Shown in pieces: positions 1 through 64,000 of a stretch of 64,000 nucleotides of DNA. Source of the stretch: a virus (lineage: Duplodnaviria > Heunggongvirae > Uroviricota > Caudoviricetes); IMG/VR virus record IMGVR_UViG_3300017971_000191; one strand, written 5' to 3'. The translations under genes and the position numbers were made by a program. How positions within the stretch are numbered: the first letter of the stretch is position 1; each line of letters begins with the position of its first letter. The notes beneath the pieces are model-generated. The model saw nothing but the letters and a program-made list of their open reading frames with translations, ran no database searches and was not told the DNA's origin.

Positions 1-1
1 T

Positions 2-280
2 CTCTGCTTGAACTCCACAGGCGACGATCACGCGGGGATCTCGTTCGAGGATCACCTGCAAGACATGCTTCCTGTCTGGAGGCATCCGCGAGCCGGGCTC
101 GGGCCCGACCTTTGGCGTCGTGTTGTCGTAGTGGATCTCTTCGGAGATCCCGTCCGTGAGCACCCGCAGACGCTGACCGCTACGGCTGGCATGCAGGGCA
201 CGCAGCCATGACTCTCGCGGCCAGGTCCCACGACGGGCGTAGACGGGGCTCCAGGGATTCTGAAGAAAGATCACAATCAT
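2..280 (-). CDS. Partial ORF running off the window; UDG-superfamily-like protein
   Basis: Not in ORF track (no stop in window). Manual translation MIVIFLQNPWSPVYARRGTWPRESWLRALHASRSGQRLRVL...DNTTPKVG...PPDRKHVLQVILERDPRVIVACGVQAE; ending PD..HV..I..P.VIVACG resembles UDG-like folds. Confidence 0.5.
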   Translation of the reverse strand, partial: MIVIFLQNPWSPVYARRGTWPRESWLRALHASRSGQRLRVLTDGISEEIHYDNTTPKVGPEPGSRMPPDRKHVLQVILERDPRVIVACGVQAE

Positions 281-289
281 CGTGGCTTG

Positions 290-895
290 TCAGTCTTCTG
301 CAAGTTCCGGATTCTGCAACGGATCGCTCCGCCAGCACAGGCACTCTCCGCCTTTATGGTGCGGGCAGTCGGGGGCATGGCTACCACCGAACGGTAGCTT
401 CTCATCCTCCTTCTTGTCGGCCACGAATTTTCCGCGATCTCGGGCTCGTTGCCGATCCAGCTCTCGTCTCCTGGCCTCACGATCGCAGATTGCAGCGTCG
501 ATGGCAATCCTCTCCTCAGGGACGGCGATGCCTTTCTCCTTCGCAGCCATAGCATGGGCGGAGCACAACGTCTCGGTGCGAGGATGTTTCAGCTTGCCGT
601 TGCAACAGCGCAGATACATCGGCGTCGGGTCGTTCGGTTGCCAGTGTACGCACAGCTTGGCCGCCGCACAGCGCCCTTCATCGGGGATGCTACAGCGATT
701 GTAGTTGATCCGGTTCTTGTCGGGCACGTCCTTCCAGAGGAGAACTGCCTTACGAGTGGACTCCCGAGGTGGTTTACCGCCACCAGCCGATACGGGAGCG
801 ACCCGGCTCCCGTATCGACCCAGCCAACGAGAGAAGGCCTCCTCCACGCCTCGGGAGATGGCTTCTAAGACCTCTGCCCTGGTTAGTTGAATCAT
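290..895 (-). CDS. Hypothetical protein with Cys/His clusters
   Basis: 201-aa ORF, ATG overlapping upstream stop; C..H and CPHH..C.C motifs. Confidence 0.7.
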   Translation of the reverse strand: MIQLTRAEVLEAISRGVEEAFSRWLGRYGSRVAPVSAGGGKPPRESTRKAVLLWKDVPDKNRINYNRCSIPDEGRCAAAKLCVHWQPNDPTPMYLRCCNGKLKHPRTETLCSAHAMAAKEKGIAVPEERIAIDAAICDREARRRELDRQRARDRGKFVADKKEDEKLPFGGSHAPDCPHHKGGECLCWRSDPLQNPELAED

Positions 896-1392
896 GGTTC
901 GGAACCCTCATCGTCCTCTTCGTTGTTGAACTCGATCGGCTCCATCTCCTGCTCTTCACACTGGGGAGTGAGCCCGCAGAACGGAGTGCCGATCTCGGCC
1001 AGCTCGTAGGCCCAGACGGACTTCACGTGCCGGCACTTGGGGCACCGCCAGAAGGTAAGAGCATCCTGGACCTCGTCCTCTCCAACGACGGCCAACCCGG
1101 CCTCCTTCAGCCGGCGGATGAAACGATCGGCATAGATGCCGGCCTCCGCTTCGTTGGTCACCTCGTCGGTGTGCCAAGCGACGAGAATTTCGCGGAGCTT
1201 CTGCTTGGGTGAGCTATGAATGTCTTCTTCGACGACAACGAAGTCCGACAGCTCGGGCGTACCATACTCGGCCAGCACGCCCACGGTCGACGTAGCCGTC
1301 TTCAGCAGCACGTCCATCGCAGCGGCGATGTCGCCGAGATTGGCAATCTTCTCGTCGTACACGACGTCGATGCTCAGTTGTCCGGTCTTCAT
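892..1392 (-). CDS. Hypothetical protein with CxxC zinc ribbon
   Basis: Start moved to MKTGQLSID (ATG 1392, overlaps upstream stop); CPKCRH and PFCG..C motifs, acidic tail. Confidence 0.75.
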   Translation of the reverse strand: MKTGQLSIDVVYDEKIANLGDIAAAMDVLLKTATSTVGVLAEYGTPELSDFVVVEEDIHSSPKQKLREILVAWHTDEVTNEAEAGIYADRFIRRLKEAGLAVVGEDEVQDALTFWRCPKCRHVKSVWAYELAEIGTPFCGLTPQCEEQEMEPIEFNNEEDDEGSEP

Positions 1393-1919
1393 GTAACCCT
1401 CGTGACCTTGTAGAGGATAGGAACGACCTTGCCGGTCGCGGGGTCCCTCTGTTTGGCGTCGGCGGTGGTACCCCGCCTGACACATCCGCCTTCGTCGCAG
1501 TCCAGGTCCTCGTAAGGCGTGCCGGACTCATGCACCGTCATGGTGAAGAAGGCGTTGTCCCCGGGGATCAGGTCTCCGAGGGGATCGGCGCCGGTGCCGA
1601 CCACGCGGACGGCGAATCGTCGTTCGGACATGGGCATTTCCATGCGTTCCTCCATCAGCTCTGCGCTGAAATGGTTCTGGGCTCGGCGAAGAGCCTCGTC
1701 GAAGGTCTGGTCCGGTACGTCGTGCTTGGCGTCGGCCTGTCTGCACAAGTGCATCAGGTCGGCCAGGAGGTCACCCAGCACCGTCTCCAGACCGTCTTCT
1801 TCGACGGTTAATCCTGTCCGCGCCGCAAAGACCTGGAGGGCTTCCAGGCCCCAGTCGGCCCGCGTCTCGTTGGTGGGAGAGTTGGGGTCGCGCGCCAGGA
1901 TTTCTGGTATCGCACTCAC
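1389..1919 (-). CDS. Conserved-looking phage hypothetical protein
   Basis: GTG at 1919 overlapping upstream TGA; N.TRA.W...AL..F...TG...LGDLLADLMHLC helical pattern common in phage small proteins. Confidence 0.75.
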   Translation of the reverse strand: MSAIPEILARDPNSPTNETRADWGLEALQVFAARTGLTVEEDGLETVLGDLLADLMHLCRQADAKHDVPDQTFDEALRRAQNHFSAELMEERMEMPMSERRFAVRVVGTGADPLGDLIPGDNAFFTMTVHESGTPYEDLDCDEGGCVRRGTTADAKQRDPATGKVVPILYKVTRVT

Positions 1920-2203
1920 AGGCAAGAGATTGTCCTCAGGTTGGGGTCCAAGGCTTGGACGGCCTTGGCCAGTTTCACGGTGGCCTCGATTCGCGGGTCG
2001 TCTTCGTCCCACTGCTCGATCACCTTGTCGACGAACCCCAGGAAGATATGCAACTTCCGCTGCACCAGGCTGGGGTGGTCTAGGGCCATACAACCACCTA
2101 GCTGCCGCATGCGGCGAGCCGACGTGTCGTTGGCGAGATCGCGGACTTTGTCGTCGATCTCTTTGACTTCTGCGGTGATAGGGAGTTCCTTGTTTTCTGC
2201 CAT
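1916..2203 (-). CDS. Hypothetical protein
   Basis: MAENKELP start, about 95 aa, coupled to downstream gene. Confidence 0.65.
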   Translation of the reverse strand: MAENKELPITAEVKEIDDKVRDLANDTSARRMRQLGGCMALDHPSLVQRKLHIFLGFVDKVIEQWDEDDPRIEATVKLAKAVQALDPNLRTISCL

Positions 2204-2859
2204 CGGCTGGGGATCTCCACGTCTTTGTAGCACAGGAGGCATTTGCTGCACGTCCAGCGCTTTCGTTTCTCATCGCCGTGGTCGTACGGGCAGACGAAGT
2301 TGCCTGCCGCATGACGCATCACAGTCTTGGTCTTGTCCCGGAACACGAGGTCCACCTTGAACCTCGGCGGGTCGTCATCGTCGACCATCATGTAGGCCCG
2401 ACGTACACGACCCACGCGAGGCGGGGCACCCGTCTCTCGATCGCAACTGAACCACATGAACACGTTGGGCAGCCGCGCCATCCGTCGAAGGATCGGTAGG
2501 ATCTCTTCGAGCCTCCAGCTCCGCGTGTAGAACCCGAAGTCGGTCTTCGGGCACTTCGTCATGATCGACAGCCACGAGACCGCATACCACGGTTCGTGAA
2601 AGTCGCCCACGACATGCGGGCGGAAGTATTCGGCGCTGACGCGGCGGATCTCCGTGCTCATCCAGTCCACGAAGCCCTCTTGCTCTGCCAGAATGAGGTT
2701 ACGCTTGTGAGCCTCCAAGGCCTTCGGCGAAGCCAGCCGGCCTTTCAACCCGTAGCAGAACATCTCACACAGTCCGGACTTACCTGGGCAGGTGATCCCC
2801 GCGGGGACCGACCACTGCCAAACCCGGAAACCGAGCTTGCGGTTTCCTAGATTGATCAC
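2098..2859 (-). CDS. GP88-family protein (Cys-rich, radical-SAM-like motif)
   Basis: N.KLG...S.PAG.TCPG.S.LC..FCY..KGR, then FRPHVVGDF and F..YTRSW; C-terminal C..C..CY; probable GTG start at 2859. Confidence 0.75.
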   Translation of the reverse strand: MINLGNRKLGFRVWQWSVPAGITCPGKSGLCEMFCYGLKGRLASPKALEAHKRNLILAEQEGFVDWMSTEIRRVSAEYFRPHVVGDFHEPWYAVSWLSIMTKCPKTDFGFYTRSWRLEEILPILRRMARLPNVFMWFSCDRETGAPPRVGRVRRAYMMVDDDDPPRFKVDLVFRDKTKTVMRHAAGNFVCPYDHGDEKRKRWTCSKCLLCYKDVEIPSRWQKTRNSLSPQKSKRSTTKSAISPTTRRLAACGS

Positions 2860-2860
2860 G

Positions 2861-4648
2861 TTATCTCGGAATCTTCCTTGTGGGGACCGGCGTGAGACCG
2901 GGCCCCGTCTTGGTGATCTTGTTGAACTCCTCCTCACGCCGCTCCGCCATCACCGCCTGGTCCTGCTGTTTGAGCTGCTGCCTGGTCAGCCGGCGGTTGT
3001 GCCGCTGGAGGACCTGGGGCAGAGCCCGGAAGCAGTGGGAGATGAAGGTGGCCAGGAACTCTCCCGCGCTGTCGTGAAACAGCTCGTAGAATCCCTGGTC
3101 GTGATCGTGAGTTTCCAGGTCGGGGGTGCGATGGCAGCACTCGTGTAGGTAGAGATCGCCCACCTCGGCGAAGCCCTCCACGGTCAACGTCCGCTTCCCC
3201 AACCACTTGCGGTCGATAGCGACGTAGCTGCGGGCGTCGGTCCAGCCGGCGGCCTTCTCCGACAGCCCGATGACCACCTTGCGGTTGCAGGCCTTGTTGG
3301 GGTTGTCCCGCCGGTAGGTGAAATCGACGTCGTCGTCCGTCTCGTCGACCAGGCGGAGACGCTGCTGGCATCCGCTGATCAGCTCCACCCAGATTTTCTC
3401 GGCCGGGCGGCGCTTGTCCTCGGGGACCAGCTCGTAGGTCTCCTTGAACCCCTGGGCCAGGCTCTCGAAAGGTACCAGCTTCAGAGGCGGGAGGTTGTAG
3501 GGATAGATCAGCCGGGCCCAGTCCACCAGGGACTCCATGTCCTGGCACTCCATCCGGTCGAGTGTCTCCTGGGCCAGCACGAAAGCCAGGCCCTCGCGAT
3601 GGATACGATCGCCGAGGCGGTCTCCCCGCTCGCAGACGGTCAGCTTGTGCCGGTGCTTGTGGCAGGAGAAGACATCGGCGAACTTGTAGTGCCGGCCGGT
3701 GACGGCGGTGAAGAGGTTCATCCCCTGCACCTCGTCCCAGGTGTACTCCCCGGCCTTGACGGCCCTCGACATGCTCTGCCGCTCGGAGTCGTCCCAGGAC
3801 TTCTTCTTCTTGATGGTCCGGGTCCTGGCCCACTGGTTGACGACGGGCTCGACCTTCTTCCAGACGAGGCAGTCCCGCTGGATGTCGTTCCGCGCCATGT
3901 TCACCTTGAACCGCTGGCGGCTGACGACCTCCCCTCCCACGCCGAAATGGCTCTTGTAGAAGTCGCGGACGTGGGCGCCCATGTTGTAGACGCTCAGCTT
4001 GGCCGAGTCGTCCAGGGCGACGTAGGCCTCGTCGAGGACGTGGTCCCACTCGAACTCCTCGGGATCGTGGGAGATCAGCACCGGCTCCTCCTCCTCGACG
4101 GAGAGCCAGACCTCCAGCGGCATCATCCAGCGACACCAGAGCTTCAGCTCCCGGGCCGTCTCAGCCAGGGCGGTGGGAAGCAGGTGGAACTGATCGTACA
4201 GCTCGATCGTGATCTCGCAGCCCTTGACGGGAACCTCGCGGTTGCGAGGGATGAAGCCCATCCGCTTGGAGATGTCCGTCTCCAGGTCCCACATCCCGGT
4301 CCGCCAGACATTGCGGCCGAAGCTGAACATCTGGCCCCGGCCGACACGGAACGTGCCGTAGGTCTTCCGCTTCTTCTCCTCCGCGGATTGGGGTTGGCCT
4401 AGAATCTTGAAGTTCGTTTTGATCTCGTCCATGTCCTTGAAGCCCCTCCCGTCGTCGTTCAACAGGATGCACTTCTGGCTGAGGACTACGTCACATCGTC
4501 CGGCGCCGGCGTCGGCGCTGTTCATAATGCCTTCCAGGGTGGCCTTGGAGACGCTGCCAGCCTGGCGGGTCATGACCTGGTAGAGCAGGTCCTGGTGGGC
4601 CTCGAAGGCCTCGAAGTTTCCGTCGTTATTGACTCTTGCGTCAGGCAT
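2861..4648 (-). CDS. GHKL (Hsp90/MutL-type) ATPase with C-terminal HExxH motif
   Basis: LEGIMNSADAGA (N box), LNDDGRGF (G1 box), GTFRVGR (G2 box); C-terminal LHECCH...HDHDQGF; start MPDARV at 4648. Confidence 0.8.
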   Translation of the reverse strand: MPDARVNNDGNFEAFEAHQDLLYQVMTRQAGSVSKATLEGIMNSADAGAGRCDVVLSQKCILLNDDGRGFKDMDEIKTNFKILGQPQSAEEKKRKTYGTFRVGRGQMFSFGRNVWRTGMWDLETDISKRMGFIPRNREVPVKGCEITIELYDQFHLLPTALAETARELKLWCRWMMPLEVWLSVEEEEPVLISHDPEEFEWDHVLDEAYVALDDSAKLSVYNMGAHVRDFYKSHFGVGGEVVSRQRFKVNMARNDIQRDCLVWKKVEPVVNQWARTRTIKKKKSWDDSERQSMSRAVKAGEYTWDEVQGMNLFTAVTGRHYKFADVFSCHKHRHKLTVCERGDRLGDRIHREGLAFVLAQETLDRMECQDMESLVDWARLIYPYNLPPLKLVPFESLAQGFKETYELVPEDKRRPAEKIWVELISGCQQRLRLVDETDDDVDFTYRRDNPNKACNRKVVIGLSEKAAGWTDARSYVAIDRKWLGKRTLTVEGFAEVGDLYLHECCHRTPDLETHDHDQGFYELFHDSAGEFLATFISHCFRALPQVLQRHNRRLTRQQLKQQDQAVMAERREEEFNKITKTGPGLTPVPTRKIPR

Positions 4649-4862
4649 GTTTTCCTTCTCGCTGGCGACAGGCCTTGCACCACCGATCATCGTCGACCGG
4701 CGAGTCGTCCGCGTACTGGTTTACCCAGCGTCCGCGCCGCCCGCTCGGCTTGTACCCGCAGATGGCCTCGGACTGGGGTCGCGGGATCTTACCGGTCGGG
4801 CCGGCTTCGACTAGATGGACCACGTTTCCACCGTTGGACCTGGCCCTGATGAGCTTGGTCAT
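4641..4862 (-). CDS. Small hypothetical protein (VH...AICG...WCKAC)
   Basis: 73 aa, overlapping stop/start with both neighbours. Confidence 0.65.
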   Translation of the reverse strand: MTKLIRARSNGGNVVHLVEAGPTGKIPRPQSEAICGYKPSGRRGRWVNQYADDSPVDDDRWCKACRQREGKHA

Positions 4863-5578
4863 TGGGGATGGGTCTCCTCGATCTTCCTGTAGATGCCAAG
4901 GTCATTGATGATGTCTTCGGCGACTCCGGCACGCATGGCGTACACGTTGTGCAACTGGCCGTCACAATAGGTCTTCCAGCCAAGCTGGTCGCTCTTCAGT
5001 TCCCAGTCATGGCCTCCCCAGTAGAATCGGCCCCACGCAGCGATGTCGTCGAGGGTGGGGGCGTAACCGAGGTGGACCGCGTTGAGAAGCGTGACGGCCA
5101 TCCGTGCTTCGTTGGCGTAGGCGTTGGTGACCTGGCCGAACTTGACGCCGTCCGGGTCGACCAGGTCGAAATGGAGAGCGTCCCCGGCGTGCCGAAACTC
5201 GTAGCGGCCGGTGGCACTGGTTGCCGGTCTGTCCTCAGTAAGCTGCTCGGGATACTTGGCCTTGATAGCTGCCCACTGCTCGTTGGTTAGTTGGCTACGA
5301 TCTTCGATCCCGTGATCCTCCAGCCACTCGTCCAGGTCCACGTCGACCTCGAAGGGTCCGTGGTGGGCCATGTACTCGGGCAGGTGGTTGGCCAGGTTGT
5401 CGCTGTCGTAGTTGTTCAGCTCGAAGTCAGCGATGTCGTCCGCGGACATCCGCAGGAACTGATCGGTGGCATCGAACTCCGTGTTGCCGCCGCAGTCGGT
5501 GGCGTAATCGCGGACCCAGTGCTGCGGCCGGAAGACGGCCATCAGCCGGGGCGCGTCATTCTTCGGGTTTCCGGCCAC
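4859..5578 (-). CDS. Hypothetical protein
   Basis: 239-aa ORF with RBS; F.PQ.W..DYA...FDAT...H.GPFEV pattern. Confidence 0.75.
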   Translation of the reverse strand: MAGNPKNDAPRLMAVFRPQHWVRDYATDCGGNTEFDATDQFLRMSADDIADFELNNYDSDNLANHLPEYMAHHGPFEVDVDLDEWLEDHGIEDRSQLTNEQWAAIKAKYPEQLTEDRPATSATGRYEFRHAGDALHFDLVDPDGVKFGQVTNAYANEARMAVTLLNAVHLGYAPTLDDIAAWGRFYWGGHDWELKSDQLGWKTYCDGQLHNVYAMRAGVAEDIINDLGIYRKIEETHPQ

Positions 5579-6038
5579 GAAAGGCCTCCTGTGCTGTGTG
5601 CTTCTCTCCCGGCAAGACCGGGATCTCCACCCATTTCCTGCGGATCAGCGGCTTCTTGATGCCGCAGATCTCCACCAGGAACGGGAGTTTGAACTTCGGG
5701 ATCTCCAGGCAGTAGACCCCCCAGGGCTCCTGCATATCGAGGACGGCGCGTTCGTCATGGCCCAGGAGCAACCCGATACCAAACCAGCGTTTGACACCCA
5801 GCTCCGGCTGATAGGCCGGCTTGTGCCCAACGGCTGCCGATTCGTGGTTGTAACCGAAGAAGGGAACTTCGCAGTCGCTGTCTTCGCGAAATTCCGTGTA
5901 ATGAGCCAGAACATCCCATCTACCGAGGTGGCAGTGCGTGAGGTGCTCTAAGGCCCGTGCTCGATCGTTCCAGGCGACGTCACTCCGCTTGCTGCGGATC
6001 TCCACCTCCAGGATGATCGACGCCAGTCGGAGGATCAT
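5556..6038 (-). CDS. Hypothetical protein
   Basis: Start moved to MILRLASII (ATG 6038); coding-like composition. Confidence 0.6.
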   Translation of the reverse strand: MILRLASIILEVEIRSKRSDVAWNDRARALEHLTHCHLGRWDVLAHYTEFREDSDCEVPFFGYNHESAAVGHKPAYQPELGVKRWFGIGLLLGHDERAVLDMQEPWGVYCLEIPKFKLPFLVEICGIKKPLIRRKWVEIPVLPGEKHTAQEAFRGRKPEE

Positions 6039-6597
6039 TGGTGAACTCCTCTGCCGCTTCGGCGTGTTGAAGGTTGTAGAAGTCGACCCATTCGTACCCG
6101 CAAGTCGGGCAGCGCGTGTTGCAGAGGATGGTCGACTCGTCTCCGTCGCTGACCAGCGGCTTGTCGGACTCGATCTCGTCCCCGCCGCATTTGGGGCAGT
6201 GAGCGCCGCGGTGCTCCAGGTAGAAACACAGCTCGTCAGCGGTGATGGGCGCCGGGTTGCCGCTGTCTTCGCGACGAACGACGCCGGGCTGGTTTTCGAG
6301 GTACGCCTCGTAGTTCGAGCAGCACTCGGGACAGTCGAGCCAGTCGTGCTCATGGCTGCCCCATTTATCGCAGGCCCAAGGCGGCCCGGCCGGGGCCTGC
6401 GGTTCCTTCTCGAACAGATCGGGGCGGAACTCTGCAAGAACCCTCTTGAGGACCTTCCTGCCGAGCGTGTTGAAGTCCTCCTCGGGAATCCCTCCACCCA
6501 GGTCGTGGACACACTGAAGCTCGGCTGTCTCGCGGGCGATCCACTCTTCCATGCCGACCTGCCGGTTGGCATCCAGTCGATCGTTGTAGCTGGCCAT
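5980..6597 (-). CDS. Hypothetical protein with CxxC zinc-ribbon motifs
   Basis: CPECC, CPKCG and CPTCG motifs. Confidence 0.75.
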   Translation of the reverse strand: MASYNDRLDANRQVGMEEWIARETAELQCVHDLGGGIPEEDFNTLGRKVLKRVLAEFRPDLFEKEPQAPAGPPWACDKWGSHEHDWLDCPECCSNYEAYLENQPGVVRREDSGNPAPITADELCFYLEHRGAHCPKCGGDEIESDKPLVSDGDESTILCNTRCPTCGYEWVDFYNLQHAEAAEEFTNDPPTGVDHPGGGDPQQAE

Positions 6598-7008
6598 TTA
6601 CTCCTCTTCTTCTGTACCTACGACGTAGCCATCTCGCTGAACTACACCGTTGATGTTGACCTTGCGGACATGCCAGCCGCCGAGCTTGGTGTTGATGTGT
6701 TGGGCCAGCTCGACGTCGGTTATCTCCTTGACCACCACGTTGAGTCCCGGGTAGTTGCCCGGGGCCCAGGAGACCTCCAGGCGAAGATCTTCGCTGAGAC
6801 CCAGCCAGGCGATCAGGTTTCCCGAGTCGGGGCAGATCAGCGCCGTGTTGCCCCGCTCGCAAAACTCGTCGCCGGCACACAACGTCGCGGACATCAAGTC
6901 TGCGGGCGGCCCGTCGCACTCGTGGTGCTCGTTGGTGCGAACTTGCTGCCCGCAGTCGTCACAGAACAGGGTTGCCCCCTGGTCTTCATTCAGGTATCCG
7001 CTGGGCAT
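6598..7008 (-). CDS. Hypothetical protein
   Basis: 136 aa, AAGGAG RBS, CDDCG motif. Confidence 0.7.
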   Translation of the reverse strand: MPSGYLNEDQGATLFCDDCGQQVRTNEHHECDGPPADLMSATLCAGDEFCERGNTALICPDSGNLIAWLGLSEDLRLEVSWAPGNYPGLNVVVKEITDVELAQHINTKLGGWHVRKVNINGVVQRDGYVVGTEEEE

Positions 7009-7042
7009 GGTAGCTCCTTGGGTTCAGCCGACTTGGCGACTT

Positions 7043-7462
7043 CTACGAGAACTCTTCCTCTTCTTCGTAGTCGTCGTCCTCGGAGTCGGAGCCGATCTGG
7101 TTTTCCAGCGTCTCGATGCGGAGGGTCAGCTTGTCCACCAGTTTCTCCAGACGGTAGACACGGTCACGCAGTCGAGTGGTTTTGCTGGGTTTTCGCTTCG
7201 GTGGTCCGTCCGGCCAGGTCAGGCCGTACTGTTCACGATCATTCACCAAGCCAGTAATGTTGGCCCGGTTGACCCGAAACTCGGGTTCCGAGCCAAGAGT
7301 CTCCATGAACTTCTCCGCGACCGCCTCGTAGGTCGGACGGTGCTCATGGACCCAAGCCTGGGTCTTTTCCGACAGCAGCCAGTTCATGACCTGCCAGACC
7401 TGAGGGTTAGTCAGGCGATTTGGGCGCATGCGCTGACTGGGTGCAGCAGTAGCAGTTGACAC
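7043..7462 (-). CDS. Hypothetical protein with coiled coil and acidic tail
   Basis: RLRDRVYRLEKLVDKLTLRIETLE heptads; DSEDDDYEEEEEF end. Confidence 0.7.
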   Translation of the reverse strand: MSTATAAPSQRMRPNRLTNPQVWQVMNWLLSEKTQAWVHEHRPTYEAVAEKFMETLGSEPEFRVNRANITGLVNDREQYGLTWPDGPPKRKPSKTTRLRDRVYRLEKLVDKLTLRIETLENQIGSDSEDDDYEEEEEFS

Positions 7463-7505
7463 AATACCATCCTTTCAGTTGAAATTACGTTCCTGCCGGA
7501 GTTGT

Positions 7506-7970
7506 TCACGGCAGCTTCTTGTACGCCGCCTTCTTTTCCAGCTCAGCTCGCGCGTCGGCCAGCATGGCCGAGAGGGCGAACTCGTAGAAGGGGAAGGCGT
7601 CACCTGCCACGAACGGGCAGGCTTTCATTTCCAAATGGAGGTGGCTGAGATTCTTATGGCCGTCCACGCTTCGCTGGACGAACCACAGGTCACGCAGGAA
7701 ACCGGGTGAGTTCTCGTAGTCGAACCCGATTGCGGCGTGTTGAGAGAACAGCAATGTGTGGATGCACCACCATTCGTTTGCGTCCCTGGAAACCCATTCC
7801 GACGCGCCGATGGCGTCGTCGGTCCACGAGCGGGCCTCGTCCTGGGAGGTGATGTTGCCGTCGAGGATCTCCCCTTCGACACCATCAACGATCTTCTCGA
7901 TCTCCTCCCAGTAGAGGCCGTGGGCTTCCTGACGATCGAGGTCAGTCATTCCCAAAGGATTGGACATCAT
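7506..7970 (-). CDS. Acidic helical protein, Ocr-like (possible DNA mimic)
   Basis: YWEEIEKIV...DE...DDAI...EWV...L.FS.H...FA..AM.AD pattern recalls Ocr-like anti-restriction proteins; start MMSNP at 7970. Confidence 0.45.
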   Translation of the reverse strand: MMSNPLGMTDLDRQEAHGLYWEEIEKIVDGVEGEILDGNITSQDEARSWTDDAIGASEWVSRDANEWWCIHTLLFSQHAAIGFDYENSPGFLRDLWFVQRSVDGHKNLSHLHLEMKACPFVAGDAFPFYEFALSAMLADARAELEKKAAYKKLP

Positions 7971-8617
7971 CCCTTTTTCTGTTGAAGTGGCGGCAGCACA
8001 ATACGACCCTGTTTCACCTCCCATTTGGGCTTGGACGACTTGCTGACGAGGTCGTATATGCGCCGTTTAAGCAGGAACTCGCGACCCAGCGCGGCCTGAA
8101 GAAACTGGGGCGTAGAGACAGCCGTACGCCCGCGGAAGCCTTGCTTCTTGAACGCTGCAACGGCTCTCGCATCGTCAACGTATTCTGCGAAATGCTCGAT
8201 TATCTCGCCGAGTCCCACCCAGCGGCATCGTTTACCGTTACGGGCGTTTGCGGCGATCCACTTGCGGAACGCATTGTAGGTGGGAAGTCGAGCTTCATTA
8301 GCGGCATTGGCCGGCGGCGACGAGGCTTTTAGATACCGTCTCCCGCGTTGGCTGTTGTCGGAGCCTTCTCGGAGCATCCAGCCGCCGTCTTGCATGCTGC
8401 CAAGACGGTCCAGCACAAGCATCCGCCGGCCAAGCCGTTCTTGTTTGTCTCGGTCGTCCGTTCTGCTTTTAAGCTCTTTAGCGTAGCGAGCATAACGTCG
8501 CAGTGCCTCACTGGTTTCAATGAGGTCGTAGCAGAGACGTGCGACCGTATCGACGTCTACGGCAGTGTTTGATGGCACACGCGCGTACACCGCCGCTGTC
8601 GTCAGGCGAGTCTTCAT
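7967..8617 (-). CDS. Basic hypothetical protein
   Basis: 216-aa ORF; codon usage visibly less GC3-biased than neighbours. Confidence 0.65.
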   Translation of the reverse strand: MKTRLTTAAVYARVPSNTAVDVDTVARLCYDLIETSEALRRYARYAKELKSRTDDRDKQERLGRRMLVLDRLGSMQDGGWMLREGSDNSQRGRRYLKASSPPANAANEARLPTYNAFRKWIAANARNGKRCRWVGLGEIIEHFAEYVDDARAVAAFKKQGFRGRTAVSTPQFLQAALGREFLLKRRIYDLVSKSSKPKWEVKQGRIVLPPLQQKKG

Positions 8618-8636
8618 TGATACCTCGTAGTTAAAG

Positions 8637-9983
8637 TTAAGACTGCGCCTTCTTCTTCTGCGTTCGCGGTTTCGACGCAGTAGTCTTGGCAGCCTTGTCG
8701 GGGTGACGCCACATCTTGTAGATGCGGTGGATAAGAGTGTGCAAGGGTTCTGCGGCTTTCAGCAACTCTTCGTACTTGGCATGGTCGTCTCGGGAGCGGC
8801 CATAGATGCCGATCTCCGAGAGGTCACGGGCCAGAGGGTTACCCTTGACACCACCGCGCCGGCCAGACGTGGTCGCGGCCTTGATGTTGGCAATCAGCTT
8901 GCGAATCTGTGCAGTGCCAGTAGGACGCTCCGGCTGCGGCGGCGTCTCTCCAGGCTCGATCGCCTCGAAATCGGGGATGTCCTGTCCAGGATACTGGCGC
9001 TTGTACCAGCTCTGGGCCCTTGCCATAACGTCCTCGGCAGTTCGATGCTGAAGACCGGCAGCCTCCCTGTCGAGGGCGTCGTCGGCGAGGGTTTCCAGCT
9101 CGGCGGCCCGAAGCCCTTTGTACCAGGCGATCATCGCAAGCAAGCGAAAGACACCAGGATGGTTCCTCGTCTCCCCGAGAATCTTCCCGAAGTACAGGAT
9201 ATGCTGCTCGCTGAATCCCTCGTCGGGCACGCCCGCGTTGGCCAATTCGCCGCGAACATTGCGGAGCTTCACGTACCGGTTGAAGGCGCGAATGGAGATC
9301 TTGTAGAGCGTACAGATCTCCTCCTTCGGCACGCGGGCCTTCTTGAAATCCTCGTACGCGCCGATCAGCGTGTCCTGCCGGGATACGCGCTCTCCGTGGT
9401 CCCGGTTGAGCCGGTTGGCCAGGGCGTTCTGGACATGCTGGACGTCGCAGTGATGGAGCACGTAGACGCCTACCCAGTCGCTATGTCTCAGCCGCTTCAG
9501 CAGCGTAAGATAGCGATGCACGCCGCCGAGAATGACATACAAGCCCGTCGCCGGGTCCTGACGGACCACGAGACGCTTGCAGTAGCCGTTGTCCGCCATC
9601 TCTTCTTCGAGATCCGCCAACCGTCGCTCGTCGTAACGAGGACCAAGCCTGACGTTCATCTCCAAGCTCTGCTCTTTGTCGATCTGCTCAAGCATGATCG
9701 CGTCCAGAGAGATGCAGGCACCCTTGTGCTTGCTAACTTTGTCGGGCATAACCCGATGGATCTCCATATCCTGCAAGACATCAAGCGCGGCATGGTCCTG
9801 CCGCATCTCGGTCCGGCCGCTTCCGGCGCCGGAGTAGAACACTCTGACGTTCGGTCGAGGTTTCCCCTGGGAGGGGCTCGCTCGCGTCTTCCGCTTCTTG
9901 GTCGCACCTGCAACACGGCGGTTTTGCTTGCGCTTGGCCGCGTTGCTTCGGTTTTTGGCTACTGCGGATTTCGGTGTACTCAT
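8637..9983 (-). CDS. ParB/Srx-like protein with HTH and basic tails
   Basis: NVR...L..L..EM..NGY...LVVR......YVILGGVHRY..L ParB N-domain pattern; EEICTLYKISIRAFNRYVK HTH-like; Lys/Arg-rich termini. Confidence 0.75.
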   Translation of the reverse strand: MSTPKSAVAKNRSNAAKRKQNRRVAGATKKRKTRASPSQGKPRPNVRVFYSGAGSGRTEMRQDHAALDVLQDMEIHRVMPDKVSKHKGACISLDAIMLEQIDKEQSLEMNVRLGPRYDERRLADLEEEMADNGYCKRLVVRQDPATGLYVILGGVHRYLTLLKRLRHSDWVGVYVLHHCDVQHVQNALANRLNRDHGERVSRQDTLIGAYEDFKKARVPKEEICTLYKISIRAFNRYVKLRNVRGELANAGVPDEGFSEQHILYFGKILGETRNHPGVFRLLAMIAWYKGLRAAELETLADDALDREAAGLQHRTAEDVMARAQSWYKRQYPGQDIPDFEAIEPGETPPQPERPTGTAQIRKLIANIKAATTSGRRGGVKGNPLARDLSEIGIYGRSRDDHAKYEELLKAAEPLHTLIHRIYKMWRHPDKAAKTTASKPRTQKKKAQS

Positions 9984-9990
9984 AGAAACT

Positions 9991-10052
9991 CTCCTTCAGA
10001 TAAGGTTGAAGTTGACAGCGACCAACTCCCATCCGTGCCTGTCCAGCAGGCG
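9991..10052. repeat. 62-bp direct repeat, copy 1
   Basis: CTCCTTCAGATAAGGTTGAAGTTGACAGCGACCAACTCCCATCCGTGCCTGTCCAGCAGGCG; 60/62 identical to 10854-10915. Confidence 0.95.
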
Positions 10053-10172
10053 ACGGATGAGCTGGCTGGCACACAGGGCCTCGGGGCCTGGAAGGGTGAT
10101 TCCATTTCGGAATTGAACCCCGGAGAGCAACAGCTCTCGTACGTTGTTCTTGTGGAAAGAATTGAAAGTCAT
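9996..10172 (-). CDS. Small protein ending LLDRHGWELVAVNFNLI
   Basis: Probable start MTFNSF (10172); C-terminus encoded by repeat copy 1. Confidence 0.5.
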   Translation of the reverse strand: MTFNSFHKNNVRELLLSGVQFRNGITLPGPEALCASQLIRRLLDRHGWELVAVNFNLI

Positions 10173-10303
10173 GGTATCTTGTAACGATTCAAGATCTAGC
10201 TGGTACCTGAAGCACCAAACAAATGTCGGTATGGGCCGCGCGAGACGACCCATGCCGATTAGCTCAAATGAGCACAAGAACGATATTTCGTTTTACTATC
10301 TCG

Positions 10304-10846
10304 CTACTGCAAGAACCGGCGACCTGCCCGCATCTCCTTCTTGTGACGCTGGCGGCCGGCCTTGCGGTATTTCTCTTGCTCGGCCTTCCAGTAGGCGCCG
10401 AGCTTGGCCTGTGCGATTTCGTAGATACGCCGCCCCTCCTCGTTGAGCGGCACCCCCGGCGGAGGTTCTTTGACGGAAGCCCAATCCCACGTGTAGCTGG
10501 GACCTTCATAGCCAAGATCGAGCATTGGAACTCTGCGCGGCCCAGGTCGATATACCTTCAGCAGCGTCTTCGGGTCCCGATGCCATTTCTTGGGATGCCA
10601 CGAGCCGCCCGAGATCCAGAAGGATTCGTAGTAGTCGGGCGTCATTTTGTGGCGTCGGAGCATGCGGATCAGGTCCCTCTCGGGCTGGCTCAGCACCTCC
10701 TCCCAGTCCCACAGCCTTTCCCGGCCCGCGTCCGGCGACGTACCGGGAACGGTCATCGCAGGCGGGGCTTTCCTCTGCTGGGGCGCCTCCGCCCCAAACA
10801 GGGCGACGGTGCACAACACCGCCACTAGCACAAGTACAGGTCTCAT
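10304..10846 (-). CDS. Secreted/periplasmic protein with signal peptide
   Basis: MRPVLVLVAVLCTVALFGA signal-like N-terminus; RBS supplied by repeat copy 2. Confidence 0.75.
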   Translation of the reverse strand: MRPVLVLVAVLCTVALFGAEAPQQRKAPPAMTVPGTSPDAGRERLWDWEEVLSQPERDLIRMLRRHKMTPDYYESFWISGGSWHPKKWHRDPKTLLKVYRPGPRRVPMLDLGYEGPSYTWDWASVKEPPPGVPLNEEGRRIYEIAQAKLGAYWKAEQEKYRKAGRQRHKKEMRAGRRFLQ

Positions 10847-10853
10847 CGTCAGC

Positions 10854-10915
10854 CTCCTTCAGATGAGGTTGAAGTTGACGGCGACCAACTCCCATCCGTG
10901 CCTGTCCAGCAGGCG
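10854..10915. repeat. 62-bp direct repeat, copy 2
   Basis: Differs from copy 1 at two synonymous third positions (GCC/GCT, CTC/CTT). Confidence 0.95.
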
Positions 10916-11080
10916 GAGCTTGGCGACGTCGTTGTCTTGGGACATCAGCTTGGTGATCTTCGCCTGGCCGGCCTCGAACTCGATCAAGGCTACCGCGGCC
11001 TGTTGAAGATCCTCCGTCGTCCCCAAATCCTGGTGCAGGTAATGACCCGACTCCTTGTTCTTCAGAACAGCATGGATCAC
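10859..11080 (-). CDS. Small protein ending LLDRHGWELVAVNFNLI
   Basis: GTG at 11080 overlapping upstream TGA; VIHAVLKNKESGHYLH... Confidence 0.7.
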   Translation of the reverse strand: MIHAVLKNKESGHYLHQDLGTTEDLQQAAVALIEFEAGQAKITKLMSQDNDVAKLRLLDRHGWELVAVNFNLI

Positions 11081-11718
11081 GGTTCCAACTCCGGGTCGTC
11101 GAGCGGATCGTACAGCTCGTTGTCCGGGCCGTGGAACTCCCGGTGACCTGGGCCGTACTTCTCGACGTGTTTTAGACAGTCCGCCTCTCCCGGGCACTCC
11201 GCGTGGCAGTCCTTGCAGACGAAGACCCCCTTGGCCGTGGCCGTCATCTCGGGGATCAGCTCGGGGTTGAGGGGGTCGATGCAGAACTCGACGCCGCCCA
11301 CATACCAGACGCCGTCGTCCGCCTGGAAGACGCAGGGGCCGACGATGTCGTGGGAGCAGGCATGGTCGAGACAGTTGCCGGCGATCTCCAGCATGTGCCA
11401 CACGACCCCCACCGTGTCGGTGTCGATCTCGTGGGGCTCTTCGGCCCACAGCATGATCTTCATGGGGTCGTCGACAGTCTTACCCGGTTGCGGCATCTGC
11501 ATCCGCTCCCAGCGCTTCAACAAGGCCTCGGCCTTCCTGTACGTGGGAAGCAGGTCGTACCAGTCCTCGCTGAGCCTCCGGCCGTCCCTGCTCTTGAGGT
11601 CGATGATCCCGCCGTCGCTCGACTTCTCAGTCAGCGGGTAGGCGGCGTGAACGTCCGTGACGAACTCTTCAAGGACGCTCCGGGCGCCTAGGTTTTGGAG
11701 GTCTACTGAGTCGCTCAA
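11077..11718 (-). CDS. Hypothetical protein
   Basis: 213 aa, C-terminal CKDCH..C..C..H. Confidence 0.7.
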   Translation of the reverse strand: MSDSVDLQNLGARSVLEEFVTDVHAAYPLTEKSSDGGIIDLKSRDGRRLSEDWYDLLPTYRKAEALLKRWERMQMPQPGKTVDDPMKIMLWAEEPHEIDTDTVGVVWHMLEIAGNCLDHACSHDIVGPCVFQADDGVWYVGGVEFCIDPLNPELIPEMTATAKGVFVCKDCHAECPGEADCLKHVEKYGPGHREFHGPDNELYDPLDDPELEP

Positions 11719-12253
11719 CTTCTTCCTCCTTTAGCAGCTCGACCTCGACGGGGATACGGCGGTAAGGCCGCTCCTCATAGTGGTCGATCTCCTGCCCGTC
11801 GACCTTCCACGGAGAGATAATGGAGTTGGTCCCGACCTGGTGTTCGGTGGATGAACCGATATAGTAGGCCGCGACGTACCATTCACATCCCTGGGAGATC
11901 TTGTCAGGAGCATCCAAGATGAAACACACCTTGTTGGCGGTGATGAAGATCGTAGGTCCACATGGACCTTGACCTTTCCGTCGTCTCTTCTCGTAGCAAC
12001 TGGGGATGCCCAGGAGCTGGATGCCGTAGCTGATGTACGACTTCTGGTTCCTGGCGCCCTCCAGCGGTTTCCGCTCCTGCTCGTAGTAGCAGCCCAGCAG
12101 GGTCTGCCGCGAACAGGAACGCTTGGGTTTGAAGACGAGGCGGACCGGCCGCAATACCTGACAATGCGGCTCAAGATGAGCCACCAGCGCTTTCAGGGTC
12201 GGCGGGTCGATCGGGCCTTCGAGATCCACTTTGGGGTCGGCTGGCTGGTTCAT
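11669..12253 (-). CDS. Hypothetical protein
   Basis: Start moved to MNQPADP with AAGGAG RBS. Confidence 0.65.
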   Translation of the reverse strand: MNQPADPKVDLEGPIDPPTLKALVAHLEPHCQVLRPVRLVFKPKRSCSRQTLLGCYYEQERKPLEGARNQKSYISYGIQLLGIPSCYEKRRRKGQGPCGPTIFITANKVCFILDAPDKISQGCEWYVAAYYIGSSTEHQVGTNSIISPWKVDGQEIDHYEERPYRRIPVEVELLKEEEVERLSRPPKPRRPERP

Positions 12254-12704
12254 CGTTCTCCTTGGCGAACTGTTCGGGCCAATAGGCTTCAAGCGTTTGG
12301 TCGGGGTCCTCGTTGAACTGCCGCTGCCACTCGATCAGCAGCATCGGCGTGCCAGCCGGGACCGTCCAATACTCTCCCGATTCGGGGTTCTCGATGGTGC
12401 AGACGTCCACGCCGTCCGACAGGTGATGCCGTTCGGAGTGGTTCCGGTCTTCGATCTGGTAGCCGTTGCAGACCTCGACGACCTCGAAGCGGTGGTCGAA
12501 GCCCTGGTACGAGCTGAAATCGAAGAAGGTGATGCTGAGATCGAAGGCGTCCTTGAGGGCGCTGATCTCGTCCCGGGTCAGATTGCTATCGCCCTGGAGG
12601 ACCGATTGGAGGTCCCAGGGCGGTATTCCCGACTGGTCGGCCAGACCGTCGACATCGAGCCGGCGGTCCTTCATCAGTTTCTTGAGGATGTCCTTGTCGG
12701 TCAT
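12171..12704 (-). CDS. XRE-type HTH protein fused to unknown domain
   Basis: LKKLMKDRRLDVDGLADQSGIPPWDLQSVLQGDSNLTRDEISALKDAF. Confidence 0.7.
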   Translation of the reverse strand: MTDKDILKKLMKDRRLDVDGLADQSGIPPWDLQSVLQGDSNLTRDEISALKDAFDLSITFFDFSSYQGFDHRFEVVEVCNGYQIEDRNHSERHHLSDGVDVCTIENPESGEYWTVPAGTPMLLIEWQRQFNEDPDQTLEAYWPEQFAKENDEPASRPQSGSRRPDRPADPESAGGSS

Positions 12705-12713
12705 CGCTCTCTT

Positions 12714-12986
12714 TCACTCGAAGTTCTTCATGAGGCACTCGATCTCGGCCTCAATGGGTTTCGGGATGATCTCGCCGTTGTAGTCGACGATGTCGTCCTT
12801 GTGACCGAAATCGTGGCCGCACTCGCCGCGGCATACGAGTCGGTCGTTCTCGATCCCCAGCGTACCGCTGTGGCAGTTGGGGCACTCGATGTCTTCCTCG
12901 ACGCAGAAGGCCTCGCAGACGTCGTCCAGATTGGACAACATGTAGGAGAGGGCCATCCGCGTCACCCGGTGCTCGCGTAAGGTCAT
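12714..12986 (-). CDS. Small zinc-ribbon protein
   Basis: MTLREHR start coupled to upstream stop; CPNC...C..ECG. Confidence 0.65.
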   Translation of the reverse strand: MTLREHRVTRMALSYMLSNLDDVCEAFCVEEDIECPNCHSGTLGIENDRLVCRGECGHDFGHKDDIVDYNGEIIPKPIEAEIECLMKNFE

Positions 12987-13489
12987 CGCTTCCTCTTGGC
13001 GGCCTTCTTCTTCTTGGCCTTCTTCTTGGGCTCCACGACCTTGTAGGTCTTGGGCTCGGTCAGCCAGCGGAACTCCTCGGGGTCTACCAGCGGGTCTTTC
13101 TCCCCCGTCACGTTGTTGACGAACTCCAAGTTGTGGAGATACGTCATCACGTGGGAGAGGTCCGCGCGGGCGTGCCTCAAGGACAGCCAGTGGCAATGCT
13201 CGAAGAGAAGCTGCATGAAGGGCACGAGGAGCGAGGCCGCCGGGAGCATTGGGCAATCGGGGCGGGCCTCGATCTTGTAGCCCGCCGTCAGCAGGTTCTT
13301 CCCGTTGATGTCTTCCTGCCGGATGCTGAGCTGGCTCAGCGACAGAAAGATCCCTTTGGCGATTTCACCGCCCTTCTTCGCTCCAGACTCCTCAAAAGCG
13401 GTTTTGAACTCCGGGTACGTGTCAGCTAGCCGCTTGAGGGCTGCTTTCCTCTTCTCGATCTCCTCTGGGGGAAGACGTTTGCGGGGCAC
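12983..13489 (-). CDS. Hypothetical protein with basic C-terminal tail
   Basis: 168 aa, ends KKKAKKKKAAKRKR; contains palindrome site 1. Confidence 0.7.
   Translation of the reverse strand: MPRKRLPPEEIEKRKAALKRLADTYPEFKTAFEESGAKKGGEIAKGIFLSLSQLSIRQEDINGKNLLTAGYKIEARPDCPMLPAASLLVPFMQLLFEHCHWLSLRHARADLSHVMTYLHNLEFVNNVTGEKDPLVDPEEFRWLTEPKTYKVVEPKKKAKKKKAAKRKR
13391..13408. promoter_or_regulatory. 18-bp palindromic site 1
   Basis: CTCAAAAGCGGTTTTGAA (17/18 match), inside a CDS (codons TTC AAA ACC GCT TTT GAG). Confidence 0.7.
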
Positions 13490-13709
13490 TAGGTTGCTCC
13501 TTCTGCTCTGTACAGTCGGCGAGGCTCCACCATTCGGTCGGATTGCCCAGGTTGACGAGCGGTCCGAACCGGGAACCGACGACGCGCTCCACGGTGCCTG
13601 AGGTTTTGTGGCCCGTGTGCGTCTCGACGTCGACCGCCTTGCCGCACATGGGATGATTGTACTGCTCCGGGTGACGGGCCCGGTGCTCGTCCAGGGTACT
13701 ACTGCTCAC
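13422..13709 (-). CDS. Small hypothetical protein
   Basis: 95-aa ORF between coupled neighbours. Confidence 0.55.
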   Translation of the reverse strand: MSSSTLDEHRARHPEQYNHPMCGKAVDVETHTGHKTSGTVERVVGSRFGPLVNLGNPTEWWSLADCTEQKEQPSAPQTSSPRGDREEESSPQAAS

Positions 13710-14088
13710 TGGCGAAGTGCTCCTGCTGGCGCTGCAACGCCTCCCGATAGCTCAATGGCTCGGCGTCGAGTTTCAGGGCCAGGTGGTAGAGGTTCGGATG
13801 GAGGAGTGCAGAGTCCTCGATCCCCAACGTGGCCGCACCGATGATGTCCATGCGGGCGTCCACGATCTTCCCCATCGGGCGATCAGGTCCATCGCCGTCC
13901 TCGGGTTGGTTGACTCGCACGTGGACCCAGTATTGGTCATCTTCGGTGCGAACGACGTCGACGTCCCCGAACGGGAACATCACGCGGAAGTGAATGGGCT
14001 CGGGCTGTTTGGGGTTACCCTTCAGCTCGACGCCCATGACGTTCTCACCCATCTGACGGATCTTCAGGTGGGCTCCCGTCTTGGCCAT
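13699..14088 (-). CDS. Hypothetical protein
   Basis: 129 aa; PI.FRV.FP.GDV.VVRT.D..YWVHVRVN. Confidence 0.75.
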   Translation of the reverse strand: MAKTGAHLKIRQMGENVMGVELKGNPKQPEPIHFRVMFPFGDVDVVRTEDDQYWVHVRVNQPEDGDGPDRPMGKIVDARMDIIGAATLGIEDSALLHPNLYHLALKLDAEPLSYREALQRQQEHFASEQ

Positions 14089-14208
14089 CCTCGATTTCCT
14101 CCAGGGCGCCCAGAACGGCGGCCTCTAAGACTTGGAAGGCGGTACGCTCGCCGACCTTCTGGTCAGGGTCGATGCCCTGATTGAGTAGGATTGCAGTGAC
14201 GCTGGTTC

Positions 14209-14577
14209 TCACTTGTCGAACTCCTCGAATACGTCGCCCAAGTTGCGCCGCATGCCCTTCATCTGACGGCGGCAATCCCTCCGCATCTCCAGGTACTCCT
14301 CGCGGAGTTCGGGAGGCATGTCGTCGAAGGGGCCCGAGTAGACGATCGTCTTGCCTCGACGGAAGACGATATGGTTGGACTTCACCACCCAGGAGGGCTC
14401 GTCGACCGCGAACCGAAGCCAGGTCGTCAGGACCGGCAGCGTCACGAGGATGACGCCCCAGATGACGATGGTTGTGGTACTGAGCTTGACGAAGTGGCCA
14501 GTGACTGCGGCCGTGGCCAGGATGCCGGCCCCCACAAGAATGAGATGGTGGAGATAGCTTTCGAGAAAACGGTTCAT
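14209..14577 (-). CDS. Membrane protein (2 TM)
   Basis: Two hydrophobic segments followed by a charged tail. Confidence 0.75.
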   Translation of the reverse strand: MNRFLESYLHHLILVGAGILATAAVTGHFVKLSTTTIVIWGVILVTLPVLTTWLRFAVDEPSWVVKSNHIVFRRGKTIVYSGPFDDMPPELREEYLEMRRDCRRQMKGMRRNLGDVFEEFDK

Positions 14578-14589
14578 GCCACCCTCCTG

Positions 14590-14790
14590 TCACTGGCGAA
14601 ATGTTCCTTTTCGGTTCGGACAGCCGTGCTCGTGGCAGGCTGTTCCGTTGATGGCGAGAGCCTGGCATTGACTACAACCGACACGAACATAGCCGTCGTC
14701 GACGTGGCTCTTGTCAAACCCCTGGGCTCGCAACCTGGCCGCTTGCTTGGCGGCGGGTGACTTGGTCGTTGATGGCTTCTGCGATAACAT
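14590..14790 (-). CDS. Small Cys/His protein
   Basis: VGCSQCQALAINGTACHEHGCPN motif. Confidence 0.7.
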   Translation of the reverse strand: MLSQKPSTTKSPAAKQAARLRAQGFDKSHVDDGYVRVGCSQCQALAINGTACHEHGCPNRKGTFRQ

Positions 14791-15328
14791 CAGCGTAGTC
14801 CTCTCTGATACTAGAATCGGCTTCCACCGAGATGGTCACGGCGGTAGGCCCCTCGTTGACCGACGTGACGTAGCTGACGTCACAGCGATCGCAGGGGGCT
14901 AGTTCATCTTTGGATACCGGAAAGAGAATGTCCCGCCCTCGACGCTGCGGGATCTTGATCTCGCCATTCTCGTCACGGTACTTGTCGACCTGTTCCTTGG
15001 GAAAGGTCCAGGAGATAGTGACCCAGTTGGGCTCCCGCAGCGTGAAGTTGCGGGGGTTGCCGGAGTCTCCTCCGGTCCATTCCTCCTGCACCCAGTAGTT
15101 GTGCGGGAAGAAGGTTTGATGCGCTTCGTGGACCAGGTTTCCCGCTCGAACAAGCGTTTCGACCATGTGGTGCTTGAGATCGGGGAATCGCTCCCGATCG
15201 AGCACGTGCTCGTTGAGCTTGTGGTGGAGGCGCTCCAGGGCCAGGCCCGCCTTGCGGGCAAGCCGCTCCAGTTCCAACCACTCATCAAGAGTCAGCCTGT
15301 TTGCCCAGCGCTCGTCTTTCTGTGTCAT
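14714..15328 (-). CDS. Hypothetical protein
   Basis: 204-aa ORF with GGAG RBS. Confidence 0.7.
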   Translation of the reverse strand: MTQKDERWANRLTLDEWLELERLARKAGLALERLHHKLNEHVLDRERFPDLKHHMVETLVRAGNLVHEAHQTFFPHNYWVQEEWTGGDSGNPRNFTLREPNWVTISWTFPKEQVDKYRDENGEIKIPQRRGRDILFPVSKDELAPCDRCDVSYVTSVNEGPTAVTISVEADSSIREDYADVIAEAINDQVTRRQASGQVASPGV

Positions 15329-15593
15329 TGAGGATCTCCTCCACTTCTTCCCGGCTTACAGGCCGTACCAGTGCACTGGCGCAGAAGAAGTCTTGAAACT
15401 CGCCGTCGAGGGACTGGACGCAGACGGAGTTGTTGTTGACCTTGTGGTCGAACCTCCAGAAACGGCCAGCGATGTCCTCGAACGGTGTTCGGCGGCGGAG
15501 GGAGTCGATACGGACTAGGCCACTGGACTCCCACTTGGCTTTCTCATCGGCGTTGTTGCACCGGTCACGATAGATCTGTTCGTGGTCGGACAC
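15285..15593 (-). CDS. Small hypothetical protein
   Basis: GTG start at 15593 just after upstream stop. Confidence 0.6.
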   Translation of the reverse strand: MSDHEQIYRDRCNNADEKAKWESSGLVRIDSLRRRTPFEDIAGRFWRFDHKVNNNSVCVQSLDGEFQDFFCASALVRPVSREEVEEILNDTERRALGKQADS

Positions 15594-15594
15594 G

Positions 15595-15855
15595 CTACTC
15601 CTCATATAGAATCCAGTTTGCTGTGAGCCACTCTTCTTCCCGCCTGACGGCTGCCTTGTAGTCCTCGAACAGCTCGGTCAGGCAGAACTGGTACTCCGGC
15701 CCCAGGGGAGAGCAGTCTATGTAGAACAGACCGCGATTGGGTCCCTCGGGAACGATTTCAATCCGCGTTGCCCGCCGCGGGACCGCTCCGAACATGGAGC
15801 GATCCTCTGCGGCGAACAGTTTGCGGACACCACCACCCTTGAGGAAGCGGATCAT
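15595..15855 (-). CDS. Small protein of the AAA-associated module
   Basis: GGVR.L...FG...RRA..IE...G.FY.D.SPLGP...F..Y.AA...E.EWL; ATG overlaps TGA of the DUF3150-like gene. Confidence 0.7.
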   Translation of the reverse strand: MIRFLKGGGVRKLFAAEDRSMFGAVPRRATRIEIVPEGPNRGLFYIDCSPLGPEYQFCLTELFEDYKAAVRREEEWLTANWILYEE

Positions 15856-17198
15856 TTCTCGTCCGGTTTCTTGGCCGTCTTGCGGAGCTTGCCGATGGCT
15901 CGTCGCCTGGGCGGCTTGATCGGCACGGTCGTGATGACCGACTCCAACCCCACGGCCGCCTTCTGGAGGGCAGCCTGGGCGTTCTTGCGGAAGAAGCCGC
16001 TCTCCTTCATCTCCTTGAGGATGTCATCCTCGCGGTCGCCGGCGGAGTGGAAGATCTCGTGGATCTCCTGGACGATACCGCCCAACGGCTTGGCGGCGTC
16101 TCCGAGCTTGTGGACCACCGTCTGGAACACTTCGAGCTGACCCAGGAGGGCCTTCATGGTGCTCTCGTGGACGGCGTTCTTCTGGTCCGTGGGCGTGAGG
16201 TTGAGATCCTTGAACTCGTCCTCGTCGAACGGTCCGAACCACTCCTCTATTTTCCTGGCGCCTTTCTTGCCCTTCTCGTCGTCGGGCATGTACTGCACCA
16301 GAAGCGCCCGCTGACCCTCGGGAATCTCGGGGTCTTCCTTGTGAGTCCGGATCTCCTTGACGAAGCCACCCTTGAGGAACCGCAGCGGATGCTTCGGCCG
16401 GGGAGCGACCTCCATCTTGTTGCCGAGCTGGTTGGCCACCGTCTCGACGATTCCCAGGAAGGTCTTGGCGAAGTCCCCGACGATAAGCTGGACGTCCTGA
16501 ATGGTCCGCTTGTAGGCCATCTCCTTGAGCATGGCCGCGGCCTTCGGGCACGACTGCTCGAAGTCGACGCTCAGGCCCACCTCGCGGATGTCGAAGTGGA
16601 CGTTGACCGCGTCGGCGATCGTCTCGGGGTAGTCGTCCTCGCAGAACCCGGTCCCGAGCTTCTCCGCGTCGTGCTTCTTGACCGCCTCCAAGTTGTCGTC
16701 CAGCTTCTTGACCGCCCGCTGGATGTTGACGGTGTGGACCTGGACCTGCTGGCACAGGTCGTCGATGTCCTCGTCGAACACCAGCCGGCGACCGGCGGCC
16801 TTGCGGAGGAGGGCTTCGGCGGTGTTCTCCTCCTTCTTCCCCGTCTTGTTGCCCTCCATGAAGGCGACGACGGGGATCTCGGCCCGCGGCATGCTCTTGG
16901 AGTAGACATACTCCGTCAGTGCCGACTTGGCGGAGTTGGCCGCCTTGACCAGCGGGTGGCCGCTGTCGAAGATGCGCTTGGCCAGGCTCAGGGCCTTGGC
17001 GTCGGCGCCGATGGCGTCGGCCATCTTCTGCCGCAAAGCGCTGGCGAGCTGCTTACTGGTGGTGTACCAGTTGACGTTCAGCTCAATCTCGTGGCAGCCC
17101 TGGGTCAGAACCTGACCGGCCACTGCGAGTTGATCCTTGGGGATCTCCTTGGGCGCCTCGGCGGGAACCTGTTTTTCTTGCGTCATTGTCGCTACCAA
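15852..17198 (-). CDS. DUF3150-like protein
   Basis: L.V.W...SK.L...LSLAKRIFD..HPLVKA...Y..S.SMP...GRRLV...D.KLG..F..DDYP pattern; adjacent to AAA gene. Confidence 0.6.
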   Translation of the reverse strand: MVATMTQEKQVPAEAPKEIPKDQLAVAGQVLTQGCHEIELNVNWYTTSKQLASALRQKMADAIGADAKALSLAKRIFDSGHPLVKAANSAKSALTEYVYSKSMPRAEIPVVAFMEGNKTGKKEENTAEALLRKAAGRRLVFDEDIDDLCQQVQVHTVNIQRAVKKLDDNLEAVKKHDAEKLGTGFCEDDYPETIADAVNVHFDIREVGLSVDFEQSCPKAAAMLKEMAYKRTIQDVQLIVGDFAKTFLGIVETVANQLGNKMEVAPRPKHPLRFLKGGFVKEIRTHKEDPEIPEGQRALLVQYMPDDEKGKKGARKIEEWFGPFDEDEFKDLNLTPTDQKNAVHESTMKALLGQLEVFQTVVHKLGDAAKPLGGIVQEIHEIFHSAGDREDDILKEMKESGFFRKNAQAALQKAAVGLESVITTVPIKPPRRRAIGKLRKTAKKPDEK

Positions 17199-17223
17199 CT
17201 ATGGATCTCCTTCGTCGTGGAAG

Positions 17224-18900
17224 CTAACTGGCCGCTGCGGGCCTCCGTCGCTTGACTTTGCGGCTCGGCCGGTGACCGGCGACGATGGACGAACCCATCG
17301 CCCGCTCGGCCTTCTGCCGGTTGAACGTCTCGCCCGTCTCCCCGTCGATGCAGACCCCGTCCGCCCATTTCATGACGGCTTCGATCTGCTCCGGGTACTT
17401 TTCGTACGTCGGGCGGATGAGCTTGGCGGCGTCCCGCAGGGTGAAATTCGGGTCCACCCGCTGCCGCATGACTCCGGTCAGGAAGCAGCATCCGCGGATG
17501 TCGCTTCCCACCCAGTTCTTGGTGCCTTCCGGCAGCTCCAGGTCGAGTTTCTTCAGCTCGAAATACTGGAGATACGTCTGCCAGATGGTCTGCTTGGCCT
17601 CCTCGGTCGGAAAGCCCATGTAAAACATGAGGTCGATCCGGCCGGTCCGCCCGAACTCCGGCGGGAGCTTGCGGACGTCATTGGCGGTGCAGATCAGTGC
17701 AACATCGCTGGTGTGATCCTGCATCCACTTGAGGACCTCACCTTTGACGTGCTCGGTGGTCTCGTGCGAGAGGCCGTGCTCGTCGGCCTTGATGTACTTC
17801 TCCACCTCGTCGACGAACAAGATGCCCGGCTCGCACGAGTCGGCCACGCCGAACATCTCCTCGGTCCGCTCCTCGGTCTGACCGACAAGGGAGCCACGGA
17901 GGCGACCCAACTTGGCCTCCATGGGCAGTCGGCCCGTCTCGTGGCCCAGGCAGCGGCAGAACATCGTCTTGCCGGTACCGGGAGGGCCGACGAGCATCAG
18001 ACCCTTGGGACGGAACTTGGGCTTCAGGCCCACCTGGCAAAGGCCCACACCCAAACGCTTCAGGGCCGGGTAGCCGCCGAGACCGGGGATCTCGACCTGC
18101 TTCTTGTCTCGCTCGATGACGCAGGTCTCGAAGCGTTCGCCGGTGGTGGTCAACTCCAGCAGGCCCGCCTGGTTGACGGCATCCACTTTCAAGCGGAAGA
18201 GTACGTCGTCGACCAGCTCGCCGTGCTGGAGCAGGCTAATCGCGCAGACACCTTTGACCTGGGCACGGGTCAAGCCGGAACAGGTCTGCACCGCCTTGGA
18301 GATGCCGGCTTCGTCGGGCAGGTCGTAGCCGTCTCCTTCGAGCAAGGAGGTGATCAGCTCCCGCCTCTCGTCCTCGCGGGGATACTCGTGGTCGAGCACC
18401 CAGAACTGTTGACGCAGCTCCGTGGGCAGCTCGATACCGGGGAAGGACATGATGACCAGGTGCACCATGGTCGCTTCCCCGACGCTGAGGAGGTGCTGAA
18501 TTGCCATCAGCAGATCCTTGTTGACCACCCCGTTGTTGGAGATCTCCCGGTGCCCGTTGCGCAACACCAGCACGATCCGGTCGTTGATCTCCGCGTTTTC
18601 ATCCTTGAGCTGCTCGGCCCGCCGCAACTCGGCCATGTGAAGAGCGGCCTTGACGGCGGCCACACAACTGTTCTGGCCCTGAGTTGCGATGGAGTCGTCC
18701 TTGCCGGCGGCCTGGAGCCCCTTGACGCAGTCCCAGATCTGGAGCTGCCAGGGCATCTCCTCGGAGGCGTACTCCTTGGCCAGGCCGACGATGGTAAGGA
18801 TGACCTCGTCGGGTTCGTGGCTGCGGACCCAGACGCCGGGCTGGCCGCTGACCAGACTCTCTTCGATACGCTCTCTCAGCGTGCCTTTTTCTGCGATCAT
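17224..18900 (-). CDS. Ycf46-like AAA+ ATPase
   Basis: Walker A GPPGTGKT, Walker B ILFVDEVEK, TAND sensor, FGRTGRID arginine finger; degenerate N-terminal AAA-like domain; start MIAEKG at 18900. Confidence 0.9.
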   Translation of the reverse strand: MIAEKGTLRERIEESLVSGQPGVWVRSHEPDEVILTIVGLAKEYASEEMPWQLQIWDCVKGLQAAGKDDSIATQGQNSCVAAVKAALHMAELRRAEQLKDENAEINDRIVLVLRNGHREISNNGVVNKDLLMAIQHLLSVGEATMVHLVIMSFPGIELPTELRQQFWVLDHEYPREDERRELITSLLEGDGYDLPDEAGISKAVQTCSGLTRAQVKGVCAISLLQHGELVDDVLFRLKVDAVNQAGLLELTTTGERFETCVIERDKKQVEIPGLGGYPALKRLGVGLCQVGLKPKFRPKGLMLVGPPGTGKTMFCRCLGHETGRLPMEAKLGRLRGSLVGQTEERTEEMFGVADSCEPGILFVDEVEKYIKADEHGLSHETTEHVKGEVLKWMQDHTSDVALICTANDVRKLPPEFGRTGRIDLMFYMGFPTEEAKQTIWQTYLQYFELKKLDLELPEGTKNWVGSDIRGCCFLTGVMRQRVDPNFTLRDAAKLIRPTYEKYPEQIEAVMKWADGVCIDGETGETFNRQKAERAMGSSIVAGHRPSRKVKRRRPAAAS

Positions 18901-19094
18901 TGTCGCTCCTGTTGGTGCTCCTGCTGAGCATGAATGTGGGGTGCATCGGTGTCCTCTGGGGCCTCCCGTGTATGCTGCTCTCCGCCCATGGCTTCGAGGT
19001 AGGTACGGGTGGCCTCGTGGCACGTCGCTCCGGGGTAGCCGTTAGGTCGGATAACGACCCCGCCGCCCCTTTTGAAGTGCATGTGAATCGGCAT
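18897..19094 (-). CDS. DUF2997-like small protein
   Basis: I..K.GG.V.I...G..G.TC.EAT...LEAMG; TGA overlaps ATG of the AAA gene. Confidence 0.75.
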   Translation of the reverse strand: MPIHMHFKRGGGVVIRPNGYPGATCHEATRTYLEAMGGEQHTREAPEDTDAPHIHAQQEHQQERQ

Positions 19095-19296
19095 AGATGC
19101 CTCCGTTGGTAACAATAAGCTGGTTCTCGATGTCGAGCCCCAGGCTACGGACCGCTTCCTGAGCGAGCTGCTTCTCGTAGAAGCTCTGCACGCTACCCGT
19201 CAGCGTGATCCTCTTCCCCTCGACCACGACTCCGATCTTTCTGGCGGCGAGACGTTTTCCGAGACGCTCTTCGGCCTGGTCGGCGAGGGCAGACAT
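19042..19296 (-). CDS. BON-domain protein
   Basis: V.VEG..ITLTGSVQSFYEKQLAQEAV...IENQLIV. Confidence 0.85.
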   Translation of the reverse strand: MSALADQAEERLGKRLAARKIGVVVEGKRITLTGSVQSFYEKQLAQEAVRSLGLDIENQLIVTNGGIYADSHALQKGRRGRYPT

Positions 19297-19410
19297 CTTG
19301 CATCTCCCAAGGATCGGCAGCCCGCATCCCGGTAGCAGTCGGGACGAGGCCAGGATCGGGAAGGATAGGAGGGTGGACGTGTTCTTCGTTGAAATCGTCG
19401 TATCTCTGGC

Positions 19411-20052
19411 TCATGGCATCCCCATGGAGGCAACAGTCTGAACCTCCGCGGTGTAGGTTCCGTCAGGTAGCTTCTGGAACTCGATCTCGTCGCCGCGGCG
19501 CTCGGCCTCGGCCTTGGCGACTTCCATCTGAAAGTGCATGAAGAGGTCGCCAAAGCTCTCCTGCTTCATCTTGCCCGTCTCCGGGTCTTTGACCTGGCGA
19601 TGCTTGCCGACGCCCTGGCAGTTCATCAGGCCGGCCGCCTGGCCATAGAAGTCCGTCATCAACGCATAGTGCGTGTGCTCCCCTTCCGGGGCATATTCGA
19701 CGGTGATCGGTTTGCCGTGCTCGTCGGCTTCGGCCTTGACGGGGACCAGTCCGATCTCGTACGGGGCGCCGACCTCGTGGCGGCTGCTCTTGCCGAACTT
19801 ATCCTTGAGGGCCTGGTCGGTGACCTGGATGGTGTGATGGGCGTTGTTGCCCACCTCCGCCTCGGTCATTCCCTGCGGCAACGGCCAATCGCCGACGAGC
19901 CTGCCTTCGTGGTCGTCCTTCCAGGTGCGGAAGTGGTTTTGGCCCTCGACAAACTCCAGCTCGGGGCAGTAGTTCTCGACGGCCCGGGACAAACAGAACA
20001 CCTTGTCCTTGGCGATCAAGGTGGTCTGCTTCAGGTCGGTAATGTGACTCAT
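19411..20052 (-). CDS. DUF1257 (Ycf35)-like protein with insertions
   Basis: MSHIT.LK start, L..AV...EL, YEIGLV, and Q.E.AK.EA...G......L.DG C-terminus. Confidence 0.7.
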   Translation of the reverse strand: MSHITDLKQTTLIAKDKVFCLSRAVENYCPELEFVEGQNHFRTWKDDHEGRLVGDWPLPQGMTEAEVGNNAHHTIQVTDQALKDKFGKSSRHEVGAPYEIGLVPVKAEADEHGKPITVEYAPEGEHTHYALMTDFYGQAAGLMNCQGVGKHRQVKDPETGKMKQESFGDLFMHFQMEVAKAEAERRGDEIEFQKLPDGTYTAEVQTVASMGMP

Positions 20053-20059
20053 GGTCTCT

Positions 20060-20101
20060 CCAAAGAACAGGCCGGGCATAGAGAGGCCTCCATGCCCGGC
20101 C
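20060..20101 (-). terminator. GC-rich hairpin (terminator/attenuator-like)
   Basis: GGCCGGGCAT-12nt-ATGCCCGGCC followed on the minus strand by a weak U-rich tract, just upstream of the DUF1257 RBS. Confidence 0.5.
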
Positions 20102-20142
20102 CAAGGTTTCCTACCGGGATCTGATACTACGACGCCGTTCGG

Positions 20143-20397
20143 CTAGTAGTCGTCGTCTTCATCCTCCTCGTCGTCGAAGTCGTCGTCGAAGTCGTCGTCG
20201 AAGTCCTCGTCGTCGTCTTCGCAGTCGTCATCCCAGTCGTCGTCATCGTCGTCATCGTCGTCGTCATCGTCGTCATCGTCGTCTTCCCAGTCCTCATCCG
20301 CTTCGTTGACGGGGCCGGGGGCGGCGATGGAGCCCGAGGTCTCTTCCAGGATGTCGTCCTGCTCGATGACTTCGTCGGGGGTCATGGTAGCGCTCAT
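20143..20397 (-). CDS. Extremely acidic small protein with poly-Asp tract
   Basis: 84 aa; C-terminal half almost all D/E, encoded by GAC/GAT runs. Confidence 0.75.
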   Translation of the reverse strand: MSATMTPDEVIEQDDILEETSGSIAAPGPVNEADEDWEDDDDDDDDDDDDDDDDWDDDCEDDDEDFDDDFDDDFDDEEDEDDDY

Positions 20398-21182
20398 GCG
20401 AGTTCCTCCTCGGAACGTGTAGTGGTGGCCTGCGAGGCCGTCAGCTTCTCGATCTGCTCCAATAGAGCTTCCGTGCTGCCGTTCTGCAAGGCCAGTAGTT
20501 TGAGCTGGAAAGCCAGCTCCTGAAGGTTGTCGAGGACCATCTGCTTGAGGTCACCGGAGCGGCTCTCCTGGGCTTGCCAGAGGGCCTCGAACATCTCAGG
20601 GTCGTCTGCGTAGTCAGCGCGGATCGTGTCCGCGACATTGGAACGCAGGCCCAACCGGAGCACGTCCGGCGGGCTGGCGAGACCCTCCTGGTGAAGGATC
20701 TCCTCGATGTAGCCCCGGACTTCGGGGCCGAACTCCGTGTCGTCTGTCTCGTCTCTTTCGGGAGGCCAGATCAGCGCGGCTTCCGTCACACCCCACAGGA
20801 TCTCCCCCGCGTCGGCCGGGTCGAACTCGTCGGGCTGGAAGTCATCCCCGGCCAGGATGTTGCACAGCTCGATGAACCTGGTCACGTCCTTGAAGAAGTA
20901 GTTGGTCGTCAACAAGGTAACACCGGCCATCACTTTGTCAAGAGTCGCCTTGGGGAGACTCAGGGAGAAATCCTCTTCAAGCTGAAGGCGGATCGTCTCC
21001 GGGGCCCAGGTGAGAAGTTCCGGGCCGTAGACGTCGAGCACCAAGAGGAGCAGGACGGTGGTGTAGCTCTCCTCGGCCAGGAGAAGTGCTCTCTGGGCGG
21101 CTCTAGGACTTAGGCTCCCACTTCCGGAGCGGGACAGCATCTCGCTGGCCGTCTTCTGCTGCTGGGCGAGCAGGGGCAACAT
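20394..21182 (-). CDS. Hypothetical protein (acidic, helical)
   Basis: 262-aa ORF, strong GC3 codon bias, coupled to downstream gene. Confidence 0.8.
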   Translation of the reverse strand: MLPLLAQQQKTASEMLSRSGSGSLSPRAAQRALLLAEESYTTVLLLLVLDVYGPELLTWAPETIRLQLEEDFSLSLPKATLDKVMAGVTLLTTNYFFKDVTRFIELCNILAGDDFQPDEFDPADAGEILWGVTEAALIWPPERDETDDTEFGPEVRGYIEEILHQEGLASPPDVLRLGLRSNVADTIRADYADDPEMFEALWQAQESRSGDLKQMVLDNLQELAFQLKLLALQNGSTEALLEQIEKLTASQATTTRSEEELA

Positions 21183-21657
21183 CTGGCGCCTCCTTGCGCT
21201 TACGAAGCGTTTCCACTCGCTCCTGGAGCCGGAAGTACAGGGCCGTCAGGTCGCAGTGGATATGGGTCACGGCCGGCCGGGGAAGCTCCTCCAGCGGTTC
21301 GGCCTCCTCCATATCATACCATGCGTCCAAGGCTGTGCAGCCCAGAAAACGATGGTCCGCCAGGAGGATCTGGAACATGGGGTAGCCGTCTGCGTCATTC
21401 TCGTCGATCTTCGCCATGTCCTCGGCGAAGATCTCCAACGGCTTCTTGATTGCCTGGACGAGATCCCAAGGCCAGGTGTCGGGCAAGCCTAGATGGCTGA
21501 CCCAGTCGAACAGACCCAACTGAATCCTGGGCAACAGCTCCAGGGGCTCATCGTCCTCGACGTTGAGCTGGAGGAAGGTCCGCGCGAATCTCTTGGCGGC
21601 ATCCGGCTGGACGACGAAGAGGACCTCACACCACTCCTTGAAGGTCGGCTTGGTCAA
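21103..21657 (-). CDS. Hypothetical protein
   Basis: TTG start at 21657 with GAGGAG RBS, overlapping upstream TGA. Confidence 0.7.
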   Translation of the reverse strand: MTKPTFKEWCEVLFVVQPDAAKRFARTFLQLNVEDDEPLELLPRIQLGLFDWVSHLGLPDTWPWDLVQAIKKPLEIFAEDMAKIDENDADGYPMFQILLADHRFLGCTALDAWYDMEEAEPLEELPRPAVTHIHCDLTALYFRLQERVETLRKRKEAPDVAPARPAAEDGQRDAVPLRKWEPKS

Positions 21658-21992
21658 ACGAGTCTCCTCGCTACGGGAACGTCGACACGATAACGGGCCA
21701 CCTGCATCCGAGGATGCTGGGGCGGAAGGGGCTTCTTGTCCTCGCCGACCACCTGGTCGAGAGGGAGGCCCTCGGCATTGATCGGGTACGCGCCAGCGCC
21801 GTGCGGCTTGCACGCGCAAGGCGAGCATCCCAGGCGGGAGCCCACGCCCACGGCCATCTGCTTGGCCCCGGCGCCTTGAAGCTCCTCGATTGCGCCCGCG
21901 AAATTGGGCTCCGTGATGTCCGATTCCAGGACCACGACGCCCTCGGCGAGGTCTTCCGTGAACCGGCACGCCTTTTCGACTACTTGAAGCAC
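21654..21992 (-). CDS. Hypothetical protein
   Basis: GTG start with AGGAG RBS; 112 aa. Confidence 0.7.
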   Translation of the reverse strand: MLQVVEKACRFTEDLAEGVVVLESDITEPNFAGAIEELQGAGAKQMAVGVGSRLGCSPCACKPHGAGAYPINAEGLPLDQVVGEDKKPLPPQHPRMQVARYRVDVPVARRLV

Positions 21993-22185
21993 TGGTCTCT
22001 CCTTTTCTGGAGGTGTGAGATTTCCCCGGATTTTAGCGGGCTCTGATGGCTAAAGGCAAGAGAAGTCTTTGGGGACCTAACTGCCGGGAAAGATGCCCGC
22101 TCGTCGCTCAACAGAAAGGTAGGGGATGGTAGTCCCCGCCTCGCTGCTGAGCGACAGACGGTTAGGGGTTACGTTGGCGGTAAGA

Positions 22186-22233
22186 AACAAAAAACCCGCC
22201 CCGGGACGCCATAAGGCCATCCCGAGACGGGGT
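22186..22233 (-). terminator. Rho-independent terminator
   Basis: Minus strand ACCCCGTCTCGGGATGGCC-TTAT-GGCGTCCCGGGGCGGGT followed by TTTTT. Confidence 0.75.
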
Positions 22234-22297
22234 CCAAGAGAGAAAGGAAGGACCTCTCCGCGGAGACGTCCTTCGGTCCCTCCAATACGAGAATCGA

Positions 22298-22984
22298 CTA
22301 CCAGTATTCCGCCGCCGCCGGCGCCCCGAGGCTTTCCAACCCGTCGATCGCGTCCACGGCATGGACGGTCCACGCGATCGCCATCAGTACAGCCTGGATC
22401 GTGCGCTGCGGGGGGATGACCGCCAAGATCGCCGCGACCACGGCCGCGCCCAAAAACCCGAGAGACCACGCGATAACTGCACAGACGGCACAGATGGTCG
22501 CCGTGATGAGATGGCTGTTCCGGCGGACGCGCAGGTTGAGGGTCTGCTCGGCATACATACGCCGCAGCCATGCTCCCTCGTGGAACTCCAGAACCCGCCC
22601 CCAGACGACGCCCATCCTGACGCAGACACGGTCCGCGAGCTTCGAGCGCCGGCGGAGACCGCGGACCACGCGGCTGGTACGGATCGCGGTGACCCGGTAG
22701 ACCTTGCCGGCCCGTGTCGACACCGCCGAGGCGGCATGGCTAACGCGGTCCCGTGTGCTCCCGCACGTGGTGACGACCCGGTTGCGGGTGTCCTTCGCGA
22801 GCTTGACCGCCCGGTCCCGCGTGGCCTGGCAGGTGCCGACGATCCGACTGCGGACGGCCTGGCAGGTGGAGACCACCTTGCTGCTCATCCGGCTGAAGAT
22901 GCCGGGCTTGGGCTCGGTGGTTTGCGGCTTACGGGTTTTACGACTACGACGGACCTTCTTCACTTTCTTGACTCTCTTGGACAT
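22298..22984 (-). CDS. Basic membrane protein with six 11-residue repeats
   Basis: K/R-rich N-terminus, 11-mers ending in R (aa 37-102), C-terminal hydrophobic hairpin. Confidence 0.75.
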   Translation of the reverse strand: MSKRVKKVKKVRRSRKTRKPQTTEPKPGIFSRMSSKVVSTCQAVRSRIVGTCQATRDRAVKLAKDTRNRVVTTCGSTRDRVSHAASAVSTRAGKVYRVTAIRTSRVVRGLRRRSKLADRVCVRMGVVWGRVLEFHEGAWLRRMYAEQTLNLRVRRNSHLITATICAVCAVIAWSLGFLGAAVVAAILAVIPPQRTIQAVLMAIAWTVHAVDAIDGLESLGAPAAAEYW

Positions 22985-22994
22985 GACGGTTCTC

Positions 22995-23153
22995 CTAGAG
23001 CGGGTGGACGAGCCGGATGGAGATTCTCACATCCGGCTTTTCGTCCAAAACATTGGGGGTGGTAATCTCCGCCTGGAACGCTCCAGATGGAGGACGCGAA
23101 GCTCGGCAGCCAACAAGGCTGACGAACAGCAGCAACAAACAAACGATCCTCAC
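22995..23153 (-). CDS. Small lipoprotein (missed by ORF track)
   Basis: GTG start with GAGGAGG RBS; MRIVCLLLLFVSLVG-C lipobox; 52 aa. Confidence 0.75.
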   Translation of the reverse strand: MRIVCLLLLFVSLVGCRASRPPSGAFQAEITTPNVLDEKPDVRISIRLVHPL

Positions 23154-23180
23154 GATGGGCCTCCTCTCCGTTCCTTTGGG

Positions 23181-23324
23181 TCACTTCTTCCGGGCCGACT
23201 CGGCGCTCCGGGAATCGCGGCGAGTTGGTCGGGCTCCGGTCGCATTGGCAGCGCCTCTTACGAAGCGGGCAGCCAACTGGGTACGCGGCCGGTGGACAAG
23301 GGTGACACGGCGGGAACGGGCCAT
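23181..23324 (-). CDS. Small Arg-rich peptide
   Basis: AAGGAG RBS then MARSRRVTLVHRPR...SARKK, 47 aa. Confidence 0.55.
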   Translation of the reverse strand: MARSRRVTLVHRPRTQLAARFVRGAANATGARPTRRDSRSAESARKK

Positions 23325-23386
23325 CGAAAACTCCTTCGTGACCGCAGAAATGGGTCCATGCACCGGCGGCGCGGTCTAAACCGTCC

Positions 23387-23424
23387 GGTGCATATTACTT
23401 GACCCGAAAACGGGGCTTATTTAG
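23387..23424 (-). promoter_or_regulatory. Promoter-like motif copy A
   Basis: Minus strand CTAAATAA-N13-GTCAAGTAATATGCACC. Confidence 0.6.
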
Positions 23425-23558
23425 CCCACCACGACCGCAGGCTCCGGGATTTCCAAGTGGCACCACGCGCCGCACTGGGGGCAGACATGACAGACTCCTT
23501 CGAGAGAGAGAGTGGGTGAAAACAAAACGGGAAACCGGCAAAGCCGGGTTGTGGTCAC
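23421..23558 (-). CDS. Possible small zinc-ribbon peptide
   Basis: GCAGGAG RBS, GTG start, CHVCPQCGAWCH, 45 aa; stop lies in motif A. Confidence 0.35.
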   Translation of the reverse strand: MTTTRLCRFPVLFSPTLSLEGVCHVCPQCGAWCHLEIPEPAVVVG

Positions 23559-23688
23559 GGGCAGCTCCTGCGGGCTGGGCACGACCCGGGAGCCGCCCTA
23601 ATTATCATGGGACCATCCTCCTCCTGTAGATGAGACACACCGGGACGCACCGGTGGCGTGGATGCACCACCGGCGCCCGTCTAAAGGT

Positions 23689-23726
23689 GGTGCAAGTTAC
23701 ATGACAGAAAAGAGGAGGTTATTTAG
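23689..23726 (-). promoter_or_regulatory. Promoter-like motif copy B
   Basis: Minus strand CTAAATAA-N13-GTCATGTAACTTGCACC, same 38-bp geometry as copy A. Confidence 0.6.
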
Positions 23727-23731
23727 GCGGA

Positions 23732-24064
23732 TCAGAAGTTGTGCTGGATGATCCGCTTGCCGGATTTGTAGGTCACGCGGACCTTGTCGGCGTTGAGGAG
23801 GGCTTTCAGCTTTCGTCGCTTGGGGTCACCCATGTTGGCCAGGGACTGCTTGGCCCGCGAGAAGGCGGCCGTCCGTTCACGGCCATACTTGGCGTTGGCC
23901 CCGCACGAGCCGCAGCCCGAGGGCCGGCCGGTGGTGTAGGGTTGGAGCGCCTTGAGAAAGGGGAACTCTCGCAGGAACTGCTTGTTGTGGGCCAGGCTCG
24001 CCAGCGTGCCATCTTCGAGGATGACCAGCTTACGAGTCCGGGGTGACGGTTTTCGCGGCATCAT
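23732..24064 (-). CDS. Basic hypothetical protein with CxxC
   Basis: 110 aa, GCGSCG; ATG overlaps deaminase stop. Confidence 0.75.
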   Translation of the reverse strand: MMPRKPSPRTRKLVILEDGTLASLAHNKQFLREFPFLKALQPYTTGRPSGCGSCGANAKYGRERTAAFSRAKQSLANMGDPKRRKLKALLNADKVRVTYKSGKRIIQHNF

Positions 24065-24591
24065 GGACTCCAGATTTCATGATTCATCAGACCCCGGCAG
24101 CCGCCCACCTCGCCGCTCCACTGCTGGTACTCGATCCCCGCGTTGCAGAGCATGCAGATCGCCTCCTCGATGTTGGCCAGGTACTTCTCGTAGGTCCTGT
24201 CGTGCATCTCCTTGTGGACGATCAGCCTGCTGATGCCGGCCATCATGATGGTCCTGGCGCAGCGGACGCAGGGGGCCCAGCAGCAGATGAGGACGGCGCC
24301 ATCGGTGGGCGTGCCTTCCTTGGCAGCCGCCCAGATGGCATCCTCCTCGGCGTGGATGATGAGGTTGTCCTTGTTCTCCGACTTGAGGTTCTCCTGCGTC
24401 GGCTCGTAGCCGGGCGGCAGATGGTTGCAGCCCATGATCAGGTCGGGGTTGCTCCAATCGGGGAGCAGCAGCGACCCGTTTTTCGTCTTGGGATCGTCGC
24501 TGTGCTCCCAGGCGTGCTGGTAGCAGCGGCGAAACAGCTCTGCAACCTCGAACCCACGAACGGTCGAAAAGTCTGCAACGGGTTGATTCAC
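24061..24591 (-). CDS. dCMP deaminase-family protein
   Basis: S.DP.TK.G, G.N, HAEEDAI, APCVRCA, AGISRLI; GTG start at 24591. Confidence 0.9.
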   Translation of the reverse strand: MNQPVADFSTVRGFEVAELFRRCYQHAWEHSDDPKTKNGSLLLPDWSNPDLIMGCNHLPPGYEPTQENLKSENKDNLIIHAEEDAIWAAAKEGTPTDGAVLICCWAPCVRCARTIMMAGISRLIVHKEMHDRTYEKYLANIEEAICMLCNAGIEYQQWSGEVGGCRGLMNHEIWSP

Positions 24592-24617
24592 GGCGAGTTT
24601 CCTTCTTGCTGGAATGG

Positions 24618-25073
24618 TCACGCAGTAGCATTTCCTTCGGCTTCGGTCTTGGCCTCCTGCTCCGCCTTCCACTTGAGGAACTCCTCGTACTCTTTTCGTG
24701 TCGGCACGTCGATCATGTGGGGAAGGCGTTCCTCGTTGTACATGAGAGCGAAGAGGTTCCAGGCCGCATGGGCCAAGTCGTCTTCCACCTCGCCGGTTGC
24801 CTCGTCGATCTCCTGGTTGCCGTCTAGCCACCGATAGACGTGGTTGATGGTGCGGGTGGCCAGATCGGTGGCCGGGAAACCCCTCTTCCAGTTGTTGTCC
24901 CCGTACTTTACCGCCCCTTCTCCGTAGGTCCTGCCCAGGCGGATAAGGGGCTCGATGGGAATCAGGTCCAGCCGCAGCGGCTTCTTGTCTCCGTGGGTGG
25001 CACTCGACCGGTGGGCCCCGGTCTCGAACTCCATCTTGGTCCCTTCGTCTTTCAGGACTGCACTGACCGCCAT
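24618..25073 (-). CDS. DUF5664-type dATP/dGTP diphosphohydrolase
   Basis: K.PLRLDLIP...L..LG...EGA.KYG..NW.RG...H...W..G...D...HLAHAAWN..AL; start MAVSAV at 25073. Confidence 0.85.
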   Translation of the reverse strand: MAVSAVLKDEGTKMEFETGAHRSSATHGDKKPLRLDLIPIEPLIRLGRTYGEGAVKYGDNNWKRGFPATDLATRTINHVYRWLDGNQEIDEATGEVEDDLAHAAWNLFALMYNEERLPHMIDVPTRKEYEEFLKWKAEQEAKTEAEGNATA

Positions 25074-25096
25074 GATCTCTTCCTCGTTCGGGGTTG

Positions 25097-25546
25097 CTAC
25101 GCGCCCTCCGATTCCGAATCTCCTGTGGGCGGCGCGCTGGGGACCCACACTGTCTCTTCGAGCTGAAGGTTGGAGAACCACGAGGCGGCCTCCGCCAGGA
25201 TCTCGGCCTCCGTCTGGATGATCTCCCACACCTCTGCGGCCTCGGTGGGGTTGCGGAAGTCGTGCTCCATGTAGTTGAGGCGGTAGTAGGGCCACATCCG
25301 CTGGGGATTGGGCTCCCCGGCCGGGATGTCGGCGATGTCCGCCGGACCGCAGACGGCATGGAACAGGTCGAGCCGGTTCTCGGTGTACGGATTCACCGGC
25401 TCGCGGGAGTAGATGAAGATGTAGGGATCGAGGTCGTCTCCCTGGACTTCGTCGCACTCGATACGCATCCGCAGGGCCCCATAGTACCAGAAGTTGACAC
25501 GCTGGGCCTCGTAGCGGAGTAGCTTGATTCGGCGTGTTGTTGACAT
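25097..25546 (-). CDS. Hypothetical protein
   Basis: 149-aa ORF with phage-like codon bias. Confidence 0.75.
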   Translation of the reverse strand: MSTTRRIKLLRYEAQRVNFWYYGALRMRIECDEVQGDDLDPYIFIYSREPVNPYTENRLDLFHAVCGPADIADIPAGEPNPQRMWPYYRLNYMEHDFRNPTEAAEVWEIIQTEAEILAEAASWFSNLQLEETVWVPSAPPTGDSESEGA

Positions 25547-25610
25547 CCTTGTCCCACCTTCCTGTAGCGTCCCTGTCCTGACCTATGATACCCGGAGCCG
25601 GGGAGGAGCC

Positions 25611-27758
25611 TCAAGCTGGCTTTAACTGAGCCGCCGGCGGCTTGTACTTCCTACGGAACTGCTGCGTCGGCGGTACCCACGGAAAGCTCTCCTCGTAGCC
25701 CCCGACACGCCGTCCACCGGCTTCCTTGGGCGGTGTGGCCACGAAGATCTTGTCCTTGTTGAACATCTTAATCTGGAAGCCGGCCTGGGTGACCTGGCAA
25801 CCGATCGTGATGTCCCCACCGTTGTGGCCCAGGCGAACGTCGGGGATGTCGCCCATCCGGATCGCGTCGGCCCCGATGGCCCAGAACCATCCCGGCACGA
25901 AGTCGATGCAGCTCCCGTTGGGTCCCCGCCGCTCGCCGCCGCGGAGCCGGAAGTGGACGCCCTTATGCCAGGGCGCCTCCCGAAACCACTGCTCCGGCTT
26001 GTGACCGTTCTTGCGGTAACGAGTCAGGTCGTGATAGCACTTGATCCCATAGAGCCGGCACCCCCGCTTGTGGTTGGCGATGATCGTCTCCGCCAGCCGG
26101 TTGAGCCAGCGGGGATCGACCACGTAGGCGTCGTCGTCGAACCAGATTGCGTAGGGCGTGCGGATCGGCGCCGTAGGGTCGTGAAACATCTGCCGCATCA
26201 CCGGATACTTCAGGTCGTTCGACTTGTGCGGGTAGAAGTGGTCCGGCTTGATGTCGTCGAGGTAGTTGAGCGTGTCCTGGCAGGCCTCGTTGGTGGCCAC
26301 CCGCAAGTCGATGCGATCGCGGTCGACAGTGCTGAGCACGCTGTCCAGGCAGCGGCGGGCCAGACCGGGATGCGGGCCGTAGCAGAGGACGAACATCGTC
26401 ATCCGGCCGCCGATAATCGGATTGTCGAGGATCTCCAACTTGCGGGAGATCTTCTTGGGGCCGCGACGGTCGATCTCCGAAGGCGGCACCGTCTGACTCG
26501 GCCGCTGCTGCTTCGGAGGCAAGGAAGGCCCGCGTAACAACCGCGGCTCGTCATCGGACGGCGCGATGTGGCGGATTTTGACCTTGGGGATGACGATGTC
26601 CGGCGGCGGAGGGCTGACGTTGGGCTGTGGCATGGGCGACGAGGGTCCTTTCTCAAAAGCGGTTTTGAGATCTTCGTGACTGTTGTCGGGCGCAGGCTCC
26701 TCGATCGGCGTCTGCCGGTACTTCCCGGTCGGTTTGCCGATCGGAGGAAGGATGCCACCCTCGTAGTAGGACATAACGGCCTCCACCACATGATCTGTCT
26801 GAATCTTGTCCATGCAAGCGGCGATGGACTGCTCTTTGCCACGAATCGGGTCCCGGCACAACTTGCCGCTATCCTTGCCAAGATCGTCGGGAGAGATCGG
26901 GACCGTTCGTTTCCGCCAACAACCGCGCTCCTTACAGCAGTCGAGTTGCCCCATAGTATGCAAGAATTGGTGCTCCACGACCACAGGTTTGCAATCAGGA
27001 CCGAAGGTTCCCAGGCCATTGACGTAGGCCTCGAAGTGCGGCCCCTCCCTGCCGCCCGAGAGAACCACGCAAGGCTTGTTGAAGCAGGCGGCGATGTGCA
27101 TGGCGCCGGTGACTGGGCAGATGACTCCTTCCGAATGGAGGATGAGATTGAACAGGTCTCGGACGTTGTCCGTCTTCCCCACCATGTTGAAGACGTTCTC
27201 CAGCGGCGGATGGACGTTGTTGTTGTGAGTCGCTCCCACCTGGACGAATCGCAGACCGTACGGCCGTAGACGGTTGACTACCTCCTGGTAACGATGGACC
27301 CACCAGTGCTTGTTGGTCAGGTCGAGTTTCCCGCCGGCGACGATGACCCAGTACCGACCACCGATCCGCCGTCGTCGCTCGTCCGGTGTAAGATGGAGAT
27401 CCCCGTGGGGTTCGGTGCAAGGTACTTTCAACCCGGTCTTCATCTGAAGATCGTAGTGATACCAGGCGACGATGTGCGTCGGCTTCCGTTCGTTGTTGGG
27501 GTACTCCGCCATGCCGTCCCAGGTGATCGCCTTGCCCCACGCGATCTCGACGAGCTGCGGCCTGGGGTCGGTGAGGTTCCGGTTCAGCTTGACGACGTGC
27601 GGATTGTTCCACCAGACGGGGGTCCAGTGGGTATCGACCATGATCTCGTACTGATTGGGATAAGCCCGGTGGATGTCCCGGACCAGGCCCGTCATCAGCA
27701 CAGTATCCCCCAGAGCCCAAGTATGCTTGAGGATGAGACGGTGCTTACGGGTTGGCAT
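25611..27758 (-). CDS. Bifunctional glycosyltransferase (GT9 heptosyltransferase-like + GT-A/GT2-like)
   Basis: ALGD.VL.T.LVRDI...YP, W...RYQEVV, GKT..RDL..LI..S.GVI..VTG.MH.AA; Pro-rich linker; second domain L..CL.S, W.DDD (DxD-like), GHNGGD; start MPTRKH at 27758. Confidence 0.85.
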   Translation of the reverse strand: MPTRKHRLILKHTWALGDTVLMTGLVRDIHRAYPNQYEIMVDTHWTPVWWNNPHVVKLNRNLTDPRPQLVEIAWGKAITWDGMAEYPNNERKPTHIVAWYHYDLQMKTGLKVPCTEPHGDLHLTPDERRRRIGGRYWVIVAGGKLDLTNKHWWVHRYQEVVNRLRPYGLRFVQVGATHNNNVHPPLENVFNMVGKTDNVRDLFNLILHSEGVICPVTGAMHIAACFNKPCVVLSGGREGPHFEAYVNGLGTFGPDCKPVVVEHQFLHTMGQLDCCKERGCWRKRTVPISPDDLGKDSGKLCRDPIRGKEQSIAACMDKIQTDHVVEAVMSYYEGGILPPIGKPTGKYRQTPIEEPAPDNSHEDLKTAFEKGPSSPMPQPNVSPPPPDIVIPKVKIRHIAPSDDEPRLLRGPSLPPKQQRPSQTVPPSEIDRRGPKKISRKLEILDNPIIGGRMTMFVLCYGPHPGLARRCLDSVLSTVDRDRIDLRVATNEACQDTLNYLDDIKPDHFYPHKSNDLKYPVMRQMFHDPTAPIRTPYAIWFDDDAYVVDPRWLNRLAETIIANHKRGCRLYGIKCYHDLTRYRKNGHKPEQWFREAPWHKGVHFRLRGGERRGPNGSCIDFVPGWFWAIGADAIRMGDIPDVRLGHNGGDITIGCQVTQAGFQIKMFNKDKIFVATPPKEAGGRRVGGYEESFPWVPPTQQFRRKYKPPAAQLKPA
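26652..26669. promoter_or_regulatory. 18-bp palindromic site 2
   Basis: (T)CTCAAAAGCGGTTTTGAG(A), inside the glycosyltransferase CDS (CTC AAA ACC GCT TTT GAG). Confidence 0.75.
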
Positions 27759-29958
27759 AGGCTGACGACCAGAACGCGGCGTTGCGCTCGGCTTGCTCCT
27801 TCGTGAACTTCGGGAATCGCTGACCGGCACGGCCGCGGCGGATTCCCGACACCGTGACGTTCACCACCACAGGCGGATAGGACCCCAGCCAAGGACGAGT
27901 GAGCGTCAGCTCGTCGTTCAGGATCTCGGCTCCCAGCAGAATCGGCTGGTTGGGGACCAGGCCCGTGACCCGAATGGTATCCGGTTCGCAGACTTCATAG
28001 AAGCGCGGATCGAGGCGAGTCGTAGCTTGCATCTCTCCGGCCGGGATGTGAACGGCGAGGATGTCTGCGAAAACCGGAGATGGTTGCTCCGTGCAAGACA
28101 GGCCGACCCAGCCATCTTGCACCTTGACGATGGCGTACTTGTCGCCGTCCGAGCCTGCGGGTCCCTCGGGTCCTTGAGGTCCTGTGGGTCCTTGAGGTCC
28201 CTCCGGTCCTTGGGGACCCTGAGGACCCTGTTGGAGACAATCCGTGTCGAAGTCGATCTGCGCCGAAATCGTGTACTCGCACGGCGTCTCCTTCTGAACG
28301 TCGATTGAGCCGCTGATGCAGGTCCCGGTGACCGGGCCGCCGTTGATCTGCACGCAAGGGAACTGCACCTGGATCTGAACGTCGAACTCGCAGTCCTGGG
28401 GATCGTCGGGATTCTGCTCCTCGATCGTCATCGTCAGCGACTGGTTGCCCCACTGGACCTCTTCCGTGTCGGCCTGCACCTCCTGCGGGAACTGCGGGCA
28501 TACGATCGGGAAGCTGACGTCCACCTCCATGTCGAACTCGCACTCTTCTTCGCCGGACTGGCAAGACTGCGGGTTGGTGATTTGGATCGTCAGTTGCTCT
28601 TCACCGGGCGAGACGAGCTGGGTTGTGGCCTGTACGCTCTGCGGAAACTGCGGACAGGGCATGATGAAATCACCCTGAACGTCGAACTCGAAGCCGCACG
28701 GGTCGGTTGGCGTGATGGAGAAGCAGAGCTGCTGATTACACGGGAGCTGGATACACTGCGAGTATTGGGGGAACTGCGGGCAGGGGAACTGAACATCGAC
28801 GTCCACGTCGAAGTCGCACTCCTCCTGGCCGGACTGACAGGATTGCGGATTGGTGAACTGGATCGTCAGCGACTCGTTCCCGATCGTGACGATCTCCGTC
28901 TCGGCCTGCACGCTCTGGGGGAACTGCGGACAGGGCATGATGAACTCACCCTGAACGTCGAACTCGAAGCCACACGGGTCAGTGGGGGTCATCGAGAAGC
29001 AGAGCTGCTGATTGCACGGGAGCTGGATGCACTGTGAGTATTGCGGAAACTGAGGGCAAGGGAAGTCGACGTCGACGTCCACGTCGAAGTCGCACTCCTC
29101 CTGGCCGGACTGGCAAGACTGCGGGTTGGTGAACTGGATCGTCAGCTTCTCGCTGCCGATGGGGACGATCTCCGTCTGTGCATCCACGCTCTGAGGGAAT
29201 TGCGGACAGGGCATGATGAACTCGCCCTGAACGTCGAACTCGAAGCCGCACGGCTCCGTGGGAGTCATCGAGAAGCAGATCTGCTGGTTGCAGGGAAGCT
29301 GGACGCACTGCGAGTATTGGGGGAACTGCGGGCAGGGGAAGCCAATGTCGATCTCGAAGTCGAAGTCGCACTTGTCCTCTTCTTCCTCTCCGCAGTGACT
29401 GTCGAAGGTGATCGTCAGATACTCCTCGCCGATCGCGACGATCTCGGTGTCCGCCGAGTCCTCTCCCTGCGGGAACTGAGGGCAGGGGAAGTCGACGTCC
29501 ATCTGCAACTCGAAGCCGCACTGCTGGACCTCGGGGTCGGGGTCCTTGCAGAGGTCGATGAACTTGAAACGGAGCTGTTCGTCTCCCTTGCAGACGATAT
29601 TCGTGGTGGCCTCCTGCCAGGTATCGTGCTGGGGCCATACCGGGCAAGGGACCTCCATCTCCATGTCGATGTCGAGATCGAAACCGCAGCACTCGGTGGG
29701 ATAGAACGTCAACCAGATCTTGGCATAGCCGTCCCGCTGGCAATCAAGTTCAACGTCCGTCTGTGCGCTGTACACACCCTGCGGGAACTGCGGGCAGGGA
29801 ATCTCCGGCGGCGGAGGGATGATCGGCGTGGGCATGCAGTCGTCGATCGGGTCCGGCGATTGAGGAACCTGCGTGTCCTGGAACCAGTTCGCCTGCGGGA
29901 TCGGCTGGACTGCCTCGATCTCACATTTCGTGATGTCAAAGACGTAAGGGAGGGACAT
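27745..29958 (-). CDS. Tail-fibre-like protein: Cys-rich repeats + collagen segment + C-terminal domain
   Basis: Nine CPQFPQ modules plus CPVWPQ; (GPQ/GPE/GPT)n; last gene of the distal tail cluster; start MSLPYV at 29958. Confidence 0.7.
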   Translation of the reverse strand: MSLPYVFDITKCEIEAVQPIPQANWFQDTQVPQSPDPIDDCMPTPIIPPPPEIPCPQFPQGVYSAQTDVELDCQRDGYAKIWLTFYPTECCGFDLDIDMEMEVPCPVWPQHDTWQEATTNIVCKGDEQLRFKFIDLCKDPDPEVQQCGFELQMDVDFPCPQFPQGEDSADTEIVAIGEEYLTITFDSHCGEEEEDKCDFDFEIDIGFPCPQFPQYSQCVQLPCNQQICFSMTPTEPCGFEFDVQGEFIMPCPQFPQSVDAQTEIVPIGSEKLTIQFTNPQSCQSGQEECDFDVDVDVDFPCPQFPQYSQCIQLPCNQQLCFSMTPTDPCGFEFDVQGEFIMPCPQFPQSVQAETEIVTIGNESLTIQFTNPQSCQSGQEECDFDVDVDVQFPCPQFPQYSQCIQLPCNQQLCFSITPTDPCGFEFDVQGDFIMPCPQFPQSVQATTQLVSPGEEQLTIQITNPQSCQSGEEECEFDMEVDVSFPIVCPQFPQEVQADTEEVQWGNQSLTMTIEEQNPDDPQDCEFDVQIQVQFPCVQINGGPVTGTCISGSIDVQKETPCEYTISAQIDFDTDCLQQGPQGPQGPEGPQGPTGPQGPEGPAGSDGDKYAIVKVQDGWVGLSCTEQPSPVFADILAVHIPAGEMQATTRLDPRFYEVCEPDTIRVTGLVPNQPILLGAEILNDELTLTRPWLGSYPPVVVNVTVSGIRRGRAGQRFPKFTKEQAERNAAFWSSAYANP
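28507..29334 (-). repeat. Three tandem 276-bp (92-aa) intragenic repeats
   Basis: Marker GTCGAACTCGAAGCC at 28681, 28957 and 29233 (276-bp period). Confidence 0.95.
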
Positions 29959-29965
29959 CCGTGTA

Positions 29966-30988
29966 CTACTCCGAAATCTGGGAGAAGTCACTGTACCAAC
30001 AAACCGACAGTCCCACCATGTTGACGTTGACTCTTACACGGTGAAGCTCAGGCTCAGAGACGACTGAGACCCCCTGGCCGCCGATGATCTGATAGAACGG
30101 CCCGCCTTGCCCGTTGATCGAACGTAGAACCTCGTTGCACAGCAAGCCGCCAGCCAGCAGGTCGTTGCTGGCGCCGGTCGGCGGGGTCTCTCCGGTGAAG
30201 ACGGGGACCTCTTCGCACGGCTCCCCTTCTCCGGCCCCGCGGCGAGCCCCGATGACAATCCGGCTGTAGGCGTCCCGCTGGAAGATCTCGCAGTTGTAGC
30301 CCGGCTTGAGCCGTACGTCGCCCTGGACGCACCGCTGCCCGGGGTAGATGATTCCCGTCTCGTACGGCCAGACGGGATCGTCGCAGCCCTCGGGGGCCGT
30401 GCAGCGGGTCCTGTCGGCATTAGCCACGTCCAGGGCCGTGAGGACCGTACCGTTGAGGTTCTGAAGCAACCCCGGCTCCACCTGGGCCGCGTCTCCGGCC
30501 ACGTGCTGGACGATGGCGTCTCCAGGGTCCAGGCGGGCGGCGATCGAGGCCATCGAACCGGTGACCAAGTAGCCGGTCCAAGCCGGCTCGTCGCAGGCGG
30601 AGGGGTCTTCCTCGGAAGCGGACGTCTCCGACTCCGATTGGCTACTGTAGCTGTTGTCGCGGAGGTCGATCTCGACATGCTCGACGGTGTAGTCCTCGTC
30701 GTCGACGCTCCGGCTGAAGATCATCGGCTTGAGCGACGGTACGACGGTCGCGCGGAACGTGAAGAACACCACATCTCCGATCCGCTCGATCCGCGTGAGC
30801 TTCACCCCGTGGTCCTCGGTGGAGAACTCCGACTCGGAGCCGAGGTGGAACCCGGCGTCGACGATCCAGTCGTGCGGGATCTGCTCCATCGTCAGCGGCC
30901 CGCTCTCGGGAGTCTCCACGCCCGTCGTTCCCTTGAGGAACGGGAAGCAGCGGTTCTGGTTCTGGTTGTACCAGTTGGCCTGGGCCAT
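29966..30988 (-). CDS. Distal tail/baseplate paralog 5
   Basis: WYNQNQNRCFPF N-terminal motif; LRSING motif; Cys-rich C-terminus. Confidence 0.7.
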   Translation of the reverse strand: MAQANWYNQNQNRCFPFLKGTTGVETPESGPLTMEQIPHDWIVDAGFHLGSESEFSTEDHGVKLTRIERIGDVVFFTFRATVVPSLKPMIFSRSVDDEDYTVEHVEIDLRDNSYSSQSESETSASEEDPSACDEPAWTGYLVTGSMASIAARLDPGDAIVQHVAGDAAQVEPGLLQNLNGTVLTALDVANADRTRCTAPEGCDDPVWPYETGIIYPGQRCVQGDVRLKPGYNCEIFQRDAYSRIVIGARRGAGEGEPCEEVPVFTGETPPTGASNDLLAGGLLCNEVLRSINGQGGPFYQIIGGQGVSVVSEPELHRVRVNVNMVGLSVCWYSDFSQISE

Positions 30989-30997
30989 GACTCCCTC

Positions 30998-31831
30998 CTA
31001 CTGATTGGCCGTGCCGAGCATCGTGTTGCTGCCAGCCACCTCGATCAACAAACCGTCTTCCGTCTGGCGGATGCGCAATGCTGCCGTATCCGACATCTCG
31101 TCGTTGCCTTGGATGGTGATGTTGCCGTACTCGTTGGGGTCGCACTCGAAGACTTGGAACTCGTCCCGGAAGCGAATCTTGCGGACCGGGTTGGGCGTCT
31201 CGAACAGGTCCGGCTCGCACAGCCGGCGACGGAACAGGGGATCGCCGACGATGTCGATGCGGATGACCGAGAGGTCGCGAGGCGAACGGTTGCAGTTGCC
31301 CTCGTCGGTGTTCTCCTCATAGCGGACCACCACACCGTCGTCTCCCAGGAACCAGACCCGGCCGGTGACCAGGGTCCCGTCTTCCAGGAGGATGCCGCGG
31401 ACGCCGATCGCCGGCTGGGGCATGCAGCAGGTGGCCGCAAACTCCGTCTGCTCGACGGTGAAGCGGTGGATGCCGGTGCCCCACGACTGGAACAGCGCGA
31501 TCCGCTGCGGCTCGGTGACGAGGATGCCTGCCGGCCGCTCGTAGGAGTCCGCCAGGGAGATCTTCGACGGCGGATCTGCCGGGTCGAAGGAGCCCCAGCA
31601 GCGATCCTCCTCCCAGCGGTCCCCCACGTAGACGGTGACGGCCTCGTGGTCCACGTTGACGTGGGAGAGGAAGAGACGGTCCTCGGCTCCGATCGGGTAG
31701 AGGTGGGCGTCCAGGAGCGTCGTGTTGCTGATCGTGTTGCCCAGCTCGTTGCGCAGCGTGGCCCGCTCGGCGAAGGGATACTTCGTCTGTTCGAGCTGGT
31801 CTCGGAACTCGGGGAACAGGATACGGGTCAC
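30998..31831 (-). CDS. Distal tail/baseplate paralog 4
   Basis: EFRDQLEQTKYPF; DPNEYGNITI motif. Confidence 0.7.
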   Translation of the reverse strand: MTRILFPEFRDQLEQTKYPFAERATLRNELGNTISNTTLLDAHLYPIGAEDRLFLSHVNVDHEAVTVYVGDRWEEDRCWGSFDPADPPSKISLADSYERPAGILVTEPQRIALFQSWGTGIHRFTVEQTEFAATCCMPQPAIGVRGILLEDGTLVTGRVWFLGDDGVVVRYEENTDEGNCNRSPRDLSVIRIDIVGDPLFRRRLCEPDLFETPNPVRKIRFRDEFQVFECDPNEYGNITIQGNDEMSDTAALRIRQTEDGLLIEVAGSNTMLGTANQ

Positions 31832-33450
31832 GGTTGCTCCTCCAGGCGGAAGAACGAAAAGCGGGAATGGCTCCGGTTGGCAATGAAGCCGAAGTAGCCC
31901 ACGTCGGGATAGTAGTTGTTGACGTACACCGGCCCGATGACGACGTCGATCGGCACCGCCACGCCGGCCGGCGGGTCCAGGTCTTCCAGGGTGAGCGTGA
32001 TGCCCACCGTCTGCTCAGTGTGCGGTCTGACGGTGGCGGTCATCCGGTACCAGTGGTTCAGCCGGATACCGGGCACGACGGTGGTGGCCGTGTCCAGGTC
32101 GCTTACACCGTTGTAGCGAGTCAGGCGAAAGACCTGGGAGTCGTAGTCGATCACGGCGTAGTGGTAGACGTTGCGATCCGGATATGAAGCATGCGGCCGG
32201 TAGTTGATGACGATGCCGCCGTTGTGTTTGCTGCCATCCGGGCCGCTCGCCAGGAGCACGTCGGCGGTGACCTTGCGGAACATGGTCGTCACGTCGAAGC
32301 CTGCCCACACGGAGACGTTCCGCACGCCGGCGCTGGCGGCGCCCTCGGTGGCGTAGGAGACACGGTTCTCCGGTTCGCTCTCGTCCGGGCACAGCTCGTC
32401 CGGCGAGTAGTCGCTGACGAACATGAACTGCCCCTCCCGGACGAGGAAGTAGCCGGCCCCGTCCGAGAAGCAGGTGGTGTAGGGAAGCTCCCCGATGGAG
32501 ACGATGGCCTCGGAGATGCTGGGGTCGTCCGGGATGGGTTCGTCGGGGACGTCGGCGGCGATGTTGTAGGTGTCGTACTCGCTGGGCAGCAAGCCCTGAT
32601 GGTTGGGCAGGAACGGCGGCAGGCAGGTCTCCGTGAGCCCCATCATGCAGTCGACGTTGATCGAGCACTCCTCGACGTAGCGGCCAATCCAGGCGCAGCC
32701 CTCGAAGAGCACCTCCAGGACGCCGTCACAGTCCGGGGCCACGTTGTTGAAGAACTCGATCGGCTGCGGATCGGGACATGTCTGACTTTCGGGTCGCGGC
32801 GAGCAGGGACCGGCGAACTCCTTGAACACGGTGGACTCCACTCCGACCATCGTGGAGGGGTCGTCGACCAAGCGGATGACGATGCACTGCTCGGCCACGC
32901 CGTCGATCTCGCGGATCTCCCGGACGACCTCCACGGGAGGCTCGCCGTAGAGCTGGACCACGCCGGTCAGCTCCGACGCGGCGTGCAGCTTGGCCATGCT
33001 GGTAATCGGCAAGCTCCGCTCAGCCCGGGCGGCCCGGGGCGTCAGCAGGGTGGCGGCTGGCGAGGTGAATCGTCCCGTGTAGCTCCGCTCCACGCCGCTG
33101 CCGAAGACGATGAAGGCCCGAACCCCGGGGTAGAGGCTGTCCATGAGATACTGGCGGCCCTCGTCGATCTCGCCGCGCGTCAGGGAGATGGCTGCCAGGG
33201 GAGTGTACTCGTTGGCCGTGTTGTCCGGCGTGGTGGCCGCCTGGAGCATGACGGTGACGGCCCCGGCGGTGCAGGACACGGCGCTGATGAAGGCGTACTG
33301 CCCCAGCAAGCCCGGCCAGCGGACACGGAGGTCGGTGATGATGTTCTGAGGCAGACGCTCATCCTCGACCGACATGCAGCTTGCCGTCTCGTCGACCGGG
33401 TAGTCCCGGCCCTCGTTCAAGTTGTACCAGTGAGGATTCCTGACGCTCAC
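31828..33450 (-). CDS. Distal tail/baseplate paralog 3 with beta-sandwich C-terminal domain
   Basis: WYNLNEGRDYPV; FNNVAPDCDG motif; C-terminal ConA/laminin-G-like strand pattern. Confidence 0.7.
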   Translation of the reverse strand: MSVRNPHWYNLNEGRDYPVDETASCMSVEDERLPQNIITDLRVRWPGLLGQYAFISAVSCTAGAVTVMLQAATTPDNTANEYTPLAAISLTRGEIDEGRQYLMDSLYPGVRAFIVFGSGVERSYTGRFTSPAATLLTPRAARAERSLPITSMAKLHAASELTGVVQLYGEPPVEVVREIREIDGVAEQCIVIRLVDDPSTMVGVESTVFKEFAGPCSPRPESQTCPDPQPIEFFNNVAPDCDGVLEVLFEGCAWIGRYVEECSINVDCMMGLTETCLPPFLPNHQGLLPSEYDTYNIAADVPDEPIPDDPSISEAIVSIGELPYTTCFSDGAGYFLVREGQFMFVSDYSPDELCPDESEPENRVSYATEGAASAGVRNVSVWAGFDVTTMFRKVTADVLLASGPDGSKHNGGIVINYRPHASYPDRNVYHYAVIDYDSQVFRLTRYNGVSDLDTATTVVPGIRLNHWYRMTATVRPHTEQTVGITLTLEDLDPPAGVAVPIDVVIGPVYVNNYYPDVGYFGFIANRSHSRFSFFRLEEQP

Positions 33451-35105
33451 GATTCACTCTCTTCAGTGGCCTCGCACGTGCACATGTCGCAGTAGGCGTT
33501 GGTCGGGTTCATCGGGATCAGAGGAGCCTGTTTCATGGCCCGGATCGGCCAGGTCGGCTGACCCAGGGTACTGGCCTCCCAGAGCAGGTCCAGGTGGTCC
33601 GGGGTCTCGATCACCGGCACGAGGCACTCCTCGTTCTCGTCCTGCGTGATCAGCTCGTCGGGGTAGTGTGCGGTGACGGTGAACAGCATCGCCACCTGGT
33701 CCTCGGTGCACTCCGGCACGCAAACCCGGAAGGCGACTCGCGAGGTGTCCCCGGGGTTGGCATAATCGAACGTCGCCTCGAAGACGGGCCACTCTCCGGA
33801 GAAGGAGTATTCCTCCTCGCCCGTCCGATGCGGCGAGCCCTGGACCCTGGTCCTTCGACAATCGCCTCCGAGGATGACGCCCTCCTGGTTCCTGTAGGTC
33901 TGGAAGGTGAACCGCAGCGTCAACGGCACGATGCAGCAGCCGGTGACGTTGCAGTAGATGGCCCCGCCGGCAGCCTTGCACTCGTATTCGGGGAGGAACA
34001 GGACGGTGAAGGGGTCTCCCTCGCGGCAGGTCTTCTCCGCCAGCCAGCGAGCCTTGTTTCGGTTGAAGGCGTCCCGGGTGTCGTTCAACGTGTCGGCGAT
34101 AGCCTGGTGGAGGTTCCACTGCCGCTTGAGCCCCTTGTAGGTCCGCACGTAGTAGTCGCACTCGCAGCAGGCCAGGCAGTCGTTCTTGATCTCCAGGGCG
34201 GACATGGCCTCCTCGGCGGTCAAGCCAGCCTTGAGGAAGTTGAACCGCCGGGGCGTGCTCTGGGCCAGGTAGGCCGGCCGCTTGCTGCGGAGACAGCCCT
34301 CCACGTCGATGTTGATGTTGCCGGCGTCGTCGGGCTCTACGTCCCCGAAGTTCTTCACCACCGGCACCACCTCGTCGCAGCCGGGAACCTGGCCGATGCC
34401 GTCTCCAGCCTCGGCCGAGATGCCGATCTGGTTGATGACCCGCTCGCCGGTGACGAGCCGCTTGGTGGCGTAGACGTCGGCCAGCTCGTTGGCCAGGTCG
34501 GTCACGTCGATGTACTCGTCCGCGACGGTCCGCTCTCGGACGGTACAGTTGTAGCCGCTGTGCAGCTCGACATCGTCGTAGCGGAGGACCGTGTCCCCGA
34601 CGATCAACGAGGTGACGCTGGGGTTCCGCCGCAGAATGGTCCGTGGATCGAGACGTCCGTTGGTGGGGAAGATCTCGTGGTCGTACTCCACCGAGAGGCC
34701 GTCGTCGATGTCCTCTTGCTGCCAGGCGGTGTGGTAGACGACTCGCAGCACCCAGCGGTTCGTCCAGTCGACCCATTCGAGGATCTTCAGGCGGGTGCCC
34801 CAGGCGCGACTCTGGAAGGTGACGCCCTCGCCCCGGGTGTCGGCAACAACCGCGTCGTTGGCGTCCTTGAGCACCATGTCGTGGGTGTGCTCGTCCGCCG
34901 GATCGGCCACGTCGTCGAGGCCTCGCAGCCAGAAGACGTGGAAGGGCTGTGCCAGTTGGCAACGGGGATCGTCGTAGCTGAGGTAGAGATCGGAGAGGAG
35001 ATACTGGACGTCTGACGATGGCTCGACGAACGGGTAGCGGTTGCCGCCACCGGGCGGCTGGTTGATACTCGTCGGGACGCGACCCAGCGGATGTGCGACG
35101 GCCAT
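33447..35105 (-). CDS. Distal tail/baseplate paralog 2
   Basis: GGGNRYPF; KNFGDVEPDDAGNINI; CLACCECD followed by coiled coil. Confidence 0.7.
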   Translation of the reverse strand: MAVAHPLGRVPTSINQPPGGGNRYPFVEPSSDVQYLLSDLYLSYDDPRCQLAQPFHVFWLRGLDDVADPADEHTHDMVLKDANDAVVADTRGEGVTFQSRAWGTRLKILEWVDWTNRWVLRVVYHTAWQQEDIDDGLSVEYDHEIFPTNGRLDPRTILRRNPSVTSLIVGDTVLRYDDVELHSGYNCTVRERTVADEYIDVTDLANELADVYATKRLVTGERVINQIGISAEAGDGIGQVPGCDEVVPVVKNFGDVEPDDAGNINIDVEGCLRSKRPAYLAQSTPRRFNFLKAGLTAEEAMSALEIKNDCLACCECDYYVRTYKGLKRQWNLHQAIADTLNDTRDAFNRNKARWLAEKTCREGDPFTVLFLPEYECKAAGGAIYCNVTGCCIVPLTLRFTFQTYRNQEGVILGGDCRRTRVQGSPHRTGEEEYSFSGEWPVFEATFDYANPGDTSRVAFRVCVPECTEDQVAMLFTVTAHYPDELITQDENEECLVPVIETPDHLDLLWEASTLGQPTWPIRAMKQAPLIPMNPTNAYCDMCTCEATEESES

Positions 35106-35114
35106 CTTGATTCC

Positions 35115-36068
35115 TTACTCGCAGGTAACGCAGCCTCGGTCTCCCAGGCGAGAGCCGAGGACGGTCAACTCCATCTCCGTCACGGCGGTCTGCATGTTGT
35201 CGGCGAACCGCTCCAAGGTCAGCCGTTGAGAGTTGAAGCGCTCCAGGTCCCTGGTGATGGCCTCCAGTTCCTCGCAGCCGCAGCAGGGCAGGCAGCACTT
35301 GTCCTTGATCTTGAAACCGTGTTCCGTGGGGACGATCTCGATGCACTCGTCGCCGGCGATGAAGAAGCGGCCATCCGGGGTCGGCGGGACGCCGTTGAAG
35401 CTCCGCACGCAAGGCTTCTCGGCCAGCTCTCCCTCGCAGATGCAGTCCTGCGTCAGGCCCTCGCCGTCGATGGCATTGAAGACCAGCTTGGGATTCTGCC
35501 CGGCCACGATCACCGGCACGATCTGCATGTTGTTGCCGGCCACCAGCTCGATGTCACCTTGGAGCCGCTCGGACCGTTCGTCTCCGTTGACGGCAATCAG
35601 ACCCACCACGCCGCGGATCTCCGGACGGATAGCGTCCGGATCGAGCATCGTGTCCTCGAAATCGAACGTCCACAGCCCGGCCGGCTGCTCGTCGATGGCC
35701 TCGGTTCGCCCGATGACCACCTCGCCGTGGATGTCCTGGAAGGGCTCCACGCCGCCCAGGTTGTACGCCTTGCCCCTCCAGTGCCCTTCCTTGGGGATCA
35801 TCGCCGTGGCCACGTCGTAGATCGTCACGCTGCCGTCGTAGGCCACCGTGAGCGAGTAGCCGGTCTCCGAGGCGTAGACCTGGCGGATGAAGAACTTCCC
35901 CGGCTCCATGTCGGTGGCCGCGTGGATCGGCAAGTGGAGATAGATCAGCCACTCGTTGGGGATCTCGAACGACTCCGTCTTGTCCTTCAGCGTGGCACCC
36001 AGCGCGAAAGGGTAGTCACGCTGGGCATTGTGGACTTGCCACGGAAGATTCCATTGTGAGAGAGGCAT
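35115..36068 (-). CDS. Distal tail/baseplate paralog 1
   Basis: WQVHNAQRDYPF; RSFNGVPPTPDG; CCLPCCGCEEL followed by coiled coil. Confidence 0.7.
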   Translation of the reverse strand: MPLSQWNLPWQVHNAQRDYPFALGATLKDKTESFEIPNEWLIYLHLPIHAATDMEPGKFFIRQVYASETGYSLTVAYDGSVTIYDVATAMIPKEGHWRGKAYNLGGVEPFQDIHGEVVIGRTEAIDEQPAGLWTFDFEDTMLDPDAIRPEIRGVVGLIAVNGDERSERLQGDIELVAGNNMQIVPVIVAGQNPKLVFNAIDGEGLTQDCICEGELAEKPCVRSFNGVPPTPDGRFFIAGDECIEIVPTEHGFKIKDKCCLPCCGCEELEAITRDLERFNSQRLTLERFADNMQTAVTEMELTVLGSRLGDRGCVTCE

Positions 36069-36079
36069 CCCTGCCCTCC

Positions 36080-37891
36080 TTAGCTAGCCGCCGACAGCAC
36101 TCCGGTCTGCTGCATGATCCCGCACTCCCCGGAGTAGCCGTCCAGGTCGTCGCTGGGATCGCGGGTGACACGGATGAATACTTCATCACCGGGGGTGATC
36201 GCAAAGGTCGAGCTGGTTGCCTCCACGGCCTGGTTGGCCGCGACCGCGCCGGTGGGGTCGAAGGTCAGCGCCGTGTAGGACTCGTCCACGTCGACCGGCG
36301 TGTCGAGACCGTCCGTGGGACGGTTGACGATGTTGTACTCCACGGTCAGCGGCGGCAGGGTTCCCGCGCTGCGGCCGAGCACGGTGGCCCGGTAGGCGAA
36401 GAGGCTGCCGGCGTCCACGTCTGTGGGCACGACAAAGCGGGCCACGAAACGGGACAGGTTGTCGTTGGGCAGACCCAGATAGAGAGCCGGGAAGTGCTCT
36501 TCGGTGGCGCCCATCAGACGGATGAGCTGGGGACGCAGCTCGCGGCTGGTCGATTCCGTCACGGAAATCTTCGTGTGCCCGTGATGAACCGTCTTATTCT
36601 GCCAGGTCGTCGTGGCCTGCCCCAGCAGCGTGACGTTGGAGCTGCCGGCGTAGAGACCCGAGGTCACCGGGCCGCGATGGATCTTGCCGGTGGCCTCCTC
36701 CAGTTCCTTCATCGCCAGGTAGCCGACCTTGTTGTCGTCCCCCATGGTGAGGTTCAACTCCAGGTCGATCTCCAGGTCGCCGGTCGAGGCAACGTCCGTG
36801 CTGCCGGCGCAGTAGATCTTCAGCCGGTCGTCTAGCGACACCAGGCTCGTGACCATCGAGTCGGTGGCGAACTGGAGCTTGGTGAACCAGAGCACCAAGG
36901 ACATGCTGGGGTCGCGGGGACACTCCGGCGGGAAGTCGTCGTTGACCTCCTCGGAGGCGGACTCGGTGGAGGCGTCCGTGGTCAGGTTCCGGGGCCAGGG
37001 CACGTCACCCCAACAGTCGGAGAGCCACCAGATGCCGTTGCGGTCGATCACCGCCAGCCCGCCGGGTCCCAGGGGCACGCCGTTGTAGCCTTCCTCGGGA
37101 TCGACGGCCTTGTCCCACTCCAGGTAGACATTTTGCACGGGGACCGGCGGCCAGATGTTCCGCAGGGCGGCGTGGGCGGCCAGGTTGTAGCCAAACACGG
37201 CGTTGCTGGGGGCCAGTCCCTCGAAGCTGGCGTGGTCGGCCGGCAGCCAGCCGGGCCAGGCCCCGTTGGGAGCCTCGATGCTGTGGCGGTTCCCCGGGTC
37301 CGGCGGCGAGTGGGCACCGGCCGGGGCGCAGGTCAGCTCGAACCGGTAGTGCCGGTGCGTGTCGAGGAAGTCGATGAACTGCGGGTTGACGAAGACGTAG
37401 CCCCCATCCCGCGCGCGGAGCACGGGGACGGTGACCGGGGGCCGTGCCGTTGTCAGCATCCCCGGCGAGGCTGCGCTGAGGTAGTAGGTCCCCGGATCGA
37501 CGTCACCATCGACGGCCGCCGAGATGTCGATGTCGTCGTAGCCGAACAGCAGCAGGTCGGCCAGGGTGGCGTTGTGCTTGATGGCACAGATGCCCCACAC
37601 CTGGGACGAAGCTGCCGTGGTCAGCAAGCCCGTCTCCAGGTCGTTGCTGACGTTGGCCAGGGCTCGCTTGAACTCTTGCGAGGCCGTGTGGAAGTAGACG
37701 GGCATGCCCACCTGGACGGCGGACTCGATCGTGACCTCGCGGGCATAGACGGTGGAGCCCAGAGCCGCGGCGGAGATCACCTCCCACAGGTACTCAATGT
37801 TTTGGTGAAGCTGCCCGATGGGGCGGTTTGGCGTCCCCGCCACCACCGGCTCGTTCGGCCTCACCAGTTTGATCAGACGTTCCAGACTCAT
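36080..37891 (-). CDS. Virion structural protein
   Basis: 603 aa; N-terminal G.PVY...GI...G...PG.YYLS...G.LT pattern like decoration/fibre-base domains; position in tail cluster. Confidence 0.6.
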   Translation of the reverse strand: MSLERLIKLVRPNEPVVAGTPNRPIGQLHQNIEYLWEVISAAALGSTVYAREVTIESAVQVGMPVYFHTASQEFKRALANVSNDLETGLLTTAASSQVWGICAIKHNATLADLLLFGYDDIDISAAVDGDVDPGTYYLSAASPGMLTTARPPVTVPVLRARDGGYVFVNPQFIDFLDTHRHYRFELTCAPAGAHSPPDPGNRHSIEAPNGAWPGWLPADHASFEGLAPSNAVFGYNLAAHAALRNIWPPVPVQNVYLEWDKAVDPEEGYNGVPLGPGGLAVIDRNGIWWLSDCWGDVPWPRNLTTDASTESASEEVNDDFPPECPRDPSMSLVLWFTKLQFATDSMVTSLVSLDDRLKIYCAGSTDVASTGDLEIDLELNLTMGDDNKVGYLAMKELEEATGKIHRGPVTSGLYAGSSNVTLLGQATTTWQNKTVHHGHTKISVTESTSRELRPQLIRLMGATEEHFPALYLGLPNDNLSRFVARFVVPTDVDAGSLFAYRATVLGRSAGTLPPLTVEYNIVNRPTDGLDTPVDVDESYTALTFDPTGAVAANQAVEATSSTFAITPGDEVFIRVTRDPSDDLDGYSGECGIMQQTGVLSAAS

Positions 37892-38249
37892 CCTGAGCGA
37901 CCTCCGTGTCGTACAAGGTCCGCAGCTCGATCGGACGGCCCTCCCGCTTGTGGCGGGCGATTCCTTGCCTCATACCGTCCGTGATCCCGTGGTCGACGTA
38001 GACCACCGCGGCGTCGACGACTCGGCTAAAAGCCAAGCCGGCTTCGATTCCGAGGCGCCTTTCCTCCGGGTCATTATCGTCCAGAACACCTTCCTGTGTG
38101 TAGAGCAGATGAGACGCAAAAGGGGCCTCCCCCCGCTTCAAGCAGTCACGGAGGCAGGCCCTCGCGTATTCTTTGTTTTCTCTCGTCCCCTTCTGAGTCT
38201 TGCTTTTGAAGGGACTTTCGACGACTACCAGCCTTTTCGGTTCGGGCAT
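37794..38249 (-). CDS. Nucleoside deoxyribosyltransferase-like (DUF4406-like) protein
   Basis: VVVESPF...N..YARAC..D...RGEAPFASHLLYTQ..LDD..P.ER..GI.AG...VY.DHGI..GM..GI; start MPEPKR at 38249. Confidence 0.7.
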   Translation of the reverse strand: MPEPKRLVVVESPFKSKTQKGTRENKEYARACLRDCLKRGEAPFASHLLYTQEGVLDDNDPEERRLGIEAGLAFSRVVDAAVVYVDHGITDGMRQGIARHKREGRPIELRTLYDTEVAQDESGTSDQTGEAERAGGGGDAKPPHRAASPKH

Positions 38250-38277
38250 CTGGGCCTCCGTGCCCCGTGGGGCTCTC

Positions 38278-39324
38278 CTAGCTTGTGGGTTCGGGTTTGG
38301 GTTTAGGTTCCGGCGGCAAGAGCTTACGCAGCCCTGCCTGGAACGTATCGCGCTGCTCGGCAGAGAGCCGGGCAAGCAGCCCTTCTTCATTGACGTTGTG
38401 GAGGACGCGGCCGAGAACACCAAAGTCGATGTGCTCCACCACGGGGAAGTCCTCGAACGCGAGAGCCCGCGACGGGGCACCCCAGGCCTGCAAGGCATGG
38501 ACGGCGATGCCGGCCAGCTTGCGGACGTTGTTCAACGCGCAGAGGATACCGGGCCGGGACGTCCACTGATCGTCGGCTCGTCGCAGATACGTGCCGAACA
38601 TCGTCAGGTAGGCCGTGTCGTCCTTGATCTCGGCACACTTGCCGAAGGTCTCGGGCGACAGCTCCCGCAACTTCTGCGGCAGATCCTCGTCCTGGTACTT
38701 CCGCTCGTCGGCCACGATCTGGCAGATGGCGCCGAAGCTCAGCGGCGGAGCAACGAAGTTCCTCTCCAGGACTGCCGGGTCCAGCTCGTCACCGGAGATC
38801 AGCGGGTAGCGAGCGATCGCTCCCTTGTGCTTCATGCAGGTCATCGCCAGGTTGGCGAGCTTGCGGAAGTAGCTCTGGACGTTGGCTCCCGGTTCGACGG
38901 TCACCACCTTGTTGGCTTCCTGGAGTGTACCGCGCATGAAGCTGAGCCAGGCCGTGATCGGTTTCTCTTTGTCGGGAACACGGTTGACTCCGGCCTCTTT
39001 GGCGGCCTTTTCCCAGCGGTCAATGGCGTACTCCATCTCACCGGCGACGACGTTGAACACCTCGTTAAGAGTCGACTTCATATTGGGATTCCTGTCTTGT
39101 ACGGGTACGACGGGTTCCGTCCACGTGAATAGTCCGGGGGCCGCGCGTCCGTACTTGACCTCAATGATGTCCGTCAGGATGCCGGCGTAGTGGCACATCG
39201 TGCCTTTCAGCCGGCTATCGTGGTAGGGCTGACGGAACAGCTCTTCGTAGGTGTCTCCCTCGTATTCAACATCTTCGCCGTTAGGGAGACGAGCGGCAAA
39301 GACGAATGGTTTGGTCAGATCCAC
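38278..39324 (-). CDS. Protein with two tandem helical domains (MazG-like fold suspected)
   Basis: RKLANLAMTCMKHKG and RKLAGIAVHALQAWG repeats; GTG start at 39324. Confidence 0.55.
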   Translation of the reverse strand: MDLTKPFVFAARLPNGEDVEYEGDTYEELFRQPYHDSRLKGTMCHYAGILTDIIEVKYGRAAPGLFTWTEPVVPVQDRNPNMKSTLNEVFNVVAGEMEYAIDRWEKAAKEAGVNRVPDKEKPITAWLSFMRGTLQEANKVVTVEPGANVQSYFRKLANLAMTCMKHKGAIARYPLISGDELDPAVLERNFVAPPLSFGAICQIVADERKYQDEDLPQKLRELSPETFGKCAEIKDDTAYLTMFGTYLRRADDQWTSRPGILCALNNVRKLAGIAVHALQAWGAPSRALAFEDFPVVEHIDFGVLGRVLHNVNEEGLLARLSAEQRDTFQAGLRKLLPPEPKPKPEPTS

Positions 39325-39986
39325 TGGTCTTTCGGGAGAATCTCGAAGCCGACAACGGTGATACCGTCCTCCCTGCCCCAATCAGGTCCGTAAGCGTCCC
39401 TCATGGCCCTTCCCAGCCCCTCAAGGGTCCGGCAGGCCTCGGCGTGCTCCGACCCGAGCCACCCCTCGGGGATCAGCAGCGGCGAGACGAAATGCGTGAC
39501 GTGCTTCACCAGGGCCTGGTGCAGGACGGGCATGTCGTCGATCATCCCCTCCGGCGGCGGAGTCTCAACGATCTCCACCAGGTCGCCGGCACGGCACTGG
39601 TTGGCCCACTTCCGCCCGTCACGGACGGTGATGTTGAGCTGTCCCGGAGGATTCACCTCGGGGTTGATGAAGAGCATGCGGTGCACCCGCAGGTACAGCG
39701 GGCACTCCCGCACGGGCGTGACCACGTTGTGCTCCACGCAGATCTCGTAGAGCTTGCTGGCGATCGGGCAGTTCTTTTCGCGCCTGCTGGGATGGAACCG
39801 TCCGCAGGTCCAGCAAAGACAATCCTGACGGTGTCCGCCTTTGAGATGGGTCATGACGAACACGCTGACCCCGTGGTGGACGTACTTCTCTACCTGGAAG
39901 AACGGCACCGGGGCGGGACTACAGGCAACACCGCTGGCGGTGGCGCAGCACGAGCTACCTTCGGGCATACAAAACTCCTTCTGCAA
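39315..39986 (-). CDS. Cys-rich domain + ASCH/PUA-like domain protein
   Basis: CLC..C, CP...C..CP; NITVR.G.KW...GDLVEI...EH...L..AM...YG...ITVV.F. Confidence 0.55.
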   Translation of the reverse strand: MQKEFCMPEGSSCCATASGVACSPAPVPFFQVEKYVHHGVSVFVMTHLKGGHRQDCLCWTCGRFHPSRREKNCPIASKLYEICVEHNVVTPVRECPLYLRVHRMLFINPEVNPPGQLNITVRDGRKWANQCRAGDLVEIVETPPPEGMIDDMPVLHQALVKHVTHFVSPLLIPEGWLGSEHAEACRTLEGLGRAMRDAYGPDWGREDGITVVGFEILPKDQWI

Positions 39987-39999
39987 AACGAACCACGGG

Positions 40000-40653
40000 T
40001 CAGTTCAGGGTCAATTCCCATTCCAACCCGACTTGACTGGTCGCCAGCTTGGGCTGCTGATCGTCGGCATCGAAGTAGAAGCTGCTGAGGATCAGATCCT
40101 GCGTGGCGTCGGCGGCATCCACGAGGGCCACCAGTGAAGCCCCAAAGATAACAGAATTGCTGGCGAAGCCAAAGGCCTTTCCATGAACTCCCGCCGTCCC
40201 CTGGCTGCGGGCGAAGAAGACGGGCTGGTTTCCCTTGGGGAAGGTGTCCTCGTCGCTGGAGCCGAAGGTGTGGGCCGTCATGGGCACCCGCAGGTAGTCC
40301 CGCACGGCATTGCCGGCCAGGTTGTTGTAGTATTCGATGTCCCGGGTGCGGTCGAACGAGGGAGCGGCAACGGTGTCTCCCGGGGCCACCACGTTCTCGT
40401 ACTCCAGGTACATGCCGCCGATCCGGTAGTCGATGTTGCCCTCGGTCATCAGGCGACCGACGATGGCACCCCATTCGTAGACGATGTCGTTGGGGACCCA
40501 AGACGTGCGCGGAACCCAAAGCTGCCGGTCTTCCAGTTCCGGGTCCCAAACGTAATGGGCTCCCGGCGAGTTCCAGTGCTCCATGTCGACAGTGACCAGG
40601 TTGCCGCGGACCCGACCGCGGATGTGTTTGCCGGGCTGGATGATGTCTCTCAT
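40000..40653 (-). CDS. Putative virion structural protein
   Basis: ATG at 40653 overlapping baseplate gene stop; beta-rich. Confidence 0.65.
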   Translation of the reverse strand: MRDIIQPGKHIRGRVRGNLVTVDMEHWNSPGAHYVWDPELEDRQLWVPRTSWVPNDIVYEWGAIVGRLMTEGNIDYRIGGMYLEYENVVAPGDTVAAPSFDRTRDIEYYNNLAGNAVRDYLRVPMTAHTFGSSDEDTFPKGNQPVFFARSQGTAGVHGKAFGFASNSVIFGASLVALVDAADATQDLILSSFYFDADDQQPKLATSQVGLEWELTLN

Positions 40654-42182
40654 TGACATTTTCCTCGAATCTGGTAGAGGCGTAGGCGCTCGGTAACCAT
40701 GGTGGGACCGTGGATGATCTCGGACCCCACCATGCACGGAAAACCGCTCACCTGTTCCGTGTAACCTGGCCGGGTTTCCGATCCCGACCCGTCCATGGTG
40801 ATTGCTTCGTCGGCGTACTCCAGCTCGACGATGACCAGCATGACCGTCTGCGGCGGCACGAGCCGCTGGAGGTGGGTGGCAGCCGCCAAGCCGAGCTTGG
40901 CCTGGCCCATCAACCCCGGACGAATCTTGACGACGAACATGTGGTAGCGGAAGAAGTTCTCGACCATGAACTCCAACGGATTGATTGTTTCGGGCAGGGC
41001 GCCGGCCGGCGGCTCCCCGGTAGGATTCGGCCTCGGGTCGAGAATCTGAGCCAGCGTCTTCCCCCGGGCAATGCCTCGCTCGTGAACGTCGTCGAAGAAC
41101 TGCTCGACGTCTCCCGGGAAACCCTCGATCTCGAAGGAGGCTTTGACGCGATCGTTCGCGTCGGTGGTCGTTACCAGGGTCACGTCCTCGTTGTTGAACA
41201 CCAGCTCCCCGTAGTAGCTGTTGTCCAGCAAGCCGGGGCCGACAACCAGGGCATCCAGCTCGGCCGGGACGGCGCCGGAGTTCAAGTCGAAGAACTGGAG
41301 CGTGTCAACCAGGGGGTCGCCGGCACGGACAACATCCGAGGAGTCGACCAGGGGCACCGAGTCCTTGGGGAAACGGTAGACATGCTGATCCGTGACGATC
41401 ACCAAGGCCGACATGTCGTCCACACGCAGCTCCACCGTCTCGGTGGCCTCGCAGGCCAGAGGTACGCCGGTGATCGCCGACCAGGCGAACTGGAGGTCGC
41501 GGGACGAGGTGCCGCGGATGATGCCGTCCAGGATGGCGTTGAGCAGCTCCTTGTAGCCCTCGCTGGACTCCATCTTCATCTTCAAGGCGTAGCCGAATTG
41601 CTCGTAGACGTTCTCCCAGTCCCACTCGCTGCGGAAGAGCCACAGCCCGGCCTGGCGATCGGTGACGACTCCGTCCGTGAAGACTTCCTGGATGGGGACC
41701 AGGGAGTTGCTGAAAGGATTGTCACGGAACGTGACCACTCCGTCCTCGACCCAGAAGTCGAGGTTCTTGGCCAGAGTCACCGAGGGATCGCTGATGCGGT
41801 TCATGATCATCCGCACGTCGTGCACGCCCTCGGGCAGGGTGACGGAGTAGTAGACGCTGAGCTTGGGATCGTCGTAGTTGGCCGTAGCGTCGTAGGTGAT
41901 CTCCCCGTCGTACTCGTAGACGTTTGCGCTGTTGACCTCCGACTCCAGGAAGGTGAAGAAGTACCAGTTCTCCTTGTGAAATACGGGGATCTCGAATCGC
42001 GAGCAGGAGGCCAGCAGCTCCAGCATCTGCCGGTGACTTTCCGCGTCTAGCTGAGCCCGCGAGTGCGCAGTCTCCCTGACCAGATTGTCTCCCTGGTAGG
42101 TGCGGCACCAGAAGCTGCCCAACAAGGTCAGGAGCCGTTCTGGTTCGTCGAAGTCACTGCCTGGGAAAATGAACTCAGCCAT
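40650..42182 (-). CDS. Baseplate wedge-associated protein
   Basis: About 510 aa in the baseplate cluster; LL.LLGSFW...Y N-terminus; start MAEFIF at 42182. Confidence 0.6.
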   Translation of the reverse strand: MAEFIFPGSDFDEPERLLTLLGSFWCRTYQGDNLVRETAHSRAQLDAESHRQMLELLASCSRFEIPVFHKENWYFFTFLESEVNSANVYEYDGEITYDATANYDDPKLSVYYSVTLPEGVHDVRMIMNRISDPSVTLAKNLDFWVEDGVVTFRDNPFSNSLVPIQEVFTDGVVTDRQAGLWLFRSEWDWENVYEQFGYALKMKMESSEGYKELLNAILDGIIRGTSSRDLQFAWSAITGVPLACEATETVELRVDDMSALVIVTDQHVYRFPKDSVPLVDSSDVVRAGDPLVDTLQFFDLNSGAVPAELDALVVGPGLLDNSYYGELVFNNEDVTLVTTTDANDRVKASFEIEGFPGDVEQFFDDVHERGIARGKTLAQILDPRPNPTGEPPAGALPETINPLEFMVENFFRYHMFVVKIRPGLMGQAKLGLAAATHLQRLVPPQTVMLVIVELEYADEAITMDGSGSETRPGYTEQVSGFPCMVGSEIIHGPTMVTERLRLYQIRGKCQ

Positions 42183-42183
42183 C

Positions 42184-42201
42184 CTCAAAACCGCTTTTGA
42201 G
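42184..42201. promoter_or_regulatory. 18-bp palindromic site 3
   Basis: CTCAAAACCGCTTTTGAG, 2 nt upstream of the ATG at 42182. Confidence 0.75.
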
Positions 42202-42206
42202 AAGAG

Positions 42207-42239
42207 GACCCGCCGCCGCCCTTCCTACGACGGCGGGTC
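42207..42239. terminator. GC hairpin next to palindrome 3
   Basis: GACCCGCCG-15nt-CGGCGGGTC. Confidence 0.45.
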
Positions 42240-42290
42240 TCCGATCGGTTCCACTACGCAACGTGCGTAACGATACTGCGAAGCGTCCGC

Positions 42291-42635
42291 CTACTCCACC
42301 GGGACATAGATTGTCGGTCCCCTAATCACGGCGGGCGCCGGGCTGACGTAAACCCCGGTTGCCCACCTCTGAGGGTAGATCACGGTCGGTGCCATGACAG
42401 TGACAGGCGTAGTTCTCTGTATCGTTTGTGATGTTACGACCCGGCCGGCGCGCCAGCGGAGGAGGCCGAGAGGACCGGACCTCCAGACCGGTGCGGTGGT
42501 GGTTGCCACCGTGTACGGGCCGGCGGCGTCGATGCCGCTGGCGTACGTCGTAACCTGTGCGTCACATGGCGTTGCGAATGTCAGCAGGCCCAGGGCTGCA
42601 ATCATCAACCCCACGGCCAAGAAAACTCCTCGCAT
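42291..42635 (-). CDS. Small secreted T/V/P/Y-rich protein
   Basis: Signal peptide MRGVFLAVGLMIAALGLLTFATPCDA; low-complexity mature part; AGGAGG RBS. Confidence 0.75.
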   Translation of the reverse strand: MRGVFLAVGLMIAALGLLTFATPCDAQVTTYASGIDAAGPYTVATTTAPVWRSGPLGLLRWRAGRVVTSQTIQRTTPVTVMAPTVIYPQRWATGVYVSPAPAVIRGPTIYVPVE

Positions 42636-42725
42636 AAGCGTGATCCTCCTTGTTCTGGTGTGAAGTCGTCTTTCTCTTTCTCTGTCAGATGCACTCTCTC
42701 TCTGAAACGGAATCTGATGTGCGGA

Positions 42726-43640
42726 CTACTTCTTCTTCATGGAACCTCCTTTGCTTCCGGGAACAAGTTCGTACCCGTCGACTTTCAAGTCAGAACAGGT
42801 GACACGGAACGACTGGCGACATTCACTGCGCTCCAGCATCATCCGCACCGGATTGTCCTTACCGTAGAGACGCTGGATCGCCACAGTGTCGTCCCACTGC
42901 GGGGTTGCGACAAGAGGGTTGTACCAAGGCGACATCAGGGCGCCCTCTTTCTCGATGTGTGAAAGTCCCAGCATGTGACCGAACTCGTGGCAGGCGACGT
43001 TGAACAGGAGGACGCCACGCTTGTTGGCGCTCTCCACCCACGTCTCCCCGAGATCGAATTTCATGGTGAGCTGCTGCGTGTTGTCCTCGCCCGGCATGTA
43101 GGCCCAGGCCAGGGTGCCACCGGGGCCGTCGAAGAAGCTCCGCTTCCCCTCGCCGGTGTCGATGATCAGGTCGGCCGAGCGAGCCCGGGGCGAACGGCTG
43201 ATCTCCAAGCCGCAAGCCTTGTCCCAGGCTTCCCAGCAGGCATGGAAGATATGGTTCTGGGCCGAGCGGGAGACGCCTTTGATGTAGCTCTTGACGTACC
43301 ACTTCAGACCCTTCTTCTTCCACATCTTCTTCTGGGCCTTGGCGGCCTCGGCCATGCGAATCGCGTCCTGATGATCGGGATTGGTCGAGTCAAGCCGGTC
43401 GGGCAGTCCGCAGCGAGGCTGCATGATCGCCCGCATGGTCTTGGGGCCGACTACACCGTCGCGCTTCAGGCCGAACCACTTCTGGAAGACCTTGACGGCC
43501 AGCTCGATGTCTTCCTTGGTGACCTGGGACACCAGGGCGTAGCCCAGATAGCCGAAGAACGTCAGGTAGGAGATGGTCGCGGCCATCTCCTCGCGGCGGA
43601 GGCCGTGGGCCTCCATGTACTTCTTTTCTCCTCCGTTCAT
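42726..43640 (-). CDS. Matrixin (M10/MMP-like) zinc protease with PG-binding-like prodomain
   Basis: AVKVFQKWFGL..DGVVGPKT, cysteine switch PRCGLPD, FDGPGGTLAWAY, HEFGHMLGLSH, Met-turn ALM. Confidence 0.92.
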   Translation of the reverse strand: MNGGEKKYMEAHGLRREEMAATISYLTFFGYLGYALVSQVTKEDIELAVKVFQKWFGLKRDGVVGPKTMRAIMQPRCGLPDRLDSTNPDHQDAIRMAEAAKAQKKMWKKKGLKWYVKSYIKGVSRSAQNHIFHACWEAWDKACGLEISRSPRARSADLIIDTGEGKRSFFDGPGGTLAWAYMPGEDNTQQLTMKFDLGETWVESANKRGVLLFNVACHEFGHMLGLSHIEKEGALMSPWYNPLVATPQWDDTVAIQRLYGKDNPVRMMLERSECRQSFRVTCSDLKVDGYELVPGSKGGSMKKK

Positions 43641-43651
43641 GCCGATTCTCC

Positions 43652-45301
43652 TTAATCAGCTTGCGGGATACTGGTCTGGACGGTGATCGAGATGTCTGCC
43701 GGGTCCAGGAAGAACTGTACAGTTTTCGGGGTGACCATCAAGGCCGATTCGTCGGGCACCGTCAGCACCGTGTCGTCACGGAGGTAGAGCGTCGTTCCGT
43801 TGGGGCGCCGGATGCGGCCGAACATGTCGATCGCGCCGACGCTGCTGGCGTTGCTCAGGTAAGCATGGATGGTGTCGTGCAGGTGCGAGGCGTAGAGCCG
43901 GCCGGTGAAAGGTGTGGCGTTGACGACCTCGCACAAGGCGGACTTGATGGCCGTCTCGTCGGGCGGCGATTCCGAGGTCTGCTGGTGAATCGTGAAGGTA
44001 AGCTGGAGAAAGCAGGGCACAGGCGCCTTGATGAGGGCGTCTGCTCCGTAGCTGCGGTAGTCACGGTGGTTGACCGTTGTCTGGATAGCCGACAGCAGCG
44101 GCACGCCCACGGCCTCGCAGACGTAGTCCTGCGTGGCGCCGAGATCCAGCTCGGAGGTGACCGTCTCCGTGTCCTTGAAGCGGATCACGAGGGTCTGGTA
44201 GGCAGTGTAGACTCCCTCGACGGCCTCTTCGAGATCCGGCTTGAAACCTTCATCGGTGAGATCCAGGCCGCGGATGTCCTCGGTGATCTCGAAGCCGCCC
44301 ACGACGTTGGTGGAGCCACTGGGGAAGATATTGCGGACCTCGTAGGCCCCGGCCATTTCGGTTCGCAAAACCGCGAACTGCCAGATGCCCCGGCCGTCCG
44401 TCGTCTTCTCGACCAGGGAGGCCTCCTTGCTGAGCCCCAGGTGGACCAGTTGCGGTTGCGTCCGGATGTACCAGTCGACCCGACCGCCGAAGCTCACCGG
44501 GACCAGGGAGTGCTGGTCGCGGAGCATCTCCGTGTCGCCGTAACCGATGATCGACTGGTGGCTGATTCGGGAGTACGCCTCCATGTCGCGGAGCCAGCCT
44601 CGCATGGTGACGCGGTTGGAGATCGTCTTGCCGGCGATACCCTCTTGCATCCGCTGGAGCAGCTCGTCGTTGGTCTCCACGTTCCCGCCGCCGGTGAAGT
44701 CGTCCGTGGCGTAGGCGGTGACGAAGTTGCTGGGAGTGTAGTCCAGCAGCACCAGGGTATCCTTGGGGATGTTGCCATCCTCGCCGGCCAGGGCGGCCTC
44801 GACACTGATGATGAAGGCATAGGTGCCGTCCGAGAGCTGCGTCAGCAGGACGTCCGAGGGCGTGGCCAAATCGCCGGCGTCGTCCCGGGCGGTCCAGGCC
44901 TGGGTGGTCGTGAAGGTCTGGCCGCCGGCCATCATCGTCGTGCCGTTGGAGATCGTGATCCCGTTGGCGTCCGAGAGGACGATCGTCACCCGTCCCGAGG
45001 CCTTGGCCCCGGTGTTCCGCGTGAGCCGCCAGTTGGAGAGCACATGGTCGACTACGTCGTCGTCGGCCAGCAGGGGATCGGCCTCGATCTGCTGGAGACT
45101 CCGCGCGGAAAGGTAGCGGCTGATGTTGGTGGCGGGCACGCCGGCAAGGATTGCGTGCAGTACCAGCACCACATCGTGGAACACGCCCCGTTTCAGATCC
45201 AACTCGGGAAACAGCTCCTGGACCCGCGAACTGACCTCGGTGAGGTTCTGCTGGATCAAGGTGGGGCTGATGTCCCCGAGAGTGTCGATTTCGATGGTCA
45301 T
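43652..45301 (-). CDS. Baseplate J/gp6-like wedge protein
   Basis: A.G.VTI, A..AG.DGNI, FTGG..VET.DELL.R motifs. Confidence 0.88.
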   Translation of the reverse strand: MTIEIDTLGDISPTLIQQNLTEVSSRVQELFPELDLKRGVFHDVVLVLHAILAGVPATNISRYLSARSLQQIEADPLLADDDVVDHVLSNWRLTRNTGAKASGRVTIVLSDANGITISNGTTMMAGGQTFTTTQAWTARDDAGDLATPSDVLLTQLSDGTYAFIISVEAALAGEDGNIPKDTLVLLDYTPSNFVTAYATDDFTGGGNVETNDELLQRMQEGIAGKTISNRVTMRGWLRDMEAYSRISHQSIIGYGDTEMLRDQHSLVPVSFGGRVDWYIRTQPQLVHLGLSKEASLVEKTTDGRGIWQFAVLRTEMAGAYEVRNIFPSGSTNVVGGFEITEDIRGLDLTDEGFKPDLEEAVEGVYTAYQTLVIRFKDTETVTSELDLGATQDYVCEAVGVPLLSAIQTTVNHRDYRSYGADALIKAPVPCFLQLTFTIHQQTSESPPDETAIKSALCEVVNATPFTGRLYASHLHDTIHAYLSNASSVGAIDMFGRIRRPNGTTLYLRDDTVLTVPDESALMVTPKTVQFFLDPADISITVQTSIPQAD

Positions 45302-45798
45302 GGCATCGTGCTCACTACGCTCGTCCTGATGGGATAGATGACGTCCAGCGACGTGCCGGCCTTGCTGATGATTTTCACTCGCAAGCTAACCTGGTCCTGG
45401 TAGAGGGAGACGGCGACCAGCTCGGCCGTGTCGAACTGCTCATCAGTCGGGGTGTCCTCGTCTTCCTCGCGGATCAGGTTCGTGCGGACGGTGAACAGGC
45501 CCAGGTAGAACGCCGACCGTACGTCCGCCACCGTCCGCCAGTAACCGTAGCGGGCCTGGGTCATGAACAGGCAGCCCCGCTCGGGCAGATGAGGGATCGA
45601 GCCGATCTCCGTCATCAGCTCCATAAGGAACCGCTGCGCGAGCTTCTGGATACCGGTGACCAAGGCGCCGTTGCTGCCCTCGAAGACCAGATGCTGGATG
45701 ACCTGGCTCTCGGTACCGCGCTGTACGCCGTCGAACGCCAAAACGTCGACGGTCCGGCCCCAGTATTTGATCGGCGGTGAAGACACCAGCGTCGTCAT
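45298..45798 (-). CDS. gp25-like baseplate protein
   Basis: LVTGIQKLAQRF..EL.T..GS......G; immediately upstream of the J-like gene. Confidence 0.75.
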   Translation of the reverse strand: MTTLVSSPPIKYWGRTVDVLAFDGVQRGTESQVIQHLVFEGSNGALVTGIQKLAQRFLMELMTEIGSIPHLPERGCLFMTQARYGYWRTVADVRSAFYLGLFTVRTNLIREEDEDTPTDEQFDTAELVAVSLYQDQVSLRVKIISKAGTSLDVIYPIRTSVVSTMP

Positions 45799-46268
45799 GA
45801 TCCGTCATCCTGTCCGCTGGTCTGGCGGATAATCCCCTGCACGTACTCGATCGCAGCCCAGCGGAAAGCCCCGTACTTCGTGCCGTGGCCCTTACGCCGG
45901 CCGAGATGCTGTGCCACACACCGGGGGAAGCGGTACGTGTGCCTCGCCCGGAAGGCCCGCTCCATGACCGCCAGGTAGGCGATCTGGGTGGTGGTGATGA
46001 TCAAGTCCCCGCTGCGTCCCGGGGACGTCGGCGATTCCGTTGCCTCCTTGTACCACTGGTTGGACTTCTCCCGGTCGAAGGGAGACTTCATCCCCTCCCA
46101 ATCGAACAGGTCTCCCGACCAGTCCCGCTTGACCGGCATGAGCCACTTGTACTGCTCACCTTTCTTGCGGGTATCGTACTCGTCTTTCGCCTGCGTCTTG
46201 TGCTCTTCGCACTGCTCGCGGAAGACAGGGTCGATGTCGGATTTCTTGCTCGTACTGATCTGCGTCAT
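45795..46268 (-). CDS. Hypothetical protein
   Basis: 157 aa within the baseplate operon. Confidence 0.75.
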   Translation of the reverse strand: MTQISTSKKSDIDPVFREQCEEHKTQAKDEYDTRKKGEQYKWLMPVKRDWSGDLFDWEGMKSPFDREKSNQWYKEATESPTSPGRSGDLIITTTQIAYLAVMERAFRARHTYRFPRCVAQHLGRRKGHGTKYGAFRWAAIEYVQGIIRQTSGQDDGS

Positions 46269-46278
46269 CTAGCTTACC

Positions 46279-47001
46279 CTACATCGTCGCTGGATTCACC
46301 TCCAACACGGCGTCAATCGCCTGCTGGATGCGGGCTTTCCGCTGGCTAATAGCACCCGGGGAGCGTCCCAGCTTCCGGGCGATCTCTTGATTGGAAAGGG
46401 CTTTTTGCCCGTTGAGCCCAAGCGTCAGTTCCATGATCTTCTGGTCCAAGGGAGGCATCTCGTCGTAGACGAGTTTGACGGCCAGGTCCTCCCGCTCGTC
46501 CTGCTGCATGCCGGGGAGCAAGGAAGGATCGACCATCTCCAGTTGGCCCTCCGTGATTCCCGGGCTGTAGCCACGGACCTTCTTGATTCGTGCCGCGCTG
46601 AAGCCGGTCCGGTTGGACAGCTCGGCGTCGGTGGGCTCGCGGCCCAGCTCGTCCTGCAACTCCTGGGTGTACCGCTGGAGCCTCGCGCGGTCGTAGATCA
46701 CCCGCTCCGGGGCTCGCATCACCTGGCCTTGCTGCCGGGAGATTCGCTTCAGCCCGCGAAGTTGTGTGTTGATATGGGCGCCCAGGCGTCCCCGCTTCGG
46801 GTCGTACGAGTCGAAGGACCGCAGCGCTAGCTGCCTGGCCCGACTGGTAATCAACGGGTTGGCCTCGCCGACATGGGTACGGATGCCCTGCTGGATTACC
46901 GGGTCGACGGCTTTGAGGAACGCCGTCCGGCTGGCCGGCGACGGGTCTACCTTCCAGAGATCGTAGGGCTCGCGATATTCGTCTTCCAGGTAATCAGACA
47001 T
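46279..47001 (-). CDS. Sigma-70-family sigma factor (FliA/SigF-like)
   Basis: SYDPKRG.LGAHI (region 2.3-2.4), LQDELGREPTDAEL (region 3), L...DQKI..L..GL...LSNQEIARKLG.S...ISQ (region 4). Confidence 0.9.
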   Translation of the reverse strand: MSDYLEDEYREPYDLWKVDPSPASRTAFLKAVDPVIQQGIRTHVGEANPLITSRARQLALRSFDSYDPKRGRLGAHINTQLRGLKRISRQQGQVMRAPERVIYDRARLQRYTQELQDELGREPTDAELSNRTGFSAARIKKVRGYSPGITEGQLEMVDPSLLPGMQQDEREDLAVKLVYDEMPPLDQKIMELTLGLNGQKALSNQEIARKLGRSPGAISQRKARIQQAIDAVLEVNPATM

Positions 47002-48709
47002 CGAGATCCTCCCAAGCCTCGACTAGCGGGGCACCTTTGAAGATGTTCGTGCCGAACAGTGGGTGCTTGTCGGCAGAAGTGCGGTCGTTGTCGGTGTTCT
47101 CTTTTTCGGTGCGGACATGGGTGAAGTCGAACGAGGTCCCCGCTCTCCGGCCCTCAGCGTTGATGTTGACGGTCACCCGTTGGACCTGGGCCCACAACGG
47201 TACGGCTAGCTCGTCGGTGCCCTCGGCTCCGTCCCGCGGCTCCTGCATGAGCTTCACGAGGCTACCGGGGCCGATGTCGAAGCGGAGCTTGCCGTCGATC
47301 TGAGCTGCCCGGTGCCGCAGGTGATGCTTGACCAGTACCTCCCAGGCGTAGGCGGTGAAGACGTTGTTGCGGTTCTCGACGATCGACTTCTCTCCCACCG
47401 GAGGATCTTCCGGCGGGTCGGGGTCGGCCTCGGGCGTCGTCTGGGTTTTGTTGGGATCTTGCTTCTTCACGCCCATGACCTGACCATACTCTCCGACGCT
47501 GTGCTGGAGCTTCAGCCACACCGGCGCCTGCACGATCAGCCAGGAGCCGTCGACAGGGTCCTCCACGTCGGCGTACTTGTGGCCACCAAGGCAAATCTTG
47601 TCGTTGTCCGGCTCCTCGGTGTAGGCCAGCTTGGTGAGCGTGTCGTGGTCGGCAATCACGCCGACTGCCTGCACCGGCTGAGCGATCCGGCCGCTAAGAT
47701 TCAGGTGCTCATACTCCTCGGGGTAGATCTCCTTCCACGGCTGCTGATCGGCCCTCCAATACGGAGCATCGGCACTGACCAGACAGCGGTTGGAAAGAGG
47801 GATCACCGCCATACCGAAATCCTGGCAGTATTTGGCAACGAGGATGTCCCAGAAGGTGTGCGCAGCAAAGGTCTGCACGGTTTGCTGGCAGATCCCCTTG
47901 GCAACTGCCTCAACGATCAACGGCTTGCTGAAGACTTCGGGCCGCAATGTGCGACTGGCACCGAACAAGGCAGCCGTCTCGCCGTTGGCTGGCGTGAAGT
48001 TGCAGTTGTCAGCATCCACCTCGAAACGCTTCAGGGCCTTCAGGGCACGATCGTTGCTCGACTCGTCGCCTGTCCCCTGGGCGGAACCGCAGCCGATCTC
48101 GAAGCGTTGGTCGTTGGAGGCGATCTCGCAGAAGAGCTGCTTGATGGCCTTCCATACGTCCTGTTGAACCTTGTCGTAGACGATACCGTAGCCGCAGAGG
48201 CAGGAGACGAAGCACTTGTCCTGCTCGTGACCGGTACCGAAGCCGGGCGTGATGGCCGGGAACACGTAGTTTGTCGGGTTGGTGGGATGCTGCCAGCGAT
48301 GCAACGTCGAGCTGAAGGCCAGGTCGATACAGAAATGGGCCAGGTGGATTACGGCGTGGACCTTGTTGCTGACCTTCCGATACGCCAGTCCAACGTAGTA
48401 GCCGTCGAAGATTACCTGGGGCGCGCTGTGCCAGTCGGGCCCGCCGGGCTTCCAGTCACCCCGCGGCGAAAAGCGGACCTTAGCCTCCTTCATCTCCAGA
48501 AGCTGTGGTCCCATGTCGTGGATCTTGGCCTGCGTCTTCTGGTCGTGCGCATCACGACCGATGGCCACCAGGCAGGTGGCCTCGGGGATGCCGTTCTTAC
48601 AGAACGACATCGTGAACTGGACGACGTTGAACTTCTCTCCGTCGATCTCCAGCTCCAGCGTGGCGTCGTCCGAGAGGACGGTATAGGCATAACCAGCAGG
48701 CTCAGCCAT
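46994..48709 (-). CDS. Baseplate hub (gp27/late control D-like)
   Basis: 571 aa after the tape measure; N-terminal beta strands and G..RFDI.PGSLV.L...V..VT..I C-terminal pattern. Confidence 0.6.
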   Translation of the reverse strand: MAEPAGYAYTVLSDDATLELEIDGEKFNVVQFTMSFCKNGIPEATCLVAIGRDAHDQKTQAKIHDMGPQLLEMKEAKVRFSPRGDWKPGGPDWHSAPQVIFDGYYVGLAYRKVSNKVHAVIHLAHFCIDLAFSSTLHRWQHPTNPTNYVFPAITPGFGTGHEQDKCFVSCLCGYGIVYDKVQQDVWKAIKQLFCEIASNDQRFEIGCGSAQGTGDESSNDRALKALKRFEVDADNCNFTPANGETAALFGASRTLRPEVFSKPLIVEAVAKGICQQTVQTFAAHTFWDILVAKYCQDFGMAVIPLSNRCLVSADAPYWRADQQPWKEIYPEEYEHLNLSGRIAQPVQAVGVIADHDTLTKLAYTEEPDNDKICLGGHKYADVEDPVDGSWLIVQAPVWLKLQHSVGEYGQVMGVKKQDPNKTQTTPEADPDPPEDPPVGEKSIVENRNNVFTAYAWEVLVKHHLRHRAAQIDGKLRFDIGPGSLVKLMQEPRDGAEGTDELAVPLWAQVQRVTVNINAEGRRAGTSFDFTHVRTEKENTDNDRTSADKHPLFGTNIFKGAPLVEAWEDLDV

Positions 48710-49514
48710 TGAACTGTCGAATCTCCTCGCTTCGGTAGATCAGACCCAGCAGCAAGCCGCCCAGCTTGTAGGGCAGCTCGCGATGGTCGTTCCACAGGTT
48801 GTAGAAGGTCTTCCACGGCTCGATGCCGTAGTTGCCGAAGATCGCCAGCAAGGTCGGCTCCCCGACTTTGGAGGCGGCGACGGCCAGGTCTCCCAGGCTC
48901 CACTGCGGCCGGAGGATCACCTTGACGTTCCAGAGTGCCCCCGGGCTGTTGGTGTTCACGCGAAACGTGTACCCGGCGCCGTGCAGCTCGATCTCTCCAC
49001 TCAGTCCTGCTGAGAGGGACAGATCGTGGATAATCTGTCTTTGTGGGGGGACAAGATTGGTGACCTGGATAGTCTCGTTCGACAGCACGTCCACGCGGAA
49101 CTCGTGTCGGAGCTGCCCTGTCGGGTCCGGCGGCATCGGCTCCCCGGTGATCGTCAACGTGCCGTCGATGGAACCGTAGGACGTGACCTCAGGATCGAAC
49201 CGCGAGGCAGGGACCAGGTCCGCCGTGGTGTCGATGTCGTAGGTGATCCGCGGGTCCAACTCCAGCAGGTATTCTTCCAGCTCCGTGGAGTGCAGCATGG
49301 TGAGAAACTGTCGCGTCCGATAGTTGAGCATCGCCCGGTCCGGGCTGGACCCGTAGAGAATGTTCCGCAGCCGGTCGATATAGCTGGGGTAGTCGATCGC
49401 AGCGTACTCGAAGGGAATCAGCTCCTCGGCGAAGAAGTCTTCCCCGGGACTGAGATCGCCGTCGAGGCTGCCGCCTTCGAGGTTCACCAGCAATGTACGT
49501 GCGTGATTGAACAC
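48702..49514 (-). CDS. Baseplate-region hypothetical protein
   Basis: GTG at 49514 overlapping upstream TAG; MFNHARTLLVN... Confidence 0.7.
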   Translation of the reverse strand: MFNHARTLLVNLEGGSLDGDLSPGEDFFAEELIPFEYAAIDYPSYIDRLRNILYGSSPDRAMLNYRTRQFLTMLHSTELEEYLLELDPRITYDIDTTADLVPASRFDPEVTSYGSIDGTLTITGEPMPPDPTGQLRHEFRVDVLSNETIQVTNLVPPQRQIIHDLSLSAGLSGEIELHGAGYTFRVNTNSPGALWNVKVILRPQWSLGDLAVAASKVGEPTLLAIFGNYGIEPWKTFYNLWNDHRELPYKLGGLLLGLIYRSEEIRQFNG

Positions 49515-49996
49515 TACTTCTTCTCCGGCAAGGTCACCAACTGGAGCCCGTACTGCATAATCCGCGTGGCCGGGTCGACCACGTCCCCGGTCAGGCCGAC
49601 GACGAATCCCAGGAAGAACGTCTGGCCGATGTTCACCTGGACCGGCTCCCTCCGCATGGCCACGCGGTTTTCCTGGTACCACTTCATGATCAACTCGAAG
49701 CCGTGGAAGCCGGGGTTCGCTCGCGTCCCGCCGGTGCAGTCGACCGTCATCGACAGGCCCGAGATCGTCACCGAGCCCATCCGGTCCCCGAACACGTAAA
49801 CGTACACGTCGTTGCCGATGGTATGCAAGAACTGGTAGTTGCCCTGCTGGCTGACAGTGATCCGCGTGATGATGGACTTCTGCGAACTCCAGGTCAGCGC
49901 CGGGTCCGTCTTGATGAACGTAGCCGTACCCTCGGCATGCTCGTCGGTACAGGCCGCCACGCGACCCACCGGTCCTGTGAAGAACGATGGCATCAC
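49514..49996 (-). CDS. Tube-like baseplate/tail initiator protein
   Basis: 160 aa directly after the tape measure; QFLHT.G..YVY.FGDR.G..TISG. Confidence 0.6.
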   Translation of the reverse strand: MMPSFFTGPVGRVAACTDEHAEGTATFIKTDPALTWSSQKSIITRITVSQQGNYQFLHTIGNDVYVYVFGDRMGSVTISGLSMTVDCTGGTRANPGFHGFELIMKWYQENRVAMRREPVQVNIGQTFFLGFVVGLTGDVVDPATRIMQYGLQLVTLPEKK

Positions 49997-52900
49997 TTCC
50001 CTCCTGTGCGGCCTTCGGCGTCCATGTCCCCGACCCCGTTGACGAGGTCCACTTCCATGCGGCCTTCGATCCGCATCAGATTGTCTCCGCCAGGAGGCCC
50101 ACCCCGCTCGGCTTCTCCAACCAACGAGCGAACAGCTCGCGAGAGATCAGGCCGGCGACTGTCCCCGGCCTTCAGCGACTTGGGGTCAATCATTCCCAGG
50201 AAGCTGTGTTCGTCGAGGAAGCGGACGTCCTCCTGCACGCCGCGCATCTCGGAGGCCGTCAAGCCCCACTCCTTCTGGAGCTTGTCAATGGCCCGTTGCC
50301 TCTTCTTTCCGGTGAGACCCTCGGTCTCCTCGGCAATCCGCTCACTAAGGTAGCGGACTCCGGCCAGTTTGTCGTCCTCACTGGTCAGCAACTTCTTGGC
50401 GTCGGCGTGTCCTCGATCGGCAAAGCGCTTGCGGACGATCTCGGCCGTCCGTTTGAGATCCTCCGTGCCGCGAGTGGCGCGGCGGGCCATAATCAATCCG
50501 GCTTCCGTACTCAACGATCCACCCAGTTCACGAGCCAGGTCCTTGTGCTTCTTCGTGTCGAAGCCGTACAGCTCCATCAGCCGCTCGACGTGCTGCGGGG
50601 CCGTCATCGTCTCCTGCTCGCGACGACCCTCGGCGTATCCCATGATGGCGTCGATGGCCTTCTCGCCCTCACGGAGGTCCCCGATGGTGTCTGCCCCCTC
50701 GACCCGGCCGCCGATCTCCTTCTCGATGTCCTCCTGCATCTTGGCGGCCTCGTCGAAGCGTCCTTTGACAAGGTTGATCTGTCCCTCGGTGTACCTGTCA
50801 CCGGAGTAGGCCAGGTCCAGAGCCTTGACGCCTCGCTGGTTGGCCAAACCTTCGATCCCCTTGAGGGCATCCTTAGTCCGCTGCTTGGCGGCATCGCGAG
50901 CAGCCACGTCCCCCTTTGCGTCGGCCTGCTTGTACTCGGCGTACGCCTTGGAGTAGGCATCGCGGGCTTCGCGGACCTTGCCCAGCTCCTCCTCCGTCAG
51001 CGGCTTGAGCATGTCCGGAGTCGCGCCCTTACCCTCGATGGCCAGGCCCACCTTGTGTGCGGCAATCGCCGCTCGGGCCGCCTCGGCCGTGGTAATCCCC
51101 CGCTGCTTGGCTTCGTCGCCTGCCAGGTACTTGTCCACTTCCTCCTGGGTGACCGTGGCGTACCTCTTGGCCAGCTTCTCCGCGCTAACCTGGGTCTCGC
51201 GGAACTCGTCGAGCCGGGCCAGGTCTTTGTCGGTGAGCTGCTTGGCGATATTGATCGACCGCTCCATGGCGGCGATCTCTCCCGCCCGTTCCCTGAGCGT
51301 CTTCGCGTCGGCTCCGCCGAGGCCCATGATGTCCAAGGCCGTGGCCCGAGCGTCGTCTCCCCAGACGTTCTCCCCCTTGGCGATCCGGCCGAGCACGTCG
51401 CCCATCTGGCTGGTTGTGCCTTGAAGCTGTCCTGAGACAGCTTGCACGTCGTCCCAGATCTGCTCGGCATGCTCGGCGTCCCGGATCTTGCTGCGGTCGA
51501 ACTGACCGGCCATCAAGCGGGCGACATCTCCGCCGGCGTAGTAGTTGGCCAGTGTCTGAAGCTGTTCCTGGCCGCCTCGGAGCTGCTCGTACATCCGCAG
51601 CCCCTGCGGACCCAGTTTCCGCAACGTACGGTCGTCCATGATCGCGCGGTGGGCCAGATCGGAGATGTCCTGCATGGCGTAGTCGACGGTCTCCTCCCAG
51701 TGCCGGCCCTCGTCGGTGTCCATGAACTCGTTCCATCGCCGTCGCGACATCCGCTCGCGGACCTGGGCCTCCGAGAGCCCCGTACGCTTGGCCTCGCGGG
51801 AGACCACGTCCGCGTCGATCTCGAAGCGCTGCTGAAGGCCCTTATCGGCCGTCAAGGCTCGGGACTGCTCGAACATCCGTTCCAGCGTGGCCTGGGTTCG
51901 TTCCACGTCCCGGGTGCCTAGCAGTTGGGACTCGTCGCTGGCAAAGCCCTGCTCCGCTGCCATATCGGCCAGCGTGTTAGCCTGCTCGCGAAGGACATCG
52001 TTGGCGGCGTTGAACTGCTCCATCAGCCGCTGGCGAGCCGGACCCTCCGGCGATGCCTGGATCTCCGTCTTCAGCCGGTCGACCTCCGCTCGGGCTGCAT
52101 CGAGACCGATAATCCCCTCTTGGAGTCCCTTGTTGACGTCTCCCGTCTTCACGCCCAGGGCATGAGCGATCAGCTCGGGAATGTTGGCGTTGTCGTCACC
52201 GCGGACCTGCTGGAGGTAGTCGATGGCACGGCGAGCAGCACCGCCGCGTCCCAGGGCTGTGAGGGAATCGGCGGTCCTAGCTTCCAACCGGGCCTGGAGC
52301 AGATTCCGCTCGCCCTGTTGGAGGGTACGACGGTTCATCTGGGCCTGGAAGTCCTGGAAGCTCCCGTACTGCCGGTAGTTGGGGTCCCGCCGCATGATGT
52401 ATTGCACATGGCCATACCCCTCTGCGGCGGCAAGCTCGAACCAGTCCTGGCCCAGGCCGGCGACCGCCCCGGCGGCCTCGGTATCCTGGAGCGCCGTCTG
52501 GAGCGTGGTGGCGATGGCCTCGTTCCGCTCGGCCGTATTGGCGAATTGCTCGTGCCGCATCCCCATGGCCCGCTCGGTGACCCTCTCGGCAGCCACGCCA
52601 GCAGCCCTCCAGGCCGCGTCAGCTTCCATCCCACGGCCCCGGAGCTGATTCGCGATGGTCTCCCGGTATCTCTGACGGACCCAAGCACGGGCCTCCTGGG
52701 GCATCTGACGGCGTACTATGCCGCCGATGTTCCAGCGGTTGATCTGCTCCTCGTTGGCGAAGGTCTGCCCCAGCATCCCGGACATGCGTCCTCGGTCGAG
52801 TCCCAACTCCTGTCCGCCTACCCCCTTGGCCCCCGCCATGAGATCGAAGAACTGGGCTCGATCCATCAAGGTCGTACGGGTCTCCCCCGTCGTGGGGTCC

Positions 52901-54327
52901 AGATACTCTGTCTGCCCGGCCATGACCGCCTGGGCGATGGCTTCGGCGCGGGAGCCCTCCTGGAACCCGCCGATGGTCTCCCGCACCCGCATCAAGGCCC
53001 CCAACCGTTGAGCTTGCTCGGAGGCCGCCGCCTGCATCCGCAGGTTGGCATCGAGCTGAATCTGCTGAGCAGCGTTCCTGCGGCCCCAGGCGGGCACAGC
53101 GGCTCCTCCCTGGGCCGTGAAGGCGTTCCCCCAGGCCATTGCACCCTGGGCGCCCTGGATCGCGTGGAGCGGGCTGATGCCCAACTGCTGGGCTCGACCG
53201 GCTGCATGCTGCTGGATCGCCAGCGCGGCATCCAGGGAGATCCCCGACTGGCGGGCGATCTCGTGGGTCGTGCGGACCATCATGTTCAGGCGGCCCGGGT
53301 CGAGCTGTGACGTGCCGCCCTGGGTCAGGGCCTCCAGCTTCTGGATCAGCTCGGCCATGGGGGCGTCGGGGCGGCCCAGGTCCCCGAAGATGTCCCGCAT
53401 CGTGGAGACGATCCCCGCGTAGTCCTTCAGGGACCGCTTCACCCGCTCGGAATCGAAGCCGCGGATCTTGTCGGCAATCGCCGGGTCGAGGCGGAGCTTG
53501 TCCAGGTCGGCCGGGTCGATGAACTGGAGGTTGTCCGGCAGGGTGACGTTCTGCTGCTGAGCTGCCTCGTTCAGGGCACCACGGTCCTCGCGGGCCAGCT
53601 CCTGCACGGCACGCATCGTCCGCATGGCGATCGGCTGCTGCGGGCCAAGGATCATGCCGCGGCGTCCCAGCTCGTCGTACATGGCGCCGAACTGGCCGGC
53701 GGTAAGTCCCCGCATCTGGGAGATGTCGCCCTGGCGGAAGAGGTCCTCGTAGAGCCGGTTGGCCATGAAGCCCGCCGACTCCCCCGTCATTCCCATGCGG
53801 CCGGTGACCGGGTCGAGCTGGTAGCGTCCGCCCATCATCATCCGCTGGGCCATGACCACGGCCGAACCCCGCATCCCGCCGGCGATGTCCAGCATCTCCG
53901 GAGCAATCTGGGCCATCATCGGCGCGAACTGCCCCATCATGTCGCCGAGATGGCGGGCGGCCCGACGTTGTTGCGTACCCCAGGGGGTGCCCGTCATGGC
54001 GGAGATTCCGCGGAGCGTTTGCATGTAGTTCTGGGCGTCCTGCTCGGAGGCCATCCGCATGGCCTCTTCCTGGGCCCGCGTGAACTGCATGTTGCGCATC
54101 ACGTCGTAGACGTTCTGGTCGTGGCCCAGGCCCATCGGCATGTAGCCGTGCTGGCCCATCATCCGCTGGAGAATCGGCGCCAGAACGAACTGCGCAGCGA
54201 GTCCGCCCATGCCTCCACCCATCCCCGGGAAGCCTTCCATGCCCGTCATGGGAATGTGGGGGCGACCAGTGATGACGGGGGCATAACCCCTAGCGATCTG
54301 GTCGAGAAGTACACCGTCCTGTGGCAT
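49993..54327 (-). CDS. Tape measure protein
   Basis: 1444 aa, Ala/Gly/Gln/Met-rich and helical; follows the chaperone pair and precedes hub genes. Confidence 0.85.
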   Translation of the reverse strand: MPQDGVLLDQIARGYAPVITGRPHIPMTGMEGFPGMGGGMGGLAAQFVLAPILQRMMGQHGYMPMGLGHDQNVYDVMRNMQFTRAQEEAMRMASEQDAQNYMQTLRGISAMTGTPWGTQQRRAARHLGDMMGQFAPMMAQIAPEMLDIAGGMRGSAVVMAQRMMMGGRYQLDPVTGRMGMTGESAGFMANRLYEDLFRQGDISQMRGLTAGQFGAMYDELGRRGMILGPQQPIAMRTMRAVQELAREDRGALNEAAQQQNVTLPDNLQFIDPADLDKLRLDPAIADKIRGFDSERVKRSLKDYAGIVSTMRDIFGDLGRPDAPMAELIQKLEALTQGGTSQLDPGRLNMMVRTTHEIARQSGISLDAALAIQQHAAGRAQQLGISPLHAIQGAQGAMAWGNAFTAQGGAAVPAWGRRNAAQQIQLDANLRMQAAASEQAQRLGALMRVRETIGGFQEGSRAEAIAQAVMAGQTEYLDPTTGETRTTLMDRAQFFDLMAGAKGVGGQELGLDRGRMSGMLGQTFANEEQINRWNIGGIVRRQMPQEARAWVRQRYRETIANQLRGRGMEADAAWRAAGVAAERVTERAMGMRHEQFANTAERNEAIATTLQTALQDTEAAGAVAGLGQDWFELAAAEGYGHVQYIMRRDPNYRQYGSFQDFQAQMNRRTLQQGERNLLQARLEARTADSLTALGRGGAARRAIDYLQQVRGDDNANIPELIAHALGVKTGDVNKGLQEGIIGLDAARAEVDRLKTEIQASPEGPARQRLMEQFNAANDVLREQANTLADMAAEQGFASDESQLLGTRDVERTQATLERMFEQSRALTADKGLQQRFEIDADVVSREAKRTGLSEAQVRERMSRRRWNEFMDTDEGRHWEETVDYAMQDISDLAHRAIMDDRTLRKLGPQGLRMYEQLRGGQEQLQTLANYYAGGDVARLMAGQFDRSKIRDAEHAEQIWDDVQAVSGQLQGTTSQMGDVLGRIAKGENVWGDDARATALDIMGLGGADAKTLRERAGEIAAMERSINIAKQLTDKDLARLDEFRETQVSAEKLAKRYATVTQEEVDKYLAGDEAKQRGITTAEAARAAIAAHKVGLAIEGKGATPDMLKPLTEEELGKVREARDAYSKAYAEYKQADAKGDVAARDAAKQRTKDALKGIEGLANQRGVKALDLAYSGDRYTEGQINLVKGRFDEAAKMQEDIEKEIGGRVEGADTIGDLREGEKAIDAIMGYAEGRREQETMTAPQHVERLMELYGFDTKKHKDLARELGGSLSTEAGLIMARRATRGTEDLKRTAEIVRKRFADRGHADAKKLLTSEDDKLAGVRYLSERIAEETEGLTGKKRQRAIDKLQKEWGLTASEMRGVQEDVRFLDEHSFLGMIDPKSLKAGDSRRPDLSRAVRSLVGEAERGGPPGGDNLMRIEGRMEVDLVNGVGDMDAEGRTGGK

Positions 54328-54812
54328 TACCGTCGTCCGTGAAGTAACTGGTTCCGTCTCCGCTGCAAGGCGGCCTGGGCCATGGCGACCTCATGTCGCT
54401 TGGCGGCAGCACGTGCTCGCAGCTCTTCCTCCGGGCCGTGTTCGGCCTCCTGCTTCCGCTTCTGCTGTTCCTCCTTCCAAGCCTTCAAGGCTCGGGCGTT
54501 CTCTTCCTGCCACACGGGGTCGGACGGGTCGACTCCCCACGCTGCCTTCCATTTCTCACGGAGTTCGTCGTACTCCTTCTCTCGGCGGGCCTCCTTGGTG
54601 GTGCCCTCCCAGGGTCGCATCGACGCCAGGATGTCGTAGAACGTCTCCCGGGCGTGCTCTTGAGCGCCCTTGAACGAATCTTCCGTGAGTCCTGAGTTGC
54701 CGACCAGGGCCAGGTGGTAGTCGTAAACGCTACGCTGCAAGGCCAGGTCGTCCTCCCTGACCATGCCGTTGAGCAGGATGTAGCTCCGTCTCCACCATGC
54801 CGGATCGAGCAC
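54327..54812 (-). CDS. Second tail-assembly chaperone ORF (GT-like; frame open upstream to about 54910)
   Basis: No ATG/RBS at the 5' end; lies in the -1 frame overlapping the end of the upstream ORF; directly upstream of the tape measure. Confidence 0.6.
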   Translation of the reverse strand: MLDPAWWRRSYILLNGMVREDDLALQRSVYDYHLALVGNSGLTEDSFKGAQEHARETFYDILASMRPWEGTTKEARREKEYDELREKWKAAWGVDPSDPVWQEENARALKAWKEEQQKRKQEAEHGPEEELRARAAAKRHEVAMAQAALQRRRNQLLHGRR

Positions 54813-54859
54813 CCTCGCCTCGCGGAAGTCGATGACCCCGCGGAGGGCAGCTCGTACCG

Positions 54860-56257
54860 TCAGGACTGCTCCCCGGTCCGCTTCCAGAAATCCGAGTTGT
54901 CGATCACTGCTTCAAGTTTTGCCACCAGGCGGTTGAACTTGCTGCACAGCGTACCGATAGCCCGGTTGAGCATCTCAGTGCGAAGCACCTCCTTGAGGAA
55001 AAACTCCTCGATAATCGGGATTGCCGTGGCCCGCGTGTCTTCCGGGTCCGGCAGCTTCCAGTAAGCAGATGCGTTGGGATTGGCCTCCTCGGAGAGGCCG
55101 TCCGGCATCTCGTGCGCGATCTTGCCGTCGCGGCTTCGCAAGCTCACGACCTGCAAGTAGAGTCGATAGCGGTTGACCCGCTCGAAGTAGTCGATTCGCG
55201 TCCAGGTGGGCTGCTTCTCAAACTCGTAGGCAGCCTGCTTGTAGATCTGGTCGACCTCCTGGATGGTCAGCGTACGAAAGACGACGGTCAGGGCACCGCC
55301 GAGCAGATCGTACTGCTTGGTAAAGGGTACTTGACCAAGCACCGACTGGAGGAAAGCCTGCTTTTCTCCGTATTCGGGCTCGGGGATCGCCGGCATGTCC
55401 AGCGGCCACTCACACTGCGGGCACGTCGTCATCGGGCTGCCGAGGCCCGTTGCCGACTCTTCCTCCGGCTCCGGCTCCGCCGGCGCTGCCTGGGGAGGCA
55501 ACGGCGGAGGCTGTTCGGCAGCAGTGACCGTAGGCTGGGACACCTCGTCCATCCGCGGCGGCAGATCCACCTCGACGGCGATTTCCTCCTGGTTCGCTGC
55601 CTGGGGCGGGGCGACGGCTGCGGGTTGACCCTGTGTCACCTGGGCCTGTGGGTTGGGCATCGACGGCTGCACGCCGTGGAACGCCGAACCCTGGGGTGGC
55701 TTCCACCCCGGTACTGCCTGGCTAGCCATAGTCATCGGTTCCGCCGGAGACGCGCCGAGGATGGCCTCGGAGCTGGGAGGCGGAGGCGTTCCCGGCGGCG
55801 GTGGCTCCGTGGAGCCGGCCGGCTGATGGGCCGCCAGCGTCTCGTCGATCATCTGACGATAACGGGCCTGCTCCTGCGAGTCGAGGTCCTCAATGTTGAC
55901 CGTCTCGGCGATCTGCGGTTTGACGCCGCTGTAGTCAGGAGGCTGGTCGGCTTCCTGTTTGATCTGCGCAGCGACTTTCTGGATGCCTTCGGGGATCGGC
56001 TGCCCCTCTTGCCACCCATGTTCTTCGAGGACTCGTCTCTCCTCAAGCGTGAGAGCAAGCCCACCTCCGGCCGGCGCCGGAATGGCCCGGCCCTCCGGCA
56101 AAGGAATCGGTGGTCCCGCAGGGCCGCGCTGGGATGCGGGGGGCGCCGTCCGCATAGAGGACGGGTCTGCTCTCGTCGGCTGAGGAGGCACGACCCTCGG
56201 CGGCTCTTGCGCCGTGACCCGCTTTTTCAAGCTGGTCAGGTCGATTTCTTTGGCCAT
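54860..56257 (-). CDS. Tail-assembly chaperone-like protein with Pro-rich N-terminus
   Basis: CPQC; F.K.Y.L.GG...V.FRTLT..E C-terminal domain; position before the tape measure. Confidence 0.6.
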   Translation of the reverse strand: MAKEIDLTSLKKRVTAQEPPRVVPPQPTRADPSSMRTAPPASQRGPAGPPIPLPEGRAIPAPAGGGLALTLEERRVLEEHGWQEGQPIPEGIQKVAAQIKQEADQPPDYSGVKPQIAETVNIEDLDSQEQARYRQMIDETLAAHQPAGSTEPPPPGTPPPPSSEAILGASPAEPMTMASQAVPGWKPPQGSAFHGVQPSMPNPQAQVTQGQPAAVAPPQAANQEEIAVEVDLPPRMDEVSQPTVTAAEQPPPLPPQAAPAEPEPEEESATGLGSPMTTCPQCEWPLDMPAIPEPEYGEKQAFLQSVLGQVPFTKQYDLLGGALTVVFRTLTIQEVDQIYKQAAYEFEKQPTWTRIDYFERVNRYRLYLQVVSLRSRDGKIAHEMPDGLSEEANPNASAYWKLPDPEDTRATAIPIIEEFFLKEVLRTEMLNRAIGTLCSKFNRLVAKLEAVIDNSDFWKRTGEQS

Positions 56258-56266
56258 GATGCCTCC

Positions 56267-59044
56267 TTACAACACAGTTTTGAAGTTGCCGTCGAGCGTT
56301 TGTTTTTCCCAGGTGCCGAGCTGGGCATCCTCGTAGGGGCCCGGCCGGTCCTTAGACATTACTTTACCATCATCGAAGATTTCGTGCTTCTGGTATTGGA
56401 AGAAAACCTGCTCCTCCTTCCACTTCTTCTTGCCGGGCCAGGGGTAAGTGTCCTGGCCCTGGTACGACACGGGCTTCTCGGTCCAACCGGTGCCGCCGCT
56501 ACCCATTCCCAGCCGCGCGAGCTGCTGCCAGCGAGGCTCCAGCATCTTGAACTCCTGGGTGCGATACTGGACGTCGCCTGACGGGGGATCGCGGTAGCTG
56601 AAGCCGATCGGCTCAATGGTGTCGTCGTTGCCCAGCTTGTTCTCTGAGTACCAGCGATTGACGATCTTCCCGTTGAAGACCGTGGCACCTATCTCCTTGT
56701 GCTGCTGATGGGCATCCTCGGCAGCCTGGAAAGGCTCGTCGGGGACCTTGATGCTGCCGTCGTGCATGCCGACGAACGGGCTCGGCTTGTGGGCCAGGTT
56801 CTTGCCGGCCACGATGTTCCGCTCGGCGACGATGTTCTTCTTGACGGCCAGGTTTTTCTTCACCAGCAGGTTGCCGTCGTAGATGATCATGTTCTTCTCG
56901 ACGAGCACGTTGCCGCCGATGATCGACGTGCTTAGCGAGAAACGATGGCTCTGCGTCGGCGAGGCACTCTCGTCTTGATAGACGTGCCAGATGTCGACGG
57001 CACGGTTCACCCACATGCGGACCTTGTTGCCGTAGAGCTGCACGGCTTTCCGGCCCTTCGAGGCGTCGATGGTGATGTCCCCCGGCTGCATCACGCCGCC
57101 GCCGGTGCGGAGATAGATCTCGCTGGCCAGCATGGCGCACTCGGACTGCTTCGCCAGGCAGACGACGCCGGAACTGACCACGTCCTCGCCGTACTGGTCC
57201 TTGTACATCTGGACCTTGCCGGTGGCCTTCGATTCCAGCAAGATGCCGCCCTGCTCACCGTTGCCGGCCAGCAACTGCATGTTCTTCTCCGCCTTGATCC
57301 GCACGTCCTTCTCGTTGGCGGAGATGTCGACGGAGTTCTTGGCCCTGGTGATGCAGTCCCAGCCCATGTTGACGACCCGCTTGCCGGCCTGGAGCAAGAT
57401 GTCGCCGGGTGCGGTGAGCTGGAGCTGGCCGCCCACGAAGGCGATCTGGGCGCCGTAGCCACAGCCGAAGCTCATCGAACCGTCTTCGTGTTGCACCCAG
57501 AAGGCTTCACGCTGGAAGTAGTCGACTTCGGCGTAGCGGTGGTCGATGTAGATCTTTCGCGGCGTGGGGTACTCCATGAAGTCCTTGCTAGCCAGCGAAC
57601 CAAAGTCCAGCTTGTCCTGGACCTTGGTGAAGAACTGGCTCAGCTCCGACTCCTGGTGGAGCTTGTAGTCGACCTTGTGGTAGTGGAACGGGTGCAGGCC
57701 CTTCCAGTTGTAGTTGAAGGCCAGCAGGTCCAACACGCCGGCCACCCGCAGTAGGTGCTGCTCCTCGCCGGAGACCGTCACATCCTTGATCTTATGGTCT
57801 TCACCGCCGCCGAATTTCGAGGAGAACTTGTAGTTGTCCTTGCGGGCGTCGTCTCCTTCCGACTGGTCTTCCTGGAGCCGCTTCCGCTTGGGATTGGGGA
57901 TTAGCACGCGATGGCCGATATAGACGCTCTTGGCACTCCGCACCGTCCAGGAGCCGTCCATGGCGATCAGCTCGTGGAACAAGCCGCAGTCGGGGTCCTC
58001 GTCCTTGAAGAAGCGCTTGCCGCTCTTCTTCGCCGGCTTGATGAGGAGCCGCTGCCAGCCTTGGCCCAAGTAGCCGCCGTAGCCCATACACCGCATCACC
58101 GGCTGGAGATCCTCTTCGCTGTCGTCGAGGTCGATCTTGCCCTTGGGCAGGTCGTAGTGGACCGGCTTGTCCTCGAACTCGTGGGGCCACTCCGTGCCCG
58201 AGTCGTACAGACCAATCGCCTCCCACGGGTAGATGGGCCGGCCTTCGAGAAGCTGGTTCTCGCCCTCGTCGTCGCGGGACTGGAGCCACCAGGCGAAGGT
58301 CTGGATGTCCATGTTCAGACCGGCCAGGCGGCAATAGTCGTCCCACAGGTTGAGGAACAACCCGCAGGACTCGCTGACTCGCAGGTAGGCCTGGAAGCAG
58401 TCGATGAGGACGCCGATCCCCGTCTCCGTCATGATGCCCCATTCCAGAGCCTCACTGTCCATCGGCGACTGGGAGTTCCACACGCGCATCCCACCCTCGC
58501 GGTACATCTCGGTCACGGGACGCATGTGAGCATCTTCCCGCTTCAGCCCCGTGTTGCCGCCCTGCTGAATCCAATCGGGGACGTTGTGCTTCTCGGCGCC
58601 GGTGCACAATTCATCGGGGATCGCCCCGAGGATGACGCCGTAGTGGACGTTCGCCGGCAAGGAGACTAGCACGGTGGAGTTGGGGGCGTAGACGGACGTA
58701 GGGCGAGGCCCCAGCGGGACCCAAGCGGTGCCGTTGCTGCTCAAGGCGCAGCAGGGGACAGCGCCCGCGCCGTTGGCCAGCAACACGCGGTAGTAGTTGT
58801 AGGTCGGGACGGCATGGGTGATGACGCCCACTGTGGTCGGCGGCTGCTTCTCCAGGGAGAGCAACTTGCCTCGCCACGCGGAGTCGGGGTCGTTGATGAG
58901 CCCCTGGAGCGCGTCGTCGGGTAGACGGCGGGAGACCTCCTCAGTGAGGTCCGTGATCCGTCTATCCTGCGGAGGCCGGGGGCCACCCGGACCAGCACCG
59001 CCCGCGTGGCCCTTGTCCAAGTTGGACGCAAAAGGGCCTGGCAT
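56267..59044 (-). CDS. VgrG/gp5-like baseplate hub-spike protein
   Basis: OB-fold-like N-terminal region, 6-residue beta-helix repeats GNLLVK-KNLAVK-KNIVAE-RNIVAG-KNLAH; start MPGPFA at 59044. Confidence 0.7.
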   Translation of the reverse strand: MPGPFASNLDKGHAGGAGPGGPRPPQDRRITDLTEEVSRRLPDDALQGLINDPDSAWRGKLLSLEKQPPTTVGVITHAVPTYNYYRVLLANGAGAVPCCALSSNGTAWVPLGPRPTSVYAPNSTVLVSLPANVHYGVILGAIPDELCTGAEKHNVPDWIQQGGNTGLKREDAHMRPVTEMYREGGMRVWNSQSPMDSEALEWGIMTETGIGVLIDCFQAYLRVSESCGLFLNLWDDYCRLAGLNMDIQTFAWWLQSRDDEGENQLLEGRPIYPWEAIGLYDSGTEWPHEFEDKPVHYDLPKGKIDLDDSEEDLQPVMRCMGYGGYLGQGWQRLLIKPAKKSGKRFFKDEDPDCGLFHELIAMDGSWTVRSAKSVYIGHRVLIPNPKRKRLQEDQSEGDDARKDNYKFSSKFGGGEDHKIKDVTVSGEEQHLLRVAGVLDLLAFNYNWKGLHPFHYHKVDYKLHQESELSQFFTKVQDKLDFGSLASKDFMEYPTPRKIYIDHRYAEVDYFQREAFWVQHEDGSMSFGCGYGAQIAFVGGQLQLTAPGDILLQAGKRVVNMGWDCITRAKNSVDISANEKDVRIKAEKNMQLLAGNGEQGGILLESKATGKVQMYKDQYGEDVVSSGVVCLAKQSECAMLASEIYLRTGGGVMQPGDITIDASKGRKAVQLYGNKVRMWVNRAVDIWHVYQDESASPTQSHRFSLSTSIIGGNVLVEKNMIIYDGNLLVKKNLAVKKNIVAERNIVAGKNLAHKPSPFVGMHDGSIKVPDEPFQAAEDAHQQHKEIGATVFNGKIVNRWYSENKLGNDDTIEPIGFSYRDPPSGDVQYRTQEFKMLEPRWQQLARLGMGSGGTGWTEKPVSYQGQDTYPWPGKKKWKEEQVFFQYQKHEIFDDGKVMSKDRPGPYEDAQLGTWEKQTLDGNFKTVL

Positions 59045-59088
59045 AGATCTCACCTTTCGGTGCGTTTAGTGGGTCGTAATGCCCGGAC

Positions 59089-59114
59089 CGGCCCCGGGGC
59101 CATCCCCGGGGCCG
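59089..59114. terminator. GC hairpin abutting palindrome 4
   Basis: CGGCCCCGGGG-CCAT-CCCCGGGGCCG. Confidence 0.5.
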
Positions 59115-59136
59115 ATCTCAAAACTGCTTTTGAGAT
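59115..59136. promoter_or_regulatory. Palindromic site 4 (9-bp arms)
   Basis: ATCTCAAAA-CTGC-TTTTGAGAT, intergenic between tube and spike genes. Confidence 0.75.
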
Positions 59137-59149
59137 GTTGCGGCGTCGA

Positions 59150-59635
59150 CTAGCTGACGTCGCAGCCAGAGAACATAAGCTGGCTCATCTCGTTGATCAG
59201 CATGTCCTGGGCCTGGACGCTCACCCCCACCTGCGTCAGCACGCAGTGCCGAAGCTGATAGGTGATGTCGCCGTACTGGCAGCACCCGTCGCCTCCGCCG
59301 ATCTCCATCGTGATGTGGTTATCGCAGATGCAGACGTCGCCGTACACCTCGTAAAAGGTCTTGATGTTGGCCAGGGGGCCGATCACGCGGTTGAGCTGGG
59401 CCTGGCCCTGGGCTCGGCCGCCAACGTGGTAGACGAGCTGCTTCCCGCCTTCCCCGTTGCCGCCGATCTCGTAGAGCCGGCTAAGCTGCTGTTGAAACGT
59501 GAAGTTGAAGCCCTGCACGAGGGCTCCGGTAATGCCGTTTCCACCGCCTTCCGAGCCGGTGAAACTGAGCTTCACCGTGTCGGCGGAAAAGGCGTTCTTC
59601 ACGTTGATGTCGTTCCTCTTGAACATCGCAGGCAT
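59150..59635 (-). CDS. Tail tube protein
   Basis: 161 aa right after the sheath; LVQ.F..T.QQ.L.RLYEIG...Y.V.GR..G...L.R.IG. Confidence 0.85.
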   Translation of the reverse strand: MPAMFKRNDINVKNAFSADTVKLSFTGSEGGGNGITGALVQGFNFTFQQQLSRLYEIGGNGEGGKQLVYHVGGRAQGQAQLNRVIGPLANIKTFYEVYGDVCICDNHITMEIGGGDGCCQYGDITYQLRHCVLTQVGVSVQAQDMLINEMSQLMFSGCDVS

Positions 59636-59746
59636 GGGTTTACCTCCATGTCGAATCTGCCGGTCGCCCGGCTGGCAGACGTTTTGGTTGTGCTAGGAGG
59701 GGGCCGGCCGGTGAAGGCCGACCCCCTTTGGGCATCCCTCCATGGA

Positions 59747-62584
59747 CTAAATCACGAGGTGGATCTCGAAGTTGTTCAGGGCGTAAGGCACCGAGCAGTC
59801 GAGAACCAGGACCAAGCGGTCCAGCAGCGTCGTGTGCGGGCTGAGCCGCACGATCTCGGCCGTAATGAGCTGGCCACCGAGCTGCACCGTGAACCGCTCG
59901 GTCTTCAGCACCTCGATGAGGCTCAGGACGTCCGCCTTGATCAGGGCCGTCATCGACGGGGTCACGTTCGTGATGCCGATGTACGGGGCGAAGTGGTCCT
60001 TGAACCGGTACGAGATGTTGTCGACGTTACGGGTCAGCATCTCCTCACGCATGTTGATGTCGGAGTAGCTGCCCGTGGTCAGGGCGTGCCGCGAGTAGAT
60101 CTTCCCGAGCGACCCGCTGGTGACGGACTGCTCCTGGGTGACGATCCACACGCCGGCCAGGGCCATGATGTCGAGCTGCGGCCGGTTGAACTTCGAGGTC
60201 GTGCGAGGCACGTCCGAGAAGCCGGCGATTTCCAGGTTGGTCATGCCCTGGTGAGGCACGATGCCGGACGCAAGGCCCGCCAACGCGGCACACAGGTGGT
60301 AACCTTCCTGGACCGTACCCGAGGACTCGATCCGGTCGGGCCACACCGCACGGATACGGCGGTTGTACCACGCGCCGGCATCCTGGCCGATCTCCGTGGC
60401 TTCCTCCGTGGCCGTGAGGTTCCGCCAGATCTCCACCTTCTGGGCGACCGACTGCGGGGCAGCCGGGCCGGTCATCAGGCGAATCTGGTCCTCGGCCTGG
60501 ACCTCGTCGACGATGTACTCCGTGTACGTCCAGGTGCCGAAGCCGTCACCGACGTACAGGGTACGCACGATGTCGCCGGCGCGGACGTTGTTGGTCACGA
60601 AGTCGCCGTTGCCGCTGGTGCACCGCATGCGGGTGTACTGGTTGCCCGACGTCTGCGGGTCATCCTCGAACACGCACATGCACTCCTCCTCGTCGGAGGT
60701 GGTGGCCTCGACGTAGCCCGAGACGGTCGACCCGGCGGAGACCACCGGGATCTCCGGCATCTCGTCCAGGTTGAGCCACAGGACCCGCCAGAGGCCCTGC
60801 TCGGCGCTCGACATGGAGTCGACGTGAGCCGCGTACAGATCGAGGACGATCCGGTTGCGGGTCAGCGGCACGAGGCCGTAGACGTCGTCACGTCCCAGCA
60901 ACAGCTCCAGCACGTCCGCCCAGCTCTCCGGGTCGTCCGGATCGCAGACGGCGGTGTACTTCACCTCCGTGCCGTTGGAGTTGCTCAGGGCCTTGTAGAC
61001 GCCCCACTTCAACGGGTTGTCGGGGTCGAGGGCGCCGGGGATGTCGTCGTTGATCGTGCCGACGTCCCAGATGGTGCCCACCTCGTTGCAGAGGGTCTGC
61101 AACCAGGCGCGGTACTCGGCGTAGAGCATGCCGTAGCCCTCGCTCGATTCCGAGTACAGCTCCAGCGGCTGCGCCACCCCTTCATCCGTCCAGGTCTCGT
61201 CGTAGGCGATGATGCCCGACTTGACCTCGATCTCGGTCTCGCTCATCTCGAAGTTGACCAGCGGGGCGTAGCCCGTGCGGTTCTCCGTGATCTGCAAGAG
61301 CGGCTTGCGGATGAACAGGTCGACGCCGACTTCCGAGGTCGTGGGCAGGGTCGTGGGCAGGTTGTGCCCCAGCTCCAAGGTACGCATCGGGCCCTCGGCT
61401 TCGCCGGTGACTTCGATGTAATACTTGTCGCCCTTGCGGAGACCGTTGCCGCTGAACTGGACGGTGACGCCCTTGGTGCCGCAGACCACGGCCGTGGCCG
61501 CGGCCGACACGGTCGTCGGACCCGACATGTCGATGCCGTTGGTCGTGGTGACCTGGATCGACGGGCTGTCGGCCCAGAGGCCGCCGTTGACCACCTCGAT
61601 GATGTAGGTGGTGTCGTTCTCGTCGTCGTACTCACCGCCCTCCGTGGCCACCGGAGCGGTCCACGACTGGACGACGGCCACCTGCCACTCCTGGCCGGCG
61701 ATGAGGTCGATCGCGCTGACCTCGTCGTTCTCGGCCGACTGCGAACAGGCTTCCGTGTCGGCGTCGGAGAAGGTGATGAGCAGCCCACGGGTGCCGATGG
61801 GAGTCGGGACGCCGCGGTCGTTGGGGTTCATCGAGGTGACGTCGTCCAGGCCGCTGGCGGAGATGATCCGCAAGCGGGCGGCCGTGTGGTCGCCGCCGAT
61901 GGAGCTTTCCAGCACGCGAATGGTGTAGGTGTCGGTGACGGCACCGTCTTCCAAGCCGTCGTAGCTGGACATGTCGGCCGTCAACGAGATGCAGTTCTCG
62001 TCCCCGGCCGTCTGCTCGATGGTCGCGCTCTCCACCTGGGTGGAGGCGTTCTCGGTGTCCGGCGTGGCCGAATCCAGAACGGCGTCCGAGATGTCCCCGT
62101 GGATGCCCTTGACGTAGGTCCAGAGGGTGTCGGGGTCCTCGCCCGGAACCTGGTAGCGGACCTTGACGACGTCACCCAGGGCGACGTCCCGGTCCAGCAG
62201 GTCGCTGTGACGGGCGTAGATGCCGTTGGTCGAGAAGTTGACCGTGTTGGAACGGATGCGGTTGTTGTAGCCGGTCACCCGAAGGATGGTGCTGCCGGCG
62301 CTGATCGCATCCTGGAAGTAGTGCAGGAGAGCATCCTTGCACCACAGCTTGACGTAGGTTTCGTCGACCACGCCACCGGCGGGCCGGTTGGGCCACAGGT
62401 ACGCGGTATCGACGTGGCGATCGTAGTATCCCAGTTGACCGAAGTCCCGCTCATCGTCCTCGTCGTAACGAGTCAGATAGGCATGGCCGCCCGAGATGTG
62501 GGCGCGCATGGGGTTCGAGACAACAGACGGAGCGATCGTGAAGTCCTGGAACACCAGGACTTGCGGAAGGACGTAAGTCGGCAT
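59747..62584 (-). CDS. Contractile tail sheath protein
   Basis: 945 aa; C-terminal AALAGL...P.Q.MTN..I.G, L..AGV.IV, RH..TT, RE....RN.D.I sheath pattern. Confidence 0.92.
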   Translation of the reverse strand: MPTYVLPQVLVFQDFTIAPSVVSNPMRAHISGGHAYLTRYDEDDERDFGQLGYYDRHVDTAYLWPNRPAGGVVDETYVKLWCKDALLHYFQDAISAGSTILRVTGYNNRIRSNTVNFSTNGIYARHSDLLDRDVALGDVVKVRYQVPGEDPDTLWTYVKGIHGDISDAVLDSATPDTENASTQVESATIEQTAGDENCISLTADMSSYDGLEDGAVTDTYTIRVLESSIGGDHTAARLRIISASGLDDVTSMNPNDRGVPTPIGTRGLLITFSDADTEACSQSAENDEVSAIDLIAGQEWQVAVVQSWTAPVATEGGEYDDENDTTYIIEVVNGGLWADSPSIQVTTTNGIDMSGPTTVSAAATAVVCGTKGVTVQFSGNGLRKGDKYYIEVTGEAEGPMRTLELGHNLPTTLPTTSEVGVDLFIRKPLLQITENRTGYAPLVNFEMSETEIEVKSGIIAYDETWTDEGVAQPLELYSESSEGYGMLYAEYRAWLQTLCNEVGTIWDVGTINDDIPGALDPDNPLKWGVYKALSNSNGTEVKYTAVCDPDDPESWADVLELLLGRDDVYGLVPLTRNRIVLDLYAAHVDSMSSAEQGLWRVLWLNLDEMPEIPVVSAGSTVSGYVEATTSDEEECMCVFEDDPQTSGNQYTRMRCTSGNGDFVTNNVRAGDIVRTLYVGDGFGTWTYTEYIVDEVQAEDQIRLMTGPAAPQSVAQKVEIWRNLTATEEATEIGQDAGAWYNRRIRAVWPDRIESSGTVQEGYHLCAALAGLASGIVPHQGMTNLEIAGFSDVPRTTSKFNRPQLDIMALAGVWIVTQEQSVTSGSLGKIYSRHALTTGSYSDINMREEMLTRNVDNISYRFKDHFAPYIGITNVTPSMTALIKADVLSLIEVLKTERFTVQLGGQLITAEIVRLSPHTTLLDRLVLVLDCSVPYALNNFEIHLVI

Positions 62585-62608
62585 GTCGGCCTCCTTGCCA
62601 GTGTTTTG

Positions 62609-63286
62609 TTAGCTGTCCAGGTCCTGCCAGTCTACGAGGATTGACAGGGCAATTCGTCGAAGAGGAAGCGATTGATACTCCAGCACCCAGTTCTCCTCAT
62701 ACGCCCAAGCGATGGTGATGGGTGCCACATAGTTTTCCGTTGCCTCTTCGACCTCGCTGATCGCGCCAACTTCGGTGACTGCAAATTTCAGCAGCCCCAG
62801 ATACTCACGAACCGCAGGAGCAAACTCAGTCAGCTCCCTTTGTACCTCGGTCGCCAGTACCTCTGTGCTCGCACCCGTTCCATGGATGCAGAAGAGAGTG
62901 TGACTGCCAACCCACAGGGTTGAGTGTGTAGTATGACCCTCTCCGGTTATGCCACTTAGGTCTCCGACGCCTACCTTTACGTTCTGGTAGGCATTGCGCC
63001 TCAGGAGGATGGCTGGCCGCTTCTCGACCAGATCACCGCGCCACCTGTAGACGCTCTCAATCAGGATACCGGTTCTTTCGTCCCGGGTCCAGAGATAATT
63101 CCGAAGGTCGTCGGACTCGATGCTGTCCACGTCCGTAAAATGATGGATCAGCCGGTCCCGGAGGAATCCGGTGATGAGAAGAGGCTGCCACCCCATCTCG
63201 CACAGCGCCGGGATGCTGACGTTGGCGTCGTCAGGCTTCGGCGTCTCTGCTTGCGGGTCGCACCAGCTCGCCGGTTCGCTCGTCAC
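62609..63286 (-). CDS. Tail completion/terminator-like protein
   Basis: Directly upstream of the sheath; ILIES...W.....KRPAIL.RR; lower GC3 than neighbours. Confidence 0.6.
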   Translation of the reverse strand: MTSEPASWCDPQAETPKPDDANVSIPALCEMGWQPLLITGFLRDRLIHHFTDVDSIESDDLRNYLWTRDERTGILIESVYRWRGDLVEKRPAILLRRNAYQNVKVGVGDLSGITGEGHTTHSTLWVGSHTLFCIHGTGASTEVLATEVQRELTEFAPAVREYLGLLKFAVTEVGAISEVEEATENYVAPITIAWAYEENWVLEYQSLPLRRIALSILVDWQDLDS

Positions 63287-63527
63287 GTTCGACCTCCTTG
63301 CCGAACAGTTGCTTGAAAATCCGGGCCGGTTCAGGCCCAGGATCGTTCCTGATACTCAATCGGGGGACAAAGCTCCTGCCGGGCCCCCGTGCCCGGAACG
63401 GCTCCTCGTGCTCGTACGCCCCGTGGTAGGGCACAGGAGGCCTCGGACTCCGCCGGGGCCTCCTGGGCACCGTGGTCAGTTCTGCCGGCACGCCCGACAT
63501 GTTGGCCGTACGGGGGATATGTGGCAT
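63231..63527 (-). CDS. Hypothetical protein
   Basis: ATG overlapping upstream stop; 98 aa. Confidence 0.4.
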   Translation of the reverse strand: MPHIPRTANMSGVPAELTTVPRRPRRSPRPPVPYHGAYEHEEPFRARGPGRSFVPRLSIRNDPGPEPARIFKQLFGKEVERDERTGELVRPASRDAEA

Positions 63528-64000
63528 CAGGTGAAGTCCTTAAACGCCCAGTCCGAGATCCGCTGGTAGACCACGCCGAGCGTCTCCACAACCCAGCGGG
63601 TGGCCCGGATCACGCCATCGCGAATCGCCGTCCAGAGCATGCTCCAGGGCCAGAGCAGTACCCAGACGACCACGCGGTCAACATTGTCTTGAAAATCCGG
63701 GGCCGTCAAGGCTCCCGTGTTCCGGTTGAAGTTGAGATGGGTATCCCCCTCCAGGCGTTGCAGCGCCCAGTCGTCGGCAAAGTTCTCGCGGTCCTTTTCG
63801 TTCCAGAGCTTAGGGTCCTCGGAGAGCCCCCGGCGGCTGATGAAGGCTTTCAGCAGCTTACCGTAGTCCCTGGCCGTCTGGCGGAGAAAGATGATCCACT
63901 TGGGGAAGCTCCACGCCAACCCGACCAGCGGCCAGGCGAGGACGTAGAGCAGTCTCCAGTAGTTTGCGGAGAACCACGCGGCCAGGTCCCCAGCCAGGAC
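63527..64000 (-). CDS. Membrane protein, 5'-truncated by the window edge
   Basis: Frame open to 64000 (VLAGDLAAWF...LAWPLVGLAWSFPKW); second TM WVLLWPWSMLW. Confidence 0.75.
   Translation of the reverse strand, partial: VLAGDLAAWFSANYWRLLYVLAWPLVGLAWSFPKWIIFLRQTARDYGKLLKAFISRRGLSEDPKLWNEKDRENFADDWALQRLEGDTHLNFNRNTGALTAPDFQDNVDRVVVWVLLWPWSMLWTAIRDGVIRATRWVVETLGVVYQRISDWAFKDFT

Follow-up and report, generated by a model that had tools for sequence, protein, structure and literature searches.

Palindromic sites in the phage genome

The 18-bp palindrome CTCAAAACYGCTTTTGAG, which recurs in the genome of an uncultured jumbo myophage, is probably one site of an evenly spaced lattice on double-stranded DNA, read by a phage-encoded dimeric protein and present clade-wide in lineage-specific versions. 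A large clade of uncultured jumbo phages, which encode a multisubunit RNA polymerase of their own, would have this lattice in common. In the window, i.e. the whole stretch of 64,000 nt analyzed, the palindrome is located at positions 13391, 26652, 42184 and 59117, separated by gaps of 13,261, 15,532 and 16,933 bp as originally predicted. The expected number of copies was 0, and none of the 100 dinucleotide-preserving shuffles matched. Three extra copies were found outside the window (L233:2609, corresponding to window position 69959, L235:227 and L235:11066), the latter two both in the glycan island. Exact protein identity assigns the L233 and L235 loci and the window to one 236,137-bp contig. 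The palindrome was the top dispersed 12–13-mer in the 93 kb of the phage examined, and no enrichment was found for the half-site by itself. It is a real element and the dominant dispersed word of this phage.

Two of the sites are within coding sequences. Site 1 (13391–13408), which has one mismatch and reads TTCAAAACCGCTTTTGAG on the sense (-) strand, is in the 5' part of the CDS 12983–13489 (-), 27 codons past its GTG start and 14 nt past the stop codon of the overlapping upstream ORF 13422–13709. Site 2 (26652–26669; CTCAAAACCGCTTTTGAG on the sense, (-) strand) is within the hypervariable linker that joins the two domains of a GT9-like glycosyltransferase (CDS 25611–27695, (-) strand). The two sites encode FKTAFE and LKTAFE, respectively, in agreement with the earlier reading of a common xKTAFE. 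The codons AAA, GCT and TTT had been called atypical, and they indeed are rare overall, comprising 12% of the Lys, 11% of the Ala and 7% of the Phe codons of 15 large genes. At the coding sites the palindrome is either spelled in rare codons or accommodated in a linker that tolerates it.

The other two sites of the window are intergenic. Site 3 (42184–42201; CTCAAAAGCGGTTTTGAG on the sense strand) lies 1 nt ahead of the ATG (42182) with which a 510-aa baseplate-region gene without Shine-Dalgarno (SD) sequence begins, and close by, upstream on the sense strand, the sequence reads as a GC-rich, terminator-like hairpin (42207–42239, (-) strand). Site 4 (59117–59134; core CTGC; CTCAAAAGCAGTTTTGAG on the sense strand) follows 15 nt after the stop codon of a tail-tube-like gene (59150–59635), and 3 nt downstream of it on the sense strand is the GC hairpin GGCCCCGGGG-AT-GGCCCCGGGGCC (59090–59113, (-) strand), upstream of a 925-aa gene (56267–59044). 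Also the predicted opposite orientation of the core in these two sites relative to transcription was confirmed; over the seven sites of the phage the ratio of CCGC to GCGG cores is 4:3.

Lineage-specific motifs and their spacing

Nine related phage lineages each have a 14–24-bp dyad motif of their own distributed genome-wide. The motif sites number 35 in G135, 26 in G005, 21 in G002, 17 in 160 kb of G009, 14 in G007, ten in G004, eight in G003, seven in G132 and at least six in G010, and the loci L363 and L362 also carry lineage motifs. Examples are the G007 motif ATCTAAAAAGTACTTTTTAGAT and the motifs GATCYMAAAACCGGTTTTKRGATC (35 sites) and AGTGGAGACGTCTCCACT (21–26 sites). Controls with reversed patterns gave 0 matches. 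Between ATCTCAAAACCGCTTTTGAGAT of the phage itself and ATCTAAAAAGTACTTTTTAGAT of G007 the change is symmetric, from C/G to A/T, and in general the motifs alter symmetrically and in concert from lineage to lineage. The phages of this group are myophages of approximately 180–236 kb with their own RNA polymerase and one site per 6–15 kb.

The evenness of the spacing was assessed by comparing the coefficient of variation (CV) of the gaps with 20,000 random placements. The phage itself has a site about every 11–17 kb, more evenly than in random placements (gap CV 0.16, p = 0.006). In the whole related genomes tested the CV ranged from 0.37 to 0.58 (p ≤ 0.007), with values of 0.37 in G135, where none of the 20,000 random placements was as even, 0.38 in G007 (p = 2.5e-4), 0.46 in G005 (p = 5e-5) and 0.58 in G002 (p = 0.007). 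The sites are spaced more evenly than expected by chance.

Conservation of the site positions

At an identity of about 70% between the genomes G005 and G002, the motif is at the same place in 11 of their 12 alignable sites, ten of these being exact over 14/14 positions, although the flanks have diverged by about 30%. Roughly half of the sites in G005 fall within genes and have been kept at these places in G002. The position 5' of the 510-aa gene holds the lineage motif in the phage itself and in G007, G009 and G010, and the same four have the same layout at the position after the tube gene. The glycosyltransferase linker holds the palindrome in the phage itself and the corresponding own versions in three others (G135, G005 and G002). 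The orthologous positions are kept by purifying selection on DNA. The DNA-level constraint proposed originally is supported both by the rare codons and by the motifs conserved at orthologous places, and the prediction withstood the refuting check set for it, as further copies exist in the genome and the orthologous motifs are conserved in relatives also inside genes.

Orientation and placement of the sites

The flanks of the sites are symmetric and no directional element was seen in them. The centre of the G009 motif, AACTGG, is asymmetric and conserved, and its two orientations occur at about 8:9 when read on the sense strand and at 10:7 on the strands of the record. The sites are orientation-independent. 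A stoperator-type site was rejected on account of the symmetric motifs and the mixed orientation.

The placement of the sites is biased: 30 of the 35 sites of G135 and 12 of the 14 of G007 are at a junction where a stop codon, the motif, an SD sequence and a start codon follow one another, and this bias would fit a gene-expression signal as well. The sites could be promoters, or core initiation signals, for the multisubunit RNA polymerase of the phages with a sigma-like factor; a transcription unit would begin right after each site, and the mRNAs would be leaderless or have short leaders. The RNA polymerase beta subunit is encoded by all the relatives tested, and the baseplate operon in the window includes a sigma-70-like core gene (46279–47001, (-) strand; Sigma70_r3, E = 5e-7). 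The intergenic sites are where promoters would be expected, after a hairpin and 1–28 nt ahead of the SD or ATG, the 510-aa gene is without SD in four lineages, and the motifs are lineage-specific like promoters of the T7 type. Against this, there is twofold symmetry in the motif as well as in the sequences flanking it, and the asymmetric G009 motif and the CCGC core of the phage itself occur in both orientations before co-directional genes. Furthermore, the mid-gene half of the G005 sites is conserved, the distance to the start codon varies, the G005 motif is found upstream of a sigma-70-like -35/-10 pair, and T7 promoters are not known to be evenly spaced on their map. A promoter function is therefore considered unlikely. 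The sigma factor named in the original prediction is a real gene, but the mixed orientation of the sites speaks against its use of them as promoters, and the protein was judged an unlikely reader of the motif.

Candidate binding proteins

The best candidate reader of the palindrome is a conserved protein family of about 300 aa in the replication module, found in nine of the nine relatives examined. Its Pfam matches are DUF1016_N and a sub-threshold HTH_ParB. In Foldseek searches with the AF2 model (pLDDT 90.8) most of the top PDB matches were ParB/Noc DNA-binding domains with a probability of 0.98–1.0 and a TM, by target, of at most 0.71, but with weak E-values of 0.06–0.4. PDB entries for Noc/KorB-type proteins (6y93 and 7ol9) were among the matches. 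The homodimer prediction scored 0.81 against 0.00 for the best control (contacts agreeing at ≥86%, pLDDT about 80), to which a generic coiled-coil character or similarity with ParB dimers of known structure may have contributed. Of 30 solved homodimers 20 reached this mark, as did one of 23 monomers.

In five of the eight lineages (G007, G135, G010, L363 and G132) the lineage palindrome is located 11–96 nt upstream of the gene of this protein, and the chance of at least four of seven lineages having a site there is about 0.0015. No site precedes the gene in G009, L362 or G005/G002. The orthologue of the phage itself was not found in 93 kb of its genome, nor among the 20 representatives checked.

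The original prediction had pointed to a 448-aa ParB-like protein (8637–9983, (-) strand) of an accessory block, and as a fold call this is probably right: its homology and fold neighbours suggest a divergent ParB/KorB-like protein, the ESM Atlas neighbours belonging to ParB_N/HTH_ParB families (score 0.94–0.96, TM 0.51) and a match to TIGR03734 being faint. It had no match in Pfam or PHROGs. As general partners of the sites, neither this protein nor the XRE protein (12171–12704) was upheld, as homologues were not detectable in the lattice-bearing relatives. The 448-aa protein is a possible lineage-specific binder, but the ParB/Noc-fold protein of about 300 aa is the better candidate.

Classical ParB–parS partition by the 448-aa protein appears rather improbable. 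The protein probably has ParB_N and HTH_ParB-like parts, parS sites are 16-bp palindromes, and the phage-plasmid N15 has dispersed centromere sites. However, the motif-bearing relatives have no detectable homologue of it, and the canonical ParB_N is missing from G007, G005, G002 and G009, being present only in G010. No integrase was found, and G134 and G135 have direct terminal repeats, which together suggest lytic phages. The 14–35 sites per genome are evenly spread and not clustered near a par operon, which makes a classical parS centromere unlikely, and none of the window sites adjoins 8637–9983. The parS-like idea of the original prediction is unlikely in this classical form, but a logic of the parS/Noc/KorB kind survives with another protein, the conserved candidate of about 300 aa.

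RNA folding and repeats in other genomes

The sites could also act in RNA, as intercistronic hairpins for mRNA processing or stability or as translational operators, and this explanation was given a low probability. The layout of stop codon, hairpin, SD and start codon in G135, G007 and the phage itself is consistent with it, as are the 22-nt palindrome of G007 that overlaps the AUG and the variant of site 1, in which the sense strand retains a G-U pair. The predicted hairpins, however, are weak with AU-rich stems (-2.7 to -9.7 kcal/mol over the sites, -2.7 to -4.9 kcal/mol when G009, G007 and site 1 are taken alone), and the RNA of site 1 has no folding advantage over shuffles. The centre, which would be the loop, is conserved and yet read both ways, a structure alone would not need an identical sequence at every site, and sites are conserved mid-gene. 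Even spacing is left unexplained. A dispersed binding site on double-stranded DNA fits better than a single RNA hairpin, as had been argued originally. Intrinsic terminators were also rejected because the stems are AU-rich and weak and many sites are in genes.

A mobile palindromic element of the REP/MITE type, or a chance match to repeats of the host, is very improbable: the short palindromes occur in both orientations and are mostly intergenic, and about 12 long hairpins of Paenarthrobacter sp. Z7-10 have the identical 18-mer at their tip, but the orthologous positions are shared by genomes about 30% diverged and by lineages with different motifs, no Y1/RAYT transposase (PF01797) was found in five genomes, the spacing is even, and the 18-mer was not found repeated in 120 other genomes of the family of Paenarthrobacter nor in any other species genome.

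Taken together, the even spacing, the orthologous retention and the mixed orientation argue against promoters, RNA hairpins and mobile elements and for a double-stranded DNA site of a sequence-specific, probably dimeric protein. Relatives have corresponding sites in versions of their own, so that the most likely arrangement is a lattice at which a paired DNA-binding protein docks.

Comparison to known systems

Noc with its NBS sites in Bacillus and KorB with its OB sites on the IncP plasmid RK2 belong to the HTH proteins of the ParB family and have numerous palindromic sites that are dispersed. Their sites are 13–16-bp palindromes found replicon-wide and read by a dimeric ParB-type HTH protein, some of them far from promoters or in genes. 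Also here many dyad sites of 14–24 bp are dispersed over the replicon, and the modelled fold of the candidate of about 300 aa matches the DNA-binding domains of these proteins. The candidate differs in having no detectable ParB_N CTPase domain and in being encoded in a phage replication module, and it is not known to have a partner of the membrane-targeting or ParA kind. The hrs (homologous regions) of baculoviruses are imperfect palindromes that occur at fairly even intervals around the large dsDNA genome of these viruses, are bound by the dimeric viral protein IE-1 and act independently of orientation. They are clusters of approximately 30-bp palindromes within tandem units of approximately 70 bp in insect viruses, unlike the single 18–24-bp sites of the phages studied here.

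Among phages, the Cluster O mycobacteriophages (Corndog) have a 17-bp dyad repeat, TGTTCGGNNNCCGAACA, with more than 30 invariant copies genome-wide and no function assigned; the copies are found between ORFs, near the 5' ends of ORFs and inside them, and with respect to transcription their asymmetric centre is not biased in orientation (PMC4351075). The likeness lies in a single invariant dyad that is dispersed, both intergenic and intragenic and free of orientation bias. Cluster O phages, however, are siphoviruses of about 70 kb with approximately one site per 2 kb, whereas those studied here are RNA polymerase-encoding myophages of about 180–236 kb with one site per 6–15 kb, and the paper (PMC4351075) reports no test of even spacing, no lineage motif turnover and no candidate binder. 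The stoperators of Cluster A mycobacteriophages are repressor sites, many of them in short intergenic spaces genome-wide, with a lineage-specific consensus that co-evolves with the protein (PMC9283540, PMC6550527). Their dispersal and lineage-specific consensus are as found here, but stoperators are 13-bp asymmetric sites that are read by a monomer, biased in orientation relative to transcription and serve lysogeny (PMC9283540, PMC6550527), whereas the present sites have symmetry and no preferred orientation, and no integrase was found in the phages.

Proposed function of the lattice

The reader of the docking lattice would be the protein of about 300 aa. Besides a ParB/Noc-type DNA-binding domain, this protein would have a coiled coil through which two copies pair, a linker with the conserved sequence GGRKP and a tail rich in Lys, and it would also sit on the site before its own gene. 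The lattice may work like Noc–NBS or KorB–OB, with dimers docking at sites at most about 10–25 kb apart. The docked dimers could act chromosome-wide, either as nuclei for a protein coat or as organisers of the DNA. Also or instead, they could serve as an orientation-independent brake or insulator at the cistron junctions.

That the RNA polymerase-bearing jumbo clade marks its chromosome with a docking lattice for a CTPase-less, ParB/Noc-like dimer of the replication module is put forward as a tentative proposal. To our knowledge, such a lattice system has no experimentally described counterpart in phages. If the proposal is true, these phages would have a chromosome-organising or genome-wide insulating system in which the site and the protein co-evolve by lineage.

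The palindrome in the window and in the rest of the genome

A search of the window (GC content ~62%) with CTCAAAACYGCTTTTGAG, allowing up to two mismatches, found matches at 13391, 26652, 42184 and 59117 only, and dinucleotide-preserving shuffles of the window gave none. The repeated AT-rich 18-bp palindrome of the original prediction was thereby confirmed at its four sites, and similar repeats extend to the whole phage clade. Nearly all real genes of the window are located on the minus strand. Site 1 (13391), 27 codons into ORF 12983-13489 and 14 nt beyond the stop of an ORF that overlaps this one upstream, has the sense strand TTC AAA ACC GCT TTT GAG (FKTAFE). Site 2 (26652) reads LKTAFE within a two-domain GT9-like/GT-A glycosyltransferase, in a hypervariable linker, and this LKTAFE is missing from orthologues at 55–58% identity. 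In 15 large genes AAA, TTT and GCT made up 12, 7 and 11% of their respective codon families, so the argument that the coding sites use codons (AAA/GCT/TTT) rare in the phage genes stands. Site 3 (42184) has a GC hairpin on one side and the ATG of 42182 on the other, and site 4 (59117) is flanked by the stop of a tube-like gene and a GC hairpin. The Rfam search of the window gave no match. GC-rich terminator-like hairpins at window 59636-59746, at other intergenic places and at L235:12443 and 12560 (a locus of the same phage outside the window) share the core CACCGGCCGG(TGA), which forms a second, weaker dispersed word.

The window encodes a contractile-tail module including sheath, baseplate J and fibre. 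Megablast of 20 kb of the window against deposited phages gave no match, and the phage has no close deposited relative; neither did the sheath used alone as a query find related loci, and for ~40 window proteins Pfam and PHROGs mostly gave no match. The glycosyltransferase is also encoded on a 236,137-bp contig (ENA ERZ27256798, k141_2288034) and on JGI and Logan contigs, all of the same phage, and the window corresponds to record positions 25980-89979 in reverse complement. Immediately downstream of the glycosyltransferase (window ~24000-25550; L126:12150-13964), a dGTP diphosphohydrolase-like gene (PF18909) adjoins a dCMP deaminase-like gene, a pair that hints at nucleotide-pool or DNA-base modification.

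The search for further copies elsewhere in the genome, set out in the original prediction, found three more. The first, site 5 (L233:2609), is located 10,842 bp past site 4, with a hairpin ahead of it and the ATG of a 110-aa gene 16 nt after it. The two others are present in a sister-sample contig found among the metagenome matches listed, the proteins of which are also encoded on the 236-kb contig. These copies (L235:227 and L235:11066) fall in a glycan island, one inside a 1124-aa CDS, where it reads LKSGFE, and the other 16 nt ahead of the GTG of a Tat-signal protein gene. On the sense strand, four of the seven sites have the core CCGC and the other three have GCGG or GCAG. The palindrome was the top dispersed 12-13-mer in 93 kb of this phage, and the gap CV over its five contiguous sites was 0.16 (p = 0.006 against random placement). 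The gap from 59117 to L233:2609 (10,842 bp) is nearly identical to that between L235:227 and L235:11066 (10,839 bp), which may be due to chance.

Outside the phage, the exact 18-mer had only four single matches in IMG/VR, judged to be chance. Among species genomes several copies were found only in Paenarthrobacter sp. Z7-10 (NZ_JADPVH01; L113-L124), where they form the tips of ~12 perfect hairpins of ~60 nt (cccaactaRStaacagcagatgca-CTCAAAA-N4-TTTTGAG-tgcatctgctgtta...) whose stems show compensatory changes, and some of which are located at scaffold ends and followed by a DnaA-box-like tgtggataa. Rfam gave no match for the hairpins, and in 120 other genomes from the family to which the Z7-10 genome belongs the motif was not found repeated. 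The identity with the phage palindrome was judged to be a coincidence, the hairpin tip holding 11 nt of information.

Lineage-specific motifs and even spacing in related phages

A search of IMG/VR with the glycosyltransferase alignment produced 53 related-phage loci, several with repeated palindromes of their own. Sites were counted from whole-record scans and fetched genomes, and reversed-pattern controls gave zero. The motif AGTGGAGACGTCTCCACT had 26 sites in G005 (190 kb), 21 in G002 (181 kb), eight in G003 (75 kb) and ten in G004 (68 kb). Other lineages carried ATCTAAAAAGTACTTTTTAGAT (14 sites in G007, 202 kb), GATCYMAAAACCGGTTTTKRGATC (35 sites in G135, 224 kb with DTR), CTAGAAACTGG(C/A)(T/A)TCTAG (17 sites in the first 160 kb of G009), the degenerate CYAAAA-N6-TTTTRG (at least six sites in G010, 235 kb) and TAAATAGTACTATTTA (seven sites in G132, 116 kb). 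Also at the related loci L363 and L362, sites of the type CAAAAC-N-CTTTTG were far more numerous than expected. Even spacing was significant in all whole genomes tested (gap CV 0.37–0.58, p ≤ 0.007); with G135, none of 20,000 random placements was as even.

The sole tight site cluster seen was a triplet in G005 (106712, 107242 and 109367; L307), in which an intergenic unit occurs three times, in the order T-rich stretch, palindrome and sigma-70-like TTAATC-N16-CATAAT pair, each time ahead of very short ORFs. G010 has AGGCCC-N-GGGCCT at 110562, 118232 and 125894, with two near-equal gaps of 7,670 and 7,662 bp.

Conservation and placement of the sites

The DNA of G005 and G002 is ~70% identical. 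Among the 12 G005 sites with flanks alignable across the motif, 11 had the motif at the same place in G002, ten of them exact (14/14), and the shared sites include mid-gene ones. Also between lineages with different motifs places are retained: the phage of the window, G007, G009 and G010 all have the motif directly before the ATG of a 510-aa gene lacking a Shine-Dalgarno sequence, and again between the stop of the tube gene and the GC hairpin, and the inter-domain linker of the glycosyltransferase holds the lineage's own palindrome in the phage of the window, G135, G005 and G002. The motifs of the phage and G007 agree at 17 of 22 positions and differ in the centre and by a symmetric change of C5/G18 to A5/T18. 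Since the sites stay put while all copies of a genome change together, these sequence comparisons indicate a trans-acting reader co-evolving with its sites, and neither structure alone nor recent transposition fits this pattern.

Cistron junctions hold 30 of the 35 sites of G135, 12 of 14 in G007, four of seven in the phage of the window and about half of those in G005. We take this strong bias to reflect mainly the cheapest place for keeping a fixed 18-24-bp word; it is also compatible with a role in gene expression, as a brake or insulator at junctions.

Orientation, RNA folding and alternative explanations

The flanks of the palindromes are symmetric and a conserved directional element is absent. 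The centre AACTGG of the G009 motif is asymmetric and conserved at the sites, but both orientations of the motif are found, also shortly ahead of starts, though the genes are almost all on one strand. Orientation of the asymmetric core is likewise mixed in the phage of the window. Predicted RNA folding of the elements was only -2.7 to -9.7 kcal/mol, and at site 1 no better than in shuffles. Symmetric flanks, mixed orientation and weak folding speak against the palindromes being conventional promoters, operators or terminators in RNA, or oriented signals of the Chi, KOPS or stoperator type. A Chi-like or KOPS-like half-site was rejected, half-sites alone showing no enrichment.

A promoter for a phage RNA polymerase is still unlikely when the transcription genes are considered: the beta subunit of a multisubunit polymerase was present in all five relatives tested, and a sigma-70-like core gene (regions 3 and 4) at window 46279-47001, inside the baseplate operon, is conserved (43–51% identity in G007 and G135, 36–38% in G005 and G002), but the lack of a directional element and the mixed orientation speak against this function. 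The search for a T7-type polymerase in the relatives gave no match, but neither did its control.

A classical ParB–parS system would use the 448-aa product of window 8637-9983, which is probably a divergent ParB/KorB-like protein. This protein and the XRE protein (12171-12704), both named as potential partners in the original prediction, had no homologue in the lattice-bearing relatives, i.e. those with genome-wide evenly spaced sites, and ParB_N was not found in four of these, which makes such a system rather improbable. A homologous-protein search with the 448-aa query gave no match, low-complexity words having probably swamped the candidate list. The proposed dispersed dsDNA protein-binding site with parS/Noc-like logic was retained, but not its named partner.

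That the palindrome acts as an RNA element is very unlikely considering the weak folds, and the earlier doubt about a single RNA hairpin function was supported by these together with the mixed core orientation. A mobile palindrome or coincidence is hardly credible with places kept under concerted change. Y1 transposase, type IIA topoisomerase and tyrosine integrase were not found in the relatives.

A candidate reader protein

The search for HTH_ParB found weak matches in one ~300-aa ORF of G135, G010 and G009. These ORFs are orthologues in a conserved replication-module block with the order DNA polymerase A, thymidylate kinase, RecA_N/DnaB-like gene, 212-aa gene and ~300-aa candidate gene; the last is at 176763-177653 in G007 and at 180009-180902 in G135. 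With the family profile, each of the nine relatives examined proved to have a member, and the global library gave 2,033 representatives. In Pfam, the family showed DUF1016_N (cut-off reached in G010) and a sub-threshold HTH_ParB. Most of the top Foldseek matches of the AF2 model (pLDDT 90.8) were ParB–parS, Noc–NBS and ParB–CDP structures, with probability 0.98–1.0 and TM by target up to 0.71, but E only 0.06–0.4.

The homodimer prediction for the candidate scored 0.81 against 0.00 for the best control, a mark that 20 of 30 solved homodimers and one of 23 monomers attained; a resemblance to solved ParB dimers may have contributed to it. In the model (contacts agreeing to at least 86%, pLDDT ~80) two copies would pair via N-terminal helices and a coiled coil, which favours a putative homodimer. 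A nearly invariant N-x-R-x-GGRKP-x-x-P-x-S-P-x-x-G linker of AT-hook look (family alignment columns at about G007 residues 159-176) might make contact with the A/T tracts in the motif.

The lineage palindrome is located 11-96 nt upstream of the candidate gene in G007, G135, G010, L363 and G132; none was found there in G009, L362 and G005/G002. The chance of at least four of seven lineages having a site before this gene was estimated as ~0.0015. In the KorB and ParB autoregulators, too, a site precedes the gene of a dimeric ParB-type HTH protein. In G007 (176720-176765; L299), the palindrome and the candidate gene's GTG are separated by a three-codon mini-ORF (ATG GAT GAG TGA), which overlaps the palindrome flank. 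The copy belonging to the phage of the window was not found in 93 kb of its genome, by homology search or in 20 protein clusters, and would be located outside the 93 kb examined.

Proposed function and comparison with known systems

We consider it fairly probable that the palindromes are dsDNA docking sites for a phage-encoded symmetric dimer. This dimer would most likely be the ~300-aa protein with the ParB/Noc-type fold, an assignment which is itself tentative, with somewhat less than even chances. The sites would form a lattice with no large gaps, through which the protein could act on the whole chromosome. Each site would serve a limited stretch, by spreading or nucleation, or as a read-through brake in a genome with all genes one way, and even spacing is then expected.

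Among published cases, the 17-bp dyad repeat found in Cluster O mycobacteriophages comes closest. In Corndog it is present in 34 copies, both between and inside ORFs, with neither orientation bias nor assigned function (PMC4351075). Stoperators are similarly dispersed and follow a lineage-specific logic but differ from the lattice in being asymmetric and oriented and in having a monomeric reader (PMC9283540, PMC6550527). Noc–NBS and KorB–OB share with it the dispersed palindromes and the protein fold, as predicted for the candidate. Word searches of the literature on evenly spaced phage palindromes gave nothing specific.

Even spacing, in-gene conservation and symmetric rewriting point to a clean site–protein pair, a DNA site of 18-24 bp with a single ~300-aa protein, across thousands of uncultured phage genomes. 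Lineage-specific pairs would offer orthogonal DNA–protein tools for engineering, and for annotation, rare-codon 'islands' in these phage genomes would be DNA signals instead of protein features. The same reading could account for the dyad repeats of Cluster O mycobacteriophages, so far unexplained. If the docking grid for a phage ParB/Noc-like dimer is true, large phages would organise, coat or insulate their whole chromosome by dedicated means, in a system that could be compared with Noc, KorB or the hrs of baculoviruses, nothing like which is known to have been worked out for any phage.
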